A DNA stretch of 64,000 nucleotides, from assembly GCA_032718475.1 (NCBI GenBank), contig JAUCBJ010001006.1, forward strand, positions 1 through 64,000, in the 5' to 3' direction. Each line of letters begins with the position of its first letter. The first letter of the stretch is position 1. The notes beneath the pieces are model-generated. The model saw only the letters and a list, made by a program, of their open reading frames with translations, ran no database searches and was not told the origin of the DNA. Positions 1 to 64,000 of this stretch are shown piece after piece. The stretch comes from Nemertoderma westbladi (Eukaryota; Animalia; Xenacoelomorpha). Both the position numbers and the translations under genes were made by a program.

Positions 1-371
1 TACCTTGGATTACTTCATGATGATTAAACTAAAAAAGTCGTTTTTTACAACAAAATATTCAAGCCTATTCAAGGCTGCCCATGCCTTTCCCTTACGTATT
101 CGAAGGTCCTCACCTGACTTCCGGATCCATGATCCCAGGTAACAGAAGTCGTCCACATGCTCAAGCATACCATCTTTTGAGCTTATGCTCATCCGATCAG
201 AGACTTGCTGAGGACTTTCAAAGTTAACTGTCAAAATGTTGGTCTTTCTGGAGTTAATAAGAAGACCAACACTAGAAGCAGCATGTTATAATGATTGTTG
301 GGCTCCCTCTATTGATTCTGAGGGTACTCCTAAGTCATCAGCAAAGTCTAGATCAGTTAGGTACTTGGCAG
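1..371 (-). pseudogene. RTE RT C-terminal part
   Basis: Minus strand reads PAKYLTDLDFADDLGV and then VDDFCYLGSWI, continuing the ORF broken at 1782. Confidence 0.9.
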
Positions 372-605
372 TAACAATGTGTTGGCAAGCTGTATTTTTC
401 GAGGTGTTTGTCATTATACATTTAATAGGAAGGGATCTTGGGGTCTTAGCCTCGAATGATAAGTTTATTTTACCGAAAATAACTTATCTTTTATTGGCGC
501 AATTGTAGGACTAATCCCATCACATGCGTACTTTTTAACTGGGTAGTGTACAAATTTAGGAATCGCGTAATTTTTTCTTGAAATTAATATCTCATATCTT
601 TCCAA

Positions 606-648
606 ACCACGTACGCGTTTCGACCTTACTGGGTCTCATCAGCGTGGT
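606..648 (-). ncRNA. Type I hammerhead ribozyme, copy 1
   Basis: Minus strand ACCACG-CTGATGA-GACC-CAGTAA-GGTC-GAAACGCGTA-CGTGGT: intact core, stems I and II, minimal palindromic stem III. Confidence 0.92.
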
Positions 649-711
649 GTCGGATTCGAACCTGGGACCTCGAGGTGGAAACCGAGACTACAACCACTAG
701 GCCACAGGTTC
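645..711 (-). promoter_or_regulatory. tRNA-derived head with Pol III A and B boxes (also at 1057-1123 and 1470-1536)
   Basis: A box TGGCCTAGTGG, anticodon-like arm CTCGG-TTTCCA-CCTCGAG, B box GGTTCGAATCC, ending in ACCA. Confidence 0.8.
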
Positions 712-1017
712 TTGAGATATGGAGTATTAATTTCAAAGCCAGCTGCCATTTTATTAGCCCCTGATTTTTTATTATTGATAGTAACAATGTGTTGGCAAGC
801 TGTATTTTTCGAGGTGTTTGTCATTATACATTTATTATAGGAAGGGATCTTGGGGTCTTAGCCTCGAATGATAAGTTTATTTTACCGAAAATAACTTATC
901 TTTTATTGGCGCAATTGTAGGACTAATCCCATCACATGCGTACTTTTTAACTGGGTAGTGTACAAATTTAGGAATCGCGTAATTTTTTCTTGAAATTAAT
1001 ATCTCATATCTCTCCAA

Positions 1018-1060
1018 ACCACGTACGCGTTTCGACCTTACTGGGTCTCATCAGCGTGGT
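1018..1060 (-). ncRNA. Type I hammerhead ribozyme, copy 2
   Basis: Identical to copy 1. Confidence 0.92.
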
Positions 1061-1430
1061 GTCGGATTCGAACCTGGGACCTCGAGGTGGAAACCGAGAC
1101 TACAACCACTAGGCCACAGGTTCTTGAGATATGGAGTAATAATTTCAAAGCCAGCTGCCATTTTATTAGCCCCTGATTTTTTATTATTGATAGTAACAAT
1201 GTGTTGGCAAGCTGTATTTTTCTGAGGTGTTTGTCATTATACATTTATTATAGGAAGGGATCTTGGGGGCTTAGCCTAGAATGATAAGTTTATTTTACCG
1301 AAAATAACTTATCTTTTATTGGCGCAATTGTAGGACTAATCCCATCACATGCGTACTTTTTAACTGGGTAGTGTACAAATTTAGGAATCGCGTAATTTTT
1401 TCTTGAAATTAATATATCATATCTCTCCAA

Positions 1431-1473
1431 ACCACGTACGCGTTTCGACCTTACTGGGTCTCATCAGCGTGGT
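1431..1473 (-). ncRNA. Type I hammerhead ribozyme, copy 3
   Basis: Identical to copy 1. Confidence 0.92.
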
Positions 1474-1781
1474 GTCGGATTCGAACCTGGGACCTCGAGG
1501 TGGAAACCGAGACTACAACCACTAGGCCACAGGTTCTTGAGATATGGAGTATTAATTTCAAAGCCAGCTGCCATTTTATTAGCCCCTGATTTTTTATTAT
1601 TGATAGTAACAATGTTACAATGTAACAAAATTACGCGATTCTTAAATTTGTACACTACCCAGTTAAAAATTACGCATGTGATGGGATTAGTCCTACAATT
1701 GCGCCAATAAAAGATAAGTTATTTTCGGTAAAATAAACTTATCATTCGAGGCTAAAACCCCAAGATCCCTTCCTATAATAA

Positions 1782-3950
1782 AGGTACTTGGCAGGATTTT
1801 CTCGATTTCTGGAGCCAGTAGGTGGAGTTATCATCACCCCATCATCATTATAATGATCTATGGACATGCGTAGAACATGGTCAACCACAATAATGAGCAA
1901 GAATGGTGCAAGTGTGTCTCCTTGGAGGACACCCCATAACACTTCAAATGGTTCTGTGTCACCGTCAACAGTAGACACAAATGTTGTCGAACCATCGTAT
2001 ACTGATCTGATTGCTGCAATAATTTCATCAGGAATCCCGTAGAATGAAAGTATGCTGACCATACGTGAGCAAGAGACTGAATCAAAGGCCTTGAAGATGT
2101 CAACAAAGATAACAACAGCTAGATGCCTGTCTTTCTTTTTTGATAACTCTTCAATTATCCTTCTAAGTGCCAAAATGGGCTCCATGGTCCCACGACCTTT
2201 ACGGAACCCATTCTGATTTCCATGGAGCAGTCTCTCAATGGGATCCCTGATGCGATTTAATAGAATTCTATTGTATAGCTTTGCAGCAATCGAGTTCAAT
2301 GAGATTCCCCGAAAAGAACCATAGTGTGTTAGGTTGCCCTTCTTGGGAACTGGCACCAATTTATTTGTTTTCATTTCTTGTGGGACTCTTGTTGTTCGGT
2401 ACATGTCTACTATGATGGGATAGATGAGCTTTAAACACTCAGGTATTATAAAGACCTCAGGGGGAACACCATCTACTCCCCTGGCACGATTGGTCTTAAT
2501 GCTCTTTACAGCAGCCTTCACTTCTGCAAAGGAGATATCGCCAAAGGGAATATCTGGGAGTACAGAATCAGACAGTTTTACTTCTATAAAGTTATCAGGC
2601 AATACCCTGTCATTTTTGAGGAGCTTTTCAAAGTGGGCCTTCCAACAATTGAGACAATCGGCCGGTGATTCAGTCTTAACCTTGGTGGTTGGTTGGCGTT
2701 TCCGCCCGGTAAGCAAGTTGATCGATCCCCATGCCTGGGATGATTGCCTGCTGTCGTCGGCATCATTGATGGCATCAACCTGTTGGTTTATTAGCTCCTG
2801 TAGATTAACAGAGTACTGTCTGTTCAGGGACCTAGATGAAGCCTTAACTGCATTCTTGGCCGCTGTAGTCTGTGTAAGTTGGGACTCTTTCTGCGCCTTT
2901 TGGAGGTCATTTCGGCACTTTTGAATTTTGCTGTTAGTCCAGGGGGCCCTTTTCCTGTTTCGAGGGAATACAGGAACTGTTTCTGCAGCTGCTAACTTAA
3001 CTGCTTCTGTGAAGGTAGTATAGCCCTCGCAGTGATCTACCGCTTCAGAGGCAAGAACCCTCATACCTGTTGCTCAGCTGTAGTGTGAACCTGGATCTCA
3101 CTCACACTTGGCTGATGCAACAGGGAGGACCAGTCATGGCGCGGCAAGGCAGGTTTCGTTGTTTGGCTAGCATGCAGACTAAGTCTTAGGTTGGCCACAA
3201 TAAGGCGGTGATCACTGGGGAAGGGGCGAAGAGTAAATGCATTACAGTCTTGTATAGAGCTCCTGTATTTCCTACGAAACAGAATATGATCTATCTGGGA
3301 CTTGTGTCCACTGGGTCCATTATGAGTCCATAGCTTTCCAGTTCGCTTCTTGAACTGGGTTCCAGCCGAAAACAATCCATTTCCAGAGATAAAATCCTGA
3401 AGATGGACGGAATTTCGGTTAACTCTATTGCTATAGATCCAGGGCGATGTAGGTGAATGATGCCTTGCATTAAAGTCTCCCAGGAATGTTAAGAATGCAT
3501 GCTGATCCACAACATCAGTAGCTGCTTGTAGATTGTGGTAGAAATTTTCCACCTCCTCTATAGGGGCAACACTAGTTGGAGAGTAGCACACAATCAGAAC
3601 CACCTTAGTAAAATTCTTAGCAAGTCTTCCAGAACATGAGAAGTGGCAACGGATGATGCGGTTAGAGATTTGGTCTATTTTGTCCAATTCTGCATGTGCA
3701 GTTGGATTCATCAATAGACCAATTCCACCATTGCCACTATCATCTGTTGATGCGAGGGCGAGTCGCCAACCGCCCCCATGTCCTTAATCAAAACCTTCAT
3801 CAGTCTGTCCAGTCTGCATTCGGTACTCTTGAATACCAACTGCGCTAAGACAAAGCTTATCTGCCAAGGCAGTCAGCTCACCTTGTCGCATTGGGGACCT
3901 GAGTGTTAGGGTGTTAACTGAGGCTAGTCTAGTGACCTGCCTCAGATTCA
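1782..3950 (-). pseudogene. RTE endonuclease plus RT N-terminal part (frameshifted)
   Basis: ORFs 3061..3714 (EN) and 1742..3064 (RT). RT homology breaks at ...RENPAKYL. Confidence 0.9.
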
Positions 3951-4524
3951 CCAATGGCTTTGTTGGTCTGGGTGGGACATTAGAGTAGCCTCAAACTCCA
4001 GAATCCCTCTCCCCTTACAATCTGGCCTCACTGGTAACCCAGGTTTTGGGCCAGAAAGGTCATCAAGAAAGGAACTCAAAGAATTGTTGGCCGCTCTCTC
4101 TCCAGTAGGGGGTAAGACAGGCAGCCGGTCAGGAGATAACTGACGCCTGTGAGGCCGATTGTGTCCGGTAATTCCACTGGCCTCTAGTGGCCAGACCTCC
4201 GCTTTACTATTATAATCCATAGTGGGGGTTGGGGGGTGCTTTTTTGCCGAGTCAGCTATCGGGGCAAATACCACACCCTGGTTTGCCATTCCACAGGATG
4301 GGTGTCGCAGTGGAGTCAGATATGAGGCCCATCACCCATACCTACTCTGGCGCACATGACCCACCATTGGCTGTACAGCTCATCTGCTGGATCATGCCCT
4401 GTACCCCATGCTGCCAGGTGCAGGTCGCAGTGAGGTGAACTCAGAGTGGACATGAGAACACTCTACTCCGGGCCAGCCATTGGTAGATCACCATCTGCCT
4501 GGCCAGGCCTGGCCAGGCCATCAC

Positions 4525-7270
4525 AAAGTTTTAATACACAACACAACAACAAAAACAATAACTGTACACAATAACACAGTAACCGGGCTGTTACAAGTTT
4601 AATTTGCAGGTCAAACATTTGAATTTATAATATTGTAATTAGGTTTAGTAGTTTTCGTCTGCAATTAAATAATTATGTTATTTCTTCACGGGCGTAGCGA
4701 GTTAGAAAATGATTTCTTACTTTGTTTTGAAAGAGGGATAATTTATTAATTTTCCTCATGTCTAGAGGGAGAGCATTCCAGTGTCTGATTAGATTTAGTG
4801 TTAAACTATTGTAACCATGAGTATTTTTAGTTGCGGGGATCTTGTGTTTAACTTTGTGTCGTTGTGTTTTAGTAGAGGCAGTTCTAATTGTTGGAAAGGG
4901 ACACTTAAATTATTTGAAAAATAAATTTATTGCGAAATTTATCTCTATAGGCCGAGATTAAAGGAATTTTTGCTTTCCTACGTAATTCAGTACCAGATTT
5001 ATCTCTTAATTTAGTGCCGTAGATGGTTCGCAGTGCCATATTCTGTATTTTTTCGAACTTATAAAGTAAATTATTATAGCCATGACGTTGATGTAAGGAG
5101 TGAAGCAATATGCAGCAGTAGTGGTGGTGAGGCAATATTAATGATTTGTATATATTTATTTTGGTGGCTGTCGGAAGTTGGCCTTTTATTATTCTGAAGG
5201 ATGATAGTGCAATTGACATTTTTTGCAGTGCTTTATCTATTTGCTCTTTCCAATCAAGAGAAGTATTTATAGACACCTAAGTATTTAACTGTTTTGCTTT
5301 GATCTAATTTTGGAGAGTCCTGAATATTGAGTGTTATATTTTTAGTTTGTTTGTCGTTTTTGCGTGGTGAAAGAAGTAAAAATTATGTTTTAGTTTTGTT
5401 CATTTGTAGACTGTTTTTTGCATATATTTCCGAAATATGATTAATATTTTGTTCCAGAATAGATGTTGCTGTGTGAGGGTCTTTGTCGGTTGCATACATA
5501 ACGGTATTGTCCGCATAAAAGGTTATATTTGAAGAATTAGGTCAATTTTCCGAAAAGTCATTTGTGTAAACAGTAAAGAGTAGAGTGCCTAAAAGTGTAC
5601 CCTGTGAAATGGTGCATCTCTTTTTTCTGTTGCCCATGGCGACAATACATTGTTTAATTTCACCCGTTGTTTTCTGTTTTCTAAGTAGCTATGAATTAAA
5701 CTTATAGCTGTTTGTTCGAAACCAATATTCGATAATTTTTCTAACAGGGTTTTGTAATCGACCGAATTGAATGCTTTGCTTAAGTCTAAAAATCCTATCG
5801 CTACATAGTTATTCGAGTTTAGTGCTGCTTTCCAACATTCACTTAGATAGACAACAGTGTCTGTTGTTGAATAACCAGCACGAAAACCGAACTGACGAGG
5901 AAACAGCAGATTGTTGCGTTTTATACATTGTTGAATTTTCAGTGCTGTAATTTTTTCGAGTAATTTTGCCAGTGGGTGAATAATTGATATCGGTCAGTAA
6001 TTTGTTGGATCTAATATGTCTTCTTTTTTGTAGATCGGGATGACAATTGCCTGTTTGAGTCTGTTCGGGAAATATGATTGAGTTAGACAGCAGTTGAATA
6101 TATGTGTTAAAATTATATCGATTTTGGGGTTTAGCAATTTAAGTATTTTTAATGGAATATTTGATTGGCCACTAGGTTTATCTTCTTTTACTTTTGATAT
6201 TATTTGGTGTGTTAGTAATGGTGAGATGTTTGCAAATGTGAATGTAGTTTTAAGTTTCTTACCAGATATACTGCATCTCCCTATACTTGAATGAGCTGGA
6301 TTGCCATTGGTTATAAATTTACCTAGATTGATATAAACTTTGTTGAATATTGTTGCAATAATTTTTTTGTCCGTGTGTAACGTCCCCTTATGTTTTACTT
6401 ATTTTACAGTTGAGTTTATTTTGTATCTTCCTAGTATTGTATTTATGACATTCCAGCGCCCCCTTGAGGTTGTTTGATTAAGGAATTTATTTTGCATGTA
6501 TTTATTTTTTAGGTATTTATTAGCGCAATTAAATCTGTTTCTGGCGTTTTTATATTCATCAAATGCAGTAACTGTTTTTGTTCTCCGCCAAATGTGAAGT
6601 GCATTATATTTGTTATTCCTTAGTGTTTCCAGCTCTGTACACTCCCACTCTGATTTAGTTTTATATTTATTTGAATGCTTTACTAGTTTACGCTTTATTG
6701 GTGGGTGGTTATTAAGTATATGTTCAAGTGTTTGCTCAAAAATTTCAATTTTTTCCCAAATTCCATTTTAAAAATTTCCCCAATTTACGCTGTTAATATC
6801 TGCCTAAAAGGCCGAATTGTTGAATTTATTAAAGTCCCTGAAGTTTATCCATTTATTATCTGATTTATTGGAGCTCTGCTTGTTTGAGAAAAGGTTGGTT
6901 GTGAGTGTTAGTACAGTATACTCATGATCTGAGTAGAAGCATGGGAAAACCTTACATTTTTGGATGGTGTTGTGATCTAAGTTTGTTATTACCAGATCTA
7001 GTAATGTTGCTAATTTTCTACTGTAGTTCGTTGGTTCAGACCTGTTATGGGTAGTTAAGCCAAGTGTATCTAATGCAAATATTAGTTACTTTGAACTTGG
7101 TGCATTTGTACTTAGAATAATATTAATTAATATTAAGTTCACCTTGAATGATTATTTTAGCGTTCGGTTCCAATAGCAAGGCTGCTTCAATTTTCTCTGA
7201 TATTCGTTTATGAACTCAGACTTGTTTGCTCTGGGGGGATTATATACTGTAAAAATTATGTACAAATACA
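4525..7270 (-). mobile_element. Degraded CR1/L2-group LINE (ORF2 remnant)
   Basis: Minus-strand remnants VYNPP, YSDH, QFGFR, FLDLSKAF and FYADNT. ORF 4905..5276 has a CR1/L2-type C-terminus (IYKSLILPH..YC). Confidence 0.8.
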
Positions 7271-7328
7271 GAGCAAATTGCAATAGCTGATAGCAGTACA
7301 GTAAATGACGTAAGTGATGGTTTAAAAC

Positions 7329-8400
7329 TGTTGCCGGTCCGCGTACCGTGCACTCGGGTGAGCACTTAATAAACTGACCAGCTTTGACACGGTTATATAA
7401 TTAACACACCAATATTACATTCATCTCTACTTTACTATGGCCTCTGATACACAATGAATGCCTTCCTAACCTTACTCAAGTGCCTTCTTGCCCCCCATTG
7501 GCCCTAACTATTAATTCTCGCCTTTGGCACTTCCCCTGAATGTTATCCCCCCCACTAGCCTTGACTAGCTGTATTTTGTCCCTGTAAGTGGTTGGACCCC
7601 TCACCTTTCTCTTACGGCATCCGCGTCACCAAAGTCACCCCGAATTAATCGGAACCTTAAGGTCCAATTATTTAGAGCAGCAGTGGTTCCAGTACTCCTC
7701 TACGGGAGTCCAAGCTGGGCTCTAACTGCTGTGGATACCAAATCTCTGGATGGCACATTCACAAGAATGCTACGCCGGGTTCATTGTGTCAAGTACAATG
7801 CACACATCTCCAACCAGACACTATATAACCTAACTCGGGTTCCCCCGAGCTTGACACTAGAACAAAATCGCCTCCGCTTTGCAGGACATTGCTTTCGCCG
7901 TGAGGACCAGCCGGTGCATAATCTTGTACTTTGGCAGCCTCATGGAGTGAATAAGCATGGTGGACAGCCCATGACTTTCTTGAGACGTATCTTAAAGGAA
8001 ACTGGCCTTAAAGATGCGGATGATCTAGCAAATGTCATGGGTGAAAGGGAGTTGTGGTGGTGCAATTTTGTTGACAAGCTGGCACAGCATTCTTAAAAAT
8101 TCAGCTGCAATGCAGCATGCCGATCCTAGTAGTACGGCATCCGCCGTTCTCCCATTCTGGTTTGAGGTGAGGTTATTATTGGTAACCTCACCTCTCGACT
8201 TATATTGGTAAAACGCTACTCACCCCACTTTGGGTGGATAATGCAAGGGAATTGAATCCACTTACACTCTCCCCATGCTATCTTCACAGTGAGAAGATAG
8301 CATCAACCTCAAGTGCGCTTTAATTCCGCTGGAACCCAATCTAGTATTGGGTGTGGGGTGGAATTCTTTTCTCGGGGTCGGCTTTCCAAACCCCCCCCCC
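7329..8400 (-). mobile_element. Element F: 3' LTR (~7329-8266), polypurine tract (PPT) and 3' internal remnant of a BEL element related to A/B
   Basis: 8267-8390 matches B 44404-44530 (PPT and ATGCTATCTTC hairpin). LTR begins TGTAAG at 8266 on the minus strand. Far end at 7329 is tentative. Confidence 0.6.
7625..8132 (+). mobile_element. 5'-truncated RTE LINE inserted in the LTR of F
   Basis: ORF 7683..8096 is an RTE C-terminus (PVLLYG..W, RLRFAGH). (TAG)n tail. 12-bp TSD TACGGCATCCGC at 7613-7624 and 8133-8144. Confidence 0.88.
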
Positions 8401-8419
8401 CCCCCCCCTGGGCCTGTTA

Positions 8420-11260
8420 TCACTACTGAGTGCAAGCGTCAGATGCTGCTTTCTTCCGCGCTAACTCGTTTGCTGCTGCAGCTGCTGCAGCTTCTCGCGC
8501 TAAGTCTTCTTCCAACCTCCGCATCTTCAAGGCCTCGAATTTGGCTGGGGCCTGAAGTTTTGCAATTTTTACCTCGTCTTCCCTACGTTGTCTCTCGCCT
8601 TTGATAGAAACTTGTGCCATCTGCTGTTACGCTTCTTCCTCGGCAACTTGTTGTTGGCGTGCAACCTCTTGTTGTTGTCGAGTTATCACCAACGTCGTCC
8701 TACTAATGTTGCCATCATCATTCCGTATGCTAGCGAATGATCTATCCAATGGTGGAATGGGGTAGGCTCGCAAGCCTTCTGCAGCTAGAACTTATGTCAT
8801 CCCTCGCGGTTCGACTTCCAGTTTTTCGATCGGTACACCGCATCTACAAAGAAAATTTGTGCGCGTTCCTAGCCTTCCGTCCAAGCAATATAGTTCTTCT
8901 TCCTCTTCGGGTTGTAACAATGCGTCGGAAGCAGACTCACCCATCAGTTGATCGAGTTGCTCTCTCTGAACCAATCCTACAGCCGACTTAAACTGGATGA
9001 GGCTTTCCCATGCACTTACCAACTTATTGATTATCTTTACTTGCGTAAAGTTGGCACCATGCAACTCTGCAAGTTCGTGTAAACCTTTAAGTTTATCTAC
9101 GGAGGCAAGTACCCTACTTTCTATCCTCATCTGTAAGGTGTAGAACTCGTATCTCGACATCGGGGTGGTTAAAACCTTCTCCAAAATTTTGAGTAATCTG
9201 GGCCATGTGTACTCCTATACTCCTAATAATGTTTTCTTGTCTTCCAGCCAAACTTATCATGTCCGGTTCCCGCAATCTGGGCTGCGGGATGGATGTTAAG
9301 GAAGTCTTTGGTTCTACTGTTACAACGCGTTGCGGCTTCCGGTATTTCCGTTTGTCGCCGGTACCACGGACGGAAATACCGGAAGTGACATCGGTGTTGG
9401 TGTGACATTGAATATTGGTGAGCATTGGTGTGACATCGGTAGAATCTCTGGTCCTCCTTCTCTGGTCGTCTACTGTCAATCTGTCTGTGTCACACGAATC
9501 ATAGTCGGTAGGTGGGTATTGAGTTGAGTGTGGTGTATCACTCATGTCTATTATATATGTCAAGTACAGGTAATAAATTTCAAAGTGTCAGAATGTTGAA
9601 ATGTCAAAATGTCAAACTTACCTCAGTACATATATACTATATATATACCCTGACCGGTACAAATAAAATAGAAAAGTATATAATAAAATAATAATGATTC
9701 AGCATACCGGCTAAATCTGTACGAATAAATGAGATAATGGTATACTCTACCAAAATGTAGATCAATAAGTACAAATAATAGGCAAAACAGCAACGTCTAA
9801 TGGGAAAATAAGTACCAACAAACACACTAATTAGACAGTGGAATCCACAAATTTTGAGTACTACTGTGCTCTAAGTTTGAACGACACGAGGCGTAAAAAC
9901 TTACGCTCCTTTGATACTCCAGTCATACAAATTCCCAGATACAAACCGGACGAGAACTGTTCCGTTATCAGCGTCGCGGACGAATTTTGTGTCTCCCAAA
10001 CTTGCTAAAAACGGCCTAGTCCCTTGAGGTGGTCCAGAAATGAGTCCTTGAGTCCTGAAAAGTCTAAGGTGAGAGTTTTACTAATTACTCTACAAAAATC
10101 TTCCTAGGTACCGATACAAATTGGTCTTTAAACCTTGTGTACCTTTTCAAGTACCGAAAAAGTAACACCGCACACACACAGCATAAAACAAGTAATTACA
10201 AATTAACTAGCTATTTATAGCTAGCCAAATACGAAACTACTAGCTACCCTATAGGCCTACTGGCAGGGGACTTTCTACAAATTACTAATTTTACTAACCT
10301 TTACATTGTAGATTATCTCCAACTGAAAAGTGCGCACGCACTTTTCAGGGCGTACAGATCTAAACGATACTATACTAATTTATATAGTTGAAAAGTCCAG
10401 TAGTATACCGCTTACCGGATCCTAGTAACGATGTACATTACTGTAAGATCTAGTAGTGTATACGGGCTCGTACAGTATCTGACAATAAATCCCAGTCCAG
10501 GGTGTCTAAATAAACATATACTGAATACGCGAACTACTACTGGCGAGGAACGGAGCCTGGTGTCTATTCTAATACGTGGGCGAGTCAAATGACCGGGCGA
10601 ACTAGACAAAACAGGATACCCGGCCTCTAACTGGTGAGGCAGATGTACAGTCTACGGTGACAGACCAAACTCACGAGAAAACAATCCCCGCCCAGCGAAT
10701 CCTAACTATCGCTAACAGACCTAAATACCGTAAACTTGCCGTAGTGTGATTTATATAGTTTATATACGAGCTAGTGGATTAACAGATTAGCGTAACAATA
10801 CTACTAACAAGCGGTAGCAGTCAAAAGGGGGTAGTACCTAAAGTAACAATACTGCTGTCAGGAGCAAAGCAGTCAAAGGTGTGCATGCCATCTAAAATAC
10901 TTGCTGTAAAACTAAATACTAAATATCTCCTAAAATTACAAATACAAATAGTAAATTACAAATGGATTCTGCCTGAAAATAAACCTAAAGTAAGCTGTAA
11001 GCTAGTAGGTCTCGAAGGGGGTATATATGTCTTAGGATGTGTGTGTGTGTGTGTGTTACAAATAACACTTTTTTGGTGTATCGCCGTCGTACTAGGTTTT
11101 GGTGATTTCTGACCAAAACAATACCGGGCTCTAGCTACTAAAATAAGCTAGTCGCGCTCTGTAGGGCTTTATACTTACAAAATGACGTCAAAGCTCTCTC
11201 CTTCCTATCCACAACTCAACCGGGCAATTACGGTGTTAGTAACTACACCAGTGATCGGCA
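8420..11260 (-). mobile_element. Element C': gag N-terminal region and long leader of a family C BEL element
   Basis: ORF 8423..8620 is near-identical in protein to 63583..63861 and shares the family C hairpin at 8761. Upstream boundary uncertain. Confidence 0.6.
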
Positions 11261-11542
11261 CAAATACCAGATTCTGGTTGTAAGATAAGAAATAGGGGTT
11301 AATTGCTACCGTACGCTAGCTGATCTGGTATACAAATTTGATTCTAGAATTTTGTTGCTGCGGTAGTTAGCAGCAAATACCTATCAGTACGTGGCAAGGC
11401 GCGGTAGGATATTAATAAAACCTCCCTAGATCAAGCAGTGTGCCGGTAGCAGGCTATTCCTGGTGCGCTACCCGAAGCAGACAATACGATAATTGAGACG
11501 CGTGGCGTTCTTGGAGCCGGTGGAATTTCTTCTGGTGGCATT

Positions 11543-14395
11543 GTGGAGGGTCCGGTTTTAGTTGAGGATGACGAAGACAACGAGGAACCCCAACTAGTTG
11601 ATCCCATTGTCGCTAAAAGAAATCGAGCAGCTCGGAAATGCGCTTTTACTAAGTTGTTCAACCAAATTACCAAACTTGTACATAGTAAAGGAAGCCGGTC
11701 CGCGCTTAGGTCACTCCTATACAAATTGGAAGAACGGGCTGTCGAATGTTTCGCAGCCCACAAATCTTATGTCAACTGCATTGCAGATGATGTAGACGCC
11801 GACATCACAGCTGACCGATGGTTATCATCGCTGAAAGATGCACACCAGTGGTGCGTGGAGACTGTAGAATTCTATTTAAATTCTCGTCATGGAGAACCTT
11901 CCTCTGTGGCTACCAGTCGAGTTTCTTCTCGTTTATCGAAACCTGCTAACAGTAATGCTTCTAAGTTGTCATTGGCGGCCCAACAGGAGGACCTGCTACA
12001 GGAACGTGAACTACAATTAGCTCAGTTTCAGCGCGATAGAGATCTACGAGCAAAGAAACGGGAACAGCAAAGACAGAATGAAGAACTTAAAGAGTCTCTA
12101 CAACTCCGTTCATTGTATAACAGTGTGGAACGTTCTCGCCTTTCTGTCAACCTGGAACAGAAAAGAGCTGTCCAGGAGGGACAGATGTATCTCGAGCAGA
12201 GACTTTTAGATTTCGATTGTGGCGTTCCTGCATTGGCTGGTGGCGTTCAAATACCAGCCAGTGGCGTTCATATATCAGCTGGTAGCATTCCTATATCAGC
12301 TGGTGCCGTTCTAACACCAGCTGGTGGTGTTCCTATACCAACTGGTGGCGTACCTATACCAACTGGTGGCGTACCTATGTCAGCTGGTGGCGCTCATATA
12401 CCAGTTAGTGGCGTTCCTATACTGGTTGGCGGTGTTCCTATACCATCTGATGGCGTTCCTATTCTCGCTGGTAGCGTTCCTCACCCAGTTGGTGGCGTTG
12501 CTACTAGCAGTGTCTCTACACCAGCTATAGGAGAATCCGTTTCGTTTTCTAAGCAATGTCTGTTTGTTCCTAGCTCGATGGATCATATGTCCATTATCAG
12601 TCAGCCTTTTCCAGATTTACATGTGTGCAATAACAATGTTAACAATCCATATACCCCTGTAAGTAATTATTTTTCTGGTGCTAATAATTCTCATTATAAT
12701 AGTCCTTATGATAATCACGTGTATAATTGTGAATGTGTCTCCAGTCAGGATCTACAGAGTCGTATAGGTTGTTTACCAGTAAATACTAATTGTGCAATTA
12801 ATTATTCTCGCCCATCCTCTTATGGTACACATTCTGTTATTAAGCCCACCACTTGGGATACAAGTTGTCCCGTTTTTGTACCAAACTGTCACACTACGTG
12901 TACCATTGTTAATGCGTCAACACCTCAGTGTATTTCTATTGGAGGGTTGGCCATGGGTGTGTGTGATAGACCCCCTGGGCCAAATGTTAGTGCGTGTAGG
13001 CGTAGGGTTGCATCCCAGGTAGGTGGGTTATTTAACGGGCTGGCTGTAGATGTACCAATCTATACTGGTACATCCGAAATTTATAATTCTAACTCACGAA
13101 ATTCTCAATCCTCAGCAGATGTTTGGATTGATGATTTAAATAACACATGAGTTAACAATTCTTTTACTAATAATTGTTTTAATAACTTTCCATACCAAGG
13201 ACCCATAGGTTTCCAACATTTAGCCAACCTAAAAATCGAGCCATTTGATGGTTCTCCCTTGAAGTGGCATGGTTTTATTGCCTCTTTTCATGCCCTTGTT
13301 AACACTCAGGTTTCATCTGATTCTATTCGTTTAGCAATTCTTAGAAATCATTTGACACCTGAATCAGAGAGAGTGTAGCTTCTACAGTACTATTAACGAC
13401 CCTGATTTATATCGGGAGACATTACAAGAATTACGCCGTATTTATGGTGACTGTGACTTAATAGCTGTGGCATACATAGAGCAACTACGAAAAATTCCGT
13501 TTGTTAAGGCTAATGATATGAATTCTTTAAAGTCATTTTCCTTAAAACTTCATGGTTCGGTATCAGCCCTGGAGAAATGTGGATACACTGCCGATATTAC
13601 ATTAGCTAATAATGTAAGGGATTTAGTTCAAAAACTTGTTCAAAACCAATTATATGCAAAATTAATGGGGCAAATGGGTTATTCTTATAAAACCTCGGCG
13701 CCCAACCTTAAAGGTGCTAGACAGTTGGATCATTGAGAGGTTGCAAAGTGCTCGTGTGGTAGAAAGTACATTACGGGCCAGTAGTAATAGTTATACCAGT
13801 AACCATGGCTTGTCCAATAACAAATCATTTCAAAATAAACCGCAATTTAACAGGCCTAAATCCAGTGCTCCAACTGTTTTTACACCTATATTATGGCTAC
13901 TGCCAGCAATAAAGTTAATTTTTCTGAAACACAGTCAAATAAGTATCAGAAATCGTCTAGTTTCGACTCGAGCCCACTTACTAAAGGCCATGTCCTAAAG
14001 GCTATGTCGGCTACTGCTTCTGTGGCTGAACACTGTTATTGTTGCGGCCAGTCCCATTTTCTTGAAAATTGTAACAATTTTAAATCATTAAGCCTAGCTG
14101 ACCGCATTGAGTTAGCCCTGGACAAATCCATGTGTTTTGTATGTCTCAAAGCAAAGCACCGCGCTGCAAATTGTAAAAAAGTAGACCCTTGTAATTTCGA
14201 TGGTTGTAAAAAACGCCATCACGTTTTATTACATGGAGCACCTAAGGTTTTTGGTGCTAAATCTTCTTCCCAAAATAAACAACACATAGGAACTACCTCA
14301 TTGAGAACATCCCCTAGCACTGTAGCATTACAGATTGTACCACTGCGGGTACGTTCTACAGGTAAAACTGTTGAAACTTTTGCTTTGTTAGATCC
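11543..14395 (+). pseudogene. D gag and protease N-terminus
   Basis: ORF 11543..13150, capsid-like IEPFDGSP at ~13235, three Cys/His knuckles in 13893..14432, ending at FALLD. Confidence 0.85.
12230..12500 (+). repeat. 21-bp tandem repeat encoding (GGVPIP[A/T/S])n in D gag
   Basis: About 13 units of GGTGGCGTTCCTATACCA-like sequence. Confidence 0.9.
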
Positions 14396-14499
14396 TTATC
14401 CTTATACCTTATATTTGAGATTATTCCTTTGATCATTATTCATTAAATGGTTGTTGTTGTTGTTGTGGCTGTACGTACTATACTGCTATACTCAGTTAT

Positions 14500-16090
14500 A
14501 TGGATACCGGTAGGCATTGTTCTGACTGCCAGAAGGCAGAATGTGCTTTAGATCCTGGAGGTAGGATAGTAACTACTAGGCCTATTCCTAAAAACTCTCA
14601 TTCTAATCTCGACACTTTTGAGGGCAGACTGCTCTGTCAAAGTTGTAAACTGAAGCGCGGAGAACGGCTAACTCCTACAGCTGAAGCTATGTGTGTGGGC
14701 AACCGTGACCCACCTAACGCCAACAGCGTTCTGGAAGACGATTCCTCAGACGAGGATGAGCTGTCTCAACTTGATCCTGCCACTTCCAGGCTGGAGTCAG
14801 TTGGTCTATCGACCGACAATACGGAAAATCCAAAAGTTATTTGCGAGCTGCTATGTTTTGTGCAGTTTCAAATTTCCTCAATGGACAAAACATCTCTCAT
14901 TTCGGTTGTTTCAAATTTTTACTCCCTCTCGGAGGTAGTGGCTGCCAAAAGACTCCTCTTTGATGAAGCGGGTAAATGTGCATCCGCCGATCGTCCTCTG
15001 CCTGCGTGGGTGGGTCTGATGGGTAATAAAAAGAAAAAGGCCCACATTAATGATATATTTAATCTGTTCAATGAGAGCGCTTTTATAGATATCCCCACGA
15101 GACCTATATTTGTTGCGCTAAACACTTCTCGTCTACCCCCTTCCGATAATTCGTCGGCTAAGGCAGCAGTTAGGGACGAAGAAGTTTGTGACCTACGGGA
15201 TCTGGTTATTTCGCTAAAAGAGAAGGTTTTGATCCACGACTCCCTATTGACCTCTTCTGTCTGTAGTCGGGAGGATTACTTGAAGCTAAAGCACTTTGTT
15301 TTAAGTAACAACTCAGTCAACGTTGTGTCTGCTGGGGGAACTCCTGGGTCAACTACCGTGTGGAAACACCAAGTCGCTCCTCCTACTCCGCCAGTGATCC
15401 TCGTTGATGGGGATACGGCTACGGCGGACGGTCTGGATAAAGCCCCGCTCCGGGCACACAGGGATACTCCGGGACCGGCTCCCGGCAATTACCCCCGCTC
15501 CAGAACCGGCGGACCTCCGCAAGGTTATCGCTCAAGTGAAGTTGGCGCCAACGTCTCGCTCCGCTCTCGGTCCACTGTACTCAACCATGAACTACCTTTA
15601 CATTCAGGTTCTACTGGCGGTAATACCGCAGCCGATTCTAATATTGATGAGGATGGATTTCGTCTCGTCCGTAATAAAAAGAAACGTGCGGCTCCGCGAT
15701 TTGGGACAGGCGACTTCTCGTCCGGGGATTTTGCTGATCTCTCGCTGGGCTCACCCTCTCGTTCTAAAGAGGTTCCAGAAAGGAAGGGATCAAATATTCG
15801 TATCGCGATTTAAGCCGCATGTATCTGCTGACTTGGTTAAAAACTTCTTATCTGATAAACTTAACGTAGAAGTGGATGTTGTTGAGAATCCAAATAAAAT
15901 CAACAATTCGTATAACTCCTTTATTGTAAGCCCACCTGATGAGTCTTCCTTCTCTACACTCCTACAGTTGGATTCATGGCCAAAGGGTATAATTGTCAAG
16001 CGCTTTTGGCCTGCGCCGCGATCCGGCATCGCCAAACTGACTTCCTCACCGCCTTCGACCCGCAGGGTGGGTGAGTCACCAGTAGCCTGA
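14500..16090 (+). pseudogene. LINE ORF1 with one frameshift near 15795
   Basis: Cys-rich N-terminus, ELLCF..FYS..EVVAAK..L block, and an RRM-like C-terminus (IFVSRF..SF..WPKG..VKRF) in the second frame. Confidence 0.75.
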
Positions 16091-16190
16091 TAGGTTGCTG
16101 ATATGGTTCTGCTTTATATACACAGTATAACTTTTGCTCTCATATACTCTAGAGTTAAACTCATCATTGATCATAAACTTAACATTAACA

Positions 16191-19019
16191 ATGGCTATCC
16201 TAAACTCACTTAGAATATGCACTTATAACTGCAGTGGCCTGAATAATAACCCGGATGTCATTAAGGCTTTATGTGACTCGCATGACGTCGTTTTTTTACA
16301 GGAAACCTGGTTGGTGAAGCAAAAACTGCCCAAATTAAATTCGCTCCATAATGACTTTTTTAGTTCGGGTGTATCTTCCGTCGATTTGGCTGATGGTCCA
16401 TTGGTCGGCCGTCCTTTTGGCGGGTTGGCTGTTTTATGGCGCAAACATTTATCCAGTTCAATAAATATAGTCAATATTAATGAAAGAATTATTGGTTGTA
16501 ATATTAAAAGTACTGACGGTTCTAGCACTCTGTTAGTGAATGTTTATATGCCTTGTGAATCCGTTGATAATTTAGATTTGTATCTAGAGTTATTAGGTGA
16601 ATGTTCTGCGTACATTGCTGAGCACCCAGGTTCTAAATGTGCTATTTTGGGAGACTTTAATACTGCTCCCGATCGACCTTTTGGTAATGAACTGAAATTA
16701 TTTTGTGATTGTTTTTCATTGATATGGTCTGATTTACATATTCTACCCGATGACACTTTTTCATTTACCAGCCATGTACATGGCACAGTGTCGTGGTTAG
16801 ACCACATCGTTTCCACCGCCGACTTTCATTCATCTATTAGTAATATTACTGTCCTGCGTGATCTTGTTTATGATGAACATTTACCCATCTCAGTGACTGT
16901 ATCTTTGCTGCTTAGTGCGTCCACACCTGGCAGTAGCAATAAGGTCACTTTTTCCAATAACGCAACGTGGGATAAAGCCAGCAGTGAAAATATTTCAAAA
17001 TATTCTCAAACTGTTGATGAACAACTACGTTTATTACAGTTACCCCTTTCTGCTTTAACTTGTTGTGATATTCATTGTGAGAATATTAACTCTGTAGAAA
17101 ATTGTGAGAAAATGTCGCTAAATTCGTGTTATACTGATACTATTAATATTCTACATAGCTGTACATCAAAATTTATTCCTCAGAAAAGGGGTAATTCAGT
17201 CTCCAATTGCATTCCTGGTTGGAATGAGTTTGTAAAAGAAAAGCGGGCTGCAGCGCAGGAGGCTTTTCATATTTGGTGCGAACAAGGGCGGCCTAGGTTT
17301 GGGCTTGTTTGGGAGGTAAAGAAAAAAACGGCCGCGCAATTTAAATTGGCTCTCCGAAATTGCAAACGGGAGGAAGGTGCTTTGCGAGCTGATCGCCTAG
17401 CGGCTTCTTTTATTAACTCCAGAAAAGATTTTTGGAGTTCAATAAAGAAAGCAACAACTATTAAAATGGGTTTAGCAACCTCTGTCAGCTCCGCCCACAC
17501 TGAGGAAGAAATTGCCGATTTATTCAAATCTAATTATTATTATATTTTTAATTCAGTCCCTGTATCTGAAATTGACTCTACTTTTGTGCAGTGTAAGTTT
17601 TCTGAATGGGACGGCTCCAATAATGTCCATATTTCTGCTGATAAGGTGAAAGAAGCCATCAACGGTCTGCAGTGTGGAAAGGCTGCCGGGCCTGATGGCA
17701 TCTTCCCTGAAAGTTATATTTTTGGCGGAAACCTGTTGCCAGTAATTTTGTGTTTATTGTTCAATTCTTTTATAACTCATGGGTTTTTGCCTCAATCGTT
17801 AATTAATTCTAGTTTGTTGCCTATTATCAAAGATAAAAACACTAGTATAAGTGAACGTTCGAATTACCGACCCATAGCCAAAGCTACAGCTGGTTCTAAG
17901 GTTTTGGAAACGTGTCTGCATCGGCTCGTTGCCATGCATTCCAATATATCCGACAACCAGTTTGGCTTTGCTGAGGGCCTAGGTACAGAAATGTGTATTT
18001 TTGCCTTAAAACAAACAATTCACTTATACATTAGTAAAGACTCACCTGTGTATACTGCTTTCTTAGACGCCTCGAAAGCGTTCGACTGCGTCAATCATAG
18101 TAAACTTTTTCGAAAGCTAATTGAACTTGGTGTATCTATTGGTATTGTAAGACTCTTGGCCTTTTGGTATTCCCATCAACTAATTTATATTAGCTGGGGT
18201 TCTGCTTCTTCCGGTGCATTTTTGGTTTCAAATGGTGTACGTCAAGGAAGTTTGCTCAGCCCCCTCTTATTTAACATTTATATGAATGACTTAAGTGTAG
18301 AACTAAACAAATCTAATGTTGGTTGTAAAGTTGGAAAGAGTCTTTTAAATCACTTGTTTTACGCAGATGACCTGTGTTTACTGTCGCCGAGTATTTTTGG
18401 GTTACGTGCACTAGTCAAGATATGTGAGCATTACGGCGCTAAATTTGATATTTTGTTCAATCCACTCAAATCACACTGTTTGTATTTCATGCCCTATCAT
18501 TTTCACCGTGCAGGCGACATCTATCTCAATGGAAAACCGTTAGACTGTGTTAAGCAGGTTTCTTACTTGGGACACATTATAAGCTGTGACCTTTCTGATG
18601 AAGCAGACATGAATAAAGTTAAATCTTCTTTATTTTGTCGAGGTAATTTGTTAGTTAGAAATTTCTCTCGGTGTTCTCTTGGTGTTAAATTATGTTTGTT
18701 CAAAACTTATTGCTACAGTTTATATTGCTGCTCTTTGTGGTCTATTTTCCGTGTTCAAACTTTGCGACAAGTGAAAGTAGCCTATAACATGTGTTTTCGT
18801 CTGTTGTTTAAATACTCACGCAGTGACGATGCAGACACAATTTTTGTTAATAATAGAGTAAACACCTTTAAGGCCATTACGCGCAAATCTATATTTTCCT
18901 TGTTAAATAGAGTAAATAACTCAGGTAATACGCTAATTGGTGCTATCATAACTAATTTTTCAGTGAACTCTGTTCTGATTGATCGGTGGCACAAGGTGCT
19001 TGATCCAAGTTTAACGTAA
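16191..19019 (+). CDS. Intact LINE ORF2 (APE endonuclease-reverse transcriptase)
   Basis: Motifs TYNC, LQETW, GDFN, LDH, NQFGF, FLDASKAFD, GVRQG, YADD, YLG. Uninterrupted, ~942 aa. Confidence 0.93.
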   Translation: MAILNSLRICTYNCSGLNNNPDVIKALCDSHDVVFLQETWLVKQKLPKLNSLHNDFFSSGVSSVDLADGPLVGRPFGGLAVLWRKHLSSSINIVNINERIIGCNIKSTDGSSTLLVNVYMPCESVDNLDLYLELLGECSAYIAEHPGSKCAILGDFNTAPDRPFGNELKLFCDCFSLIWSDLHILPDDTFSFTSHVHGTVSWLDHIVSTADFHSSISNITVLRDLVYDEHLPISVTVSLLLSASTPGSSNKVTFSNNATWDKASSENISKYSQTVDEQLRLLQLPLSALTCCDIHCENINSVENCEKMSLNSCYTDTINILHSCTSKFIPQKRGNSVSNCIPGWNEFVKEKRAAAQEAFHIWCEQGRPRFGLVWEVKKKTAAQFKLALRNCKREEGALRADRLAASFINSRKDFWSSIKKATTIKMGLATSVSSAHTEEEIADLFKSNYYYIFNSVPVSEIDSTFVQCKFSEWDGSNNVHISADKVKEAINGLQCGKAAGPDGIFPESYIFGGNLLPVILCLLFNSFITHGFLPQSLINSSLLPIIKDKNTSISERSNYRPIAKATAGSKVLETCLHRLVAMHSNISDNQFGFAEGLGTEMCIFALKQTIHLYISKDSPVYTAFLDASKAFDCVNHSKLFRKLIELGVSIGIVRLLAFWYSHQLIYISWGSASSGAFLVSNGVRQGSLLSPLLFNIYMNDLSVELNKSNVGCKVGKSLLNHLFYADDLCLLSPSIFGLRALVKICEHYGAKFDILFNPLKSHCLYFMPYHFHRAGDIYLNGKPLDCVKQVSYLGHIISCDLSDEADMNKVKSSLFCRGNLLVRNFSRCSLGVKLCLFKTYCYSLYCCSLWSIFRVQTLRQVKVAYNMCFRLLFKYSRSDDADTIFVNNRVNTFKAITRKSIFSLLNRVNNSGNTLIGAIITNFSVNSVLIDRWHKVLDPSLT

Positions 19020-19182
19020 TTATCGTATTCGGAATACATTGTTAATTTTCCTTTATTCTCGTATTTGGTGTAATTCTACTTTAATGTGCTGTGCTGTATT
19101 TCTCAAATTTAGTTTAGTTAGTTCTGCCTTGTATGTACAATGGATCATTTGTGTCCGAGATTATAAATTAAAATAAAATAAA

Positions 19183-22100
19183 TAGATCCCTGTAGCCAGA
19201 TCTCTGCGGTTTGTGAAGATCTAGCTAACAAACTGGATCTTAAGGGTGAGCAAAAACCATTGAAAATCGGCACTATTAATTCAGATGGAGAAACTTTAAA
19301 AACCTTATTAAGCTCCATTGATGTTCTACCTGTAAATAGTGAGTCTGTATTTCCTGTCCCACGGACTTGGGTTTTATCCAAGTTAAATATCACAAATCGG
19401 CGTTTTGATTGGCCCAAGATTAAATCTTCCTGGAGTCATTTATCTGATCTAGATCTTCCAGCTGTAGATTCAAATAAAGTAGGCGTCCTGTTGGGTGCTG
19501 ATGTCTTTGATGTAATTCGTCAACTCGATTATCGTCCCGGCCCTTCTGGCTCCCCTTTGGCAGTTTTGACTAATTTTGGGTGGATTTGTACTTCTACCGT
19601 ACCTCTTCATCCCCTTTCTGATGATGAATGCCAGCATATCATGCATGTCCGTTATTTAGACTCCCGTCCAGGTGCTGATGCTTGTGCAGACATTGACTGT
19701 TCTTTAGAGACTTTACTCACACGATTCTGGAATACTGATTCATTCGGTGTTAATCCCTGTAAATCTTTGCCTATAAATCATGAGGAAGCTACTGCTCGTG
19801 ATATGCTTGAGTCTAACACACGCCATACAGGTGAACGATATGAAACCAGTTTACTTTGGAGATCCCCTACCATCCAATTGCCCAATAATAAACGAACAGC
19901 TATTAGGTGCCTTCAGGCTACTGAAAAACGTCTTAATCGTAATCCAATTTTACATAAACGTTACCATGAAACCTTTCAAGGATACATAAATAAAGGTTTT
20001 GCCGTAAAGGTTGACATTGATGAACCTGATCCACCTGGTAGAATATGGTATCTCCCTCCTCACCCAGTATTAAATCCCAACAAACCTGATAAGGTACGCA
20101 TCGTTTTCAATGCTTCGGCTAAGGAGCATGGTGTTTCTCTAAACGACTGCCTGCTTAAAGGACCTGATTATCTTGCCAGTCTTGTGGGTGTTTTACTTAG
20201 ATTTAGAGAAAGATTGATTGCAATATCTGGAGATATCACTGCCATGTACCACCAAGTTGCTGTCAAACGCAAAGACCAGGATGCCTTGAGATTTCTTTGG
20301 GGTGGTCCAAGCCATGCTAAGCCTCCTGGGGTGTATCGTATGGTACGTGAAATATCTGGGGCTATATCTTCATCATCATCCTGCTTCTTTGCACTTATTC
20401 GTACAGCATGAGATTTCTGTTTAGAATTTTCTTTTACCAGCCTCTAAAGTCGAAATCTGTTTCTATGCAGATAATTATTTTGATTCTTGCGACACCTCTG
20501 AGGAAGCCATCACCCTTGTCAAGAGCATGGTAGAGCTCTTATCTAAGGGTGGGTTCCATCTGGGCCAATGGATATATTCTTCCTATGAAGTTCTTTCAGT
20601 GATACCAAAGGGGGATCGAGCAGATCCCTTACTTGATTTAGATGTTGATGAACTCCCTGTTGAACGTGCTATAGGTGTCAAGTGGAACTGTTCAACTGAC
20701 CTTTTTTGTCTTCTACACTAAGATCATCGACCTTAGTTATACCATGAGGAATGTTCTAAGACAATCATCGTCATTATTTGATCCTTTAGGATTCTTCACA
20801 CCATTCTTGCTTATTGTTAAGGTCCTAATGCAAGAGATGTGGAGGAGACGTCTGTCATGGGATGATCCACTTCCTGATGATCTGGTAGTTCGATGGGAGC
20901 ATTGGTTATCTCTGAGCTCCATCTTCTTGAAAAAGTTCACATACCTTGTTGTTATTTTCCCAGATCGCAACAACTCCAGAACACTCAGTTACATGTTTTT
21001 GGTGACGCCTCTACTGTTGGCTTTGGTGCTGTGGCTTTCCTTAGGGGTAGATATTCTACCAGTGATATTAGGGTAGCTAGCCTTTGTTATGTCGAAGTCT
21101 CGTGTCGCCCCAGTCAAGGCTTTGTTGGTTCCACGCCTTGAGCAGAGGCTGTCTAAGTTAATTACAACCGAACTTAGAATCCATGTTGATAAATTTATAT
21201 ATTGGTGTGATTCCACTACCGCTCTTCAATGGATACTTTCTCGCAGGTGCAAATATAATGAGTTTGTAGCCAATCGTGTTGGAGAAATCCTCCATGTGTC
21301 AGATTGTGACCAGTGGCGCCATGTCCCTGGAATTCTAATCCTGCTGATCATTGTAGTCGAGGTCTTCTCTTGTCTGAACTCCACTCTGACCATCCTTGGT
21401 TTCAAGGTCCAGATTATCTAAGATCCCCTGCAAATCAGTGGCCAGCCAGCTTATCAATCCCTGATAACCCAGTTGAAGGTGATCCTGAAGTCAAGGCAGT
21501 ATATGCTGTCCATGTTGCTGAATCCTTTACTTTAGAATTTGTATCAAAGTTGTCATCCTTATCTAGAGCCCAACGGGTCCTTGCTTGGGTATTTAGGTTT
21601 ATCCAAAACTGTCAAAACAAGGTTCATCAGCATTCTACTCTGAGTGTTTCAGAACTCAGGTATTTATTAAATTATATGATCAAGTCTGTACAAAATTCCT
21701 TTTACTCCAATGAGATTGCCAATTTATCCAATGGGAACCCCGTTGGAAAAGATAGCTCTTTGTTGACATTGCTTCCCAAATTGGATGAAGATGGTTTACT
21801 CAGAGTTGGTGGCCATATTTCGAAGTCTGACCTCCCTAATTCTGTATGCCACCCTATTATTCTCTGTAACAATTGTAGGTTTACTGATCTTGCTATTCTA
21901 AATACTCACAAGATAGTTTTTCACGAAGGAGAAGATCATACCTTAAATAATTTAAGACAAACCTACTTGGTTCCTAAAGCAAGATCTTTGATTCGTAAGC
22001 TTTTATTTCATTGTACATTTTGTAAGAAACGTCGCTCGAATTTCACTGAAGTCAAGGCAGTATATGCTGTCCATGTTGCTGAATCCTTTACTTTCGAATT

Positions 22101-23560
22101 TGTATCAAAGTTGTCATCCTTATCTAGAGCCCAACGGGTCCTTGCTTGGGTATTTAGGTTTATCCAAAACTGTCAAAACAAGGTTCATCAGCATTCTACT
22201 CTGAGTGTTTCAGAACTCAGGTATTTATTAAATTATATGATCAAGTCTGTACAAAATTCCTTTTACTCCAATGAGATTGCCAATTTATCCAATGGGAACC
22301 CCGTTGGAAAAGATAGCTCTTTGTTGACATTGCTTCCCAAATTGGATGAAGATGGTTTACTCAGAGTTGGTGGCCATATTTCGAAGTCTGACCTCCCTAA
22401 TTCTGTATGCCACCCTATTATTCTCTGTAACAATTGTAGGTTTACTGATCTTGCTATTCTAAATACTCACAAGATAGTTTTTCACGAAGGAGAAGATCAT
22501 ACCTTAAATAATTTAAGACAAACCTACTTGGTTCCTAAAGCAAGATCTTTGATTCGTAAGCTTTTATTTCATTGTACATTTTGTAAGAAACGTCGAGCTA
22601 GGCCTGTTGCTCCTCTTATGGCTGCTTTACCCCGGCCGCGATTGTCTCCTATGACATTTCCATTCCGAAACATGGGTATAGACTATTTCGGTCCACTTTA
22701 TGTCCATCATCACAGAGAAACGTTATTGTCTTCTCGTAACTTGCCTTGTAACAAGGGCATTCCATTTAGAGATTGTCCATTCATACAGAACGGATATGGA
22801 TATGGAACATGGATACAGACAGTTTTCTTATGGGCTTTCGTAGAGTATTTGCCCATCGTGGTACCCCCGCTATTGGTTATAGTGATAAATAATGGCAGCA
22901 ATTTCACTAGTGGTGAAAAGGAACTCCGAGATTGCCTTGAAGTTCTTGATCAGTCTTCTATCAAAAATACTCTAGCTCAGAAAGGAATTACATGGCATTT
23001 TAATTCCCCTGCTGCACTACATTTTGGTGGTGTTTGGGAACGTCTGGTTAGATCCGCAAAGAAAGCTTTGAAAGTGAATCTTGGTAACCAGTTATCGAAA
23101 CAGTTATCGTTGAGGTCGAACATTTAATGAATAGTCGTCCACTCACGCATATTAGCATAGATCCTCATGAACAGAAGCAATAACACCGAACCACATCGTA
23201 CTTGGTTGTGGTATTCCCAATGTAGCCCCTGCTTTTGTCGATGATTCCGACATTGGCAGTAAGAAACGTTGGTTGTCTACTCAAGCTTTAATAAACAACT
23301 TCTGGAAACGATGGATGACTGAATATGTTCCATCTCAAATTGAACGTAAAATTTGGTTAAGAGATCGCAGAAACTTATGTCCTGGGGACATAGTTCTTGT
23401 TGTATTCTCGAACTCTCCATGAGGACATTGGCCTCTTGGTAAAGATTTGGAAACCTTTCCCGGGTCTGACTGAGTTGTCCGTTCCGTTAAGGTCTGTGCA
23501 AATGGAAAAGACTATACTCGACCCGCTGTAAAAGTATGCTTCTTAGAAGAGGCTAACAAT
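19183..23560 (+). pseudogene. D pol (PR remainder, RT, RNase H, integrase), frameshifted
   Basis: ORFs 19260..20411, 20675..21076 and 21313..23127 with Pao motifs. Confidence 0.9.
21485..22595 (+). repeat. 550-bp tandem duplication with an 11-bp filler (period 561)
   Basis: 21485-22034 is nearly identical to 22046-22595. Confidence 0.95.
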
Positions 23561-23605
23561 GAAAGAAATGTATAACTCCTCTTACATCGTAGTTAGGGCC
23601 GGCTT

Positions 23606-23937
23606 TGTTACAGCCGGTCTCATTTACCCACTTATTGTGCTATATCTGATATGTTATTCTACCTACCGGTCATTTCACAAACTGAATATATTATTAGCCA
23701 ATAGAAATAAGCCACCTTTATGTTTGGTATATATACCTATCTGTGTGTATCATTAGGTACTTCTATTGTGTAAACTCATTCTGCATTCTGTTCTTTGTTA
23801 GTTATAGTTCATTAGGCCTAGGTCTAGGTATCCATGTCTTCATCGTATGTAATGTAATATTATTGTTTAGACCTACCTACATCTGGAGACACATATGTAA
23901 CTCGTAACACTGTAACAAGTATCCATTAAATGTAACA
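23606..23937 (+). repeat. 3' LTR of D
   Basis: Inverted termini TGTTACA...TGTAACA just after the pol end and a G-rich tract. Confidence 0.7.
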
Positions 23938-24748
23938 TAAGTAACTTCGTTATTATACTTTCCGATTTTCTCAACTATATTGCGGAGAATGTCTGACAGG
24001 CCGACTTTTCTTGCTCACCCGGCTCTAAACGCAGTTCCGTCATTTCAAACTAATCCATCACCGCTCCATGAAAACAGTAAGTAAGACTGTTTTCACCAAT
24101 CAAAATATAAATTATTTACAAAATATTTCTTAGGTCTAATGGTGGGGCCTAAAATATAAAATAATCACTACCTAATTATTGCATGCTTATTATTGCAGGT
24201 ACAGCGTAAATACATTCTATCAAACATACAAAATACAAATGTTCCTTGCAGACCTGCCCACCGACCCCTCCCCCTCTAATGATTAACATGAACTCTTTTT
24301 ATTAAATAATTTTATTAATTTATTGCAGCGATATATTAATTGATTTTAAATCTTTACTCTATATGTTGGAATTAATAAAATTAAATGTCAAAATACAAAT
24401 TTACCAATTAACTTTAGTGCATACAATACAAAAAAGAGGGCTTTCGGTTATCAAAATAAACAAATTAAACTAATTAGAACAAATCAAAACAAATAATTTC
24501 AAAGCTTTCAATAATCTTTCATATATTACAAATATACATAATAAATTTTCCAAATTAAATCAGTCTAAATATAAACAAACATAATCGCTAATAATTTCCA
24601 AATAAGTCTTAAAGTGTCCTCCTGACGAGCTCAATAGTTTGTCCTGCTGGTTTGGATATCTTCTCCTGAGCGCTAATCGCTAACGGTAGGCTCGCAAGCC
24701 TTCCTTTCTCCATAATCTCTCTCTCTACGCTTTCGTTCCTCAACGCCT

Positions 24749-25495
24749 TCATCCGTTTATACGATTAATCGGTGACTTTGGTCTAGCTGGGCTTGGGCTC
24801 CTACGTCGAGTTGCCTGCGGTTCTAGAATACCGGGAAATGAAACGACTGCCATCTCCTTGGGTTCGGTTTGATCATAGGATATCAAATAAAATGGTAGGC
24901 TCGCGAGCCTTCCGCCGAACTCCTCAATCTCGCCTTTCTCGTACGCCTTGTACGCCCTATACAGGCTTAAGGCTTCCCGTTTCTCTTGTGTCAACTTATT
25001 AGACTCGTCTACTACCATACTATAGACATCTGGTTCGACTAATTTGGGTTCATAAATGACAATCTTGCCCGCGTTCGGTCCACTCATCTTAAACGAGTGG
25101 TACGGATTTTTCAAAGGGTATCCGCCTTCTTGGTAACGCAGACTTTGGTGGTTTGGGCAACGCGCTAATATCGGCTCGGAGTTCTCCGGGTTCAAGCGGA
25201 TAGGATTTGCATTGTCTTGCGCACACATACATCCTCCACATTTATAGAACAGTTTATAAATGGAGAACGCTTCCTTAGTTTCCAGATCCGCTCCTCGAAT
25301 TGTGTCTATAAAAATCGTATCTCTGTGTCTCGGGTCCTCGCAAACGTCACTGGCGTCGCATAACGCATCGTAGGGATACAACGCATTGAACTCCGCGCGT
25401 AACTCATCCACTCTTTTGTTATAAGCATCTATTCATTGTCGCGAAACATTCGGGTCCGCCTTGGATTTAGCGAGCTTGGCTGTAGTCCTAGCCAT
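24749..25495 (-). pseudogene. Unknown Cys/His-containing accessory ORF, probably family C (one internal stop)
   Basis: 220-aa ORF extends through one TGA to an ATG at 25495. The family C hairpin lies within it (24894) and just downstream (24685). Confidence 0.55.
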
Positions 25496-25576
25496 ACTCT
25501 CCACTCCGAACACATTAAAGTTTTGGCCCCATATCGGTTGAACGGTGCCTGGTGCTCCTGTTCCTGCGTGAATCCC

Positions 25577-25584
25577 TTTATATA
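25577..25584 (-). promoter_or_regulatory. TATA box for the accessory ORF
   Basis: TATATAAAGG about 80 nt upstream of the ATG at 25495. Confidence 0.5.
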
Positions 25585-25683
25585 GTGTTTCTACTAGAGG
25601 AAGCACAAACAGAGGTTAGATGTGAGGAGACTTAGAGCTTTGTCGGCTTTTGGCTCAACTTTGCTCTAAAACCCCTACCCATT

Positions 25684-28533
25684 TGTGATGTGAATATACT
25701 TGATGTGAATATACTTATGACTATTATTACCGTACAAAGGTGTAAGGACCTAAGTCCATTATACATTATACATATACATACATACCATTCCGGTCGTGCA
25801 TATATACTGCATATCATACATACAGACTTCAGAGTTGATAGAATATACATCCTGTATTTATTATTACATACTGACACTTTCTCATGACACAGAGACATAA
25901 GATGGCGCAGTTGTGTCTATTAGCTTTGACCACCCTACATGGTTTTGCTAATGACCTACGTAACTTACAATAACTGATAACACTGCAACATAAAAAACGG
26001 GACTTTTAATATAAAAAAAAAACCATACAACAACGGCTACACCGCGGCGAATACTGGAATACCTGTACTGCTGTACTACTGAACCGTACTGCCGTACTGG
26101 ATATACTAATTGCTGTATTTGTATTTATACTTTGATTATTTGCGTGTTGCCATATACATTCAAGGTCAACATTGGGCAACATGTCTATCTCCCCGGAGGA
26201 TACCTACAATCTGTCCGAGGAGGTAATCAACAGCCTCGCCAGGGCAACTTTAATTGAACACTGCAACAACGCAGACGTGGAGTACGATTCGAAAACCACC
26301 ACGGTCGTACTACGCAAACGGTTAATTAATTCGCTGTCTCTGTCCGGAGATGCGGACGCAGATGATGCAACTGCATCGGGTTCCACCCAGGGTTCCACCT
26401 ATGACCTGGGCCGGTTACTCGCACAACTCAATGCACAAAGACGCGAGGACGAGGAATGCTGAGAAGAACGTTTTATGCGATTCATGGAACAGCAGTTAGC
26501 AACCCGGGACCAGCAAACCATTTCAACACCACCTCGATTACATGATCGTGATACCGGTACTGGTACCGCCGATAGTGGAAACACCGCTAGACTAACTGTG
26601 CGACCCCCACAAATCCTGGATGTGGGGATCCGGTTTAAATCGTTTAAATGCTGGGAATCTGCGTGGTTAAATTACTCAAGGGTCACCAAACTCGACAAGA
26701 AACCCAGGGTTGACAAGATTGCTACGCTGTTCTCATATTGTAGTCCGGATTTTCTAAACCAGATACAGTACACACTCGAAATCGACCAAGATACATCCCT
26801 GGAAATGCATGAAGTCTTGGGCGAGATCCGCACTTATCTACGCGCGGATCAAAACATTGCCGTCGATCGCTACGAACTTGTACGGCAGAAACAAGTCGAT
26901 GGCCAGGAATTTGACGACTTTTACATTAAACTCTGTGAGATGGCAGACAACGCACAAATAGAGTCAATGTCCAAAGATGATTGGTTAACAACCCTCGTTG
27001 TCTGCGGTATATGGGTGACGAAACTCGGGAAGAACTCTTCGGTAAACGACCATTATTTTCCCGAGCCGCTACTGTGGATTTCTGCCGTAACCGGGAGATG
27101 GCTGCTAGGGAAGGCCAGCGTCGGAAACATTGAGTAAACGTGGTTCAACATTCCGCCACTTCACAACCAACCCAACAACGGGGACGTTATCCGCAAAAAT
27201 CAAAGACTCTTTACAAACGCGATAAGGACAGTAAATCCCAACAACATTCACAAACACCTTCTTCCAATGCCCGTGACGCTATCAAACGTTGTAAATCTCA
27301 GGGTAAATGTATTAATTGCGGTGGAAATTGGCCCCACACCACAGACCAACCATGCAAGGCGGCCAATAAAAACTGCAACCACTGCGGAAAACAGGGACAT
27401 TTTGCATCAAAATGTCTTGGTAAAACATATTCGAAACCCCCACAATCCACCGGCGCTATTCTAATCGCCGACATACAGTACACGGATATACAGCTGCTCA
27501 CTACAGACCCCTCATCCCGATAGATCTTTTCTACAAAGGAGACTACATTGGGAATAAATATGCATTGCCGATACGGGCGCGCAGGTTATAGCAGCTGGTT
27601 CCGATATACTGGAGGAGTGGGACATCACGGATTTAACAGACCCAGACTACCCTCTAGAGGGCGCCAATGGAACACCCATTGAATGTGAGGGGCGCATTGA
27701 ACTCAGCCTCACTATCCAGTGCTAGAACACACAGGGACTGGGTATACAATATACATATGTCCAGACATATCCAAGGGAGCAGTATACCTTCCATTATCGG
27801 CATGTAAAGGTTTGGGTATTGTCCACCCCGAATTCCCGAAACCACTACACCTAATTACCAAGTTCATTGATGGGATACAATGTACACCCGTCAACACCCA
27901 ACGTGCACTGGTCGACACCCAACGTACACCCGTTGACACTGAACATGCACCCGTTGGTACCCAACATGAACCCGTCAACACCCAACATGAACCCGTCAAC
28001 ACCCAACACAAACCCGTCGACACCCAACATGCCACTTTGGCAATCAACACCATATCCAATGATAACCAATCGATTGAGATCGAAAAACAGAAACTTCTCA
28101 ATGAATACTCTGATGTTTTTGGGACCAGAGGTCAACTGCGGACCATGGCAGGCCCACCAATGACGATTGAGTTGGTGGATGATGCGAAACAATTCTGCCT
28201 CTACGCGCACCATCCAATACCCCATCCGTTTCGGGAGAAAACTAAAAAAAAAATTGAGGATATGCTTCAAAAAGGCATAATAGAACGAACAGGCGACCGT
28301 GCTGTTGAATGGTGCCACCCAATTGTGGTTTGCCAAAAACCCAACCAACCTGGTGAAATTCGTATAACTGTTGATTTAACAAAACTCAACAGTCAAGTAA
28401 AGTGCACCATACACAACGCCCGTTCACCAGGCGATGTTGTGTCTGGCCGTACACCAGGCACATGCCTTTTCTCGACCCTGGATGCCAAATCGGGGTATTG
28501 GCAGGTCGAACTCAACGAACAATCTCGAGACTA
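25684..28533 (+). mobile_element. Element E: 5' half of a Ty3/Gypsy (Mag-like) retrotransposon
   Basis: LTR TGT..ACA at 25684-25897, PBS TGGCGCAG at 25903, gag with two CCHC knuckles, protease ADTGA at ~27570, RT start (RITVDL, LDAKSGYWQ) truncated at ~28533. Confidence 0.85.
27880..28030 (+). repeat. 21-bp tandem repeat (PVNTQHE)n between E protease and RT
   Basis: About 7 units of CCCGTCAACACCCAACATGAA. Confidence 0.85.
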
Positions 28534-31500
28534 TAAGAAATTGCCTAATGACTTCGGGTTTTGCGTGGTTTCGCACTGGCTCCTTATCCAAAAATGTGCC
28601 GATAAAAAACGAATTCCGGGTAAACTAGCCGCGAGTCTAAAATACTCACCTTTTAATTTCCCAAACTACATTCCCAAAAGAAAATAGTGCAGTCGAGAAT
28701 TAATTTGGTCTAAATAATAGTAGACACGACTACGTAGAACAAGGCCGGTTTTCTTTTCCAAAAAAATTTTATTGGTAGGCTCGCAAGCCTTCCATCCGCT
28801 CTTGTCCTCCCCAATTTTAATTTTAATTTTTATCTAGCTGTATTCTAGAATTCGCATTCACTGGAGAATCATTTTTCTTAAATTTAAATCCAACTAAATG
28901 GATTTGTCTAATAATTTTTGAAAAATTGTCTCACTTGTGGGGTGGGTTCCAAGTGGAATTCCATTCCTACTGTTCACACAATCCCGCTCCTATGTGATAC
29001 ATAAGGGTACTACCCTCCATGTTCACATATAAAGACAATGGCATTCCACCACTGTCTCTATCTACAGTGAAGAGGATTACAAATACACATACAGTAATAC
29101 AAAATACTAAATTACTAAAATATGGTAAAGCTATGTGGCGGCCAACAAAGGTCCCACATTTCTATTTACTAATATTGAGTGGAGATTTGTAGTCTCCTGT
29201 CTCGTTTCTAGTCTCCTCAAGGAGCACGAGACGTTGTACAGGCCTATCTACGGTACGTCCATCAATATTCCGTACAGTAACTGTCCTTGTTACACCAGTT
29301 GTAGGGTGTGTGGTCAAAATGACTCCAGTCAGCCAAAAACGTCTGTTCAGATAGGCTTCACCCAATAAAACGTGGTCACCGCATCTCAAACATCGGGTAT
29401 TAAAATACCAAGAGGTTCTGGTTGAAATAGAGGGCAAATAATATTTCTGCCATATTTCCCAGAATTTGTTGGCTAGCAACTGAGTGATTTTCCAAGCTTT
29501 GTTGCCGTATCTGTCGCTATCGACAGGTACCGAAGTGGGCAACAATGTCGTCGGCGCCTGCATAAGCAGGTGCGCTTGTGTCAAGGCAAACTGTGACTCA
29601 TTGTTGTCTGGGATCAAAGCGATCGGTCGAGTATTCAAAACCGCTTCTATTTCTATTAACAACGTCGTCAGTTGGTCGTCTGTTAATATGTGTTGCGTCA
29701 GTATTACTTTCGCCATAGCCGTCTTAATTGAGCCAATCAGCCTTTCCCAAACGCCGCCTCTCCACAGACTGTCGGAAGTGTTAAAGTTCCAAACAATATG
29801 GTGAGGACGTAGTTCCTCGGAAATCTGGTTTTGGTCCAACTCCTTTAAAGCTCTGGTGATTTCGTTCCGTGCACCAACAAAGTTAGTCCCTTGGTCGCAT
29901 TAAATGGATTTGACCAATCCATGTCTAGCGATAAATCACCGTAAGGCTAGGATAAAGGCGTTGGTGGATAAGTCTGTCACACGCTCAATATGGACAGCTC
30001 TGCTGGCCATGCAAGTGAAGATCAATCCCCAACGTTTTACCTGTACCCTTCCGCGTTGCGGGATTATGGGTCCAAAACAGTCTATCCTGGTCTCAGTGAA
30101 AGGGGGTCTAAAAGCCTGTAATCTCGCTAGTGGTAGTTCACTCATTTCTTGGTGTCCTATCCTTGCCGCGTGCACCTTCTTACAAATCATACAGTTCCAT
30201 GATACCAAACTCAGTGCCTTGCTAGGCCTAATCAGTACGAACCTTTTGCATAAGTGTGATAAACAGTGATGTCTACCTACCTGTTTGAGTCATACATGTG
30301 CGTCCAGTATCATAGCGCGCTGTAACTCATGGTGTTGCGGTATCAATACTTGACGGTAAGTCAAGTATTTTCCTTGAGCGGAGTGTGATCGCTGTGGCCA
30401 CACCTTCCTCCAAAGAAGTCAAATTCAGTAAGTTGTTAATACCTAATAAGTGTGTACTAGTCCGCTCCAATGGGTCGTCCAATGGAGTGTCTAGTAGACA
30501 GTCTGGTGAGGCATCCGACGAACAGTCTAAAGAGACGTCTGGTGAGACATAGCGCCTGTCGTCTGTCCCAAAAAAAGTCTGGCATAGCTTCTGTCAGAAT
30601 GTCTGGTCCAAAGTCTAGTGGACAGTCTGTCGAGATATCTGGTGGAAAGTCTGGCGAAATGTCCGGTAGACAATCTTTTGAGAGTTCCATAAAACAATCT
30701 GGCGAACAATCCGGAGAACAATCTGGTGTCGCTTCTGGTGAATAATCTAGCGAGACATCTGGTGAAAAATCCGGCAAAACATCTGGTGAAATCTCCTGCG
30801 GAACTTCCAGTGAAAGATTCGTATGAACGTCTGGTCGAAGGTCTGGTGAGACGTCTGGCGTAATGTCAGGTCTAATGTCCAGGTCATCAGATTTTGTCTG
30901 TCCTTGTTTCCTCTTGACCTTGGCGTTGGCTTTCGCTTTGGACTTGACAACAGTGTCGAATTTTATCTCGGCACCCTCCGGTATGGTGTTAGTTGTTGCG
31001 TCGAATAACAGTGGCCATTCGTCTGATGGTCGTTGAAGGAAATCGGGTCCTCTAAACCAAGAGGATTTATTGTCCGGTTTACAAAAGTCGATCGGTAGCA
31101 TCCCCCGTGACACGATGTCAGCTGGGTTCAGCTTCCCTGGACAGTGACGCCAATCTTGTTTGAGGGACCGGTCTAATATTTCAGCCCGTCTGTTGGCTAT
31201 GAAAGTCTTGAACTTGAATGTTTCAATGATTATGTACCAAAGTACCAACGTCGCATCCGTCCAATATGTGACCTTCACATTAGCCTCCAGCTCGCATTGA
31301 ACTAGACTGACAATATCGGTGGATATCGTCCCAGCTTGCAGCTCTCCACAAGGTACAGTCATATACTTCAACGGCATTGTTCTAGCCCTTGAAGTAACGA
31401 GAGACACTTCATAGCTGTCTGATGTCACTTGTTGTCTAAGATACAAAGTAACCCCCAGTCCATCCTTACTAGCGTCACTAAAGCTGTGAAGCTCCAAATC

Positions 31501-33283
31501 GACAGGAAAGATGGTCTGCAAAGGAAAGTATACCCTTGGTATGGTATAGTCTTATAAGAACGTCAGTTGGGCTTCCCAGTCCCTCCATTGCTCAGCTAAC
31601 TTTTCTGGGATGAGATCGTCCCATTCCAGTCCGGCTTGCCAAATGCTGCACAGTATGATCCTGGCATGTAGGATCACTGGACTAATGAAACACAATGGGT
31701 CATACAATCGACTCATGGACGATAAGCAAGTCCTCTCTTAGTGAGAGGTTTAGGTTGTCCGTTGGACCTTACACGTACCATAAAGTTGTCGGTGTTCGGG
31801 TCCCAACTAAGTCCTAATCCCTTGGTCGTAGGTAGAGGTTCTAGGTCTAAGTCCAAGTCACCTCCACTGCGATCTGTCGGGTCGAATGATTTCACTAGTT
31901 TGGGTTTATTGGAAGCAAACTTTGTAAGGCGAAATCCGCCCTCAGGGAGACAATCCTGGAGTTGGTGTGCTACGATTGTAACGCGCTCCATAGTGTCACA
32001 ACTCTTGAGGCCATCATCCACGTAGAAGTCTCGTTTCACTGTCTGAGCTACCTCTGGGTCGAATTGGTCTTGTCTGTCCAATGCTGTCTGCTTTAAGGCG
32101 TACATGGTGCAGTTCGGGCTGTCCCTGGCTCCGAAAACTCTTACCTGCATTTGGTAAGTTTCTGGCGGAAGTTCTAACGTCACAGGTGAAAGCTACTTTG
32201 CGTTGTCTAAAAAGCATTAGGACTCCCATGAGGTAATTATTTATATTTGGCCCGTCCATCAGTTCACTGTTCATAGACATCCCTTGGTAAAGCGCAGCGC
32301 AGTCGGTGACTACACGCACCTTGCCAGGTTTGTCCGGATGTCGATCAAAATGATGTGGCAGGTAATATGTCTGATCTGTGGTTACCTCTGGATTTAATAT
32401 CCTAATGGCGTATCCCTTTTGGAGATACGTCTGAAGTTGCGCATTGTATTGCATATGGGCCATCTCATTACGCAACAATCACTGCCTTATTGATTTGAGT
32501 CGCCTCAAAGCAAGCGGGTAGTTTTTAACAAGCTTAGGTTGTCCATTGCACCACAACATGCCAACTTCATAGTGGCCATTCGCGGTCTGGCGAATGGTAT
32601 ATCTCATAATATTTAATGACTGTTTTTCCTGTTCTGACATAGCGGTCTCGTAATTACCGGGTTCTACTGAGTCCTGTTCTAACAATTTAATGGTCCGTTC
32701 AGTCAGCAGTCGGTCAAGCGCTGCTTGCACTGCGCCATGGTCCTCGTCCACGCCTTTGTCCGCTGCAGTGGCTAGTGTCAATGTGTCTGGTAGGCTCGTA
32801 AGCCTTCCGGTGTCACTAGTCGGCGTCGAATCGTCGTGAGGCAGTTTGACAACCTTCTGATCTGTTGGTAGGCTTGCAAGCCTTCCAAGATCAACGACTG
32901 GTGACAAATCTGGTGGGTGGGGTCAATGACCTTCGGATTTTTCTGTAGGCTTGCAAGCCTTCAAAAACCCTCGTTCATCGAGTCATCCACAGCAACAACC
33001 CTTTGGTCTTCAGTAGTCAATACATCCTGGTTTACTGCAAGTAGTTGTAAGTCAGAGGTCCGTGTGGTCGTATCCAGATCAGTTACGTCAGTATCAGTTA
33101 CGTCAGCGGTAGCGACGCAAGTCTGTCGTAGTGCAGTCTGTACAATTGGACCACAGGAGTGTGAAGGAGAATAATCTATCGTAGTAGTCAATAAACTACA
33201 CGTGCTCAAAACGTCGTCCTCCTGGTTACTTACCTCTAGTGAACGCACTGGTGCTCTAGTATACCAACCTATGGGAGTTCTAC
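28534..33283 (-). mobile_element. Element C (BEL/Pao): degraded pol and 3' region
   Basis: Motifs RTPIGW, YYLPHH, FYVDD, HSFSDAS, WRHCPG.LNPAD, IDCFGP, GGVWERLI. Pol ends at 29162, PPT-like tract at ~28981-28992. Confidence 0.88.
30480..30880 (-). repeat. 12-bp-period Pro-Asp repeat (PDxS)n between C RNase H and integrase
   Basis: Repeated TCTGG units every 12 nt; the translation reads PDISPDFPPD. Confidence 0.8.
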
Positions 33284-33851
33284 TGTTAGCGAATCAATTC
33301 CGCTAACACCCCACAAAGTTGGGCCAGCGAGGCCTCTAAGCAATATTGGGAGCACGAGGTTGATTACCAATACCAACCTCGTGTCACCCCAACAAAGTGG
33401 GAAGGAGAAACACACACACAATAGGGGTCAGGGGTTACACCCCTGAAAGAAAGGAGAGTAACAGCAGCGGGGGGGGGGGGGGGGAAACACCACCGCAGGG
33501 CAGAGGGTGTGAAGTAGGTTACTAGCCAATGGGGGGAAGGCATCGGCTGAGTAGTATTATGCGGCCAACCGTGCAATATATACTACCAGCTCTGTATCAT
33601 TTATTCACTCTTAGTTAGTCAGTTAGTTAGGGTGGTACGAGAACTCTTAACACCGTCCCCGTCCACTGCTATCAGCCTATCTCATTCAGTGCATTACCGG
33701 TACTTATTCACCTGTGCTTATTTCCATCTTATCTATATATCTATACATACACGGATCAACATCAGAACTCTTTCAGCCTTTTCACATACACGGCAGGGAC
33801 GTGTAGTCAAGATAACCGGATAAATCGGGATCCTCAGTGGATCCCGTCACA
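33284..33851 (+). repeat. 5' LTR of A
   Basis: TGTTAG...TCACA, near-identical to 43317-43828. Confidence 0.93.
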
Positions 33852-33895
33852 GTGTTAAGAACCAACAGCCCAAGCTGACTGCCAAAGACTGAAAG

Positions 33896-36800
33896 ATGAG
33901 TCAAGAGAAAAGAGAGACGACACCGCCGCGGACCCCGGACGACAACCTAACGATCCGCGAGGCCACGGCGAGATGGTATCGATCCACGATGCCGGATTCG
34001 TCGACACCAGGTGATCCGACAACCAAAGAGGAGGGGGGCCGTCTACAGCGAGAAGACGAGTTGAGGGAAAGGAGAGATGAGTTGAGAGGGGAAAAAGACG
34101 AGTCGACACACGACGGCGGTCGACGTGCCAATGTTGCCGGCCAGCCACAGGCTGAGGGCAACGGACGGCCCACTGGAACGGCAACGGTGGAGCCGATGGT
34201 ACGACGCCGGACCCGGAGAGATAGAGGAGACATTGGCAACGAGGACGTCGGGGTCAGCAATCGGCTCCGACGAGCCTACGCCGCGACCTGGGAGCAACTG
34301 AAGGAAGCTAGAGGAGGGGCTGAAATAGACCAGGTGGAGTTGAGGAGACGACTAGGTGAGTCAAACAGATACTTTGATTACCTAGTGCGTTCTGGGCAGG
34401 GAGAACTAGCCAGGGAGATAGCGAGAGGGGTTGCCTTCAAACTGTTTGGGCTATGGGAACATAGGGGTATGTGGCCTGGTGTAGTGTACATAGGGCCATA
34501 CTTAGTCGATGCCAGGGAAGTTAAGTTAGTGGGTTGGGTGGGACCGCACGAAGGCGAATCCGAGGTTAGCTCCGAGGATTCGGTCTCGTCGGTCAGCGAG
34601 AACCCCGGAAAGTGGGGGAAAGTTAGTAGGACGGAGGGGCGGCGGGAGTCCGTTGCAACCGATAAGTCTGCTACATCCTCCGCAAAAGAAAGACGGGTGC
34701 GAGAGAGTGAACGCATGGCATATAAATTAAAAATGGAAGAATTAGAGTGGCGACTGAGGGGAAGGAAGGAGCAAGAGAGTGAACGCGAAGAGCGTGAGGC
34801 AAGAGAACAGAGCGTGCGGTACACGTACAGTACGCATAATAGCTGCACGGGCCGAGGGGGTAGTAGTAGTACGTTAGGAAATGTTGGTATTAATAGTACC
34901 GTAGTAGATAACCCTAATCCTTTTATTACAGGAAATATTTTACCTGGTAGTAGTAATTTAAATTTAAATTCAAATAATAATATTAATTCAAATATTCAGA
35001 ATAATCAAAATAATTCAAATAATTTAAATCTAAATACTCAAAATAATTTAAATAATAATCCCGTTTCAAATTCTAATAATTTAATTGATTTAGGGGATTT
35101 AATTGATTTAACAAATAATATTGGGAATGGTGCTATTAATATGAACATGTCGGATGTACATAGCCCGAAGGCGGCCTGGTAGGCCACTTAGTTAGTAGGC
35201 AGGAGGTGGCGGGGTTGAGCCAACCCGACGGCGGCCTGGTAGGCCACGTAGTTGATAGGCAGGAGGTAGCGGGGTTGAGCCAACCCGAGGTGGGCCTGGT
35301 AGGCCACGCAGCAGTAGAGAGAGAGGCAGGGGTGAATAGACCCAGCAGTAGTAGAGAGAGTGCGTCGACTAGAGAGAGGTGTAGAACAGAAGTGAGAGAT
35401 AGTGAAGTTAGATGTGGCGAGTGGGGGGGGGGGGGGGGGCTACGGGCGCCCCACCACATAAGATTAGTGGCGAGAGAGGGGGGGCAGAGAATGCCCCACA
35501 AGAGGGGTGTAGAAGTGAAGTGAGAGGTGATGAAGTTAGAAGTAGCGGGTGGGGGGGGGGGGCTACAGGAGCCCCACCACGAAAGATTAGTGGCGAGAGA
35601 AGGGGGGTAGAAAATGTCCGACAAGAGGGACGCGGAAGTGTAGTAAGAGATAGTGAGGTTAGAAGTGGCGGGTGGGGAGGGGGGGCTACGGGCGCCCCAC
35701 CACGAGAAATTAGTAGCGAGAGGGGGGGGGGGCAGAGAATGTCCCACAGGCGTCGGCAGATAATGCGCGGGCCGAATTAGGTAAACCGCAACACCCGGCG
35801 ATGGAGAATAATAGGGGGATTGCGAGTATCCCCAGCGGTGTGCGATCGAGCAGAGAGAGACAGGTTGACGTCGCGAGAGGGCGGGCGACGGAACGTCGAG
35901 CCCAGTCAGAAGAGAGAAGATTAGTAGAGTTTAACAGAGAGGTCGAAGATAGAAGAAGATTAGTAGAGTTTAATAGAGAGGTCGAAGATAGAAGAAGATT
36001 AGTAGAGTTTAATAGAGTGGTCGAAGATAGAAGAAGATTTGTAGAGTTTAACCAAGAGGTCGAAGAGAGGCAAAGAGAAGAGAATAATAGAAGAGTCGTT
36101 GCTAGGAGCAACCGGAGAGCGAGGACGGATAGCAAGCCGTCGATAGTAGAGATGGAGTTAGGGAGCCAGTGGGGTCAAACTTCGGGAGATTGCCGTCGCC
36201 CTGGAGAAACGTACCGCACACCAAGAGTGGGGTACAGGATGTACCGATACGAAGAAGAGAACAGGAGTGGGGATCAAAGAGAAGCTTCCCGACGGGATAT
36301 AGCTGCCGATCGAGAGTACGGTAGTTGCGGGGAGATTCGAGATTTGCGAAGAATAAACTTCGGTTCGGAAGGGCACATGCAGACTGCAGGACATACTGTA
36401 GGCCTTACTGCACGTACTATTATAGGCCATGCTGGGAGAGATAGAGTAGGCAATAAGGTAGCGCGAACAACGGGATTAAACCCGGAAGCCGCGTGGTACA
36501 TACCGGTAGGTATGCGAGAAGTAGATATGCCTATATCGGTACCAGTACAGCAGCATGACTATAATACACAAGGACATTACATATACCCAGGGGAGGGGGG
36601 AATTATTGCGGATAGGTGCATGGGCCCCAATATATTAACATCAAACCCAGTACCAAACATACCGGCGGGGGGGGGACAGGGTGACATTCCCCCATCACAA
36701 TATCAACAATATACCCCAATAGGAGCAAGAACATCGAACCCCTTGGACGAGAATAGGTTGTGCGGACAGTCGCTACCACACGCGGCCATACAGGGGACTG

Positions 36801-37813
36801 CTAGTCCACAGTTAGCTGGCAGTAGGGCCACACCGTGGCAGGGACAGAAAGAAAATAACACCACAAATAAACATAATCCCAATATACCCAGTAGGCCGAG
36901 TACAGACAACCAAAACACTAAATCGGTACATATAAACCTAGGCGCGATACGTGAGGGACGGTACAGGGAACGCTATAATCCAGGATTCGAATGTCAATTA
37001 CATCGGGACGGAACCCATAAGACCAGGAGTTGTAAGCACTGGCAAGCGTTGCCCGAACAAGATCGTATAACCTACACAGACGCAAACGGACTATGTCATC
37101 GATGTGTGGTAGAAGGACACAGATCCGGAGAGTGTAGAGAAACAGCAGTTAGAGAGTCCGAGACTGGAGCCCAGGCAATGGCTACAAGCACGACAGTGGC
37201 CAGAAAGAAGAGAAAAGTACTACTCGGGGTAGTACCAGTTAAGATATTAGGAGAGGGCGGTCAATCAGTAACGACATGTTACCATGGGTGCATGATACCA
37301 GGCACCGTAGACGCAGAGGATGAAGAGGAGAAACAGGAGATAGTAGAGCCAGACAGGGAAGCAACAGTAAGAGAGGGGGCGGAGGAGAATAGATTTCCCA
37401 GCAAGCATCGGTATGGAGATGAAGAGGAGTGGACGGCGAGATGTCCGGAGAACAATACTCCAGAGGAGTGTCCGGAAGAGACGCCGGTCCGATTGGGAGG
37501 CATACTGAAAAGGGGGAACTTGAGTAGGAAGACAGGATGGAAAGGGATAGGACTACTATTGTACCTTCTGTTTTGCCTGTTCTTTCACTTTCTTTTCATT
37601 CTGCTGCCGGGAGACAACAAAGCGGGAGGTGGCATTTTGATGCCAGGAGACGAGATAGTAAAGAAGCCAGCGGGGAGACCCGATTTTAGGGTGGCGGAAG
37701 AGGGAGAACCAATTCCTGGTCAGTTGGAATTGGCAAAGAAAATGTGGCAAAGAGTAAGAGGACGTATAGGAGGGCAGCGGGACAGTGCCTCATGGAGGAA
37801 TCGCCCTCGTTAG
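33896..37813 (+). pseudogene. A gag-derived ORFs (33896..35182 and 35801..37813)
   Basis: Homologous to the B gag N-terminus. Keeps the Cys/His knuckles and PR start, lacks capsid, and ends in a hydrophobic segment. Confidence 0.75.
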
Positions 37814-38039
37814 TTGAAGTTTAGTCGTCCAATATTTTGGACTGAGGGGGGTGGGAATGAGGGCGAGACGCCCTTCTCACACAAATAATTATTTAATTTA
37901 AATAAATAATAAAAATTATTATATAATTAAATATAAGAAAGTAATAGTTAGAAGAGATAGTAAGTAGTAGTCAGAAGATAAGTTAGTAGAGAGTTAAGTT
38001 AGAAGGCGGCGGGGTAAGGGAGTGTGGCATATTATCATG

Positions 38040-38285
38040 CCACGAGTAGTAGAAGGGGTGTTGTGGGCACCGTAAGCGCCACGTAGATGGAGGTAGCAGA
38101 GAGTGGTTGTGGGCACCGCAAGCGTCATGTAGATAGAGCTAGAGGAAGTAGAGAGTTAGTAGAGCTAGAGGAAGTAGAGAGTTAGTAGAGCTAGAGGAAG
38201 TAGAGAGTTAGTAGAGTTAGAGATGGTAGAGAGTTGGTAAGAGTTAGAGATAGTTAGTAGAAGTAGAATTAGAATTAGAGAGTTA
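38040..38285 (+). repeat. Purine-rich tandem repeats of the A 3' region (continue at 42693-42960)
   Basis: AGAGTTAGTAGAGCTAGAGGAAGT units and repeated GTGGTTGTGGGCACCGCAAGCG. Confidence 0.8.
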
Positions 38286-41200
38286 CTTACTTACTATACT
38301 TAGTGACTATTATAAAAAATTATTATAAAAAAAAGGAATACCTGAACTGTACTGCTGTACTGACTACTGCCTTGACAACTGTCAGACTTTGTGGCGCCAA
38401 ATTATATATTTCTGATTGTGTTGCCTCTATATTCGAGTGAACGCGTCACTGCAGTCGGCGTTTTGATGGCAGCTTGTTGTGGCTGCAATGGACGGTTCGG
38501 GCGCTGCAAGAAATGTATATGCATCAGGAATAGCTTGCGGTGCTTATCGTGTGCCCCAGGAAGAAACGGTAATTGCGAGAACAGCCAGCACCCTTCCTCT
38601 CAACCTCTACCGGATCGCCACAAACGACCTTCGTTCTCCCAGACGTCAGTCTCACAGCCGCTTAACTCTTGCGCTGCTTTGGAAAGTCCAGCAAACGATA
38701 CATTGATGGATCAGGACGAAACTATACTGGGTGGATCCCCGATTGTCCAGGATACTCCTCTAGCTGCCAGTGCGTCAGCATCATTGAACTCTCCAGTTTG
38801 GTCTCCGGGCGCAGCACGAGCGAGGGCCAGTGCAATCATATCTAGGATTCGGAGCCCTGGTACAGGGTCTGCTTTGGGGTCAGCAGTTAAAGACGTTATA
38901 CTTCAGACCCCGAACTATTCAGATCCCCGAGCAGTCAAGTCCGTTCCTTCAGCAGTCCAGTCCGGTTCCCCTTCAGTCCAGTCGGGTCCCCTGCAGTCCA
39001 GTCGGTGCGCCCAGCAGTCCAGTCGGGTCCCCCATCAGTCCATTTGGTGCGCCCAGAATTCCAGTCAGGTCACCCATCAGTCCAGTCGGGTCCCCCATAT
39101 GTCCAGTCCAGTCGGATCGCCCAGCAGTCCCAGTTGGTTCCCCATCAGTCCAATCGGGTCCCCCAGCAGATCAGTTGGGTCTCCCATCAGACCAGTCGGA
39201 TCCCTCAGGAGTCCAGTCAGGTCCCCCAGCAGTCCAGTCGGGTCACCCATCAGACCAGTCGGGTCCCTCAGGAGTCCAGTTGGGTCCCCCAGCAGTCCAG
39301 TCGGGTCCCCCTTCAGACCAGTCGGGTCCCCCATCAGTCCAGTTGGGTCCCCCTTCAGACCAGTCGGGTCCTCAGGAGTCCAGTCGGGTCCCCCGGCAGT
39401 CCAGTCAGGTCTCCCATCAGACCAGTTGGGTCCCTCAGGAGTCCAGTCGGGTCCCCCAGCAGTCCAGTCGGGTCTCCCTTCAGAACAGTTGGGTCCCCCT
39501 TCAGTCCGGTTGGGTCCCCCAGCAATCCAGCCGGGTCCCCCACCAGTCCAGTTGGCACCATCGGCATCTATCGGTCGACCTCTGCCATCCTCCCTGTGCA
39601 ATGTTGGACTCACTTCAACAAAGTGTCAGCCCCCTACAGTCGCGGGTCAGTCGTCCATCCCAACTCATACTGTATCTTGATGTAATACAACTCTACCAGT
39701 CCAGGAGATCTCTAGTTCTGTGGAGAAGGTGTACAGCACCATCGTACACTGGAGACCCAACCTATTTTTAGTTCCTATGGGCGCTGGAGGTAGAGAGTTG
39801 GTCTCCGAGTATACACGGCTGGTTAAACTGTTTACATCAGGATCAGAGTTACAGGAGATCGCCCTTTATGCACTGATGTGCATACCAGCGCTCCTGTTAC
39901 AGAAACCCAGTAGGTCATCCAACGCAGCGACCCACAGGAAGATTCTGGAACGTCGTCTGTGTGATTGGCGGGCTGGTCGATTCCTACAGCTGTTGGTGGA
40001 AGCGAGAGCCATCAAAAAACACCTTCCAACGTCCCGGGTAAAGAAATCAGATACAGAGGCGATCCGGAAGGCGTTTGTACGCCACATGCTGACTGGGAAC
40101 GTGTCAGCGGCCACCCGTTGTCTCTCCGATATCAACAAAGGTAGTCCCATGAAACTGTCAGACACCTTTGTTGATAAGAATGGGGCTACCCGACGGGTGA
40201 GGGACGTTCTGCTGGAGAAACACCCGCCAGCCGCCCCAGCTGACAGTTCAGTGCTCCTGACGGAGTGGGATGGAGCGCCAGAACACCATAACGTCGTGTT
40301 CGAGCGGCTAGATGGCTCCCTCATCCTATCGAGTCTTTTCCGGATGAGAGGTAACGGTGCTAGTCCTTCTGGGTTGGATGTCCAGGGGTGGAAGCACATC
40401 CTGACCAAGTTCCGCCAACAATCCATTGACCTGTGTGGTGCCATAGCCGACATGGCGAAACGGATTAGTCAGGATGTGCTGCTCTCTGGCGTGATGTCGG
40501 CGCTCCTCTCCTGTCGGCTGTTGGCGCTCGATAAGTGCCCCGGAGTTCGTCCGATCGGCATTGGCGAGGTTCTACGGAGGGTTATCGGGAAGGCGGCGAT
40601 GCGGTGCATCACAGAGGATCTTCAGAGCGTTGGTGGGTCGACTCAGCTGTGTATGGGCCAGAAAGCTGGCATAGAATATGCCATACACAGTCTGAACGAG
40701 ACATTCTCAGAGGACGACTGCGAGGCCGTCCTCCAGATCTACGCCACCAACGCATTCAACTCGCTGAACCGCGACGCCGCCATCCATAACATCCGCCACG
40801 TCTGTCCCTCCCTTCACACCATCGTAACAAACTGTTACAGCGAACCAACGCGACTGTTTGTAGGGGGGGAGACTATCTACTCCAGGGAGGGGTCGACCCA
40901 GGGGGACCCGGCTGCGATGCCAATGTTCTCCGCTGGGACACGGCCATTGCTATCGGAGATCGCTGCCGCCTGCGTGGTGAACCAGAAATGGTTTGCCGAT
41001 GACGGCAAGCGGCGGGTGCCCTCAGGGAACTAAGGAAGATTTGGGACGTGGTGGTAATGCGTGGTCCGCTGTACGGGTACTACCCGTCCAAGTGCCACCT
41101 GACGGTGAAGTTGGAGAAACTGGCGGAAGCAGAGGAGATATTTGCGGGAACCGGGATCGTCATCTCCGCGGGGGGGAACAAACTCCTAGGCTGTGTGGTG

Positions 41201-42692
41201 GGGTCTGCCTAGTACCACCAGGCCTACATCACCTCCAAGGTCGAGGAGTTCGTCGCAGAGGTAGACCGACTCGGCGACATCGCCAGCATCGACCCCCACT
41301 GCGCCTACTCTAACCTGGCGCTGGGGTTGTCCTGTCGCTGGCGGTTCCTTGCGAGGGTGGTCCCAAATGCCGCCCTCCATTTCGATGACCTTGAGGGCGC
41401 AGTTCTGCGATGTCTGTGCAAGATCGCCGACCACCCTTCGATCCCAGACAACGAACGCCAGCTCCTCTCTCTACCCATAAGGAACGGCGGTTTGGGTATC
41501 CCTCTCCCCTCAGACCTCACCAACCAGTTTGCAAACTCCTGCCGGGTCTTCGAACCGCTAGAGGGGGCGACAGCCGAGACCATGTCAGACGTCAGGGAGG
41601 ATCAGAACCCTATCACTAATCTGATAAAGGCTGAATCCTTCGTGGCGTCTAAGACCAAAACAACAGAATGTCATGGTCGGCTGTCGGAGTCCCAACAGAA
41701 TCTGAGGGAGCTGGTGTCGGAGAAGGGGGCTTCAGCTTGGTTGAACTCAAAACCGGTCACCCTTCACAAAACTCACCTGTCTAAGGAAGAGTTCCGCGAC
41801 GCTCTGTGTCTGTGCTACGGCTGGCAACCGAAGTCGCTCCCTTCTCGTTGTGTCTGTGGGGAACGATTTTCCCCTTCACACGTCCTGTTGTGCCCCACCG
41901 GGGGTTATCCCTCGATAAGGCACAGCAAGATACGCGATTTCGTTGCCGACGCACTAACCGAAGTAACCCACAACGTTGCAGTAGAGCCAACACTCCAGCC
42001 TTTAACAGGTGAGGAGTTCACCCACAGATCCACCTCCACAGAAGATCAGGCGAGGTTGGACGTCTCTGTCAGCGGGTTCTGGGGTGGCCGGTTTGAGAAG
42101 ACTTACTTTGACGTCTCGGTCTACAACCCTCTAGCGGCCACCAACGCAGCCATGACTGCCGAGGGCGCTTATTCCCACCACGAGGCGCGGAAACGCCTGA
42201 AGTACGAGGAGCGCATCCGAGAGGTCGAACTGTCGTCGTTTGTGCCTCTGTTACTTTCAGCCTTTGGTGGTACTGCGCCAGCGATGCAACAGTTCGTTAA
42301 GCGTTTATTGCTTAAACTCTCGGATCGTCGCGACCTCAGCTACTCTGAGTGTATCTGCTGGACGCGGAGGAAGATAAGCTTCGCGCTTCTCCACTCCAGT
42401 TTGATGTGTCTCCGTGGAGCGAGATCCGCCACCAAACGCCCCGTTTATCATCAGGTGTCAGCAGACTCGATTTGCCTGACTAACGCTGATACCAACACCG
42501 GCTAGACTGACTGTCAGTGGTAGTCATAGGCCTCTAAACAGGCCCTTCTTTCTTTATTTATTTTTTTTTTTTTATTATCGGTATCGGTGTAGGAATTATT
42601 TATTTTGTTCTATTAATAAAGTGCCTGTAAAAGAGTTATGCTGATATTGTGCAAATTATATAATAAACTAGTAAGTTAAAAAAAAAAAAAAA
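38286..42692 (+). mobile_element. CRE-like non-LTR retrotransposon with a restriction-like endonuclease (RLE), frameshifted
   Basis: Cys-rich N-terminus, RT (RPIGIGE, NAFN, QGDP, FADD), C-terminal CxC..H..C finger and RLE (RLDV..FDV..E..KRLKY), polyA tail at 42678-42692, possible TSD TAGAGAGTTA. Confidence 0.88.
38930..39555 (+). repeat. 21-bp-based tandem repeat in the CRE-like element
   Basis: About 28 variants of CAGTCCAGTCGGGTCCCCCAG, mostly open in several frames. Confidence 0.9.
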
Positions 42693-43316
42693 GTAGAGAG
42701 TTAGTAGCAGAGTAGTAGTAGTAGTAGAGTGGTTGTGGGGACCGCAAGCGCCACGTAGATAGAGGTAGTGAGCAGAGTGGTTCTGGGCACCGCAAAAGAA
42801 AGAAAGTAGTAAGTAGGGTTAGAGTTAGTAGAGAGTTAGAGGGTTTTAGTTAGACTTAGTAGAGCTAGTTAGAGTCGGAGAGTTAGTAGAGAGTAAGAGA
42901 GTTAGATAGTTAGCAAGTAAGTAGTAGGTAGATAGTATGATAGCACAGGGGTAGCATTAGAGATTAGGGCCTTAGGGAGTGGCAGAGAGTAGAGATGAGA
43001 TAGTGAAAGGAGTTGTTGGCGAGAGAGAAGAGTGCGATTCAGGTGTGGGGAGAGGGTAAGAGCGAGTTGAGTGAAAGAGCGGAGTTAGAGTGGCGAGAGT
43101 GTTGGGGAAACAAAAATTGTGTGAGAGAAGCGCACAATCGGCCCGACATGAGACGCCAGAGGGTAGTGACATCATACCCATAGGGAGCGGCCTGGAAAGC
43201 CGACTCCAAGAAAAATAACTCCACCCCAAACCCGATAATAGATCGAGTTCCAGCGGAATTGAAGCGCACTAGTGGTTGATGCTATCTTCTCACCAGGAAG
43301 ATAGCATGGGGGGGAG

Positions 43317-43828
43317 TGTTAGCGAATCAATTCCGCTAACACCCCACAAAGTTGGGCCAGCGAGGCCTCTAAGCAATATTGGGAGCACGAGGTTGATTAC
43401 CAATACCAACCTCGTGTCACCCCAACAAAGTGGGAAGGAGAAACACACACACAATAAGGGTCAAGGGTTACACCCCTGAAAGAGAGGAGAGTAACAGCAG
43501 CGGGGGGGAAACACCACTGCAGGGCAGAGGGTGTGAAGTAGGTTACTATCCAATGGGGGGAAGGCATCGGCTGAGTAGTATTATGCGGCCAACCGTGCAA
43601 TATATACTACCAGCTCTGTATTATTTATTCACTCTTAGTTAGTCAGTTAGTTAGGGTGTTACGGGAACTCTTAACACCGTCCCCGTCCACTGCTATCAGC
43701 CTATCTCATTCAGTGCATTACCGGTACTTATTCACCTGTGCTTATTTCCATCTTATCTATATATCTATACATACACGGATCAACATCAGAACTCTTTCAG
43801 CCTTTTCACATACACGGCGGGGACTGTG
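43317..43828 (+). repeat. 3' LTR of A with ~50 bp missing from the end
   Basis: Matches the 5' LTR up to CACGGCGGGGAC, then diverges. Confidence 0.9.
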
Positions 43829-43846
43829 TTCCACTTTGGAAAGAAG

Positions 43847-44403
43847 TGTGACGGGATCCAGGAAGGATCCCGGTTTATCCGGTTGTTTAGTTCACGCGTC
43901 CCCGCCGTGCGTATGAAAGGTAAAAAGGGTTCGTGTCATTCGTCGTATATAATAATCGGTTGTACGGATATATAGATATAGGGTATATAGATATAGGTAT
44001 GAATAATGTTGTCGTATACGGAAGGCGGGATACGGTAATTAAAGTCCCGGTCCTTCCCTAGCTAAACTAACTAACCTAACTAGCACCAATATGATACTGA
44101 GATAACTGAACTGAAATGATTACTGCCAACTGGCTATATTGCACGGGTGGCCTAATTACTCTACCTAATCGATGCCTTTCCCCCCCTCTGATTGGTTGAT
44201 ACCCTTGTTGGCGCCCTTTGGAGTGTTCCCGTTCACTCCACCTGTTCTCTCTGGGTTAGGGGTTTGGCCCCTGACCCTCATTGTGTTTCTCCTTCCCATT
44301 TTGTTGGGGTGACACGAGTTGGTGATTACCCAATCTCGCGGCCCCCAATATTGCTTATCGGCTTAACTTTTATGGGGTGTTAGCGGGATTGGATAAGCTA
44401 ACA
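43847..44403 (-). repeat. 3' LTR of B
   Basis: TG...CA termini, near-identical to 60614-61176. Confidence 0.95.
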
Positions 44404-45199
44404 CTCCCCCCCATGCTATCTTCCCGGTGAGAAGATAGCATCCACCTTAAGTGCTCTACAAACCCGCTGGATCCCGATCTAGTATCGGGTGTGGGGTGGA
44501 ATTCTTTTTTTTTCTCGGAGCCGGCTTTCCAGGCCGCTCCCTATGGGTATGATAACGCTACCCTGTATGCCTGGCGTCCCATGTCGGGCCGATCGCGCTC
44601 ACCTCTCACGCGACGTTTGTTTCCCCAACACTTTCGCCCTATCTCTTCTCCACCCTCACTCTAACTCTCGTATACCCTTGGACCTCCTCGTCCCTCACTC
44701 AGCCTCTTATTCTCCGCCCCCACACTAGAATTGCGTCCGCACTCTCTCCGCACTTCGCTCCATTACTCCGTCCCTCAACCCCACATCGACTACCTCATCC
44801 CTTCTGACGAATCTCCCCCCCTTTTTGTGCCGTTGCACTCAAGAAGTGTGAAATCGTCTGGTGTCTCGTCCATAGTGCCATAGTCAGTTATCCCCCCAGT
44901 CCCAGTAGCTAATTGAGAAAGGTTGCATGACTATAGTACTTACTCCGAACGTATATTTTTATTGCTAAACTACTGATTACTACGTACGTACATATAATTG
45001 CACTTATTTTAATTATTTGCATCAGCTTAGTTCGTACTTAATAGTTCGTATGTCCCACGCGGCGCCTTCCAGGCGTACCACGTCCAGGTTTCAGTTTCTC
45101 TCCCCCGGCCCTGGGAACCTATCTGTTCCTCTGGAGATAGTTCCCCCTGGCGTCTTCTTCCCTGGGTCATTTCTTGGTTACCACCGCTCCTCTGGGATC

Positions 45200-46450
45200 C
45201 GCTTTCTGCTTTCGGACTTTTGCCGCCACCTCCCTGCTGATTCCGGTTGTTGGCTCCTTGGGCGCTGGTGTTATTAGTTCCCGATATCGCTTTGCCGGTG
45301 GCCCCTCCGAGTGGCCCTGTTGTCTCCCCCTGGTGGCGTCCTATAGGATCATCTTCATTGGTCGCGGCACGTGCTCCGCCAAGAAATGCCTAAACTCCCT
45401 CGGTTCTGTGGCGTCCATCTGTCCAAATATCTTTGTGTATTCATCACTCCGGCATACGACGCCGCCGTTGCTACCTCTTGATAGGTAAACGGTAGCCTCC
45501 GCTTTACGATTTCCATGTGAGCCTCCTGATTGATAAGGAAGAAACCCCACTTGAACTCCTGGGCCTTCATGCGCTGGCGCGTCATGGCCCCGACGTCGGC
45601 CCATTCTTCGAAGATCCTAAACTTCTCTTCGTCGTCCATCCAGTCGCACTGGCGTCTGTAGTGTCCCCGAAAGTTGTACTTCGGACATCGGTTATGCAAC
45701 CGTGGACACGCCCCCATCCTGTGGCTTGACTCTCGGCAGTAGAGACAAAAGGTTCCCTTTTGGAACCGGTACAAGCAGCTCCTTTCCTGGTGGGTCTGTC
45801 TCCCACAGTAGTCGCAACCGAGTACCAATGTCTCCCGCCCCACGTCGTCTTTCGTCCCAAGCGATCTCCTCGGTCTGTGGAGTCGCTGGTAGGCGAACTT
45901 CTCCACGTTGGTGTCCCTGTCTACGTCGATCTCTCCGCCCCTCTTGGGCATCGTTTCCCCGAATACTATCCGTGGTGCCGTCCCCGGTTGCTCGCCCAAC
46001 CTGATAGTGCTCCCCGCGAAATCCATCGCCGGCTACTCGTGCACCCAGGTCCGCTTGCCGGATCTGTTCCCGAAGGCCCTCGCCCCACTGGCCGTCACCA
46101 CCCTTCCGCCAACCCAGTCCGTGTCCGAGTGGCCTATCCTCTCGATGGGCGGCATCTCTCCAAACTCGTCGTCGTCCTCCTCCTCCTCTGGCAGTGGCTC
46201 CAACCCCGGTATCCCGATGGATCCACTATGTCTCTTCCCGCCTTGGCTCTCGCCCATAGCTCTCCATCCCTCTAGCTCCCTTAACTTCCTTGGCGGTTGG
46301 TCGCCTTCGGCGCCCGCTGGTATGGCATCTCTTGCAACCCCGACGTCGACTGTTTCGGTGATCCCACCGTCCATCCCAGTTCTCGCCCTAGAGACTCCCC
46401 CGAACTCCCTGACGAAGTCCAATGAAGTTCGTCTAAGCCTGCCTGTTCCT
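45200..46450 (-). pseudogene. Probable C-terminal continuation of the accessory ORF: acidic linker and three CCHC-like knuckles
   Basis: ORFs 46033..46422 and 45355..46026 share a frame, separated by one stop. Knuckles CDYCGRQTHQERSC, CLYCRESSHRMGAC and CPKYNFRGHYRRQC. Confidence 0.7.
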
Positions 46451-47663
46451 CGAAGCCGTAACTCTGCGTCCTGGCCTCCTCTTCCCTCTCCTCTGCTTCT
46501 ATCCTCTCCCGTCTAGCGACTTCTTCCAGTCGCTTTGCTTCTCGTCTATCCGTCTCTAGCTGCTCCCAGCTCTGATACGGCGTATCCGTCTCCCCGTCTA
46601 CCAGATGTCGGCTGTTGTAGTACACCGACTTGCCCTTCAGCCCCGGGTGGTCTACCAGACCGTCGAAGGCCACTTTAAAGGCTCTCCTGTAGCTTAGGGG
46701 TGATCCTGATAACAGAAATGCCGCTGGTTCCCCCTCGATAACCACGGTCATAAATAAGTTAAGCAAACTTATCATCATCCTATCTTCCTGCAGGATATAT
46801 CGCTTCTGATATACCTTTATTGCTCCTCTGCGGAATTGATATACCTCTTGCTTTCCCGGTCTCGCTCCCCACTTTAGCGAGTTCGCTAGTTCTGCTCCGT
46901 ATTCTTCCCTGAACTTCCCCCAGTCCATCGGTTTGTGGCACACGAGCCCCAATAGTTGGCCCATCGCCACCGCCCCGCATTGGCCTGTGTTTTCGACTAC
47001 CCCCAACCCATCCGGTGCCGTCATAGCCATAAAGACCTTCTGCATATCCAGGAGGTTGGTGGCGTCCGGACCGATGATTCTCTCTGCATCCTCGCGAATC
47101 GGCGATCCTACTTTTGTCGTCGACTTCTCTCTTACCAAGACTTGTACCGCTTTCGGCAATCGGTTTAATTTCGGCCCGTCCTTCTTCCCATACGTTCCTA
47201 GATCGAATAAGAAGATGTCCCCATTTGGCGCGGCCAAATGTAGGAGTATGGTCCTGGCCGACCCCGCCGATCCTCGTCTCGAACCTGCCTCGTCTTCCAC
47301 GGTTCCCTCGTCGTCTAGGATCATATATCCTCCCCTGTTGACGGGCTCTATGAATCTCTTCCAGTCCTTCCTTGGTGATTCCCTCGGGTACTTCGGAATC
47401 CCGAACTTCGCCTCGTCCCCTTTCACCACGTAGTGGAAGTGTTGGAAGATCGCGTTGTCCAGCGACGGCGTCCCGTAGGTCCCAACCAGCCGCTGTTCGT
47501 GCATCTCCCGGAAGTGATCCTGCAGCGCTCGTGCCACGTGACCCCTTTCCAACCTCTTGTAGTATCCTTTCGTATTCTCTTCCGGATGCCTCTCGGTGAA
47601 ATCCACCAGTATCTCTTTTCCTCCTGACTCCGCCTTTCTCTTTCTGATCAATTTGCTCGCCAT
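46281..47663 (-). CDS. Accessory DEDDy-type 3'-5' exonuclease (WRN/EXD/mut-7/RNase D-like)
   Basis: ExoI YMILDDEG, ILLHLA..IFLFDL, ExoII LPKAV..KVGSPIRED, NLLD, ExoIII QKRYILQED. ATG at 47663. Confidence 0.75.
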   Translation of the reverse strand: MASKLIRKRKAESGGKEILVDFTERHPEENTKGYYKRLERGHVARALQDHFREMHEQRLVGTYGTPSLDNAIFQHFHYVVKGDEAKFGIPKYPRESPRKDWKRFIEPVNRGGYMILDDEGTVEDEAGSRRGSAGSARTILLHLAAPNGDIFLFDLGTYGKKDGPKLNRLPKAVQVLVREKSTTKVGSPIREDAERIIGPDATNLLDMQKVFMAMTAPDGLGVVENTGQCGAVAMGQLLGLVCHKPMDWGKFREEYGAELANSLKWGARPGKQEVYQFRRGAIKVYQKRYILQEDRMMISLLNLFMTVVIEGEPAAFLLSGSPLSYRRAFKVAFDGLVDHPGLKGKSVYYNSRHLVDGETDTPYQSWEQLETDRREAKRLEEVARRERIEAEEREEEARTQSYGFEEQAGLDELHWTSSGSSGESLGRELGWTVGSPKQSTSGLQEMPYQRAPKATNRQGS

Positions 47664-48097
47664 TCCGAACACTCACTCGCTCACCTGTAAGGTGGTGCCT
47701 TACCAAGGCACAATACAGATGAGTGATGTATCTAAGATGTTCTGTACGGTCCGATAATGGCCTATTCTTTAGTTAATTGCGCCCTTTTAGCCTAAATTAT
47801 TACTAATTAATTCTGAAGCTAGTAAATACACCTTAATTTCGATTTCTGTCAGTTACTTTTATTATGTTCCAGAATAACTTTCCTAATGTTGCCATTATTT
47901 GTAACTTTCAGCCCTATTCTATTTATTTTTATCTATCTATCTATCTATTTTTGGTTTAATTTTAATTCTACTGTCCTACTACTTACTATTGCCTATGGAT
48001 TATTCTATTCTCTAATCCACATTCTGGCCTACTCTGTGGGCCTGTGCAGTACAGCAGTATGCGTCGCGTGGCCACACGATTTACCCAGCTGTACTCA

Positions 48098-48104
48098 TTT
48101 TATA
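48098..48104 (-). promoter_or_regulatory. Internal TATA box upstream of the B accessory gene
   Basis: TATAAAA between the tandem array and the ORF; AATAAA at ~44958-44963 downstream of the ORF. Confidence 0.5.
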
Positions 48105-48174
48105 TGCCCCCCTCTTGCTACTAACTGCTAACTAATATCTATATCTTATATACCCTTTTACCTCTTACTCTCTC

Positions 48175-48460
48175 TCTCTAACTAGCGGTACTACGTACCC
48201 TCTAACTCTAACTCTTCTCTAACTAACGGTACTACGTACCCTCTAACTCTCTAACTAACGGTACTACGTACCCTCTAGCTCTCTAACTAACTAGCGGTAC
48301 TACGTACCCTCTAACTCTCTAACTAACTAGCGGTACTACGTACCCTCTAACTCTCTAACTAACTAGCGGTACTACGTACCCTCTAACTCTCTAACTAACG
48401 GTACTACGTACCCTCTAACTCTCTAACTAACTAGCGGTACTACGTACCCTCTAACTCTCT
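48175..48460. repeat. 29-36-bp tandem array with a GGTACTACGTACC core
   Basis: Eight copies of CGGTACTACGTACCCTCTA. Confidence 0.9.
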
Positions 48461-48602
48461 TCTGCCTACTAACTGCGTACCTACTATGTACCATTATTTT
48501 TATTTTTATTTTTTATTTTTTATTTGTGTGGGAAGGGCGTCTCGCCCTCAATCCCACCCCCTCAGTCCAAAGCTTGGACGACTAAACACTTCTCTAACTC
48601 CA

Positions 48603-51600
48603 CTAAGGTGCCCCTTCTAGCAGACAGCATTTCCCTACAGCTCTCCTGTAGGTTTTTCTGTCCTTCGCACCTATCTTACCACCTATCCGCACTTCTACTG
48701 ATCGGACTCTTCCGTCCTCGTCGGAGTAAGTGCCTACAACTCTCGCCAACCGCCATTGGTTGTTGATGATAGTATCATCCGTAACGATTACGAGATCTCC
48801 CTCTCTTAACTCCCTATTCGGCTTCCTCCACTTGCTTCTTTTATGGAGCGTGGGCAGATATTCTTCGACCCACCTCCTCCAATACTCGGCACTTATTGCT
48901 TTAGCGACTTTCCAACTCTGGCGGGAGTGTATGTCGTCTGGATCTACACCCCGCATATTGATGGTTGCTGGCCTTTCCATTAGAAAATGGCTAGGCGTCA
49001 GCACGTCTAGTGATTCAGGGTCATCATTCTCCGGATATAGCGGTCTGCTATTAATGATCCCCTCGCACTTTGCAAGCACTGTCCGTAAGACGTCCTCAGT
49101 GACCATGTGGGTGTTCATGAGCTTTGTCATTAGACGCTTTGAACTGCCCACCAGTCTCTCGACGCATCCTAGTGTATGTGGTGCATACGGCGTCCTTCTC
49201 TCCCACTTTACTTGTCGTCGTCTCATGGCCGCCCTGACTTCCTCCCCTTCCAAGATGTCCAAGGCCTCTGCCATCTTATTCTCTGCGCCCACAAAGTTGG
49301 TGCCGTTGTCGCTGTATATCACTGCGATCGTCCCACCTTTGCGGTCTCTAAACCTTTCTAAGGCATTAATGAATGCTGATGCGGTTGCATCTTGGGCGAG
49401 TTCTATCCCTACCGCCCGCGTGTTGTTACATACGAAGATGATACCGTAGCGTTTCTCCGTGTGCCGCATCACCTTGATCTTTATCGGCCCGAACATGTCC
49501 ACACCGCAATGTGTAAATGGCGGGTCGTGCTGTCTTACTCTACTTGCTGGTAGTGGCGCCATCTCTTGTATGGCTCGCTCCTTCTTCGCTCGTCGGCAGG
49601 TTTGGCACTGCCCCACTACCGTTTTTACTTTCTTCCTCAACTGTTTGACCCAAAATGTCCTCCTTATCTCTGTGAGAGTTCTGTTGGTGCCCCCGTGCAA
49701 TATCGACTTGTGGGAGTCCCAGATTATCTGGTTAACTATTGGCGATCCTGTTGGAATGATGATGGGTTTCGGTGGTACAATTATGCTGTTGTTGTATCCC
49801 ACCCTAGAATTCATTACTAGAATCCCGTCGTCATTAAGTTGTGGCAACAGCGTGATCAGCTCGCTGTCCCATCGGAGGTGCTGTTGGTTACCGACGCGTT
49901 CCACCTCGTCACCATAGTTCTTCCGTTGTTCATAGCGGATGACTGCCTTGGCTGCTCCTTCCAGATCTATGGATGTCCTGATCTTCTTGTTTTTGCCGAC
50001 TCCCGCGAGGAAATTCCCGAAGGCTCTCCAGTACGCCACTAAGTTCTTGGTCTTATACCAACTAGAACTGTAGCTGAGGAGTTTATCCGTCGGGTTATCG
50101 CATAGTTCTTGCTTTGGTTGAACCTCCCTAATCTCCCTCACCATCTGGGAGTATATCTCTTCTCCCTCTGAATCTCCTTATTCTCCCTCTGACACCACTT
50201 CCGAGCCCGGGTCCACCTTTCTCATCGGCAGCCAGGCCTCCTTATCGCTCAGAAATTGTGGCCCATGTTGCCACAATACTTCCTTCTTCAAGAAAGTGTG
50301 GCGTACCACGCCCCTCGACAACAAATCCGCTGGGTTCTCGTCTGTTGGGCAGTAGTGACACCTTTCCAGTTCTGTGGTTGCCCTTATTTCGTCCACTCTA
50401 TTTGCGACGAATATCGGGTATCTCGTCCTTTCGTTATGTAGCCAACCAAGCACTACCATGGAGTCCGTCCAGTAGTGTGTCTCCACTATGTTGGGAATAG
50501 TATCCACTAGGTAGGCTGTGGCTCTAACTCCTAGTCTCGCAGCTGTCAACTCCAACTTGGGAACTGATGCTGAATCTGGCGGCGTCGACTTTGCTTTGCT
50601 AAAGGCTAGTCTGGGCTTTTGAGCCCCCTCTCGTTGTACTAAATAGAGTGCCGCTCCGTACGCCTCCAACAACGCATCGGAGAACATGTGTAGGTCCAGA
50701 TTCGTCATGTTCCCATCCAGAAAATACACTCGTGGCATGTTGTATATACCCATCTTCTCCAAGTCTTCTGTCCACTTACTCCACTGTTTCTTAATTTCCT
50801 CTGGTACCTCTACGTCCCACTCATCCTTCAATTTGTATACTCTCTTGAGTATCTGTTTCCCCGTGACTAATAATGGGGATGCTAGGCCTAGGGGATCGTA
50901 TATTCTTGCTATATACAATACATAGCCCCTCTTCGTGTGGATGTCTGCGCCCTCCTGGCTCAGCTGATACTTCAGTTCGTCCGTCTCTCTGTTCCACACG
51001 ATTCCCAATGCCTTCTGTTGGGATTCTGTTCTCTTGTTCGCCATGTCCTGCCCTTTGGCTGTTGTGGGATTATCCATGGTCGATTATGGTCTCTTGTCCT
51101 CTATCGCCTTGATAAATTCTTCCGAACTGGATTGGAATTTGGTCAGGTTAAAGCCGGATCCTTTTAGGATGTCGCAAACCTCGCGCCCTGTGTCCAGTAT
51201 CTCCTTAACCGTATTTCCAGACTCCATTCCGTCATCTACGTAGAAGCCGCGTCGAATCATATCGATGGCCCTAGTGCTGTATCTATCTTCCTTCCCTTTC
51301 ACTGTATCTCTCACTGCCATAGTCGTCGTAAATGAAGACGACTTGGCTCCCATATTTTGTACTACCATCTTATATGCCAGTATTATCGACGGTTCTTCCT
51401 CGCCGTTATACCATAAGAAGCATTGACTGTCGCTATCTTCCTCCGTTACACGGACTTGGTTGAACATGCCTTCTATGTCACACGTAAAGGCGTGCTTCCC
51501 ATTCCTAAATCTAAGTAGGACCTCTATGCCCGAGTTGTATATGTTTGGGCCTTCTAACAGATAGTCGTTTAAGCATTTCCCGTTGGTCTTTGCCGATGCG

Positions 51601-53867
51601 TCAACTACCATCCGCAGTTTACCTTTCTTTGGGTCTAAAGCCACGTGGAGTGGCAGGTAATATGTCCTGTCCATGTTCCGTTCGTCGACCGCTAACTCCA
51701 CGGCCCATCCTTTCTCGACGTACTTCTTAATCGTTTTGTGGATGTACTCATTCTTCTCGGGGCTCCGTTTTAGTGTTTTTTTCAGCTTGCGGAGTCTTGT
51801 GAGTACCATCCCTCTGTTATCGGGCAGCGGTATCTTCGGTAGTTTCCATACCATTCCTATAGTATACCACCCCTCATCGCATGTCATCAATTCCTCCACG
51901 CTTTGTAAAGCCTGCTTGTCTTCTACCGAGGTTCCGACCCCGGTCTCTTTCAGTCCCTCGAAATATTGTCTGAGCAATCTTTTAAGCTGCTCCTCTGCTC
52001 CCTCATCACCCATTTCCTGCATTGTTCCCGCGAACATGCATCCTGATGTCTCCGACATCCTAAATGGTATCTTGGTCTTAATTGGGCCACTCAGCGTCCA
52101 TCCGAATGGCGTTAATATCGCCACCCGGTCACACTGCTTGTCTTCGCCGCAGACCGTTTGCATTCTTTCATGGGCCGTTGGGCAATCCATTCCTACTATG
52201 ATGGATACCTTCCTAACGTCCACGTCTGGGATTGAGAAGTCAATGTCGTCCAGGAATTTATATTGCTCGACCTCGATGTTGGTTGGCCGCCTGGCATTGA
52301 TATTAATTGACTCTATCACTTGGATGGGGTCGATGGTTGCCCCATAGTCGCATTCCGGTGCCACTGCTGCAATTGCGCACCGGCCTGTTCTCATCTCCAG
52401 GATCTCATCTTTGCTAGAGATGGTTGTTACCGCCATTCTGCTTGGCCTCGTTCTCAATCCTATCTCTTCGGCCACCCATTCCTTCACTAATGTGAAGGCA
52501 GCTCCACTATCAACCAGCATTAGTGTTGTTACTGATCGATTGCCTTCCCCGATCACTCGCACGGGTACTACTCCAAGTAACACCGTTCCTCTCTTCTTCG
52601 CCCCTACTGTGCTCGTTGCCATCGTTTGGCCTCTCCTTTGACCGAACTTTACCGGCTTCTCCTTGCATTCCCTAGCTCTATGTCCACTCATCACACATCG
52701 CGAACAGATTTTATTGCTCAACGCATAATCTATCTGATCTTGCCTAGGTAGCGCCTGCCAGTACCTGCAGTTCATGGTCTGATGAAGTGCATTTGCGTGT
52801 AGCTGGCATCTGCTCTTTGGGTCGTAGCCCTCCTTATGCAGCGCATTGCGTATCGCAGCTGCGTTTGTATCAAAGTCCCTACTGTTTTTATTGTTTGGAT
52901 TCGGCCTACTGGACGTACTGGGGTTATATTTATTTGTGTTGTTATTGTTCCCCTGTCCGTTCCATGCTGTGGTCTTAGTTTCGGCTATCTGTGGACTTGT
53001 AGTCCCCTGCGTTGTTGCATATGGCAATGATTGCCTGAGTCTCGGTAATGCGTTTGATGTATTATGCTCTGGTTTCGGTCTATGGTAATCCGTCTTCGGT
53101 TCCTTTCCCAGGCTATCTTCGCTATAGACTGGGTCAGTTATTAGTTCAGCCTCGTAGTTTAAGAAGCTTGACATTTCTTCTAAACCCGGTTCCGCACCCT
53201 TCTTGTCTCGAGTGGAGAAAGCGATCTTCCTCCACTTGTTGCGCAGCCAGTTCGGTAGTGCCTGCGCTATCGTGGTGATGTTACTGGACGCGTTGAGCTC
53301 GTATGGCGCGTCTAGCATCTTCAGCACGATTAGCGCCTTTTCGACTTTGTTAGCGAACGTCTTGATGCTAACGGGATTATCCTGTAGGCCACCCGATGTT
53401 ATGCCTCTCAGTGTCTGCCTGATGATCTTGGCCGGGTGCCCGTATTCCCTATCCAGTGCCCGCCATGCTGTCGTGAAGCCGCCCTCTATTCCTTGATATT
53501 GCCTCACGATATTGTATGCTGGGCCTCCCGTGTATACTTGCAGATACTTTAGGCACTCCGCCTGCGTCAAGTTTTTTGTTAGTATTTCGTTACTATACAT
53601 GCGCCGAAACTGTAGATATTCTTCCGGCCTACTCCCATCGAACTTGAATGGTTCCACGGGTGGTAACTCGATCCTCGTTTTCAACGCATCGATCAACGTG
53701 GCCATCCCCATCGCCTGTGCTTCCAATGGGTTCGATGGATGTTGTATAGTTTCTCCTGTCTGGTGCGGTCCGTCTGTCCCATTTCCACCTCTCCTTTGAC
53801 TTGGATATGTCATCGGGGGTAGCGGCCCCCTCCATATTTCTGTGTCGCACGACCTATTTTCATCCAA
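48603..53867 (-). pseudogene. B gag (capsid, NC) and pol (PR, RT, RH, IN) with only two in-frame stops
   Basis: ORFs 51084..53867, 50178..51077 and 48603..50144 share one frame. Motifs PFKFDG, LVDSGA, FYVDD, MFSDA, VDMFGP, SDNGTNF, VERLV. Confidence 0.93.
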
Positions 53868-55405
53868 GGGTCTCGTTGTTCTTGCTCCTATCGGGGTATA
53901 TTGTTGATATTGTGATGGGGGAATGTCACCCTGTCCCCCCCCCCCCCCCCCCCCCCACCGGTATGTTTGGTACTGGGGTTGATGTTAATATGTTTGGGCC
54001 CATACACCTATCCGCAATAATTCCCCCCTCCCCTGGGTATATGTTATGTCCCTGCATGCTGTAGTCATACTGCTGTACTGGTACCGGTATAGGCCTATCA
54101 GCTTCTGGCCTACTCGCCGGTATGTATTCCGCGACTTCCGGGTTTAATCCCGTCGTCCGCGCTATCCCATTGCCTACATTGCCTCTATCAGTATGGCCTA
54201 TGGTATGTGCAGTAAGGCCTACAGTATGTCCTACAGTCTGCATGTGTCGCTCGGGATCGAAGTTTATTCTTCTCGAGTAGTCCTCCCCGCGGCTACCGCA
54301 TTCTCGATCCCTAGGTATATTCCGTCGGAAAGTTTCTCTTCGACCCCCCCCCCCCCCCCCCCTCTACTGTTCTCGTCTTCGTACCGGTACATCGCGTACC
54401 CCTCCATCGGCGCGTAATGCGCCTCACCAGGTCGCATCTCTCCGGGGCGACGGCAATCTCCCGGAGTCCGACCCCACTGACTCTCTGTTCTCATCTCGAC
54501 TACCGACGGCTCGCTATCCGTCCTCGCTCTTCTATCGTTCGCGGCAATACTTCTACTACTGTCTTCTCTTCTTCTCCTTTCAGTGGAGTATTCCCGTTTG
54601 TGAGATCTCTCGTCGACCTCCCGGTTAAACCCCACCGTTCTTCTTCCCTCTTCTGATCGGGCTCGACGCTTCGTCCACCCTCTTACAACGTCAACCTGTC
54701 TCTCTCTGCTCGGTCGCACTCCGCTGGGGATACTCGAAATCCCCCTATTGCTTTCCGTCGCCGGGTGTTGCGGTTTACCTATTTCGGCCCGCGCATTATC
54801 TGCTGACGGCTGTGGGACACTCTCTGCCCCCCCCCCCCCCCTTTCGCCGCTAACTCGCTGTTGTGGGGCCCCTGTAGCCCCCCCCCCACTCGCCACATCT
54901 AACTTCGCTATCTCTCACCCCGCTACCACATCCCTCTCCAGTCGACACATCAACCCTGCCGCAGTTGGGTCTATTCACCCCCGCCTCTCCCTCTGCTATT
55001 GCGTGGCCTACCAGGCCCTCTACTCCCTGCCTACCAACTACGTGGCCTACCAGGCCCTCACTGGGTCTACCCAACCCAGCCACTCCCTGCCTACCAATTA
55101 CGTGGCCTACCAGGCCCTCTCTGGGTTGGCTCAACCCCGTCTGCTCCGGCCTACCAATTACGTGGCCTACCAGGCCCTCTCTGGGTCTACCCAACCCAGC
55201 CACTCCCTCCCTACCGACTACGTGGCCTACCAGGCCCTCTCCTGCCTGGCCATACACGCCCGACGTGTTCACGCCAACAGCACTCATATTGGAAACGGAA
55301 TTAAATTGTTCGTTTGAAACAAAATCATTTGAATTATTTTGTAAATTTGGGCTTGGATCATTACTTAAATTATTTGAATTATTTTGTAAATTCGGGCTTG
55401 GATCA

Positions 55406-58400
55406 TTCTATTCTATTTCATTTCCGGCTTCTGGCCCCGGTGGCTATTAATTAGCATTAATATTAAAATAGGGATAAAATGTGAACAATACACAAATGCA
55501 TAATATAGTACGATAAAATATAAGTTGTAGAAATAATAGTCATAATAAGAAATTAAGTAAAAATTGTTATATCCATGTACTATGCAATGCGTAGTTAATC
55601 ATTGAAAACGATATGGTGCGGATATGTCGTTTATTTTACATATATATATTCTTTTTTTTTACACGCTCGTGGGACATTTCATTTCAGTCAATAAAGTACT
55701 GGAAGTTGTTGTTACAGGACTTCTCTCTATTCCCTCTCCCCTCAAAAAAGTCGTTATTGCAGCATGTTTGATTTGAAAGCTTGCATGGCTGTTCAAAATG
55801 GAATAACAATACATGGCCTGGAATTCATCTTTAAATGGTGTTGTTGTTTCACTGCTCAAAGTTCTTTGTCTTGCGCCTTTGATGACGGCTTTTATGTTAA
55901 ACAGGGTCGATGCTAGGTTTGTTAGAGATGGTAGATCTTCCTTCCATGCCAATAGACTGTACTCAGACATGTATGTATTATCTCGCGTTCTCGCTGTATG
56001 ATGTGCTAGTATTGTTGAGAATAAGTGTAATACTTTAGTATTATGGCTATTTAATATGTTGTATGTGACCCGACATTTGTTGTATGCTACTATTTGTTGA
56101 ACAGTTTCACTGTCGAAGAGCTTCCATAAGACATTGTTAGATATGTAATTACTAACTCCAAGTATTGTGCGCATGGCTTTTCGGATTGTTCTATCTAGGG
56201 GTCTCAATAGGGCAATCCCTATAGTTGAAGATCCATAAAAAATTGATGGGAGACATACAATTTTCCATATGAGAGATGTAACGTTTAGTGGGACATCATA
56301 GGACGAAAGTGCTTTTGATTTTGTTTGGGAAACATTTATCCAGCACTTTTTCGTGAAGTGGTCTCGTAGGTTGGATGGGGTAGATGGTAAGGGTAGCCCC
56401 AAATATTTAAGTTTTGCCTCTTGTATTAGGTTTTTCCCAGGTTCAACTTGAATTGATTCTTGATTTCCTGTCGGTTGTGAAGAGGCAACAATGTAATGGG
56501 ATTTGTGTATGTTCAAGCATAATCCATTATTCTTGAAATAGTTGGTGCACAGACGTAGTATTCTGATGAGGTCAGATTTTAAATTGGCCAATATTAATAT
56601 GTCATCTGCAAAACTAAAGGCTGGGTAGGACTCATCTGCAACATGTAGGCCCAGTTTGGCAGTATCTAGGGATGCAAATAGGTCTGCTAAGTAAAAATTA
56701 AAAAGCCAACCAGAGAGTACTCCACCTTGGCGTATGCCACGATGGAGTGGTATCATCTTCGTATGGATGAGGTTTCCAATCTTTATTGAGGCTTTTGATT
56801 TGCTGTAATAGGAGGATAACAAAGCGATCAGTTGTGGACTCAGGTTTGTTTCTTCGAGTTTGCTGAACATAACATTGTGTTTAATGGTATCAAAAGCGGC
56901 CGATAGATCGAGTGATACGACATGGACTGGTGATGACTCTTTGTTGAAAAATTCAATGAGTTTGCTTGCTGTTAGATATGGTACTTCACTGTGCATCCCA
57001 TGTTTATATGCCATTTGCAGGTGGCTTTGTTTAATTGGTTTTAGTTCCTCAATGATTGTGTGCTCCCAAAGTTTGACAAAGATAGATATTATTGATATTC
57101 CTCTGTAGCTTGAAACTTGATCCTTTTGTTTGTCATAACCTTTAAGTTGTGGTAGGAGTATGCTTTGGCACATTTCTTCAGGGAAATAAGAATGAGATCG
57201 CATTCCGTTATATAGTGTTGCAATGAAATTGCATAATGACTCAGAGCTTCCATAGTGCAGATGTTCGGCTTTGATGTTGTTTCTATCCGCAGCTTTACGT
57301 TTGTTTAATTTCGATATTGCCATTGCAATATCGTTTCCTGTTAGAAACTTATAGTTTTTGTAATCTTTCTGAGGGACAGTGACTGTCTTATGTGTGGTGT
57401 TTTCATTTTCACACCTTTCGAAAAAACGTTCATAATGGTTGTATAGATTTGTCCTATTTGCTTGTGTCATATGTCTATTTCCGTCCTGATTAGTCCGTAG
57501 CTGATGCCAAAACTTGTTAGGGTTAGACTCACAAGCATTTGCTAGGTTAATTATCTGGTGCTTGTATGCTTTGTGTTCTTGGTACGCTTTGTATCTTCGT
57601 TGCTTCAGTTGTGATAGGTCATTTTTGGCCTGATTAGTAGCTCCATCTGTTTGGTAGTGATCATTATTAAATTTAACTGGACTCCTTGTTCTGAGGGCAT
57701 GTTTCCATTTTTTCCTCTTACGTGGCACAATATTTGGTATATATTTATCAGCAGCTGCTGAAAGTGTGCTAATCATACTTGACACCATGTTGTCTAGAGT
57801 ACAGTTGTCTAGTTGTGGGTTATTCATGGCTTCACGAGTTAGTGTTTTAAATTTGGACTCTATTTCCTGCTTGTAGTCTTCGATTTGAGAAGTTGAGGCT
57901 GTATCAAAAAGGTGTACTTTCTTCGCTACTTGTTTCTTCCAACTATGACCTGTAGTTGCATTGTCCGTTTTAGTCATCGAGAAGGTGGTCATTACTGGTG
58001 TGTGATCTGATAGATTGTTACTATCTTGAATGAAAATATGTGTATTGCTGTTTGATATCAGAGAGTTTTCGCTTATGATGTAGTCAATTAAAGTTGTTCT
58101 TTTGATTAGGCCATCCCTTGATTTGAAGTGGTAGCTTGTATCTGCTCCAGTTGTTGAGTAACGAGTACTAGTTATTTCCATATCAAAAGGCTTCATAATA
58201 TGCTCCTTAAACAGCTGGCCAAAGTTGGATCTTATTATGTTGCTTATTGAATCTTTTTTTGGTTGCAGCTGGCCATTTATATCACCTGCAATAATCACTG
58301 TTTCATTGTTATTGGTTGACTCCTCCAACAGGCTATGTAATTTTCCACACTCTTCTAAGTATAAGGTCCGAGATTGTTCTTCTTTTGTATCTGATGGCAT

Positions 58401-58752
58401 GTATAGGCCAAGAACTGTGAGGTCAGATGTGGATAATCCTTTTATGTTTATACCAGCGATTCTGTCAGACATTGTTTTTCTCACAGATGTGTATGGTGCG
58501 AGAGTTGTTTTAATAAAGATTGCGACGCCCCCTTCCCCTCGAACTCTCTGTTTTTGTTCAAACATTCCTTCGGATATAGTATAGCTTATGCAGCTGTACC
58601 CTTTTTGGATCCTTGCCATTTGAAAGTGAAACTTTGCTTCTCCAGCGCTGAGCCAGTGTTCCTCTATGACTAGGATGTCTGGTGTGTGGTGTTTTAGAAT
58701 GGAGTTTGTGTATGTCTTGTTGTGCATATATCCTTTGCAGTTTTTCCTTTGC
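55406..58752 (-). mobile_element. 5'-truncated RTEX-like LINE in B gag
   Basis: (TAGAA)n tail. A ~28-bp flank ATTATTTTGTAAATTCGGG.TTGGATCA occurs on both sides, within a host repeat. Confidence 0.85.
55659..58752 (-). CDS. Uninterrupted LINE ORF2 (APE-RT)
   Basis: Motifs EEHW, GGVA, GDIN, IDY, SDH, LDLSAAFD, GIRQG, FADD, KYLG. Confidence 0.9.
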
Positions 58753-60613
58753 ATTATTTTGTAAATTCGGGGTTGGATCAATACTTAAATTATTTGAATT
58801 ATTATTATTTTCTAAATTTAAATTATTATTTGGATTATTTTGCACGTTCAAATTGAAATTATTATTTGTATTTAAATTTAAATTACTGCTACTAGGTAAA
58901 GTATTATTTGCTGCAATAGAGGGATTAGGGTTATCCAATACGGTACTATTAATATTAACGACGTCTACTGTAGCGTTATTATTACCCCCCCCCCCCCCCC
59001 CCCCCCGCCCGTACGGTCACACCAGTCTTGGGTCTGTCGTGCGGTCCCTGTAAGTGGGGTATTAATAAATTTATCCACAGCCCCTGGCTCCTCGAAAATA
59101 GTCGAGCCTGCCCCACTCTCAGACGCCCCCATTCGCGCCAGTTCCCGCTCACGCGTATGTATAGCTTTATACCCTCTAAGCTCACCTTGACGTTTCTCTA
59201 GCTCTCATCGCTTATACTCCTTTCTTGCCATTCTCTCCCTACACTCCCGTGCGTCCCGCTCGGCCAATTCCAACTCTCTTCTAGCCCCCTCCCTTCGTCT
59301 CGCCTCATGCTCTCTGCGTTCGTTTTCCTCTCTCACCTTGCGTTCCCTACGTTCCGCCTCATGCTCTTCTTGTTCCTTCCTCCCTACTTCCTCACACTCC
59401 CTAAGGCTTCTTGCGGCCCTTTCGGCCCTCTCTCCGGTTTCCTTAATTAACGCCATTTCCCTCTCTAGCAGCACTCTCCCCTCCTCTAACCGTCTATCTA
59501 CTTCCCTTTGACCTTGCTCTATTAAATCGAGTTGGTACGTGGCATTTATCTCTCTCACCTGTCTTCCTTTCGCGGAGGATGTAGCAGACTTATCGGTTCC
59601 GACGGATTCCCTCCGCCTTCCCGACCTACTGACTTTCCCCCGCCTCCCGGAACTTCCTCCGACCGATGAGGCCGAATCCTCGGGGTTAACCTCGGATTCG
59701 CCCTCCTCAGGTCTCTCCCAACCCACTAATTTTAGTCCCCGGGCATCGACTAAGTATGGCCCTACGTACACTACGCTAGGTTCCATACCCCTACACCGCC
59801 ACAAGTCATACAGTTGCTCGGCAACCCCTCTCGCTCTCTCCTTTGCCAGTTCTCTTTGCCCGAAGCGCATTAGATAATTAAAGTGTTTATTCGACTCACC
59901 TAGTCGTTTTCTCAGTCTCACTTCGTCTATCTTCGCCCCCTCTTTGGCCTCCTTTAGCAGTTTCTGGGTCGCGTTGTTAGCCCGTCGAAGTCGATCAGAA
60001 ACCCCGACGTCCTCGTCGCCGACCTCTCTTCCGTCTCTCCGGGTCCGACGTCGTACCGGCGGCCCCACCGTCGCCGTTTCGGTGGGCCGTTCGTCGCCCT
60101 TGGCCTGTAGCTGACCTGCGACATCGGTACCAACATCTCCTCCGTCTCTCCGCGTCCGGCGTCGTACCGTCGGCCCACCGTCGCCGTTTCGGTGGGCCGC
60201 TCGTCGCCCTCGGCCTGTAGCTGGCCGGCGACATCGGCACGTTGACCCACGTCCCGTGTCGACTTGTCTCCTTCTCCCTCCGTCTCGCTCTCTCCTCCTC
60301 TCGGCTCGACCTCGGGTTCCAGGCGGCCCCCCTCATCCTGAACTGCCGGGTGACCCGTTATCGATGGGTCCGGCGTTGTGGGCCTGTACCGTCTGGTTGC
60401 GGCCTCACGGATCGTTAACTCTTCGTCCAGGGTCCGCGTCGGCGTCGTCTCTCCCGACTGACTCATCTCGCTTGGTGATTGGTGGCTGGTAGTTTAGCTA
60501 GCTAGGGCGGCAGCTCTGAGTTTAATTACTACCGAAGGGTTTAATTACTGTCAGGGTAGCTGCTAGGTTTTAATTACTTAGTCTAGCTAGGGCGGCAGCT
60601 CGGATTTAATTAC

Positions 60614-61176
60614 TGTGACGGGATCCAGGAAGGATCCCGGTTTATCCGGTTGTTTAGTTCACGCGTCCCCGCCGTGCGTATGAGAGGTAAAAAGGGTTTG
60701 TGTCGTTCGTCGTATATAATAATCGGTTGTACGGATATATAGATATAGGGTATATAGATATAGGTATGAATAATGTTGTCGTATACGGAAGGCGGGATAC
60801 GGTAATTAAAGTCCCGGTCCTTCCCTAGCTAAACTAACTAACCTAACTAGCACCAATATGATACTGAGATAACTGAACTGAAATGATTACTGCCAACTGG
60901 CTATATTGCACGGGTGGCCTAATTACTCTACCTAATCGATGCCTTTCCCCCCCCCCCCCCTCTGATTGGTTGATACCCTTGTTGGCGCCCTTTGGAGTGT
61001 TCCCGTTCACTCCACCTGTTCTCTCTGGGTTGGGGTTTGGCCCCTGACCCTCATTGTGTTTCTCCTTCCCATTTTGTTGGGGTGACACGAGTTGGTGATT
61101 ACCCAATCTCGCGGCCCCCAATATTGCTTATCGGCTTAACTTTTATGGGGTGTTAGCGGGATTGGATAAACTAACA
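60614..61176 (-). repeat. 5' LTR of B
   Basis: TG...CA termini, flanked by the TSD. Confidence 0.95.
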
Positions 61177-64000
61177 AGAAGAGTGTCTAAGGTTAATTTT
61201 ACTCTCGTCACAGGGATCACTCTCTTACCATGCATGCTGCTTACAGTATACTGATCAGTCTTACCTTTACTCATGTCTGTAACTACGCCGGCTACTTGTT
61301 CGTTGACGTAACTATGCAATGATGCAGAGTCTAAGATAGCATATATATGCTTGCTCCCTTGGGTTCCGGTAATCTTTATAGGAATCACGCTAAACCCGTT
61401 TAATTGGTTCTGTGTGAGGAGTGTTATCGATGGTTGTTCCTCACCCGCATGCACGTAAAAGGTGTCGTCTTCCTCCTCGTCCTCGCCCGATGATCCTGAC
61501 TGATCCATATAATCTGTATAGAATGTGCAAATCTGGTACGGCGCATGCTCTTTGTAAAGTGCGTTGCATCTAGCCGCTTTATCTGGATTCTCTCGTCAAA
61601 AGTGTTTGGTTGGAGTATGACTGTTTGTGTGGAGTAACGCATCGTGGTTACGTCCACATAGAGGACATGTATCGTCGCTCGGGCAATCCTTCCGGACGTG
61701 TCCAGGCTTGGTACATCTCCAACAACAATCCAAAGAACGAATCTGGAGTCTCCTCTCTTCAACTCCCAACTCTCTAAAAGCGTGACATCCACGAAGTTTA
61801 TGTCCGCTGTGGTTTCTGCCGTTCCGCTCGCAATATGAGCATCCCACAAAGTCCGCCAGTAACTGTTGTCGTGGCTGCTTGGTGGCGATAGGTGTCAGAA
61901 CTTTAGAAGTTTCCGTTGGGGTGGCATAAGTCACGGCTTTCGCGTTCATCGGAAATGGTTTGGTCCGAGTCGGCGCAGCAATAGCTATTCCTTCTGCCGC
62001 TATATGGTGGTCAGTGTAGTTTGATCGAGTCTCCACTACGGCCTCCCGCGAATTCAGTTGGTAGACGTCGGTGAGTTTTAGTAGCCCGCCGGCCTCTTTA
62101 CGCTGATAATCAATACGTCGCCATTCTCATCGTAATCGATGATGGAGTCAAACGATTATCCTAATTAGAACTGTCAGTGCGTTGGCGTATTCGAGTTGTC
62201 CAATGGACCGTAAAGTCCCTATAGCGTTCTTTATTTCACCCATGAGTCGTAGAAGATTGATCGGTTTCAAAATGTTTCCTCCTCTACAGAGGTCTTCGAT
62301 AATAGATTTAGCCATGGTTACGTTGCAGCGGTAAATCGAATACAAGTGGTTGTACGCCAACTCAAAGGCATCTGGAACATCGATAAAGGTTTCCACTAAT
62401 CGTTTCGGCTCACCAGACAGTACCTGGAGCAAGTAGTTAAACTTCTCCATCGAAGTAAAGGCACACTTAGCGATCTGGGACTCTACGTAGTCTACCAACA
62501 TACGCCAGTGCTTTGCGTTGCCAGAGAACTTTGGCAGTTGTTGTGCCGGTAATCCGTGTCTAGCCCAAACTTTGCAATCTCGCTAACCAAATCCAACTGT
62601 CCACGTCCCTGTTCGGTTGCGTCGTCCAGTCGTTTCTTTCCTCGCATTGTTCGTCGGTAAGAAATATTAATGGGATCTTCTTCTCGATGGTTCGGAGTCT
62701 GTCTAGTCTCCTGTTCTCTCCTTGGTGGTTGATGTTGTCTAGGTTGTTCCAACTCCACGCTGGTTCGTGATTGATCCGACGGTTGCGCTTCGAGTCACTC
62801 TTCGAATTGAGCTAGTCGGTCCGCCATCTCAGTGAACTGTTTGGTGCTAATTGCTTCTGCTGGTTGCAACGTAGGTTTCTGCAAGGGTGTTTCTCGTGGA
62901 GGATTGTCGATGTATTGGTTGGTCGATCTCTCATCCTGTTTGTACTCCGCTGCCGCCGCTCCAGTATGGAATATTCCCCGTTTCATGGACTCCGTATAGC
63001 TGGATGAATCGCTATTGTTGGAATACGGTGGTTTGCGGGTTCGCGTACGGCGTATTACTCTTGGTTGCGTTTGTTGTGGTCTGGGATCTACGGCTCTCCG
63101 TTGTTAGGTAGGCTCGCAAGCCTTCCATGAAGTCGTAGGTCTCGATAAACATTGGGTGAGGGGTCTAGTAAAAACATCAGAGTTAAGTGCTACTGTAGGT
63201 TTATAAATGATTGGGTTTGCGCAGCACGTCACAGGTTTAACTTGTAATGGTTTACTCACCTGTTTTACCATCATAAACGCAGGTTTGTCTCTCTCTACAA
63301 GTAAACTACGGCTTACAGTAGGTGGACTACTTATCTTACCTGGAAGAATCGGCGATGAAGTTGCTCGTGGCTGCGGAATTGATTTCGACATAACAAACCT
63401 ATTACTTGCACGGGTGATATTTCCTTCTATTTTGCAACTATGACCTATGAACTATGTCCAGCTCGAGACCTTATAGATCTATCTCTCGCATCGAGTTTGA
63501 GGTCCTCTTGCGCGTTTGCCGCCTCCCACGATCTGCGATTCAGTTCAAACTGGAACTGCATCTCTCTCTCGCGTCAGTCTGCCTACTGTTGTTGTGCCGC
63601 TAATTCTGCTTCCTGAATGGCTAAACGTGATTTTATTTGCCATGCCTCCAACTGAGCACGAGTGTCAGATGCCGCTTTCTTCCGCGCTAACTCATCAGCT
63701 GCTGCCTGTCGTGCTGCTGCCGCTGTGGCCGCTTCTTGCGCCAAGTCCTCCTCCAGTCTCCGCATTTCCGAGGCTTCAAATTTGGCTTGAACCTGGACTT
63801 TCACAATTCTCGCTTCATCTTCTCTGCGTTGTTTCTCTCCCTCGATAGCAATCTGTGCCATCTGAAGTTGCGCTTCTTCCTCAACGACTTGTTGTCGGTG
63901 TGCGACCTCCTGTTGTTGTTGAGTAATTACAGACGCTGTCCTACTAACATTGCCAACGTCGCTCCGTACACTAACGAATGATCTATCCAGTTATGAAATT
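61177..64000 (-). pseudogene. Element C gag and protease (continues beyond the window)
   Basis: Coiled-coil, capsid-like (EKFNYL..LSGE), three BEL knuckles in 61596..62036, protease ILDSAS. Confidence 0.85.

Follow-up and report, generated by a model that had tools for sequence, protein, structure and literature searches.

The layout of the SMalpha repeats of Schistosoma has reportedly been known since 1998. As set out in the available part of PMC6765202, a Pol III promoter, a type I hammerhead ribozyme and tandem copies have already been described for these elements, and the initial annotation of the present DNA had pointed to this precedent correctly. Metazoan retrozymes, in the portion of PMC7761336 at hand, seem to carry neither a promoter nor a motif revealing an autonomous partner; Penelope-like elements (PLEs) have been called "strong" or "likely" candidates for moving the retrozymes of animals, from co-occurrence (excerpts of PMC7229834, PMC7761336, and PMC8969392). 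As regards the PLEs themselves, two internal reverse transcriptase (RT) start sites are used on both target strands in vitro, and the optional tail arising from these two sites is a PLE signature in vitro and in genomes (available sections of PMC11167929). In EN+ PLEs, tandem copies are accompanied by a 5'-truncated copy in inverted orientation, the tail is found on one side only, target site duplications (TSDs) measure 8-10 bp, and inverted junctions contain palindromes (parts of PMC8557442 and PMC3846280).

The window, i.e., the whole stretch of 64,000 nucleotides analysed here, contained an array of three tandem units on the minus strand: unit 1 at 372-780 (409 bp, with its left edge at the 3' end of the element), unit 2 at 781-1192 (412 bp) and unit 3 at 1193-1605 (413 bp), the last one followed by 10 nt of a fourth unit (1606-1615). 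TRF gave a period of 413, 3.0 copies and 98% matches for the array, and together with the alignments this agreed with the three units of about 412 bp proposed initially. The inverted partial unit described at that stage was also recovered, as a 5'-truncated piece of 155 bp on the plus strand (1627-1781, or up to 1786 if microhomology with the target is included) that corresponded to unit positions 52-206 and was 96-98% complementary to the three units. An 11-nt filler separated the start of the fourth unit from this piece, and the inner junction (1606-1627) was made up of two overlapping perfect fold-back palindromes with arms of 5 and 6 bp and 3-nt loops. No ORF of at least 150 aa was found inside the array, and the window copy had neither poly(A) nor simple repeats as a tail at its 3' junction; GC content of the element was 0.39, and LTR, PBS and PPT were absent, the last two as judged by eye only. 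The array sequence matched no other part of the 64-kb window. An imperfect inverted repeat of 23 bp (578-599 and 714-736, minus strand) flanked the tRNA-like head and the ribozyme, and is predicted by folding to extend stem I and to enclose the head in read-through or circular RNA. The predicted RNA was self-paired (z -3.2).

The array was inserted in the ORF2 of a host LINE of the APE type (1-3783, minus strand; Pfam Exo_endo_phos and RVT_1), which it interrupted just before the RT catalytic motif. The endonuclease frame of this LINE extended over 3061-3783 and the RT frame over 1742-3073, continuing to the left of 372; its closest homologues reached 49-60% identity at best. Identical 13-mers were located at 359-371, in RNA sense at the 3' end of the element, and at 1782-1794, with a GC content of 54%. 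Once the insert and one 13-mer were removed, the LINE frame ran on into the RT catalytic motif. Moreover, in the sequencing runs X1 to X5 (X1 and X2 from one sample, X4 guessed to be RNA), insert-free host-LINE contigs in which position 371 passed straight into right-flank-like sequence were present in X1 (61), X3 (27), X4 (1), and X5 (2). The continuity of the frame and the existence of these empty paralogous sites indicated that the 13-bp duplication around the whole array, as claimed initially, is a true TSD.

At 230-371 the LINE copy of the window showed a gap near 295-296 and several substitutions relative to its family; the host LINE was therefore probably already decaying at the time of insertion. 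Elsewhere, the window consisted of nested LINE and Bel/Pao-type LTR fragments, and this repeat content would indicate an animal, probably an invertebrate. Long frames of 566, 190, 464, and 230 aa without Pfam match occupied 11450-15813, upstream of a LINE ORF of 962 aa; the ORF at 11450-13147 had Atlas matches only under 0.9, and a DUF1759 hint at 13356-13733 suggested the remains of a Bel/Pao gag. The block at 33893-62126 presented strong strand skews, many short tandem repeats, related segments in mirror orientation (with 60-bp repeats at 35164 and 55022), an RT frame of 1,041 aa and a near-complete Bel/Pao polyprotein set (48603-53984).

Each unit of the array harboured a perfect pair of Pol III boxes, in accordance with the initial annotation: an A box at 704-694 (minus strand; 1106-1116 and 1519-1529 in the other units) and a B box at 662-652 (minus strand; 1064-1074 and 1477-1487). 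The pair with its 31-nt spacer was matched three times in the window and never in 100 shuffles, and both boxes fitted the SINE Pol III promoter consensus printed in the available part of PMC8969392. The tRNA-like head that had been described around these boxes stood as regards the boxes themselves but not as a foldable tRNA: ARAGORN reported 0 tRNA genes in the head, the Rfam tRNA model gave no match over 101 bases even at E ≤ 10, and the minimum free energy fold was not a cloverleaf. Among 42 mostly prokaryotic tRNAs from the fetched loci, the head was best colinear with a prokaryotic-type tRNA-Val (z 6.6). The assignment of an isotype was discarded, the best alignments among these 42 mostly prokaryotic tRNAs being with Ser and Val. 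The middle triplet of the head reads TCC, and with the family majority letter at 681 the loop would begin with the standard C-U, a hint at Gly. The ACCA motif was placed 6 nt past the T-loop instead of 13, that is, 7 nt out of tRNA register, and the acceptor 3' strand is therefore missing from the head.

Pol III terminates at runs of four T. The sense strand of the unit contained a single such run, a possible leaky terminator (888-891, minus strand; also 476-479 and 1301-1304), and both 3' ends of the family described below were located downstream of it, which points to read-through RNA as the template. Avoidance of terminators on the sense strand was considered and rejected, as these runs were not depleted (1 seen vs. 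1.5 expected).

A canonical type I hammerhead was present in each unit, at 606-648, 1018-1060, and 1431-1473 (minus strand). In unit 1, stem I comprised 6 bp (648-643/611-606, minus strand), the core was formed by CUGAUGA (642-636), GAAA (621-618) and GUA (614-612), stem II (635-622) had 4 bp with a 6-nt loop, and helix III was reduced to one pair with a palindromic 4-nt loop; the core began 11 nt past the T-loop. The cut is predicted from this layout between 612 and 611, the same site as proposed before. A descriptor of core plus stems gave three matches in the window and none in 200 approximate shuffles, each unit having the complete core expected of the intact type I hammerhead in the initial annotation. 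The Rfam search that had been suggested there yielded HH9 with E-values from 2e-4 to 9e-4, but its scores of 26-28 bits were below the gathering score of 52. Minimal hammerheads are defined by a helix II of 7-8 bp, a helix I of 4-5 bp and the absence of a helix III loop (available part of PMC4209133). By these definitions, the stem lengths found here (6 bp in stem I and 4 bp in stem II) correspond to a canonical metazoan type I hammerhead and not to the minimal Penelope type invoked initially, and the palindromic loop was present.

The palindrome of helix III paired with itself at -7.5 kcal/mol, and folding predicted stems I and II in each of the 35 transcript contexts examined, with minimum pair probabilities over these contexts of 0.54-0.76 for stem I and 0.85-0.99 for stem II. 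A dependence of folding on upstream read-through was rejected, as the probability of stem I rose only from 0.54-0.76 to about 0.76. Loop-loop contacts are maybe weak, because stem I is devoid of the internal loop of the HH9 model. In the axolotl, HHR_Amex1, which also has one pair plus a palindromic tetraloop, is cut to 6% within an hour alone and cuts well as a dimer (excerpts of PMC7229834).

Contigs that aligned to one unit were numerous in X1 (3,546), X2 (1,868) and X3 (1,326) and fewer in X5 (73), these counts not being copy numbers, and most of them were at least 95% alike; judging from these sequences, the family is abundant and young. The dispersed copies by which the initial annotation proposed to test its reading were thus abundant and had unrelated flanks, a TSD being read at the window locus. 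Among the loose-end matches listed, on which all contig-end piles rest (24/583 and 19/565), 3' ends accumulated at two places. The pile at 770-772 comprised 19 contigs from X1, 24 from X2, and 19 from X3, and the pile at 823 comprised 8 from X2 and 12 from X3. A minor pile of 6 contigs from X1 was located at 835, and unit 1 had matching piles at 370 and 425. Beyond the two 3' ends, long unrelated flanks followed with a consensus agreement of 0.43-0.47; since the element does not carry on into the loose consensus, the 3' ends of the family are sharp. Letter differences at 770 and 822, common or private, could sharpen the piles through clipping; other private letters (681, 861, 952) were not accompanied by such a pile among the matches listed. 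No pile of 5' ends was seen at the Pol III start among these matches, and none at the predicted cut site among those listed in the unit 1 comparison.

The two family-wide 3' ends were about 52 nt apart and delimited a tail-like segment of 53 nt (771-823, minus strand) on the boundary between units 1 and 2. This segment showed a mild enrichment in A and C (0.66, ranking 46th of 412 windows), and an AC-rich stem-loop between the two ends was discarded for lack of a stable fold (z +1.2 to +1.5). In the window copy, the direct part ended near the downstream 3' site, the edge of unit 1 being about 10 nt short of the modal 3' end of the family, and the inverted piece ended near the upstream one, its outer end about 9 nt from the second 3' end. 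In this copy, about 50 nt separated the two ends, and the shortfall of about 10 nt from the mode at each of them counts against the PLE reading.

All three units had in common letters that were nearly absent from the family (0.00-0.03% at 681, 0.01-0.19% at 822, and 0.06-0.8% at 952, expressed as share of the summed contig depth and not taken as copy numbers), which indicated that the three units derive from one monomer ancestor. A contig of 441 nt in X4 was a permuted unit (411 nt plus an overlap of 30); tandem DNA explains it equally well, so this cyclic contig is not evidence of a circle.

Matches to the exact pattern of the element were absent from the metagenome contigs, and the hammerhead pattern had no match in viral contigs or in genome contigs. 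A pattern of B box plus hammerhead core retrieved 64 metagenome loci and 4 viral loci; three of the 64 passed the stem filter and only one of them, L056, resembled the window element. In L056 the 3' half of a tRNA-like head was fused to a type I hammerhead with near-identical stem II and helix III, and 59 of 71 aligned positions agreed with the window element (37 of the 49 not forced by the search pattern). In contrast to the window element, which lacks 7 nt there, L056 has ACCA at position 13 after the T-loop, i.e., in the true register of a tRNA, where it forms stem I. The rest of its unit was unrelated (score 74 vs. 93.5 ± 8 for shuffles), no tandem copy appeared in the 1,140-bp contig, and the A box was cut off by the contig start. 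The running of ACCA into stem I, as stated in the initial annotation, is accordingly out of register in the window element but in register in L056, and may hold for the ancestor, on the sequence of this one contig. Besides the head and hammerhead, the contig of L056 (1-85 and 830-870) contained telomere-like and AT-rich short repeats, suggesting a eukaryote.

A different association was observed in 16 of the 64 metagenome loci, some of them near-duplicates (L006, L009, L013, L017, L018, L020, L023, L025, L033, L034, L035, L037, L039, L047, L051, and L064), where a type I hammerhead followed 5-6 nt past the CCA of a tRNA-Glu(TTC) gene. Stem I of these hammerheads had 3-5 bp and helix III had 4-9 bp enclosing an insert of 50-65 nt; no Rfam hammerhead at gathering level was obtained in the six tRNA-Glu loci tested, and no literature on a hammerhead linked to tRNA-Glu was found. 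Theta ribozymes provide an analogue for ribozymes that process tRNA 3' trailers, and by this analogy the tRNA-Glu hammerhead is possibly a trailer-processing ribozyme of phages or bacteria. In the tRNA clusters of L008 (347-480) and L010 (around 1201-1250), the 5' side of hammerhead stem I was supplied by the CCA end of a tRNA, which is tRNA-Thr in L008. A GOLLD RNA and, separately, an Rfam Hammerhead_1 match were also present in L010.

Taken as a whole, we consider it quite probable that the family was mobilised in some form by Penelope enzymes, and we favour, with somewhat better than even confidence, a SMalpha-like, Pol III-promoted non-LTR retrozyme whose read-through multimeric or circular RNA is copied by the RT of a PLE. 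Transcription by Pol III would begin close to the A box and would occasionally have to continue beyond the T4 run, read-through from host promoters being an alternative to the element's own promoter. This read-through transcription would generate multimers with the double hammerhead as main self-cleavage form, the palindromic helix III pairing between neighbouring hammerheads and releasing monomers of 412 nt, and a lone monomer or circle would be a slow self-cutter. The unit-length RNA may then be circularised. The RT-endonuclease of a PLE would nick both target strands 13 nt apart, and cDNA synthesis would be primed inside the RNA at two sites separated by about 50 nt, which lie 200-250 nt downstream of the predicted cleavage site. 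Of the two cDNAs, one would reach about three units, by rolling circle, repeated use of the template or copying of an uncut multimer, and the other would stop after 155 nt, the two being joined head to head by fold-back synthesis. Rolling-circle copying is the simplest account of the three units; a circle is not required, because PAc transposition in vitro is independent of hammerhead cleavage (available sections of PMC11167929).

The Penelope-like reading in the initial annotation gained support from the two sharp family-wide 3' ends and from the fold-back palindrome at the inverted junction, the window locus having a tandem plus inverted 5'-truncated copy, a TSD and an inverted-junction palindrome. 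A GIY-YIG domain was not matched in the 58 window frames scanned, and no Penelope-like partner was found within the window. PLE endonucleases prefer AT-rich DNA, and the target here was GC-rich (54%); the segment between the two ends was, moreover, devoid of a stem-loop at the start sites. Also against a PLE, the tail of about 52 nt and the TSD of 13 bp exceed the published 30-40 nt and 8-10 bp, as far as the available parts of that literature go. A more specific proposal, which we put forward tentatively and hold at less than even confidence, is a self-promoting circular-RNA parasite of Penelope elements, in which an old fusion with a mature tRNA 3' end, with CCA in stem I and in L056 still in register, would be common to distant animals, and circles would be reverse-transcribed by the PLE enzyme from two fixed internal starts without any sequence borrowed from the PLE.

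Three other explanations bear on the same features. Copying of a tRNA-derived SINE by an ordinary LINE, from the family of the host LINE or another one, with multimers from Pol III read-through and the inversion due to twin priming, is unlikely in our estimation. LINEs typically leave TSDs of lengths such as the 13 bp observed, and twin priming joins an inverted piece through microhomology with the target, of which 4 of 5 positions were present here; besides, APE-type LINEs occur in the window and the inverted piece begins about 40 nt, in unit phase, from the beginning of the direct part. That phase match is, however, degenerate, given that the length of the direct part is so close to three whole units. 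An A-rich or simple-repeat tail was absent at the junction, no 3' sequence was common with the LINEs ending in the window (the 3' end of the host LINE lies outside), and the promoter was not accompanied by a pile of 5' ends among the matches listed. Nor does twin priming predict a second fixed end at 823 throughout the family.

Another explanation keeps the PLE and dispenses with the circle: only linear uncut RNA would be mobilised, the trimer coming from a tandem source or from a later duplication at the DNA level and the hammerhead being a passenger; we regard it as improbable. Uncut RNA is the main substrate of PAc in vitro (sections available of PMC11167929), and the two rarest shared letters (681 and 822) both fall outside the inverted piece; of the 10 changes private to one copy, 3 are in this piece, although it accounts for only 155 of 1,389 nt (P = 0.09), as if the units had been duplicated after insertion. 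This hint is weak, and a monomer offers just a 10-bp direct repeat for unequal crossing-over; private changes of units 1 or 3 were absent from the inverted piece within its span, and the unit-length cyclic contig of X4 suggests tandem or circular forms beyond the window locus. Least probable of all, we would be surprised by a satellite or a DNA-level mobile unit propagated by extrachromosomal DNA circles, or MITE-like by the 23-bp inverted repeats, without reverse transcription. The units are in tandem, those repeats flank head and ribozyme, and the RNA-based reading is drawn from DNA sequence. Copy ends do not coincide with the 23-bp repeats, however; the fixed 3' ends, the 5'-truncated inverted piece and the clean TSD fit target-primed reverse transcription, and the intact promoter boxes and the ribozyme are all on one strand.

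The type of element is not new, having the same architecture as SMalpha of Schistosoma. The new part is a retrozyme with Pol III boxes of its own and a family-wide Penelope end signature; in the open-access literature, no description of PLE tails or of inverted ends was found for any family of retrozymes or SMalpha elements. The question of the mobiliser now becomes directly testable, with an RNA of 412 nt, two predicted RT start sites and a predicted dimer-dependent cut. The parasite-of-Penelope reading, if true, would provide direct genomic evidence of what mobilises metazoan retrozymes and a natural rolling-circle substrate for PLE biochemistry.

Compared with classical tRNA-derived SINEs, the window locus is devoid of an A-rich, simple-repeat or LINE-derived tail, and copies of the family are not piled at the Pol III start among the matches listed. 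Its window locus resembles the EN+ PLEs Pen2a_Av and PAc in the direct tandem and the inverted 5'-truncated copy inside one TSD (parts available of PMC3846280 and PMC8557442), and the family does so in the optional tail, present on one side and derived from two start sites of the RT (PMC11167929, in part); the palindrome at the inverted junction and the hammerhead upstream of the 3' end are also as in the available descriptions of these PLEs. It differs from them in having no ORF and a canonical rather than a minimal hammerhead, and no sequence link of the window element to a PLE pLTR was found. By its sequence, the family has the genomic features of non-LTR retrozymes: tandem units in the range of 150-450 bp with a canonical type I hammerhead (available parts of PMC7229834 and PMC7761336), no ORF, LTR, PBS or PPT, GC below 50% (0.39 here) and a TSD above 4 bp, as given in the same portions, together with many dispersed copies and a self-paired predicted RNA. 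The weak palindromic helix III is shared with HHR_Amex1 of axolotl (PMC7229834, in part), whereas the perfect A and B boxes and the Penelope-type end pattern set the window family apart from retrozymes. SMalpha and Sjalpha, whose head is tRNA-related, likewise combine tandem copies with a type I hammerhead placed after a Pol III promoter, and they exceed 10,000 copies and leave their promoter at the 3' end of cleaved monomers (excerpts of PMC6765202, PMC2770079, and PMC8490949 for both statements). The unit of the window family, of 412 bp, is likened to SMalpha by description and not by sequence. The available portions of the SMalpha accounts name no mobilising enzyme or Penelope-type ends, whereas the window family has two 3' ends and an inverted piece.

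Follow-up and report, generated by a model that had tools for sequence, protein, structure and literature searches.

The two BEL/Pao elements of the window

Among the LTR retrotransposons of animals, BEL/Pao ranks as one of three main superfamilies. The window, that is the whole 64-kb stretch of DNA analyzed here, contains two full copies, A and B (Table 1), and both are BEL/Pao retrotransposons (Belpaoviridae). B matches the profiles DUF1759 (2e-11), Peptidase_A17 (6e-38) and DUF5641 (2e-24), the Gag-Pol domains are of BEL/Pao type in the order PR-RT-RH-IN, and the gag-protease region of A is similar to that of B. As is typical for BEL/Pao, B possesses TG...CA LTRs, a target-site duplication and a polypurine tract, the latter adjoining the 3' LTR just as the PBS adjoins the 5' LTR. 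The LTR pair of B shows 4 mismatches in 556 positions. Since the two LTRs and the CTTCT duplication set the boundaries independently, the PBS of B adjoins the LTR with a gap of 0 nt. The 3' end of A is deleted and its 3' LTR incomplete; consequently, its LTR end was placed by homology with B. On the same grounds, an earlier sequence-only reading proved right in letting the pairing described below end at the LTR terminus: in B by the two LTRs and the duplication, in A by homology. It was also right that both elements lack a TGG-type PBS, as no TGG follows the LTR in A or B. The absence of such a tRNA-type PBS is no ground for dropping the BEL/Pao assignment.

Table 1. Coordinates of features of elements A and B within the window.
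Feature	Position	Strand	Remarks
A, TATA-like TATATA and initiator-like TCACTC	33577..33611	+	motifs at 33577 and 33605; predicted start near 33607
A, 5' LTR	33284..33851	+	TG...CA, 568 bp
A, clamp 5' arm	33608..33636	+	TTAG/TCAG repeats
A, LTR 9-mer	33645..33653	+	predicted self-primer 3' end, followed by CGT
A, 8-bp hairpin	33826..33846	+	5 nt 5' of LTR end, p 0.97-0.99
A, PBS	33852..33860	+	without TGG, adjoins LTR
A, clamp 3' arm	33861..33895	+	in leader
A, polypurine tract and 3' LTR	43308..43824	+	tract adjoins 3' LTR (43317-43824, incomplete)
B, polypurine tract, 3' LTR, CTTCT duplication	43842..44412	-	tract 44412-44404, LTR 44403-43847
B, extra reading frame	46281..47672	-	463 aa, 3' of integrase
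B, gag-pol	48603..53984	-	three frames with stops: DUF1759, aspartyl protease, Peptidase_A17, integrase, DUF5641
Non-LTR element	55325..58803	-	insertion inside B
B, further PBS 9-mer copies	60521..60577	-	three in leader, starts 60577, 60548, 60529
B, clamp 3' arm	60578..60592	-	15 bp, p 1.00
B, PBS	60605..60613	-	without TGG, adjoins LTR
B, 5' LTR and CTTCT duplication	60614..61181	-	LTR 61176-60614
B, 8-bp hairpin	60619..60639	-	5 nt 5' of LTR end
B, arm starting CGT	60791..60801	-	right after predicted cut, pairs with 60673-60664, p 0.89-0.97
B, LTR 9-mer	60802..60810	-	predicted self-primer 3' end
B, clamp 5' arm	60823..60837	-	

The extra reading frame of B likely encodes a 3'-5' exonuclease-like domain, which is a lead only: comparison with Pfam, homologues and PDB gave no match, and the structure model was unusable (pLDDT 32). 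At long odds, one might speculate that this protein trims RNA ends, as a further lead. Another element of the window, F, on the minus strand with a putative LTR end at 9318, has the same layout, with a 6-nt match, AC|CG and a large hairpin (p 0.98). Its match is no better than chance (147/200 and 532/2000 shuffles) and a second LTR is lacking, so F was left out of the count.

The PBS and its complement in the LTR

In A the LTR 9-mer TCTTAACAC complements the PBS GTGTTAAGA, and in B the LTR 9-mer TTTAATTAC complements the PBS GTAATTAAA. These four 9-mers had been singled out by the sequence-only reading, and we recovered all of them at the claimed positions and in exact complementarity. The LTR alignment identifies the 9-mers of A and B as homologous, with differences at positions 2, 4, 6 and 7. 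As had been claimed, all four differences are compensated, each of the changed pairs (4/9) being Watson-Crick on both sides, with 5/9 positions common to A and B, and CGT follows directly 3' of the LTR 9-mer in both elements. As in Tf1-type elements, the PBS finds its complement in the LTR of the same element, the 3' end lying toward the LTR edge, and the end of a primer formed in this way would fall precisely at that edge.

Dinucleotide shuffles of the LTR contained an exact 9-mer in 69/20000 (A) and 125/20000 (B) cases. In a lax scan, A and B fared less well, with 4/200 and 13/200 shuffles. Within the 600 nt 3' of the LTR of A, position 1 is the only one with a 9-nt complement in the LTR. 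If the PBS of B had evolved independently at the divergence level of the LTRs, the chance of an exact complement would be 2e-5, or 1e-4 conditioned on exactly four changes. Exchange of the 9-mers between A and B abolishes pairing (-0.3 and -1.3 kcal/mol). The 9-bp duplex alone is weak, with -9.5 (A) and -5.0 (B) kcal/mol.

Two features had escaped the sequence-only reading: the leader of B repeats the PBS 9-mer three more times, and there is a second helix, in which the 25-40 nt 5' of the LTR 9-mer pair with the leader just past the PBS. By prediction, the 9-bp duplex depends on this clamp to form well, and in B its computed probability is no higher than p 0.45 with the clamp included. If the RNA started at the 9-mer, the duplex probability would be p 0.00-0.30. 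The entire 5' segment together with the leader yields -32.6 (A) and -41.6 (B), with 0/2000 shuffles each, and the clamp by itself 5/2000 (A) and 0/2000 (B) shuffles. Between the clamps of A and B, one more two-sided change and one paired extra base pair were found by eye. The helix that directly follows the predicted cut in B is absent from the 5' LTR prediction of A (p 0.00). Upstream, A carries TATATA and TCACTC, which we take to be TATA-like and initiator-like promoter motifs. Folding and such promoter-like motifs point to a start 5' of the 9-mer in A and B. For A and B, a primer formed across a splice junction was discarded, because their matches are contiguous; no AG precedes them.

Variation among contigs of a B-like family was also inspected (four runs, three samples; the tables give no linkage of LTR and PBS variants per molecule). 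No change is listed in the arms of the hairpin stem. At its only listed variable position, position 5, the 9-mer has G in place of A (71-100% of depth), and a loose-end row of 7 contigs (agreement 0.58) has C, the complement of this G, at the fifth position of the PBS. This G and this C were seen separately, never on one contig. The compensating PBS letter is not among the changes listed in the variant table, possibly because alignments were clipped there. A search for the LTR-end pattern in viral and metagenome contigs gave no match.

Self-complementarity in BEL/Pao relatives

Among 29 public BEL/Pao loci, 19 non-TGG and 10 TGG, a self-complement of 10-16 nt was found in 14/19 non-TGG loci (L001, L018, L019, L031, L035, L041, L045, L046, L048, L058, L060, L072, L076, L077), whereas no TGG locus (0/10, 7 of which had little LTR to examine) possesses one of >7 nt. 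Complementarity in sister families, on which the sequence-only reading had made its case depend, thus came out favourably. The LTR ends of these relatives were mostly set by eye with the sequence already seen, and the splice rule was loosened between the first, blind scan and the later one. The blind scan, which did without fixed LTR ends (33 loci, 25 shuffles), gave 7 loci with at least 10 nt at <=3/25 shuffles, and missed others because of its stricter splice rules. In the later scan, 11 of the 14 self-complements were matched by <=3/200 shuffles. The PBS of the 14 loci lacks TGG, mostly starts with GT and is offset from the LTR by 0-5 nt; the self-complement lies, where measurable, 23-222 nt 5' of the LTR end. 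The matched stretch has a terminal AC in 12/14 loci and AC|CG in 7/14, like A and B. In contrast to A and B, with their contiguous 9-nt match, the self-complement exists only across the junction of an LTR intron in 11/14 loci, and a strong clamp is not general: one of 13 reaches 10/500 shuffles and none is better.

Phylogenetically, the self-complementary loci form one clade on one side of a 98% branch. B falls on the self-type side of a 99% or 93% branch (two trees), outside the 98% core and on a very long branch; FastTree puts it elsewhere, with a TGG locus, so its placement is unstable. The integrases of the self-complementary loci are only 31-40% identical to that of B, for which no protein above about 43% identity was found among the best 120 matches. 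The TGG label of one locus, L016, is doubtful: it falls within the self-type clade in FastTree, and its contig lacks its upstream LTR. Judged from these sequences, self-complementarity marks a broad BEL/Pao branch and is not peculiar to A and B.

A candidate mechanism and its alternatives

We suggest, with a probability of roughly 60% and judging by sequence, that in A and B a piece of the element's own transcript, and not a tRNA, serves as the primer of reverse transcription. Since the 9-bp duplex is predicted to be good only with the clamp, the primer would not be a 5'-terminal 11-mer in the manner of Tf1 but a more extended 5' piece, released by cleavage at AC|CG. Transcription is predicted to start about 25-65 nt 5' of the LTR 9-mer, and the 5' stretch would clamp the leader and thereby seat the 9-mer on the PBS beside the LTR-end hairpin. 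By analogy with Tf1, the RNase H of the element would then cleave at AC|CG, the released 3'-OH would be elongated by copying of the LTR, this product of 188-198 nt would transfer to the 3' LTR, and plus-strand synthesis would rewrite the PBS from the end of the primer. Such copying would by itself yield covariation of LTR and PBS; the PBS of Tf1 is indeed described as a copy of its primer in the part of the account available to us (PMC11042837). The self-priming proposed by the sequence-only reading thus stands as the best reading of the sequence, whereas its 9-mer alone is weak and needs the clamp, and the trait extends beyond A and B. Its caveat, that the 9-mer may lie tens of nucleotides inside the transcript, probably describes the mechanism itself and would then be no objection. 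For the BEL/Pao branch as a whole, we give about even chances to a loss of tRNA priming in favor of an internal own-RNA primer cut at AC|CG, spliced in many members and clamped in A and B.

Several alternatives deserve consideration. The pairing might be purely structural, acting as a leader switch in packaging, translation or masking of the PBS, with a tRNA fragment or some other host RNA as primer. The 9-mer does form part of a larger fold, in which the clamp is a stronger helix than the 9-bp duplex, BEL/Pao is regarded as tRNA-primed (PMC8742986), and half-tRNA priming is known in copia lineages according to the available portion of PMC6317226. Nevertheless, we consider this unlikely. The letters of the PBS vary among A, B and 13 other families, each following its own LTR, and consequently one host RNA common to all cannot account for them; a half-tRNA site would be expected to match the interior of a host tRNA and to be conserved between families, and the PBS here varies between families. 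Furthermore, the pairing ends precisely at the LTR edge or within 5 nt of it, and the TGG loci lack it, with the restriction on their LTRs given above. No tRNA gene was found within the 64-kb window. A chance origin has in its favor that the window offers only two full copies and that A and B, as related sequences, share five positions of the 9-mer. Against it stand the low covariation chance of 2e-5 to 1e-4 and the recurrence of the signature in 13 other families; this reading is already largely refuted and hardly credible.

Two further alternatives concern the position of the primer or the partner of the PBS. In a strict Tf1-type arrangement, transcription would start with the 9-mer or immediately 5' of it, and the 5'-terminal 9-11-mer would act as primer. 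The geometry is identical to that of Tf1, in which RNase H removes the 11 bases that begin the RNA and pair with the PBS (PMC7175516). Such a start is nonetheless improbable to a considerable degree, given the low duplex probability it entails, the loss of the 5' arm for a conserved clamp helix and the upstream position of the promoter-like motifs. In 11 relatives, moreover, the match crosses a splice junction and is necessarily internal. Alternatively, the partner of the PBS could be the 9-mer of the 3' LTR or of a second RNA, so that the genome is circularised or dimerised, or the primer comes from cleavage of the 3' copy. The identical 9-mer occurs in both 3' LTRs (43669, 44043), and the copies are thus indistinguishable by sequence. 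However, the 5' copy lies just about 190 nt away and folds locally onto the PBS, and if the 3' copy were cut, the repeat required in strand transfer would be split, which makes this variant very improbable.

If the clamped, internal own-RNA primer is real, self-priming would reach a third superfamily in another form, with an internal primer that is clamped or spliced. It would bear on the order in which self-priming and tRNA priming arose, a question posed in PMC3601003. It would also account for the failure of PBS-based annotation in these elements, which would escape control by tRNA fragments, and it singles out one exact RNA bond, AC|CG.

Comparison with known systems

A survey of Cer elements in C. 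elegans reportedly proposed, for the BEL element Cer7, a tRNA-like primer encoded by the element itself, which would be a different mechanism but is the nearest prior claim. In the literature searched, we found no paper reporting self-priming in BEL/Pao. The replication of the superfamily is called 'poorly understood', and the ICTV account describes a PBS of 18 nt complementary to a tRNA 3' end (PMC8742986), which A and B lack. With canonical Belpaoviridae, whose PBS fits tRNA-Arg or tRNA-Gly, they share a Gag with DUF1759, protease, RT, Peptidase_A17, integrase and DUF5641 as well as TG..CA LTRs and a 5-bp duplication.

Outside the Tf1 group, self-priming has also been predicted for the TAR lineage of plant Ty1/copia elements (Houba, Osr-1); the available portion of PMC6317226 describes neither a clamp nor a splice junction for this lineage. 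The closest parallel is with Tf1/Tf2 of S. pombe, Tj1 of S. japonicus and the Tf1/sushi and Tcn1 groups of Ty3/gypsy. According to the excerpts available to us, these elements likewise have no tRNA site, and their PBS, like that of A and B, complements their own LTR, with a predicted cut that leaves a 3'-OH at the LTR edge. In contrast, Tf1 uses the initial 11 nt of its RNA as primer, whereas the match of A and B comprises 9 nt and is predicted to lie tens of nucleotides inside and to be anchored by a second helix that involves the leader. Self-priming has been proven experimentally for Tf1 and is predicted from sequence for A and B. Furthermore, the Tf1 group belongs to Ty3/gypsy, another superfamily, and the polyprotein of A and B carries BEL/Pao domains and not those of a Ty3/gypsy chromovirus. 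Thus, A and B may act like Tf1 without being members of the Tf1/sushi group.

Results

Elements A and B are related LTR elements that lie tail to tail in the window. Since B encodes DUF1759, aspartyl protease, Peptidase_A17, integrase and DUF5641 domains, it is a BEL/Pao element; A resembles it in gag and protease, most of its own pol being gone. Mismatches within an element's own LTR pair number 9 in 508 positions for A and 4 in 556 for B, and between A and B the LTRs diverge by 31% (511 aligned positions). The polypurine tract adjoins the 3' LTR with no spacer. Each element carries an inserted non-LTR element; that of A gave a weak RT match, and its C-terminal region resembles a restriction-like endonuclease.

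Coordinates of elements and features in the window
Feature	Position	Strand	Remark
A 5' LTR	33284-33851	+	
A 3' LTR	43317-43824	+	cut short
B 5' LTR	61176-60614	-	CTTCT flanks B
B 3' LTR	44403-43847	-	CTTCT flanks B
A LTR 9-mer	33645-33653	+	
A PBS	33852-33860		
B LTR 9-mer	60810-60802	-	
B PBS	60613-60605		
Non-LTR element within A	38259-42717	+	
B extra frame	46281-47672	-	463 aa
C	11450-23600	+	BEL/Pao, with inserted non-LTR element
D	29216-33283; 61182-64000	-	distant BEL/Pao element
E	8150-8390	-	remnant
F	9270-9480	-	related to D

The extra frame of B follows the integrase. ESM Atlas features gave 3'-5' exonuclease (PF01612) in 24 of 30 matches at 0.92 and, for residues 95-330, in 30 of 30 named matches (0.93-0.94), and point to such an exonuclease as the predicted product. 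No sequence homologue was found in homology searches, and neither A nor any of the 79 public loci described below has the frame. Element D is split by the insertions of A and B. E, a remnant of a third A/B-like family, comprises only the 3' untranslated end and the LTR start. In F, a putative LTR end is followed by GT; its 6-nt self-match ending in AC|CG and its 16-bp hairpin are not significant alone. D/F-like pieces repeatedly contain a 16-nt motif that includes a small hairpin (GGTAGGCTCGC.AGCC), at 8761, 24685, 24894, 28774 and 63107, inside and outside reading frames. A and D share GAGGGTAG plus an ATAGG(G)AGCGG motif 5' of the polypurine tract (43159-43190; 29017-28985); B has the latter motif (44545) as well, though its Pol is just ~30% identical to that of D. 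Three unrelated 21-nt repeat arrays lie in reading frames (38915-39618, 12198-12512, 27871-28032).

The sequence-only reading had described A and B as lacking a TGG-type primer-binding site (PBS), the 9 nt adjoining each 5' LTR being instead complementary to a 9-mer at homologous LTR sites, with four two-sided changes between the elements and CGT following the LTR 9-mer. All of this was confirmed, and no TGG lies past either LTR. The exact 9-mer arose in 69 of 20000 shuffled LTRs for A and 125 of 20000 for B, while full compensation by chance has a probability of 2e-5 at LTR-level divergence, or 1e-4 if the four changes are taken as given. The self-complementary PBS is a real feature, well above chance.

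Folding predicts a second helix, the clamp, between TTAG/TCAG repeats 5' of the 9-mer and the leader past the PBS; B forms 15 bp of it at p 1.00, and A about 25 pairs at a mean p of 0.81. With the 9-mer excluded its energy is -25.0 kcal/mol in A (5/2000 shuffles) and -36.2 kcal/mol in B (0/2000); the 9-mer duplex alone reaches -9.5 and -5.0 kcal/mol. The 9-bp duplex of A is predicted at p 0.82-0.97 if the transcript starts at or before 33613 and at 0.00-0.20 if it starts later, that of B at 0.44-0.45 when the clamp is included and at 0.08-0.30 when it is not. Both elements have a predicted 8-bp hairpin 5 nt before the LTR end (p 0.97-0.99), and a helix starting with CGT is predicted for B (p 0.89-0.97) but not for A's 5' LTR. 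A has TATA-like and initiator-like motifs at 33577 and 33605, B weaker ones at 60908 and 60881-60876; in A they suggest a transcription start near 33607. AATAAA is not present, and GATAAA is common to A (33819) and B (60646). The B leader (60577-60500, minus strand) holds three more copies of the PBS 9-mer, one of them after CTGACA, which resembles the LTR end, and one more copy of the clamp arm, possibly through slippage during plus-strand transfer.

An integrase-alignment scan yielded 79 metagenome loci, and 29 with a placeable LTR end were scored. Ends were set by eye and confirmed by a second LTR in L004, L018, L036, L071 and L076. The scan for self-complements included matches across LTR introns (GT..AG junctions); the splice rule was loosened after a blind scan, and shuffles were run under the loosened rule. 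The complementarity sought in sister families was recovered: in 14 of 19 loci without TGG an exact self-complement, 10-16 nt long, is present; it is contiguous in 3 of them and spans a GT..AG junction in 11. These self-type loci represent 13 families, counting the near-copies L076 and L077 once. For 11 of the 14, no more than 3 of 200 shuffles reached a match as long; the figures are 26/200 for L019, 7/200 for L035 and 41/200 for L045. In 12 of the 14 the self-complement has AC as its last two nucleotides, and in 7 the boundary reads AC|CG, as it does in A and B. In the five remaining non-TGG loci the contig holds just 1-107 nt of upstream LTR. No self-complement >7 nt occurred in the 10 TGG loci, a thin control because 7 of them have <=112 nt upstream. 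L018 has two LTR copies (1-326; 6690-7103) that differ precisely where the primer matches, one showing the acceptor end of the intron and the other the joined sequence. A strong A/B-type clamp was not found as a shared feature in the relatives tested. Strong splice-donor motifs occur in L014 (5340-5740) and in 3' LTR pieces of L015, L039 and L064, whose contigs hold no testable PBS match; these are likely further junction-type families.

Within the element family, variation was read from assembled contigs, of which 877, 513, 24 and 0 aligned to both leaders in one comparison and 588, 335, 332 and 34 in another. Among the 40 of 46 variant rows listed in the second comparison, none affects the hairpin stem arms or 60787-60805, a single 9-mer variant occurs (position 5, A to G; 71%, 81%, 84% and 100% of depth), and the compensating PBS change is not listed at 60609. 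The compensating C at PBS position 5 appears in a loose-end row of the first comparison (7 contigs, agreement 0.58), is joined to the G on no single contig, and G could pair with U as well. These variants weakly support a third covarying state (G/C at position 5).

The phylogeny is based on an alignment of RT, RNase H and integrase with 1025 columns (SH-aLRT, quick search), after 11 of 37 rows, near-copies or unlabelled, were dropped. All 13 self-type families fall on one side of a 98% branch, and a 99% branch places B and D with them and all 8 TGG loci kept on the other side. Element C, whose 5' LTR was not found in the window, clusters with the TGG loci. Without D, L071 and L045, B lies outside the TGG group (93%) and also outside the self-type core. 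A single origin of the trait including B is plausible rather than demonstrated, because the B branch is very long and FastTree places B with a TGG locus. An integrase-only tree puts one Schistosoma, one fish and one crinoid protein among the self-type loci; their position, in a tree built without reference elements, may point towards the Sinbad/Suzu side of BEL/Pao.

Discussion

The most likely reading, based on sequence, folding and phylogeny, is that A and B prime themselves from an upstream transcript start with a clamp and a cut at AC|CG. The RNA would start upstream of the 9-mer, its 5' end would clamp onto the leader, and the 9-mer would seat on the PBS. A cut at AC|CG would then release a primer of ~35-75 nt with its final 9 nt directed towards the LTR edge; RNase H may be the cutter by analogy with Tf1, the self-priming element of S. 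pombe, where it cuts the primer free (PMC7175516). Minus-strand synthesis would end at the cut, the sequence upstream of it being supplied by the 3' LTR, and such a cut would explain the retention of the LTR intron in relatives. In Tf1 the primer serves as template for the PBS in the cDNA (PMC11042837); in A and B, the same step would directly make any 9-mer change a matched PBS change. The sequence-only reading had noted as a caveat that the 9-mer may lie tens of nt inside the transcript; since the clamp model puts it there, this does not count against self-priming.

For the family, ICTV gives an 18-nt tRNA PBS (PMC8742986). A term search found no mention of a PBS within PMC3118150, PMC6238403, PMC8556966, PMC2774666 and PMC554778, and the records listed by literature searches include no report of BEL/Pao self-priming, although subscription papers, Repbase reports or supplements may hold an earlier mention. 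Tf1 is a demonstrated case of self-priming, which has been predicted for Tj1 and Tcn1 and for the copia TAR lineage as well (PMC4600332, PMC6317226, PMC7175516). Self-priming, as proposed from the sequence, is the best explanation for A and B, in a form different from that of Tf1.

Follow-up and report, generated by a model that had tools for sequence, protein, structure and literature searches.

Between its pol and 3' LTR, element B, a retrotransposon of Nemertoderma westbladi, has an additional gene. The predicted product of this extra gene is a strongly diverged 3'-5' exonuclease bearing RNA-binding zinc knuckles. The gene is present in multiple copies in N. westbladi, inside a multi-copy BEL/Pao element, and shows codon-level constraint. 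ESM Atlas matches, a test of the catalytic columns and the other copies in the organism support the reading, which extends a preliminary description, that the DEDDy-like fold and the knuckles form an integral, selected accessory gene of the BEL/Pao family of element B.

Organization of element B

Element B (43847-61176, minus strand; Table 1) is a BEL/Pao LTR retrotransposon located in contig JAUCBJ010001006.1, of which 64,000 nt were analysed (the window). It has the TG...CA ends and short target duplication of BEL/Pao elements, and direct reading of the flanks identifies the 5-bp duplication AGAAG at 43842-43846 and 61177-61181, in agreement with the earlier report of a TSD-bounded element. 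Pfam matches in the gag-pol region (DUF1759, aspartyl protease, RT region, Peptidase_A17, Integrase_H2C2, rve and DUF5641) follow the BEL/Pao order of DUF1759 gag, protease, RT, Pao RNase H (Peptidase_A17), integrase and DUF5641; the RVT_1 profile itself gives no score in pol, and the YVDD motif was read in the sequence. The best matches of the integrase are all BEL-type and 31–43% identical, and element B forms a long branch with no near relatives, 120 distant BEL integrases being matched. A related element, element A, has two AATAAA at the place matching the four that follow pol in element B, and in this comparison AATAAA is absent from both LTRs.

Table 1. Features of element B (positions are those of the window).
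Feature	Position	Strand	Remarks
3' LTR	43847-44403	-	TG...CA ends
AATAAA 3' of extra gene, possible poly(A) signal	44958-44963	-	chance P 0.21 (shuffles)
G/Q/R-rich open stretch, possible C-terminal tail	45027-45389	-	second frame break near 45390
Zinc-knuckle segment	45355-46032	-	two canonical knuckles and a degenerate third
Linker with acidic patch	46033-46325	-	from frameshift (near 46325) to stop (46033-46035)
Extra ORF, 460 aa in this copy	46281-47663	-	RKRK, exonuclease-like core, E/R-rich helix
DEDDy-like core (aa 95-322)	46698-47381	-	D117 (47315), E119 (47309), D192 (47090), Y289 (46799), E293 (46787)
TATA-like box	48098-48104	-	chance P 0.46 (shuffles); second one at 48146-48152
36-bp minisatellite, between pol and extra gene	48170-48460	not assigned
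Four AATAAA directly after pol	48499-48524	-
BEL/Pao gag-pol region, three open pieces	48603-53984	-	domain matches
LINE-type ORF (endonuclease and RT), inserted in 5' part of element B	55659-58784	-
9-nt primer-binding site, directly after 5' LTR	60605-60613	-	complementary to LTR position 367-375
5' LTR	60614-61176	-	97.9% identical to 3' LTR
LTR 9-mer complementary to primer-binding site, candidate self-primer end	60802-60810	-

The extra gene

The site between pol and the 3' LTR is usually occupied by an env gene. The ORF described at this position in element B is present as claimed, on the same strand as pol, with RKRK at aa 7 and the exonuclease-like motifs in the correct order: ExoI (ILDDEG, 47321), ExoII-like (IREDAE, 47099), WGARP (46871) and YILQED (46799) as ExoIII. 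An identity as env was rejected because the ORF has no transmembrane stretch (maximum KD19 1.57), and it has no Pfam match. A separate inserted transposon was also dropped, as no TIR or TSD is seen at the borders of the gene and almost no contigs run on into other sequence; its base composition resembles that of pol.

In this copy the gene is interrupted twice, by a frameshift near 46325 and by a stop, both as reported; these breaks set the DEDDy domain apart from the C-terminal CCHC knuckles. A coiled coil and an acidic linker were said to follow the frameshift; the acidic patch does so, whereas the E/R-rich predicted coiled coil (charged helix, aa 371-400, 46553-46464) lies upstream of it. 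Two of the three proposed CCHC-like knuckles are canonical CX2CX4HX4C motifs (45816-45775 and 45747-45706), and the third (45687-45646) is degenerate in this copy. The segment matches zf-CCHC_4 at E 0.03, which is under the Pfam cut-off, and the knuckles compare with those of nucleocapsid, Lin28 and T. brucei RNase D at E 0.02–0.35. The stop occurs in this copy only, and other contigs differ from it at both breaks; one protein of about 770-880 aa is therefore likely, in line with the ~800-aa ORF suggested earlier, and very probably the family gene encodes exonuclease, charged helix, acidic patch and CCHC knuckles as this single product. The G/Q/R-rich stretch may perhaps prolong the protein past the second frame break, where 1, 3, 3 and 1 contigs (7–12% of depth) have a length difference.

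The gene had also been described as separately promoted and framed by a TATA box and AATAAA. Both signals exist, and both are at chance level in shuffles (Table 1); a deletion overlaps the TATA-like box in each of three runs (10, 3 and 7 contigs, 43–64% of depth), and the box is not accepted as a proven promoter.

Copies and constraint

Contigs of sequencing runs were compared with positions 44410-48160, a region that excludes the minisatellite. Three runs gave 7987, 4462 and 5113 matching contigs, each with 30 of 30 bins covered, and in run X5 four of the 30 bins are without cover. The share of contigs continuing into unlike sequence is 0–0.01 over the region, none of the 15 joints listed (of 30) skips the extra gene, and the summed depth of the gene is 0.72, 0.97 and 0.76 of that of pol, a figure that is not a copy number. 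By contigs, bins and joints, the segment does not appear to be a separate insertion absent from other copies.

All 11 segregating sites listed in the extra ORF are at the third codon position, although 10 of these lie within 120 bp and so are not independent; the one variant listed in the codon of E293 is a third-position change. The gene is missing from three further BEL elements of the window, among them the related element A.

Probable assignment to the DEDDy exonucleases

The extra-gene protein very probably has a DEDDy fold. In the ESM Atlas, which uses sequence features only, all 30 named matches are PF01612-type WRN-like clusters (score 0.93–0.94, 172–180 shared features; one source), a language-model search that groups the protein with WRN/EXD-like DEDDy exonucleases, and a single BLASTP comparison with E. 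coli RNase D gives E 2e-4. When aligned by MAFFT with 77 bacterial DEDDy domains, the D, E, D, Y and E of the core fall on the five catalytic columns, with ExoI (D-x-E, D117 and E119) and ExoII (D192) in order, Y289 as the ExoIII tyrosine and E293 in the last acidic column. This placement is equalled by 7 of 600 shuffles, or by 1 of 600 when an invariant Lys is also required; 17 of 300 shuffles equal all ten conserved columns together. ExoIII is atypical, as noted previously: relative to Y-x3-D, Y289 is in register, Glu replaces Asp at +4 with an Asp at +5, and a 12-residue insertion lies ahead of the motif. An alternative, EEYGAEL, is preferred in three of the four glocal alignments and not by MAFFT, and is without an acidic residue at +4; it could possibly be the true ExoIII. 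On balance, the predicted exonuclease domain is somewhat more likely to be catalytically active than inactive.

The HMMER comparison with DNA_pol_A_exo1 (PF01612) that had been suggested gives no match up to E 10, and since the cut-off is not reached the protein is filed as DEDDy-like and not as a PF01612 member. Our own DEDDy profiles give P of about 0.003–0.14. Locally, 5–275 of 2000 shuffles and 3–84 of 243 natural controls reach at least the same score, PolA being the best profile (5 of 2000 shuffles); the glocal profiles reach z 2.1–3.2, with 2–18 of 95 controls as high. There are no sequence matches among 1.84 billion representative proteins or in Pfam, NCBIfam and PDB, and no relative was found by a word-indexed protein search (lengths 253-805 aa and 128-408 aa) or in phage records and viral, metagenome and prokaryote contigs.

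Structure prediction from the single sequence is uninformative (pLDDT 31), whereas a model guided by the DEDDy alignment, and therefore partly circular, has pLDDT 73 and a best Z of 13. With the guided model the top Foldseek rows are Egalitarian and EXD2 (E 4e-4 to 2e-3), and a VIA comparison ranks active enzymes equal to or above Egalitarian-type proteins, the ranks being tied.

A self-complementary primer site and a proposed role

The primer-binding site of element B is complementary to its own LTR, as in Tf1-type elements, and the chance of such a 9-nt match is 138/20000. Elements A and B have the match at homologous LTR positions and differ at 4 of 9 positions with compensation, such that the self-complementary site, already pointed out in the preliminary description, covaries between the two element families. 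No report of BEL/Pao self-priming was found in the literature searched, mostly open literature.

We tentatively propose that RNA of the element itself is trimmed at its 3' end by the extra-gene protein, most likely as far as the 9-bp duplex, giving the primer for RT. T. brucei RNase D serves as the analogy for an RNA substrate, and we infer that the nuclease is tied to the self-primer. Through its knuckles the protein would bind element RNA and reach the particle. A free 3' end would be available downstream of the LTR 9-mer, either from a cut or because the RNA already ended there, and the nuclease would shorten this end until halted by the LTR/primer-site duplex, leaving a 3'-OH that RT could extend into U5. 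The knuckles and DEDDy domain of TbRND are an architectural precedent in favour of trimming. Against it, the self-priming elements known so far work without an added nuclease, and the self-primer occurs in element A, which has no such gene, although element A is also without most of pol and must be complemented in trans. The basic N-terminal motif and the separate coding of the protein would suit a nuclear factor acting in trans no less than an enzyme of the particle.

Counter-defence is a somewhat unlikely alternative, in which an active exonuclease shortens or destroys host piRNAs, siRNAs or their precursors, or clears element RNA that would trigger silencing. The nearest structural and feature neighbours are small-RNA-pathway relatives (Nibbler, EXD1 and RICE1 among the rows, and the WRN-like clusters), although the structural ranks are tied and come from the alignment-guided model. 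The protein has its own gene outside gag-pol in an abundant element family, and arenavirus ExoN is reported to suppress innate signalling (PMC7968707), whereas rotifer DEDDy ORF3 has no clear correlation with copy number (PMC5408684).

A distinctly unlikely reading is that of an inactive RNA adaptor, i.e. a DEDDy-fold RNA binder like Egalitarian or EXD1 whose helix and knuckles package or move element RNA. The Glu in the ExoIII Asp column, the insertion before it, the charged helix and the top Foldseek rows (one entry being titled as Egalitarian bound to I-factor RNA) are consistent with this, but none of the four acidic positions has been lost, nor has the Tyr, the sole listed E293-codon variant is at the third position, and the VIA comparison does not favour such proteins over active enzymes.

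It is improbable that the motifs arose by chance or that the segment is a separate passenger repeat and not a DEDDy gene of the element. The lack of homologs and of Pfam matches, the elements in the window without the gene, and the fact that no contig joins pol to the gene, the intervening minisatellite being outside the comparison, would fit this, whereas the independent feature-based match, the column shuffle test, the third-position bias and the even cover over gene and flanks with nearly no run-on argue against it. A DNA-side role, with cDNA ends trimmed or proofread ahead of integration, is most improbable: exonucleases resembling WRN and PolA have DNA substrates, PolA gives the best local profile score and the N-terminal motif is basic, but the nucleocapsid-like knuckles indicate single-stranded RNA, the LTR ends are canonical TG...CA, and integrase itself processes LTR ends.

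Returning to trimming of the element's RNA, a rather doubtful extension is that a deep-branching BEL/Pao lineage dropped tRNA priming and gained its own RNase D-like knuckle enzyme, for which exonuclease-matured self-priming would be an apt term; no description of such priming via a 9-bp duplex was found in the literature searched. The small unbroken domain and defined 9-bp substrate would allow primer maturation to be told apart from small-RNA counter-defence.

Comparison with known systems

DEDDy accessory genes of retroelements have so far been a rotifer curiosity, without a function or a clear sign of selection. The gene described here belongs to an abundant family, shows codon-level constraint, is probably joined to knuckles as in TbRND and lies beside a covarying self-primer. 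Such genes in bdelloids, already named in the preliminary description, form the ORF3 of the Juno and Vesta LTR retrotransposons and of Terminons and sit in gypsy-like elements (PMC5408684); a DEDDy-like gene in BEL/Pao would thus extend them to another LTR superfamily and suggests that retroelements recruited such 3' exonucleases more than once. None was found in BEL/Pao in the literature searched, which covers few subscription papers or Repbase entries, and the text of PMC5408684 names four LTR clades as hosts (Juno, Vesta, TelKA and Mag) with BEL/Pao mentioned 0 times. Likened by position and description rather than by sequence comparison, both are third ORFs between pol and the 3' LTR, in the place of env. 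In contrast to the extra gene, with D-E-D-E, a charged helix and CCHC knuckles, bdelloid ORF3 has the catalytic motif DEED and no coiled coils; its function is untested, 3'-end processing of element RNA having been proposed (PMC5408684).

By sequence features the closest clusters are the WRN-exo, EXD2, Nibbler (mut-7), EXD1 and Egalitarian proteins, which also appear in the top rows of the fold comparisons; no single member stands out as closest, and they have no significant sequence similarity to the extra gene, whose ExoIII is atypical.

As proposed for the extra-gene protein, TbRND (PDB 7C42) carries CCHC knuckles C-terminal to its DEDDy domain, which its authors describe as very unusual; these knuckles enhance both the binding of RNA and the trimming of 3' ends (PMC7797062). 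It aligns with the alignment-guided model at Z 12.9 (rmsd 3.6, 192 aligned), tied with other DEDDy rows. TbRND works in the mitochondrion as a cellular enzyme and has a short linker and four knuckles, whereas in the transposon gene two to three knuckles lie behind a linker of about 230 aa; identity is 14–16%, and orthology is not implied.

Tf1/Sushi, Tcn1 and TAR resemble element B in having a primer site complementary to their own LTR and not to a tRNA end (PMC7175516, PMC6317226, PMC4600332). These are gypsy or copia elements, whereas element B is BEL/Pao, and the Tf1 self-primer uses RNase H, which cuts after pairing of 11 nt at the RNA 5' end (PMC7175516), compared to the 9 nt of element B, which are probably internal to the transcript.

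Organization of element B and its neighbors

The window consists of nested retroelements (see table). Judged from the domain set of its pol region, element B is a BEL/Pao retrotransposon. Its integrase shares 31–43% identity with the best 120 of 731 matches, and its branch in a 118-row tree (three short matches left out) is long, indicating a lineage without sampled close kin. The related element A lacks most of pol and the extra gene that element B carries between pol and its 3′ LTR, with an unrelated LINE occupying the place; neither of a further two BEL elements of the window matches the extra gene. Element B apparently lies within a third element, which in turn is inserted in the 3′ LTR of A. 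The C-terminus of the non-LTR retrotransposon within A is of the restriction-like endonuclease type and presumably resembles Hero/NeSL. A motif of ~100 bp with a short inverted repeat lies just upstream of the 3′ LTR and is shared by B, A and another fragment; it might act in cis in packaging or plus-strand priming.

Features of element B and surrounding sequences
Feature	Position	Strand	Remarks
Element B	61176–43847	minus	LTR pair, target duplication
Element B LTRs	60614–61176; 43847–44403	minus	97.9% identical; 5-bp duplication on both sides
Element B pol region			three open pieces; DUF1759, aspartyl protease, Peptidase_A17, Integrase_H2C2, rve, DUF5641
Extra ORF	47663 (ATG)–46281	minus	RKRK at aa 7
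LINE ORF	55659–58784		within 5′ part of B
Element A	33284–about 43830		related to B; gag 72–82% alike
Candidate self-primer binding site, A	33852–33860		pairs with LTR position 362
Candidate self-primer binding site, B	60605–60613		pairs with LTR position 367
Third element	43830–43846; 61177–61900		apparently surrounds B
Protease-like DSAS ORF	61143–61595		next to B
Distant BEL/Pao pol region	19182–23554	plus	24–33% identity to B; 550-bp tandem duplication in integrase (21485–22595)
Distant BEL/Pao pol region	29162–32922	minus	24–33% identity to B
Non-LTR retrotransposon	38376–42692		inserted in A; Cys-rich start, weak RVT_1 match, 21-bp repeat array, poly(A) tail
Similar 21-bp array	12198–12512
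~100-bp motif copies	44409–44508; 43212–43311; 8271–8370		84–88% alike

Layout of the extra gene

Downstream of pol there are four AATAAA signals, a 36-bp minisatellite (48170–48460), an AT-rich spacer and then the extra ORF, at a position where env is possible in BEL/Pao elements. The gene spans about 770 codons as far as 45355; counting the possible tail to 45027, it would have 879. Reading the ORF bears out the preliminary description in that ExoI/II/III-like motifs occur in this order with RKRK near the N-terminus. A coiled-coil/acidic linker had been placed after the frameshift; an acidic patch does follow the break, but the charged helix (aa 371–400) precedes it. Two of the three CCHC zinc knuckles described past the stop are canonical whereas the third is degenerate, and they match nucleocapsid, Lin28 and Trypanosoma brucei RNase D (TbRND) knuckles weakly (E 0.02–0.35). 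The unit was said to be framed by a TATA box and AATAAA; TATA-like boxes and the AATAAA do occur, but at the level of chance (P 0.46 and 0.21), and in 10, 3 and 7 contigs of three sequencing runs (43–64% of depth) a deletion overlaps the box at 48098–48104. From the layout, a separate transcript is plausible.

AATAAA clusters adjoin the pol end in B (48499–48524) and A (about 37900–37930), and the LTRs of both contain neither AATAAA nor ATTAAA; going by the post-pol clusters, the gag-pol mRNA may end before the extra gene. In run X5 (over 44410–48160 and 48465–54000) the Clontech 5′ cDNA primer (sequence from 10.1101/2023.02.05.527185) is found at several loose ends, so this run may be cDNA. 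Its depth increases toward the ends of pol and the extra gene. One adapter end is at 47875 and others are within genes on both strands, which is a weak hint only, as neither starts nor levels can be read from contigs.

The extra gene is probably integral to a multi-copy element

Five sequencing runs from three studies of one organism contain the extra-gene stretch. Contigs aligned to 44410–48160 number 7987, 4462, 5113 and 81 in four runs, covering 30/30 bins in three; the share continuing into unlike sequence is 0, 0, 0.01 and 0.19, and none of the 15 joints listed, of 30, omits the gene. Summed depth of the coding part relative to pol is 0.72, 0.97 and 0.76, which is not a copy number. The runs were picked by containing the gene, two of them (X1 and X3) come from a single sample, and the window itself may stem from one of the runs. 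No contig reaches from pol to the gene, and the intervening minisatellite is outside the aligned stretch, so we infer their linkage in other copies.

Among 40 variants listed of 520, 17 are in the extra ORF away from the break. Eleven of these segregate among other contigs, and every one is a third-position variant (nominal p 6e-6), although ten share a stretch of 120 bp and are not independent; the six private to the window copy are at codon positions 1, 1, 3, 1, 1 and 3. Third-position variants are 3/5 in the linker and knuckle frame (p 0.21) and 9/11 in pol (23 of the 40 rows used); rows that fall on either break or beyond these frames are excluded from the counts. Almost all depth at the stop (46033–46035) departs from the window copy in four runs (37, 22, 41 and 2 contigs), and near the frameshift (46325) there is a length difference in 13, 4, 7 and 1 contigs (11–36% of depth in three runs, with loose ends too), so the stop is clearly, and the frameshift probably, private to the window copy. 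Base composition and codon pattern are those of pol, and neither TIR nor TSD is present at the gene borders. The contig cover in three runs, near-absence of run-on, third-position variants and lack of TIR/TSD support the earlier assignment to element B, and we conclude that this is a real accessory gene under selection.

A probable DEDDy-like core

The HMMER search proposed in the preliminary description gave no Pfam match up to E 10, and none was found in NCBIfam, PDB sequences or 1.84 billion proteins. Four profiles built from 94 PF01612 (DEDDy 3′-5′ exonuclease) domains (93 bacterial, 1 viral) score weakly: local scores are equaled by 14, 275, 61 and 5 of 2000 shuffles and by 3, 84, 14 and 3 of 243 natural controls, and glocal scores (z 3.2, 2.7, 2.7 and 2.1) by 2, 2, 3 and 18 of 95 controls. 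A single BLASTP comparison with E. coli RNase D matches a WxARP segment (E 2e-4). With sequence-only input, PF01612-type clusters are 24 of 30 ESM Atlas matches, the other six, top-ranked, being unnamed eukaryotic clusters; all 30 named matches are PF01612-type (0.93–0.94; 172–180 shared features). These results are one source, shuffled proteins get to 0.9 in 4–10 of 100, and PF01612 is present on only 34–50% of members of the matched clusters.

When the ORF is aligned by MAFFT with 77 of the 94 PF01612 domains, its D117, E119, D192, Y289 and E293 fall in catalytic columns and its K184 in that of the invariant Lys, giving a D-E-D-E plus Tyr signature with a 12-residue insertion ahead of ExoIII. 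Shuffles fill the five columns in 7/600 and all six in 1/600, a test picked after a broader ten-column version gave 17/300. AlphaFold2 reaches pLDDT 31 from the single sequence, and pLDDT 73 (pTM 0.71) with the DEDDy alignment. For the latter model VIA gives 50 rows, all of them DnaQ-type (rmsd 3.5 and 171 aligned at the best Z, 13.1), and the top Foldseek places go to Egalitarian and EXD2. The model involves some circularity and speaks only for compatibility with a DnaQ-type fold. The core very probably has a DEDDy-like fold, and the predicted exonuclease may well be active.

A candidate self-primer

BEL/Pao elements are usually primed by tRNA. In both A and B the 9-nt stretch immediately downstream of the 5′ LTR can pair with the element's own LTR, at sites that align. 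Four of nine positions differ between A and B and are compensated, each site being paired by its own LTR only (cross matches 5–6 nt). Chance gives such an LTR match in 138 (B) and 57 (A) of 20000, and the duplex is closed in both minimum-energy folds. The candidate 9-bp self-primer thus covaries between two BEL/Pao-related families.

Possible roles and comparison with known systems

C-terminal knuckles behind a DEDDy domain are the design of TbRND, and for this reason we interpret the protein as an enzyme that trims RNA 3′ ends. Our tentative first choice is maturation of the primer or genome 3′ end, because two rare traits coincide in the lineage of element B and a primer needs a 3′-OH at the duplex end; the protein would trim the RNA 3′ end, yielding a 3′-OH exactly there. 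Against this, Tf1 is described as making its primer with RNase H alone (PMC7175516). A gene of its own that codes for a basic N-terminus could equally act on host small RNAs, a reading somewhat less likely than primer or genome maturation, or encode an inactive adaptor such as Egalitarian or EXD1, which is improbable. An artefact is very unlikely, and a DNA role slightly more so.

In the open-access literature searched, we found no BEL/Pao case of a DEDDy accessory gene or of self-priming. Self-priming is described for Tf1/Sushi, Tcn1, TAR and Tj1 (PMC6317226, PMC4600332). As noted earlier, DEDDy ORFs do occur in bdelloid rotifer retroelements, as ORF3 of Juno, Vesta and Terminons (Rodriguez et al., PMC5408684; restated in PMC6431247 and PMC6338049). 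That ORF3 is described there as carrying a DEED motif, lacking a coiled coil and not deviating clearly from neutrality, whereas the extra ORF has D-E-D-E and a charged helix. If made as one chain, the predicted protein would combine a DEDDy domain and C-terminal knuckles as TbRND does, in which the knuckles increase RNA binding and 3′ trimming (PMC7797062).
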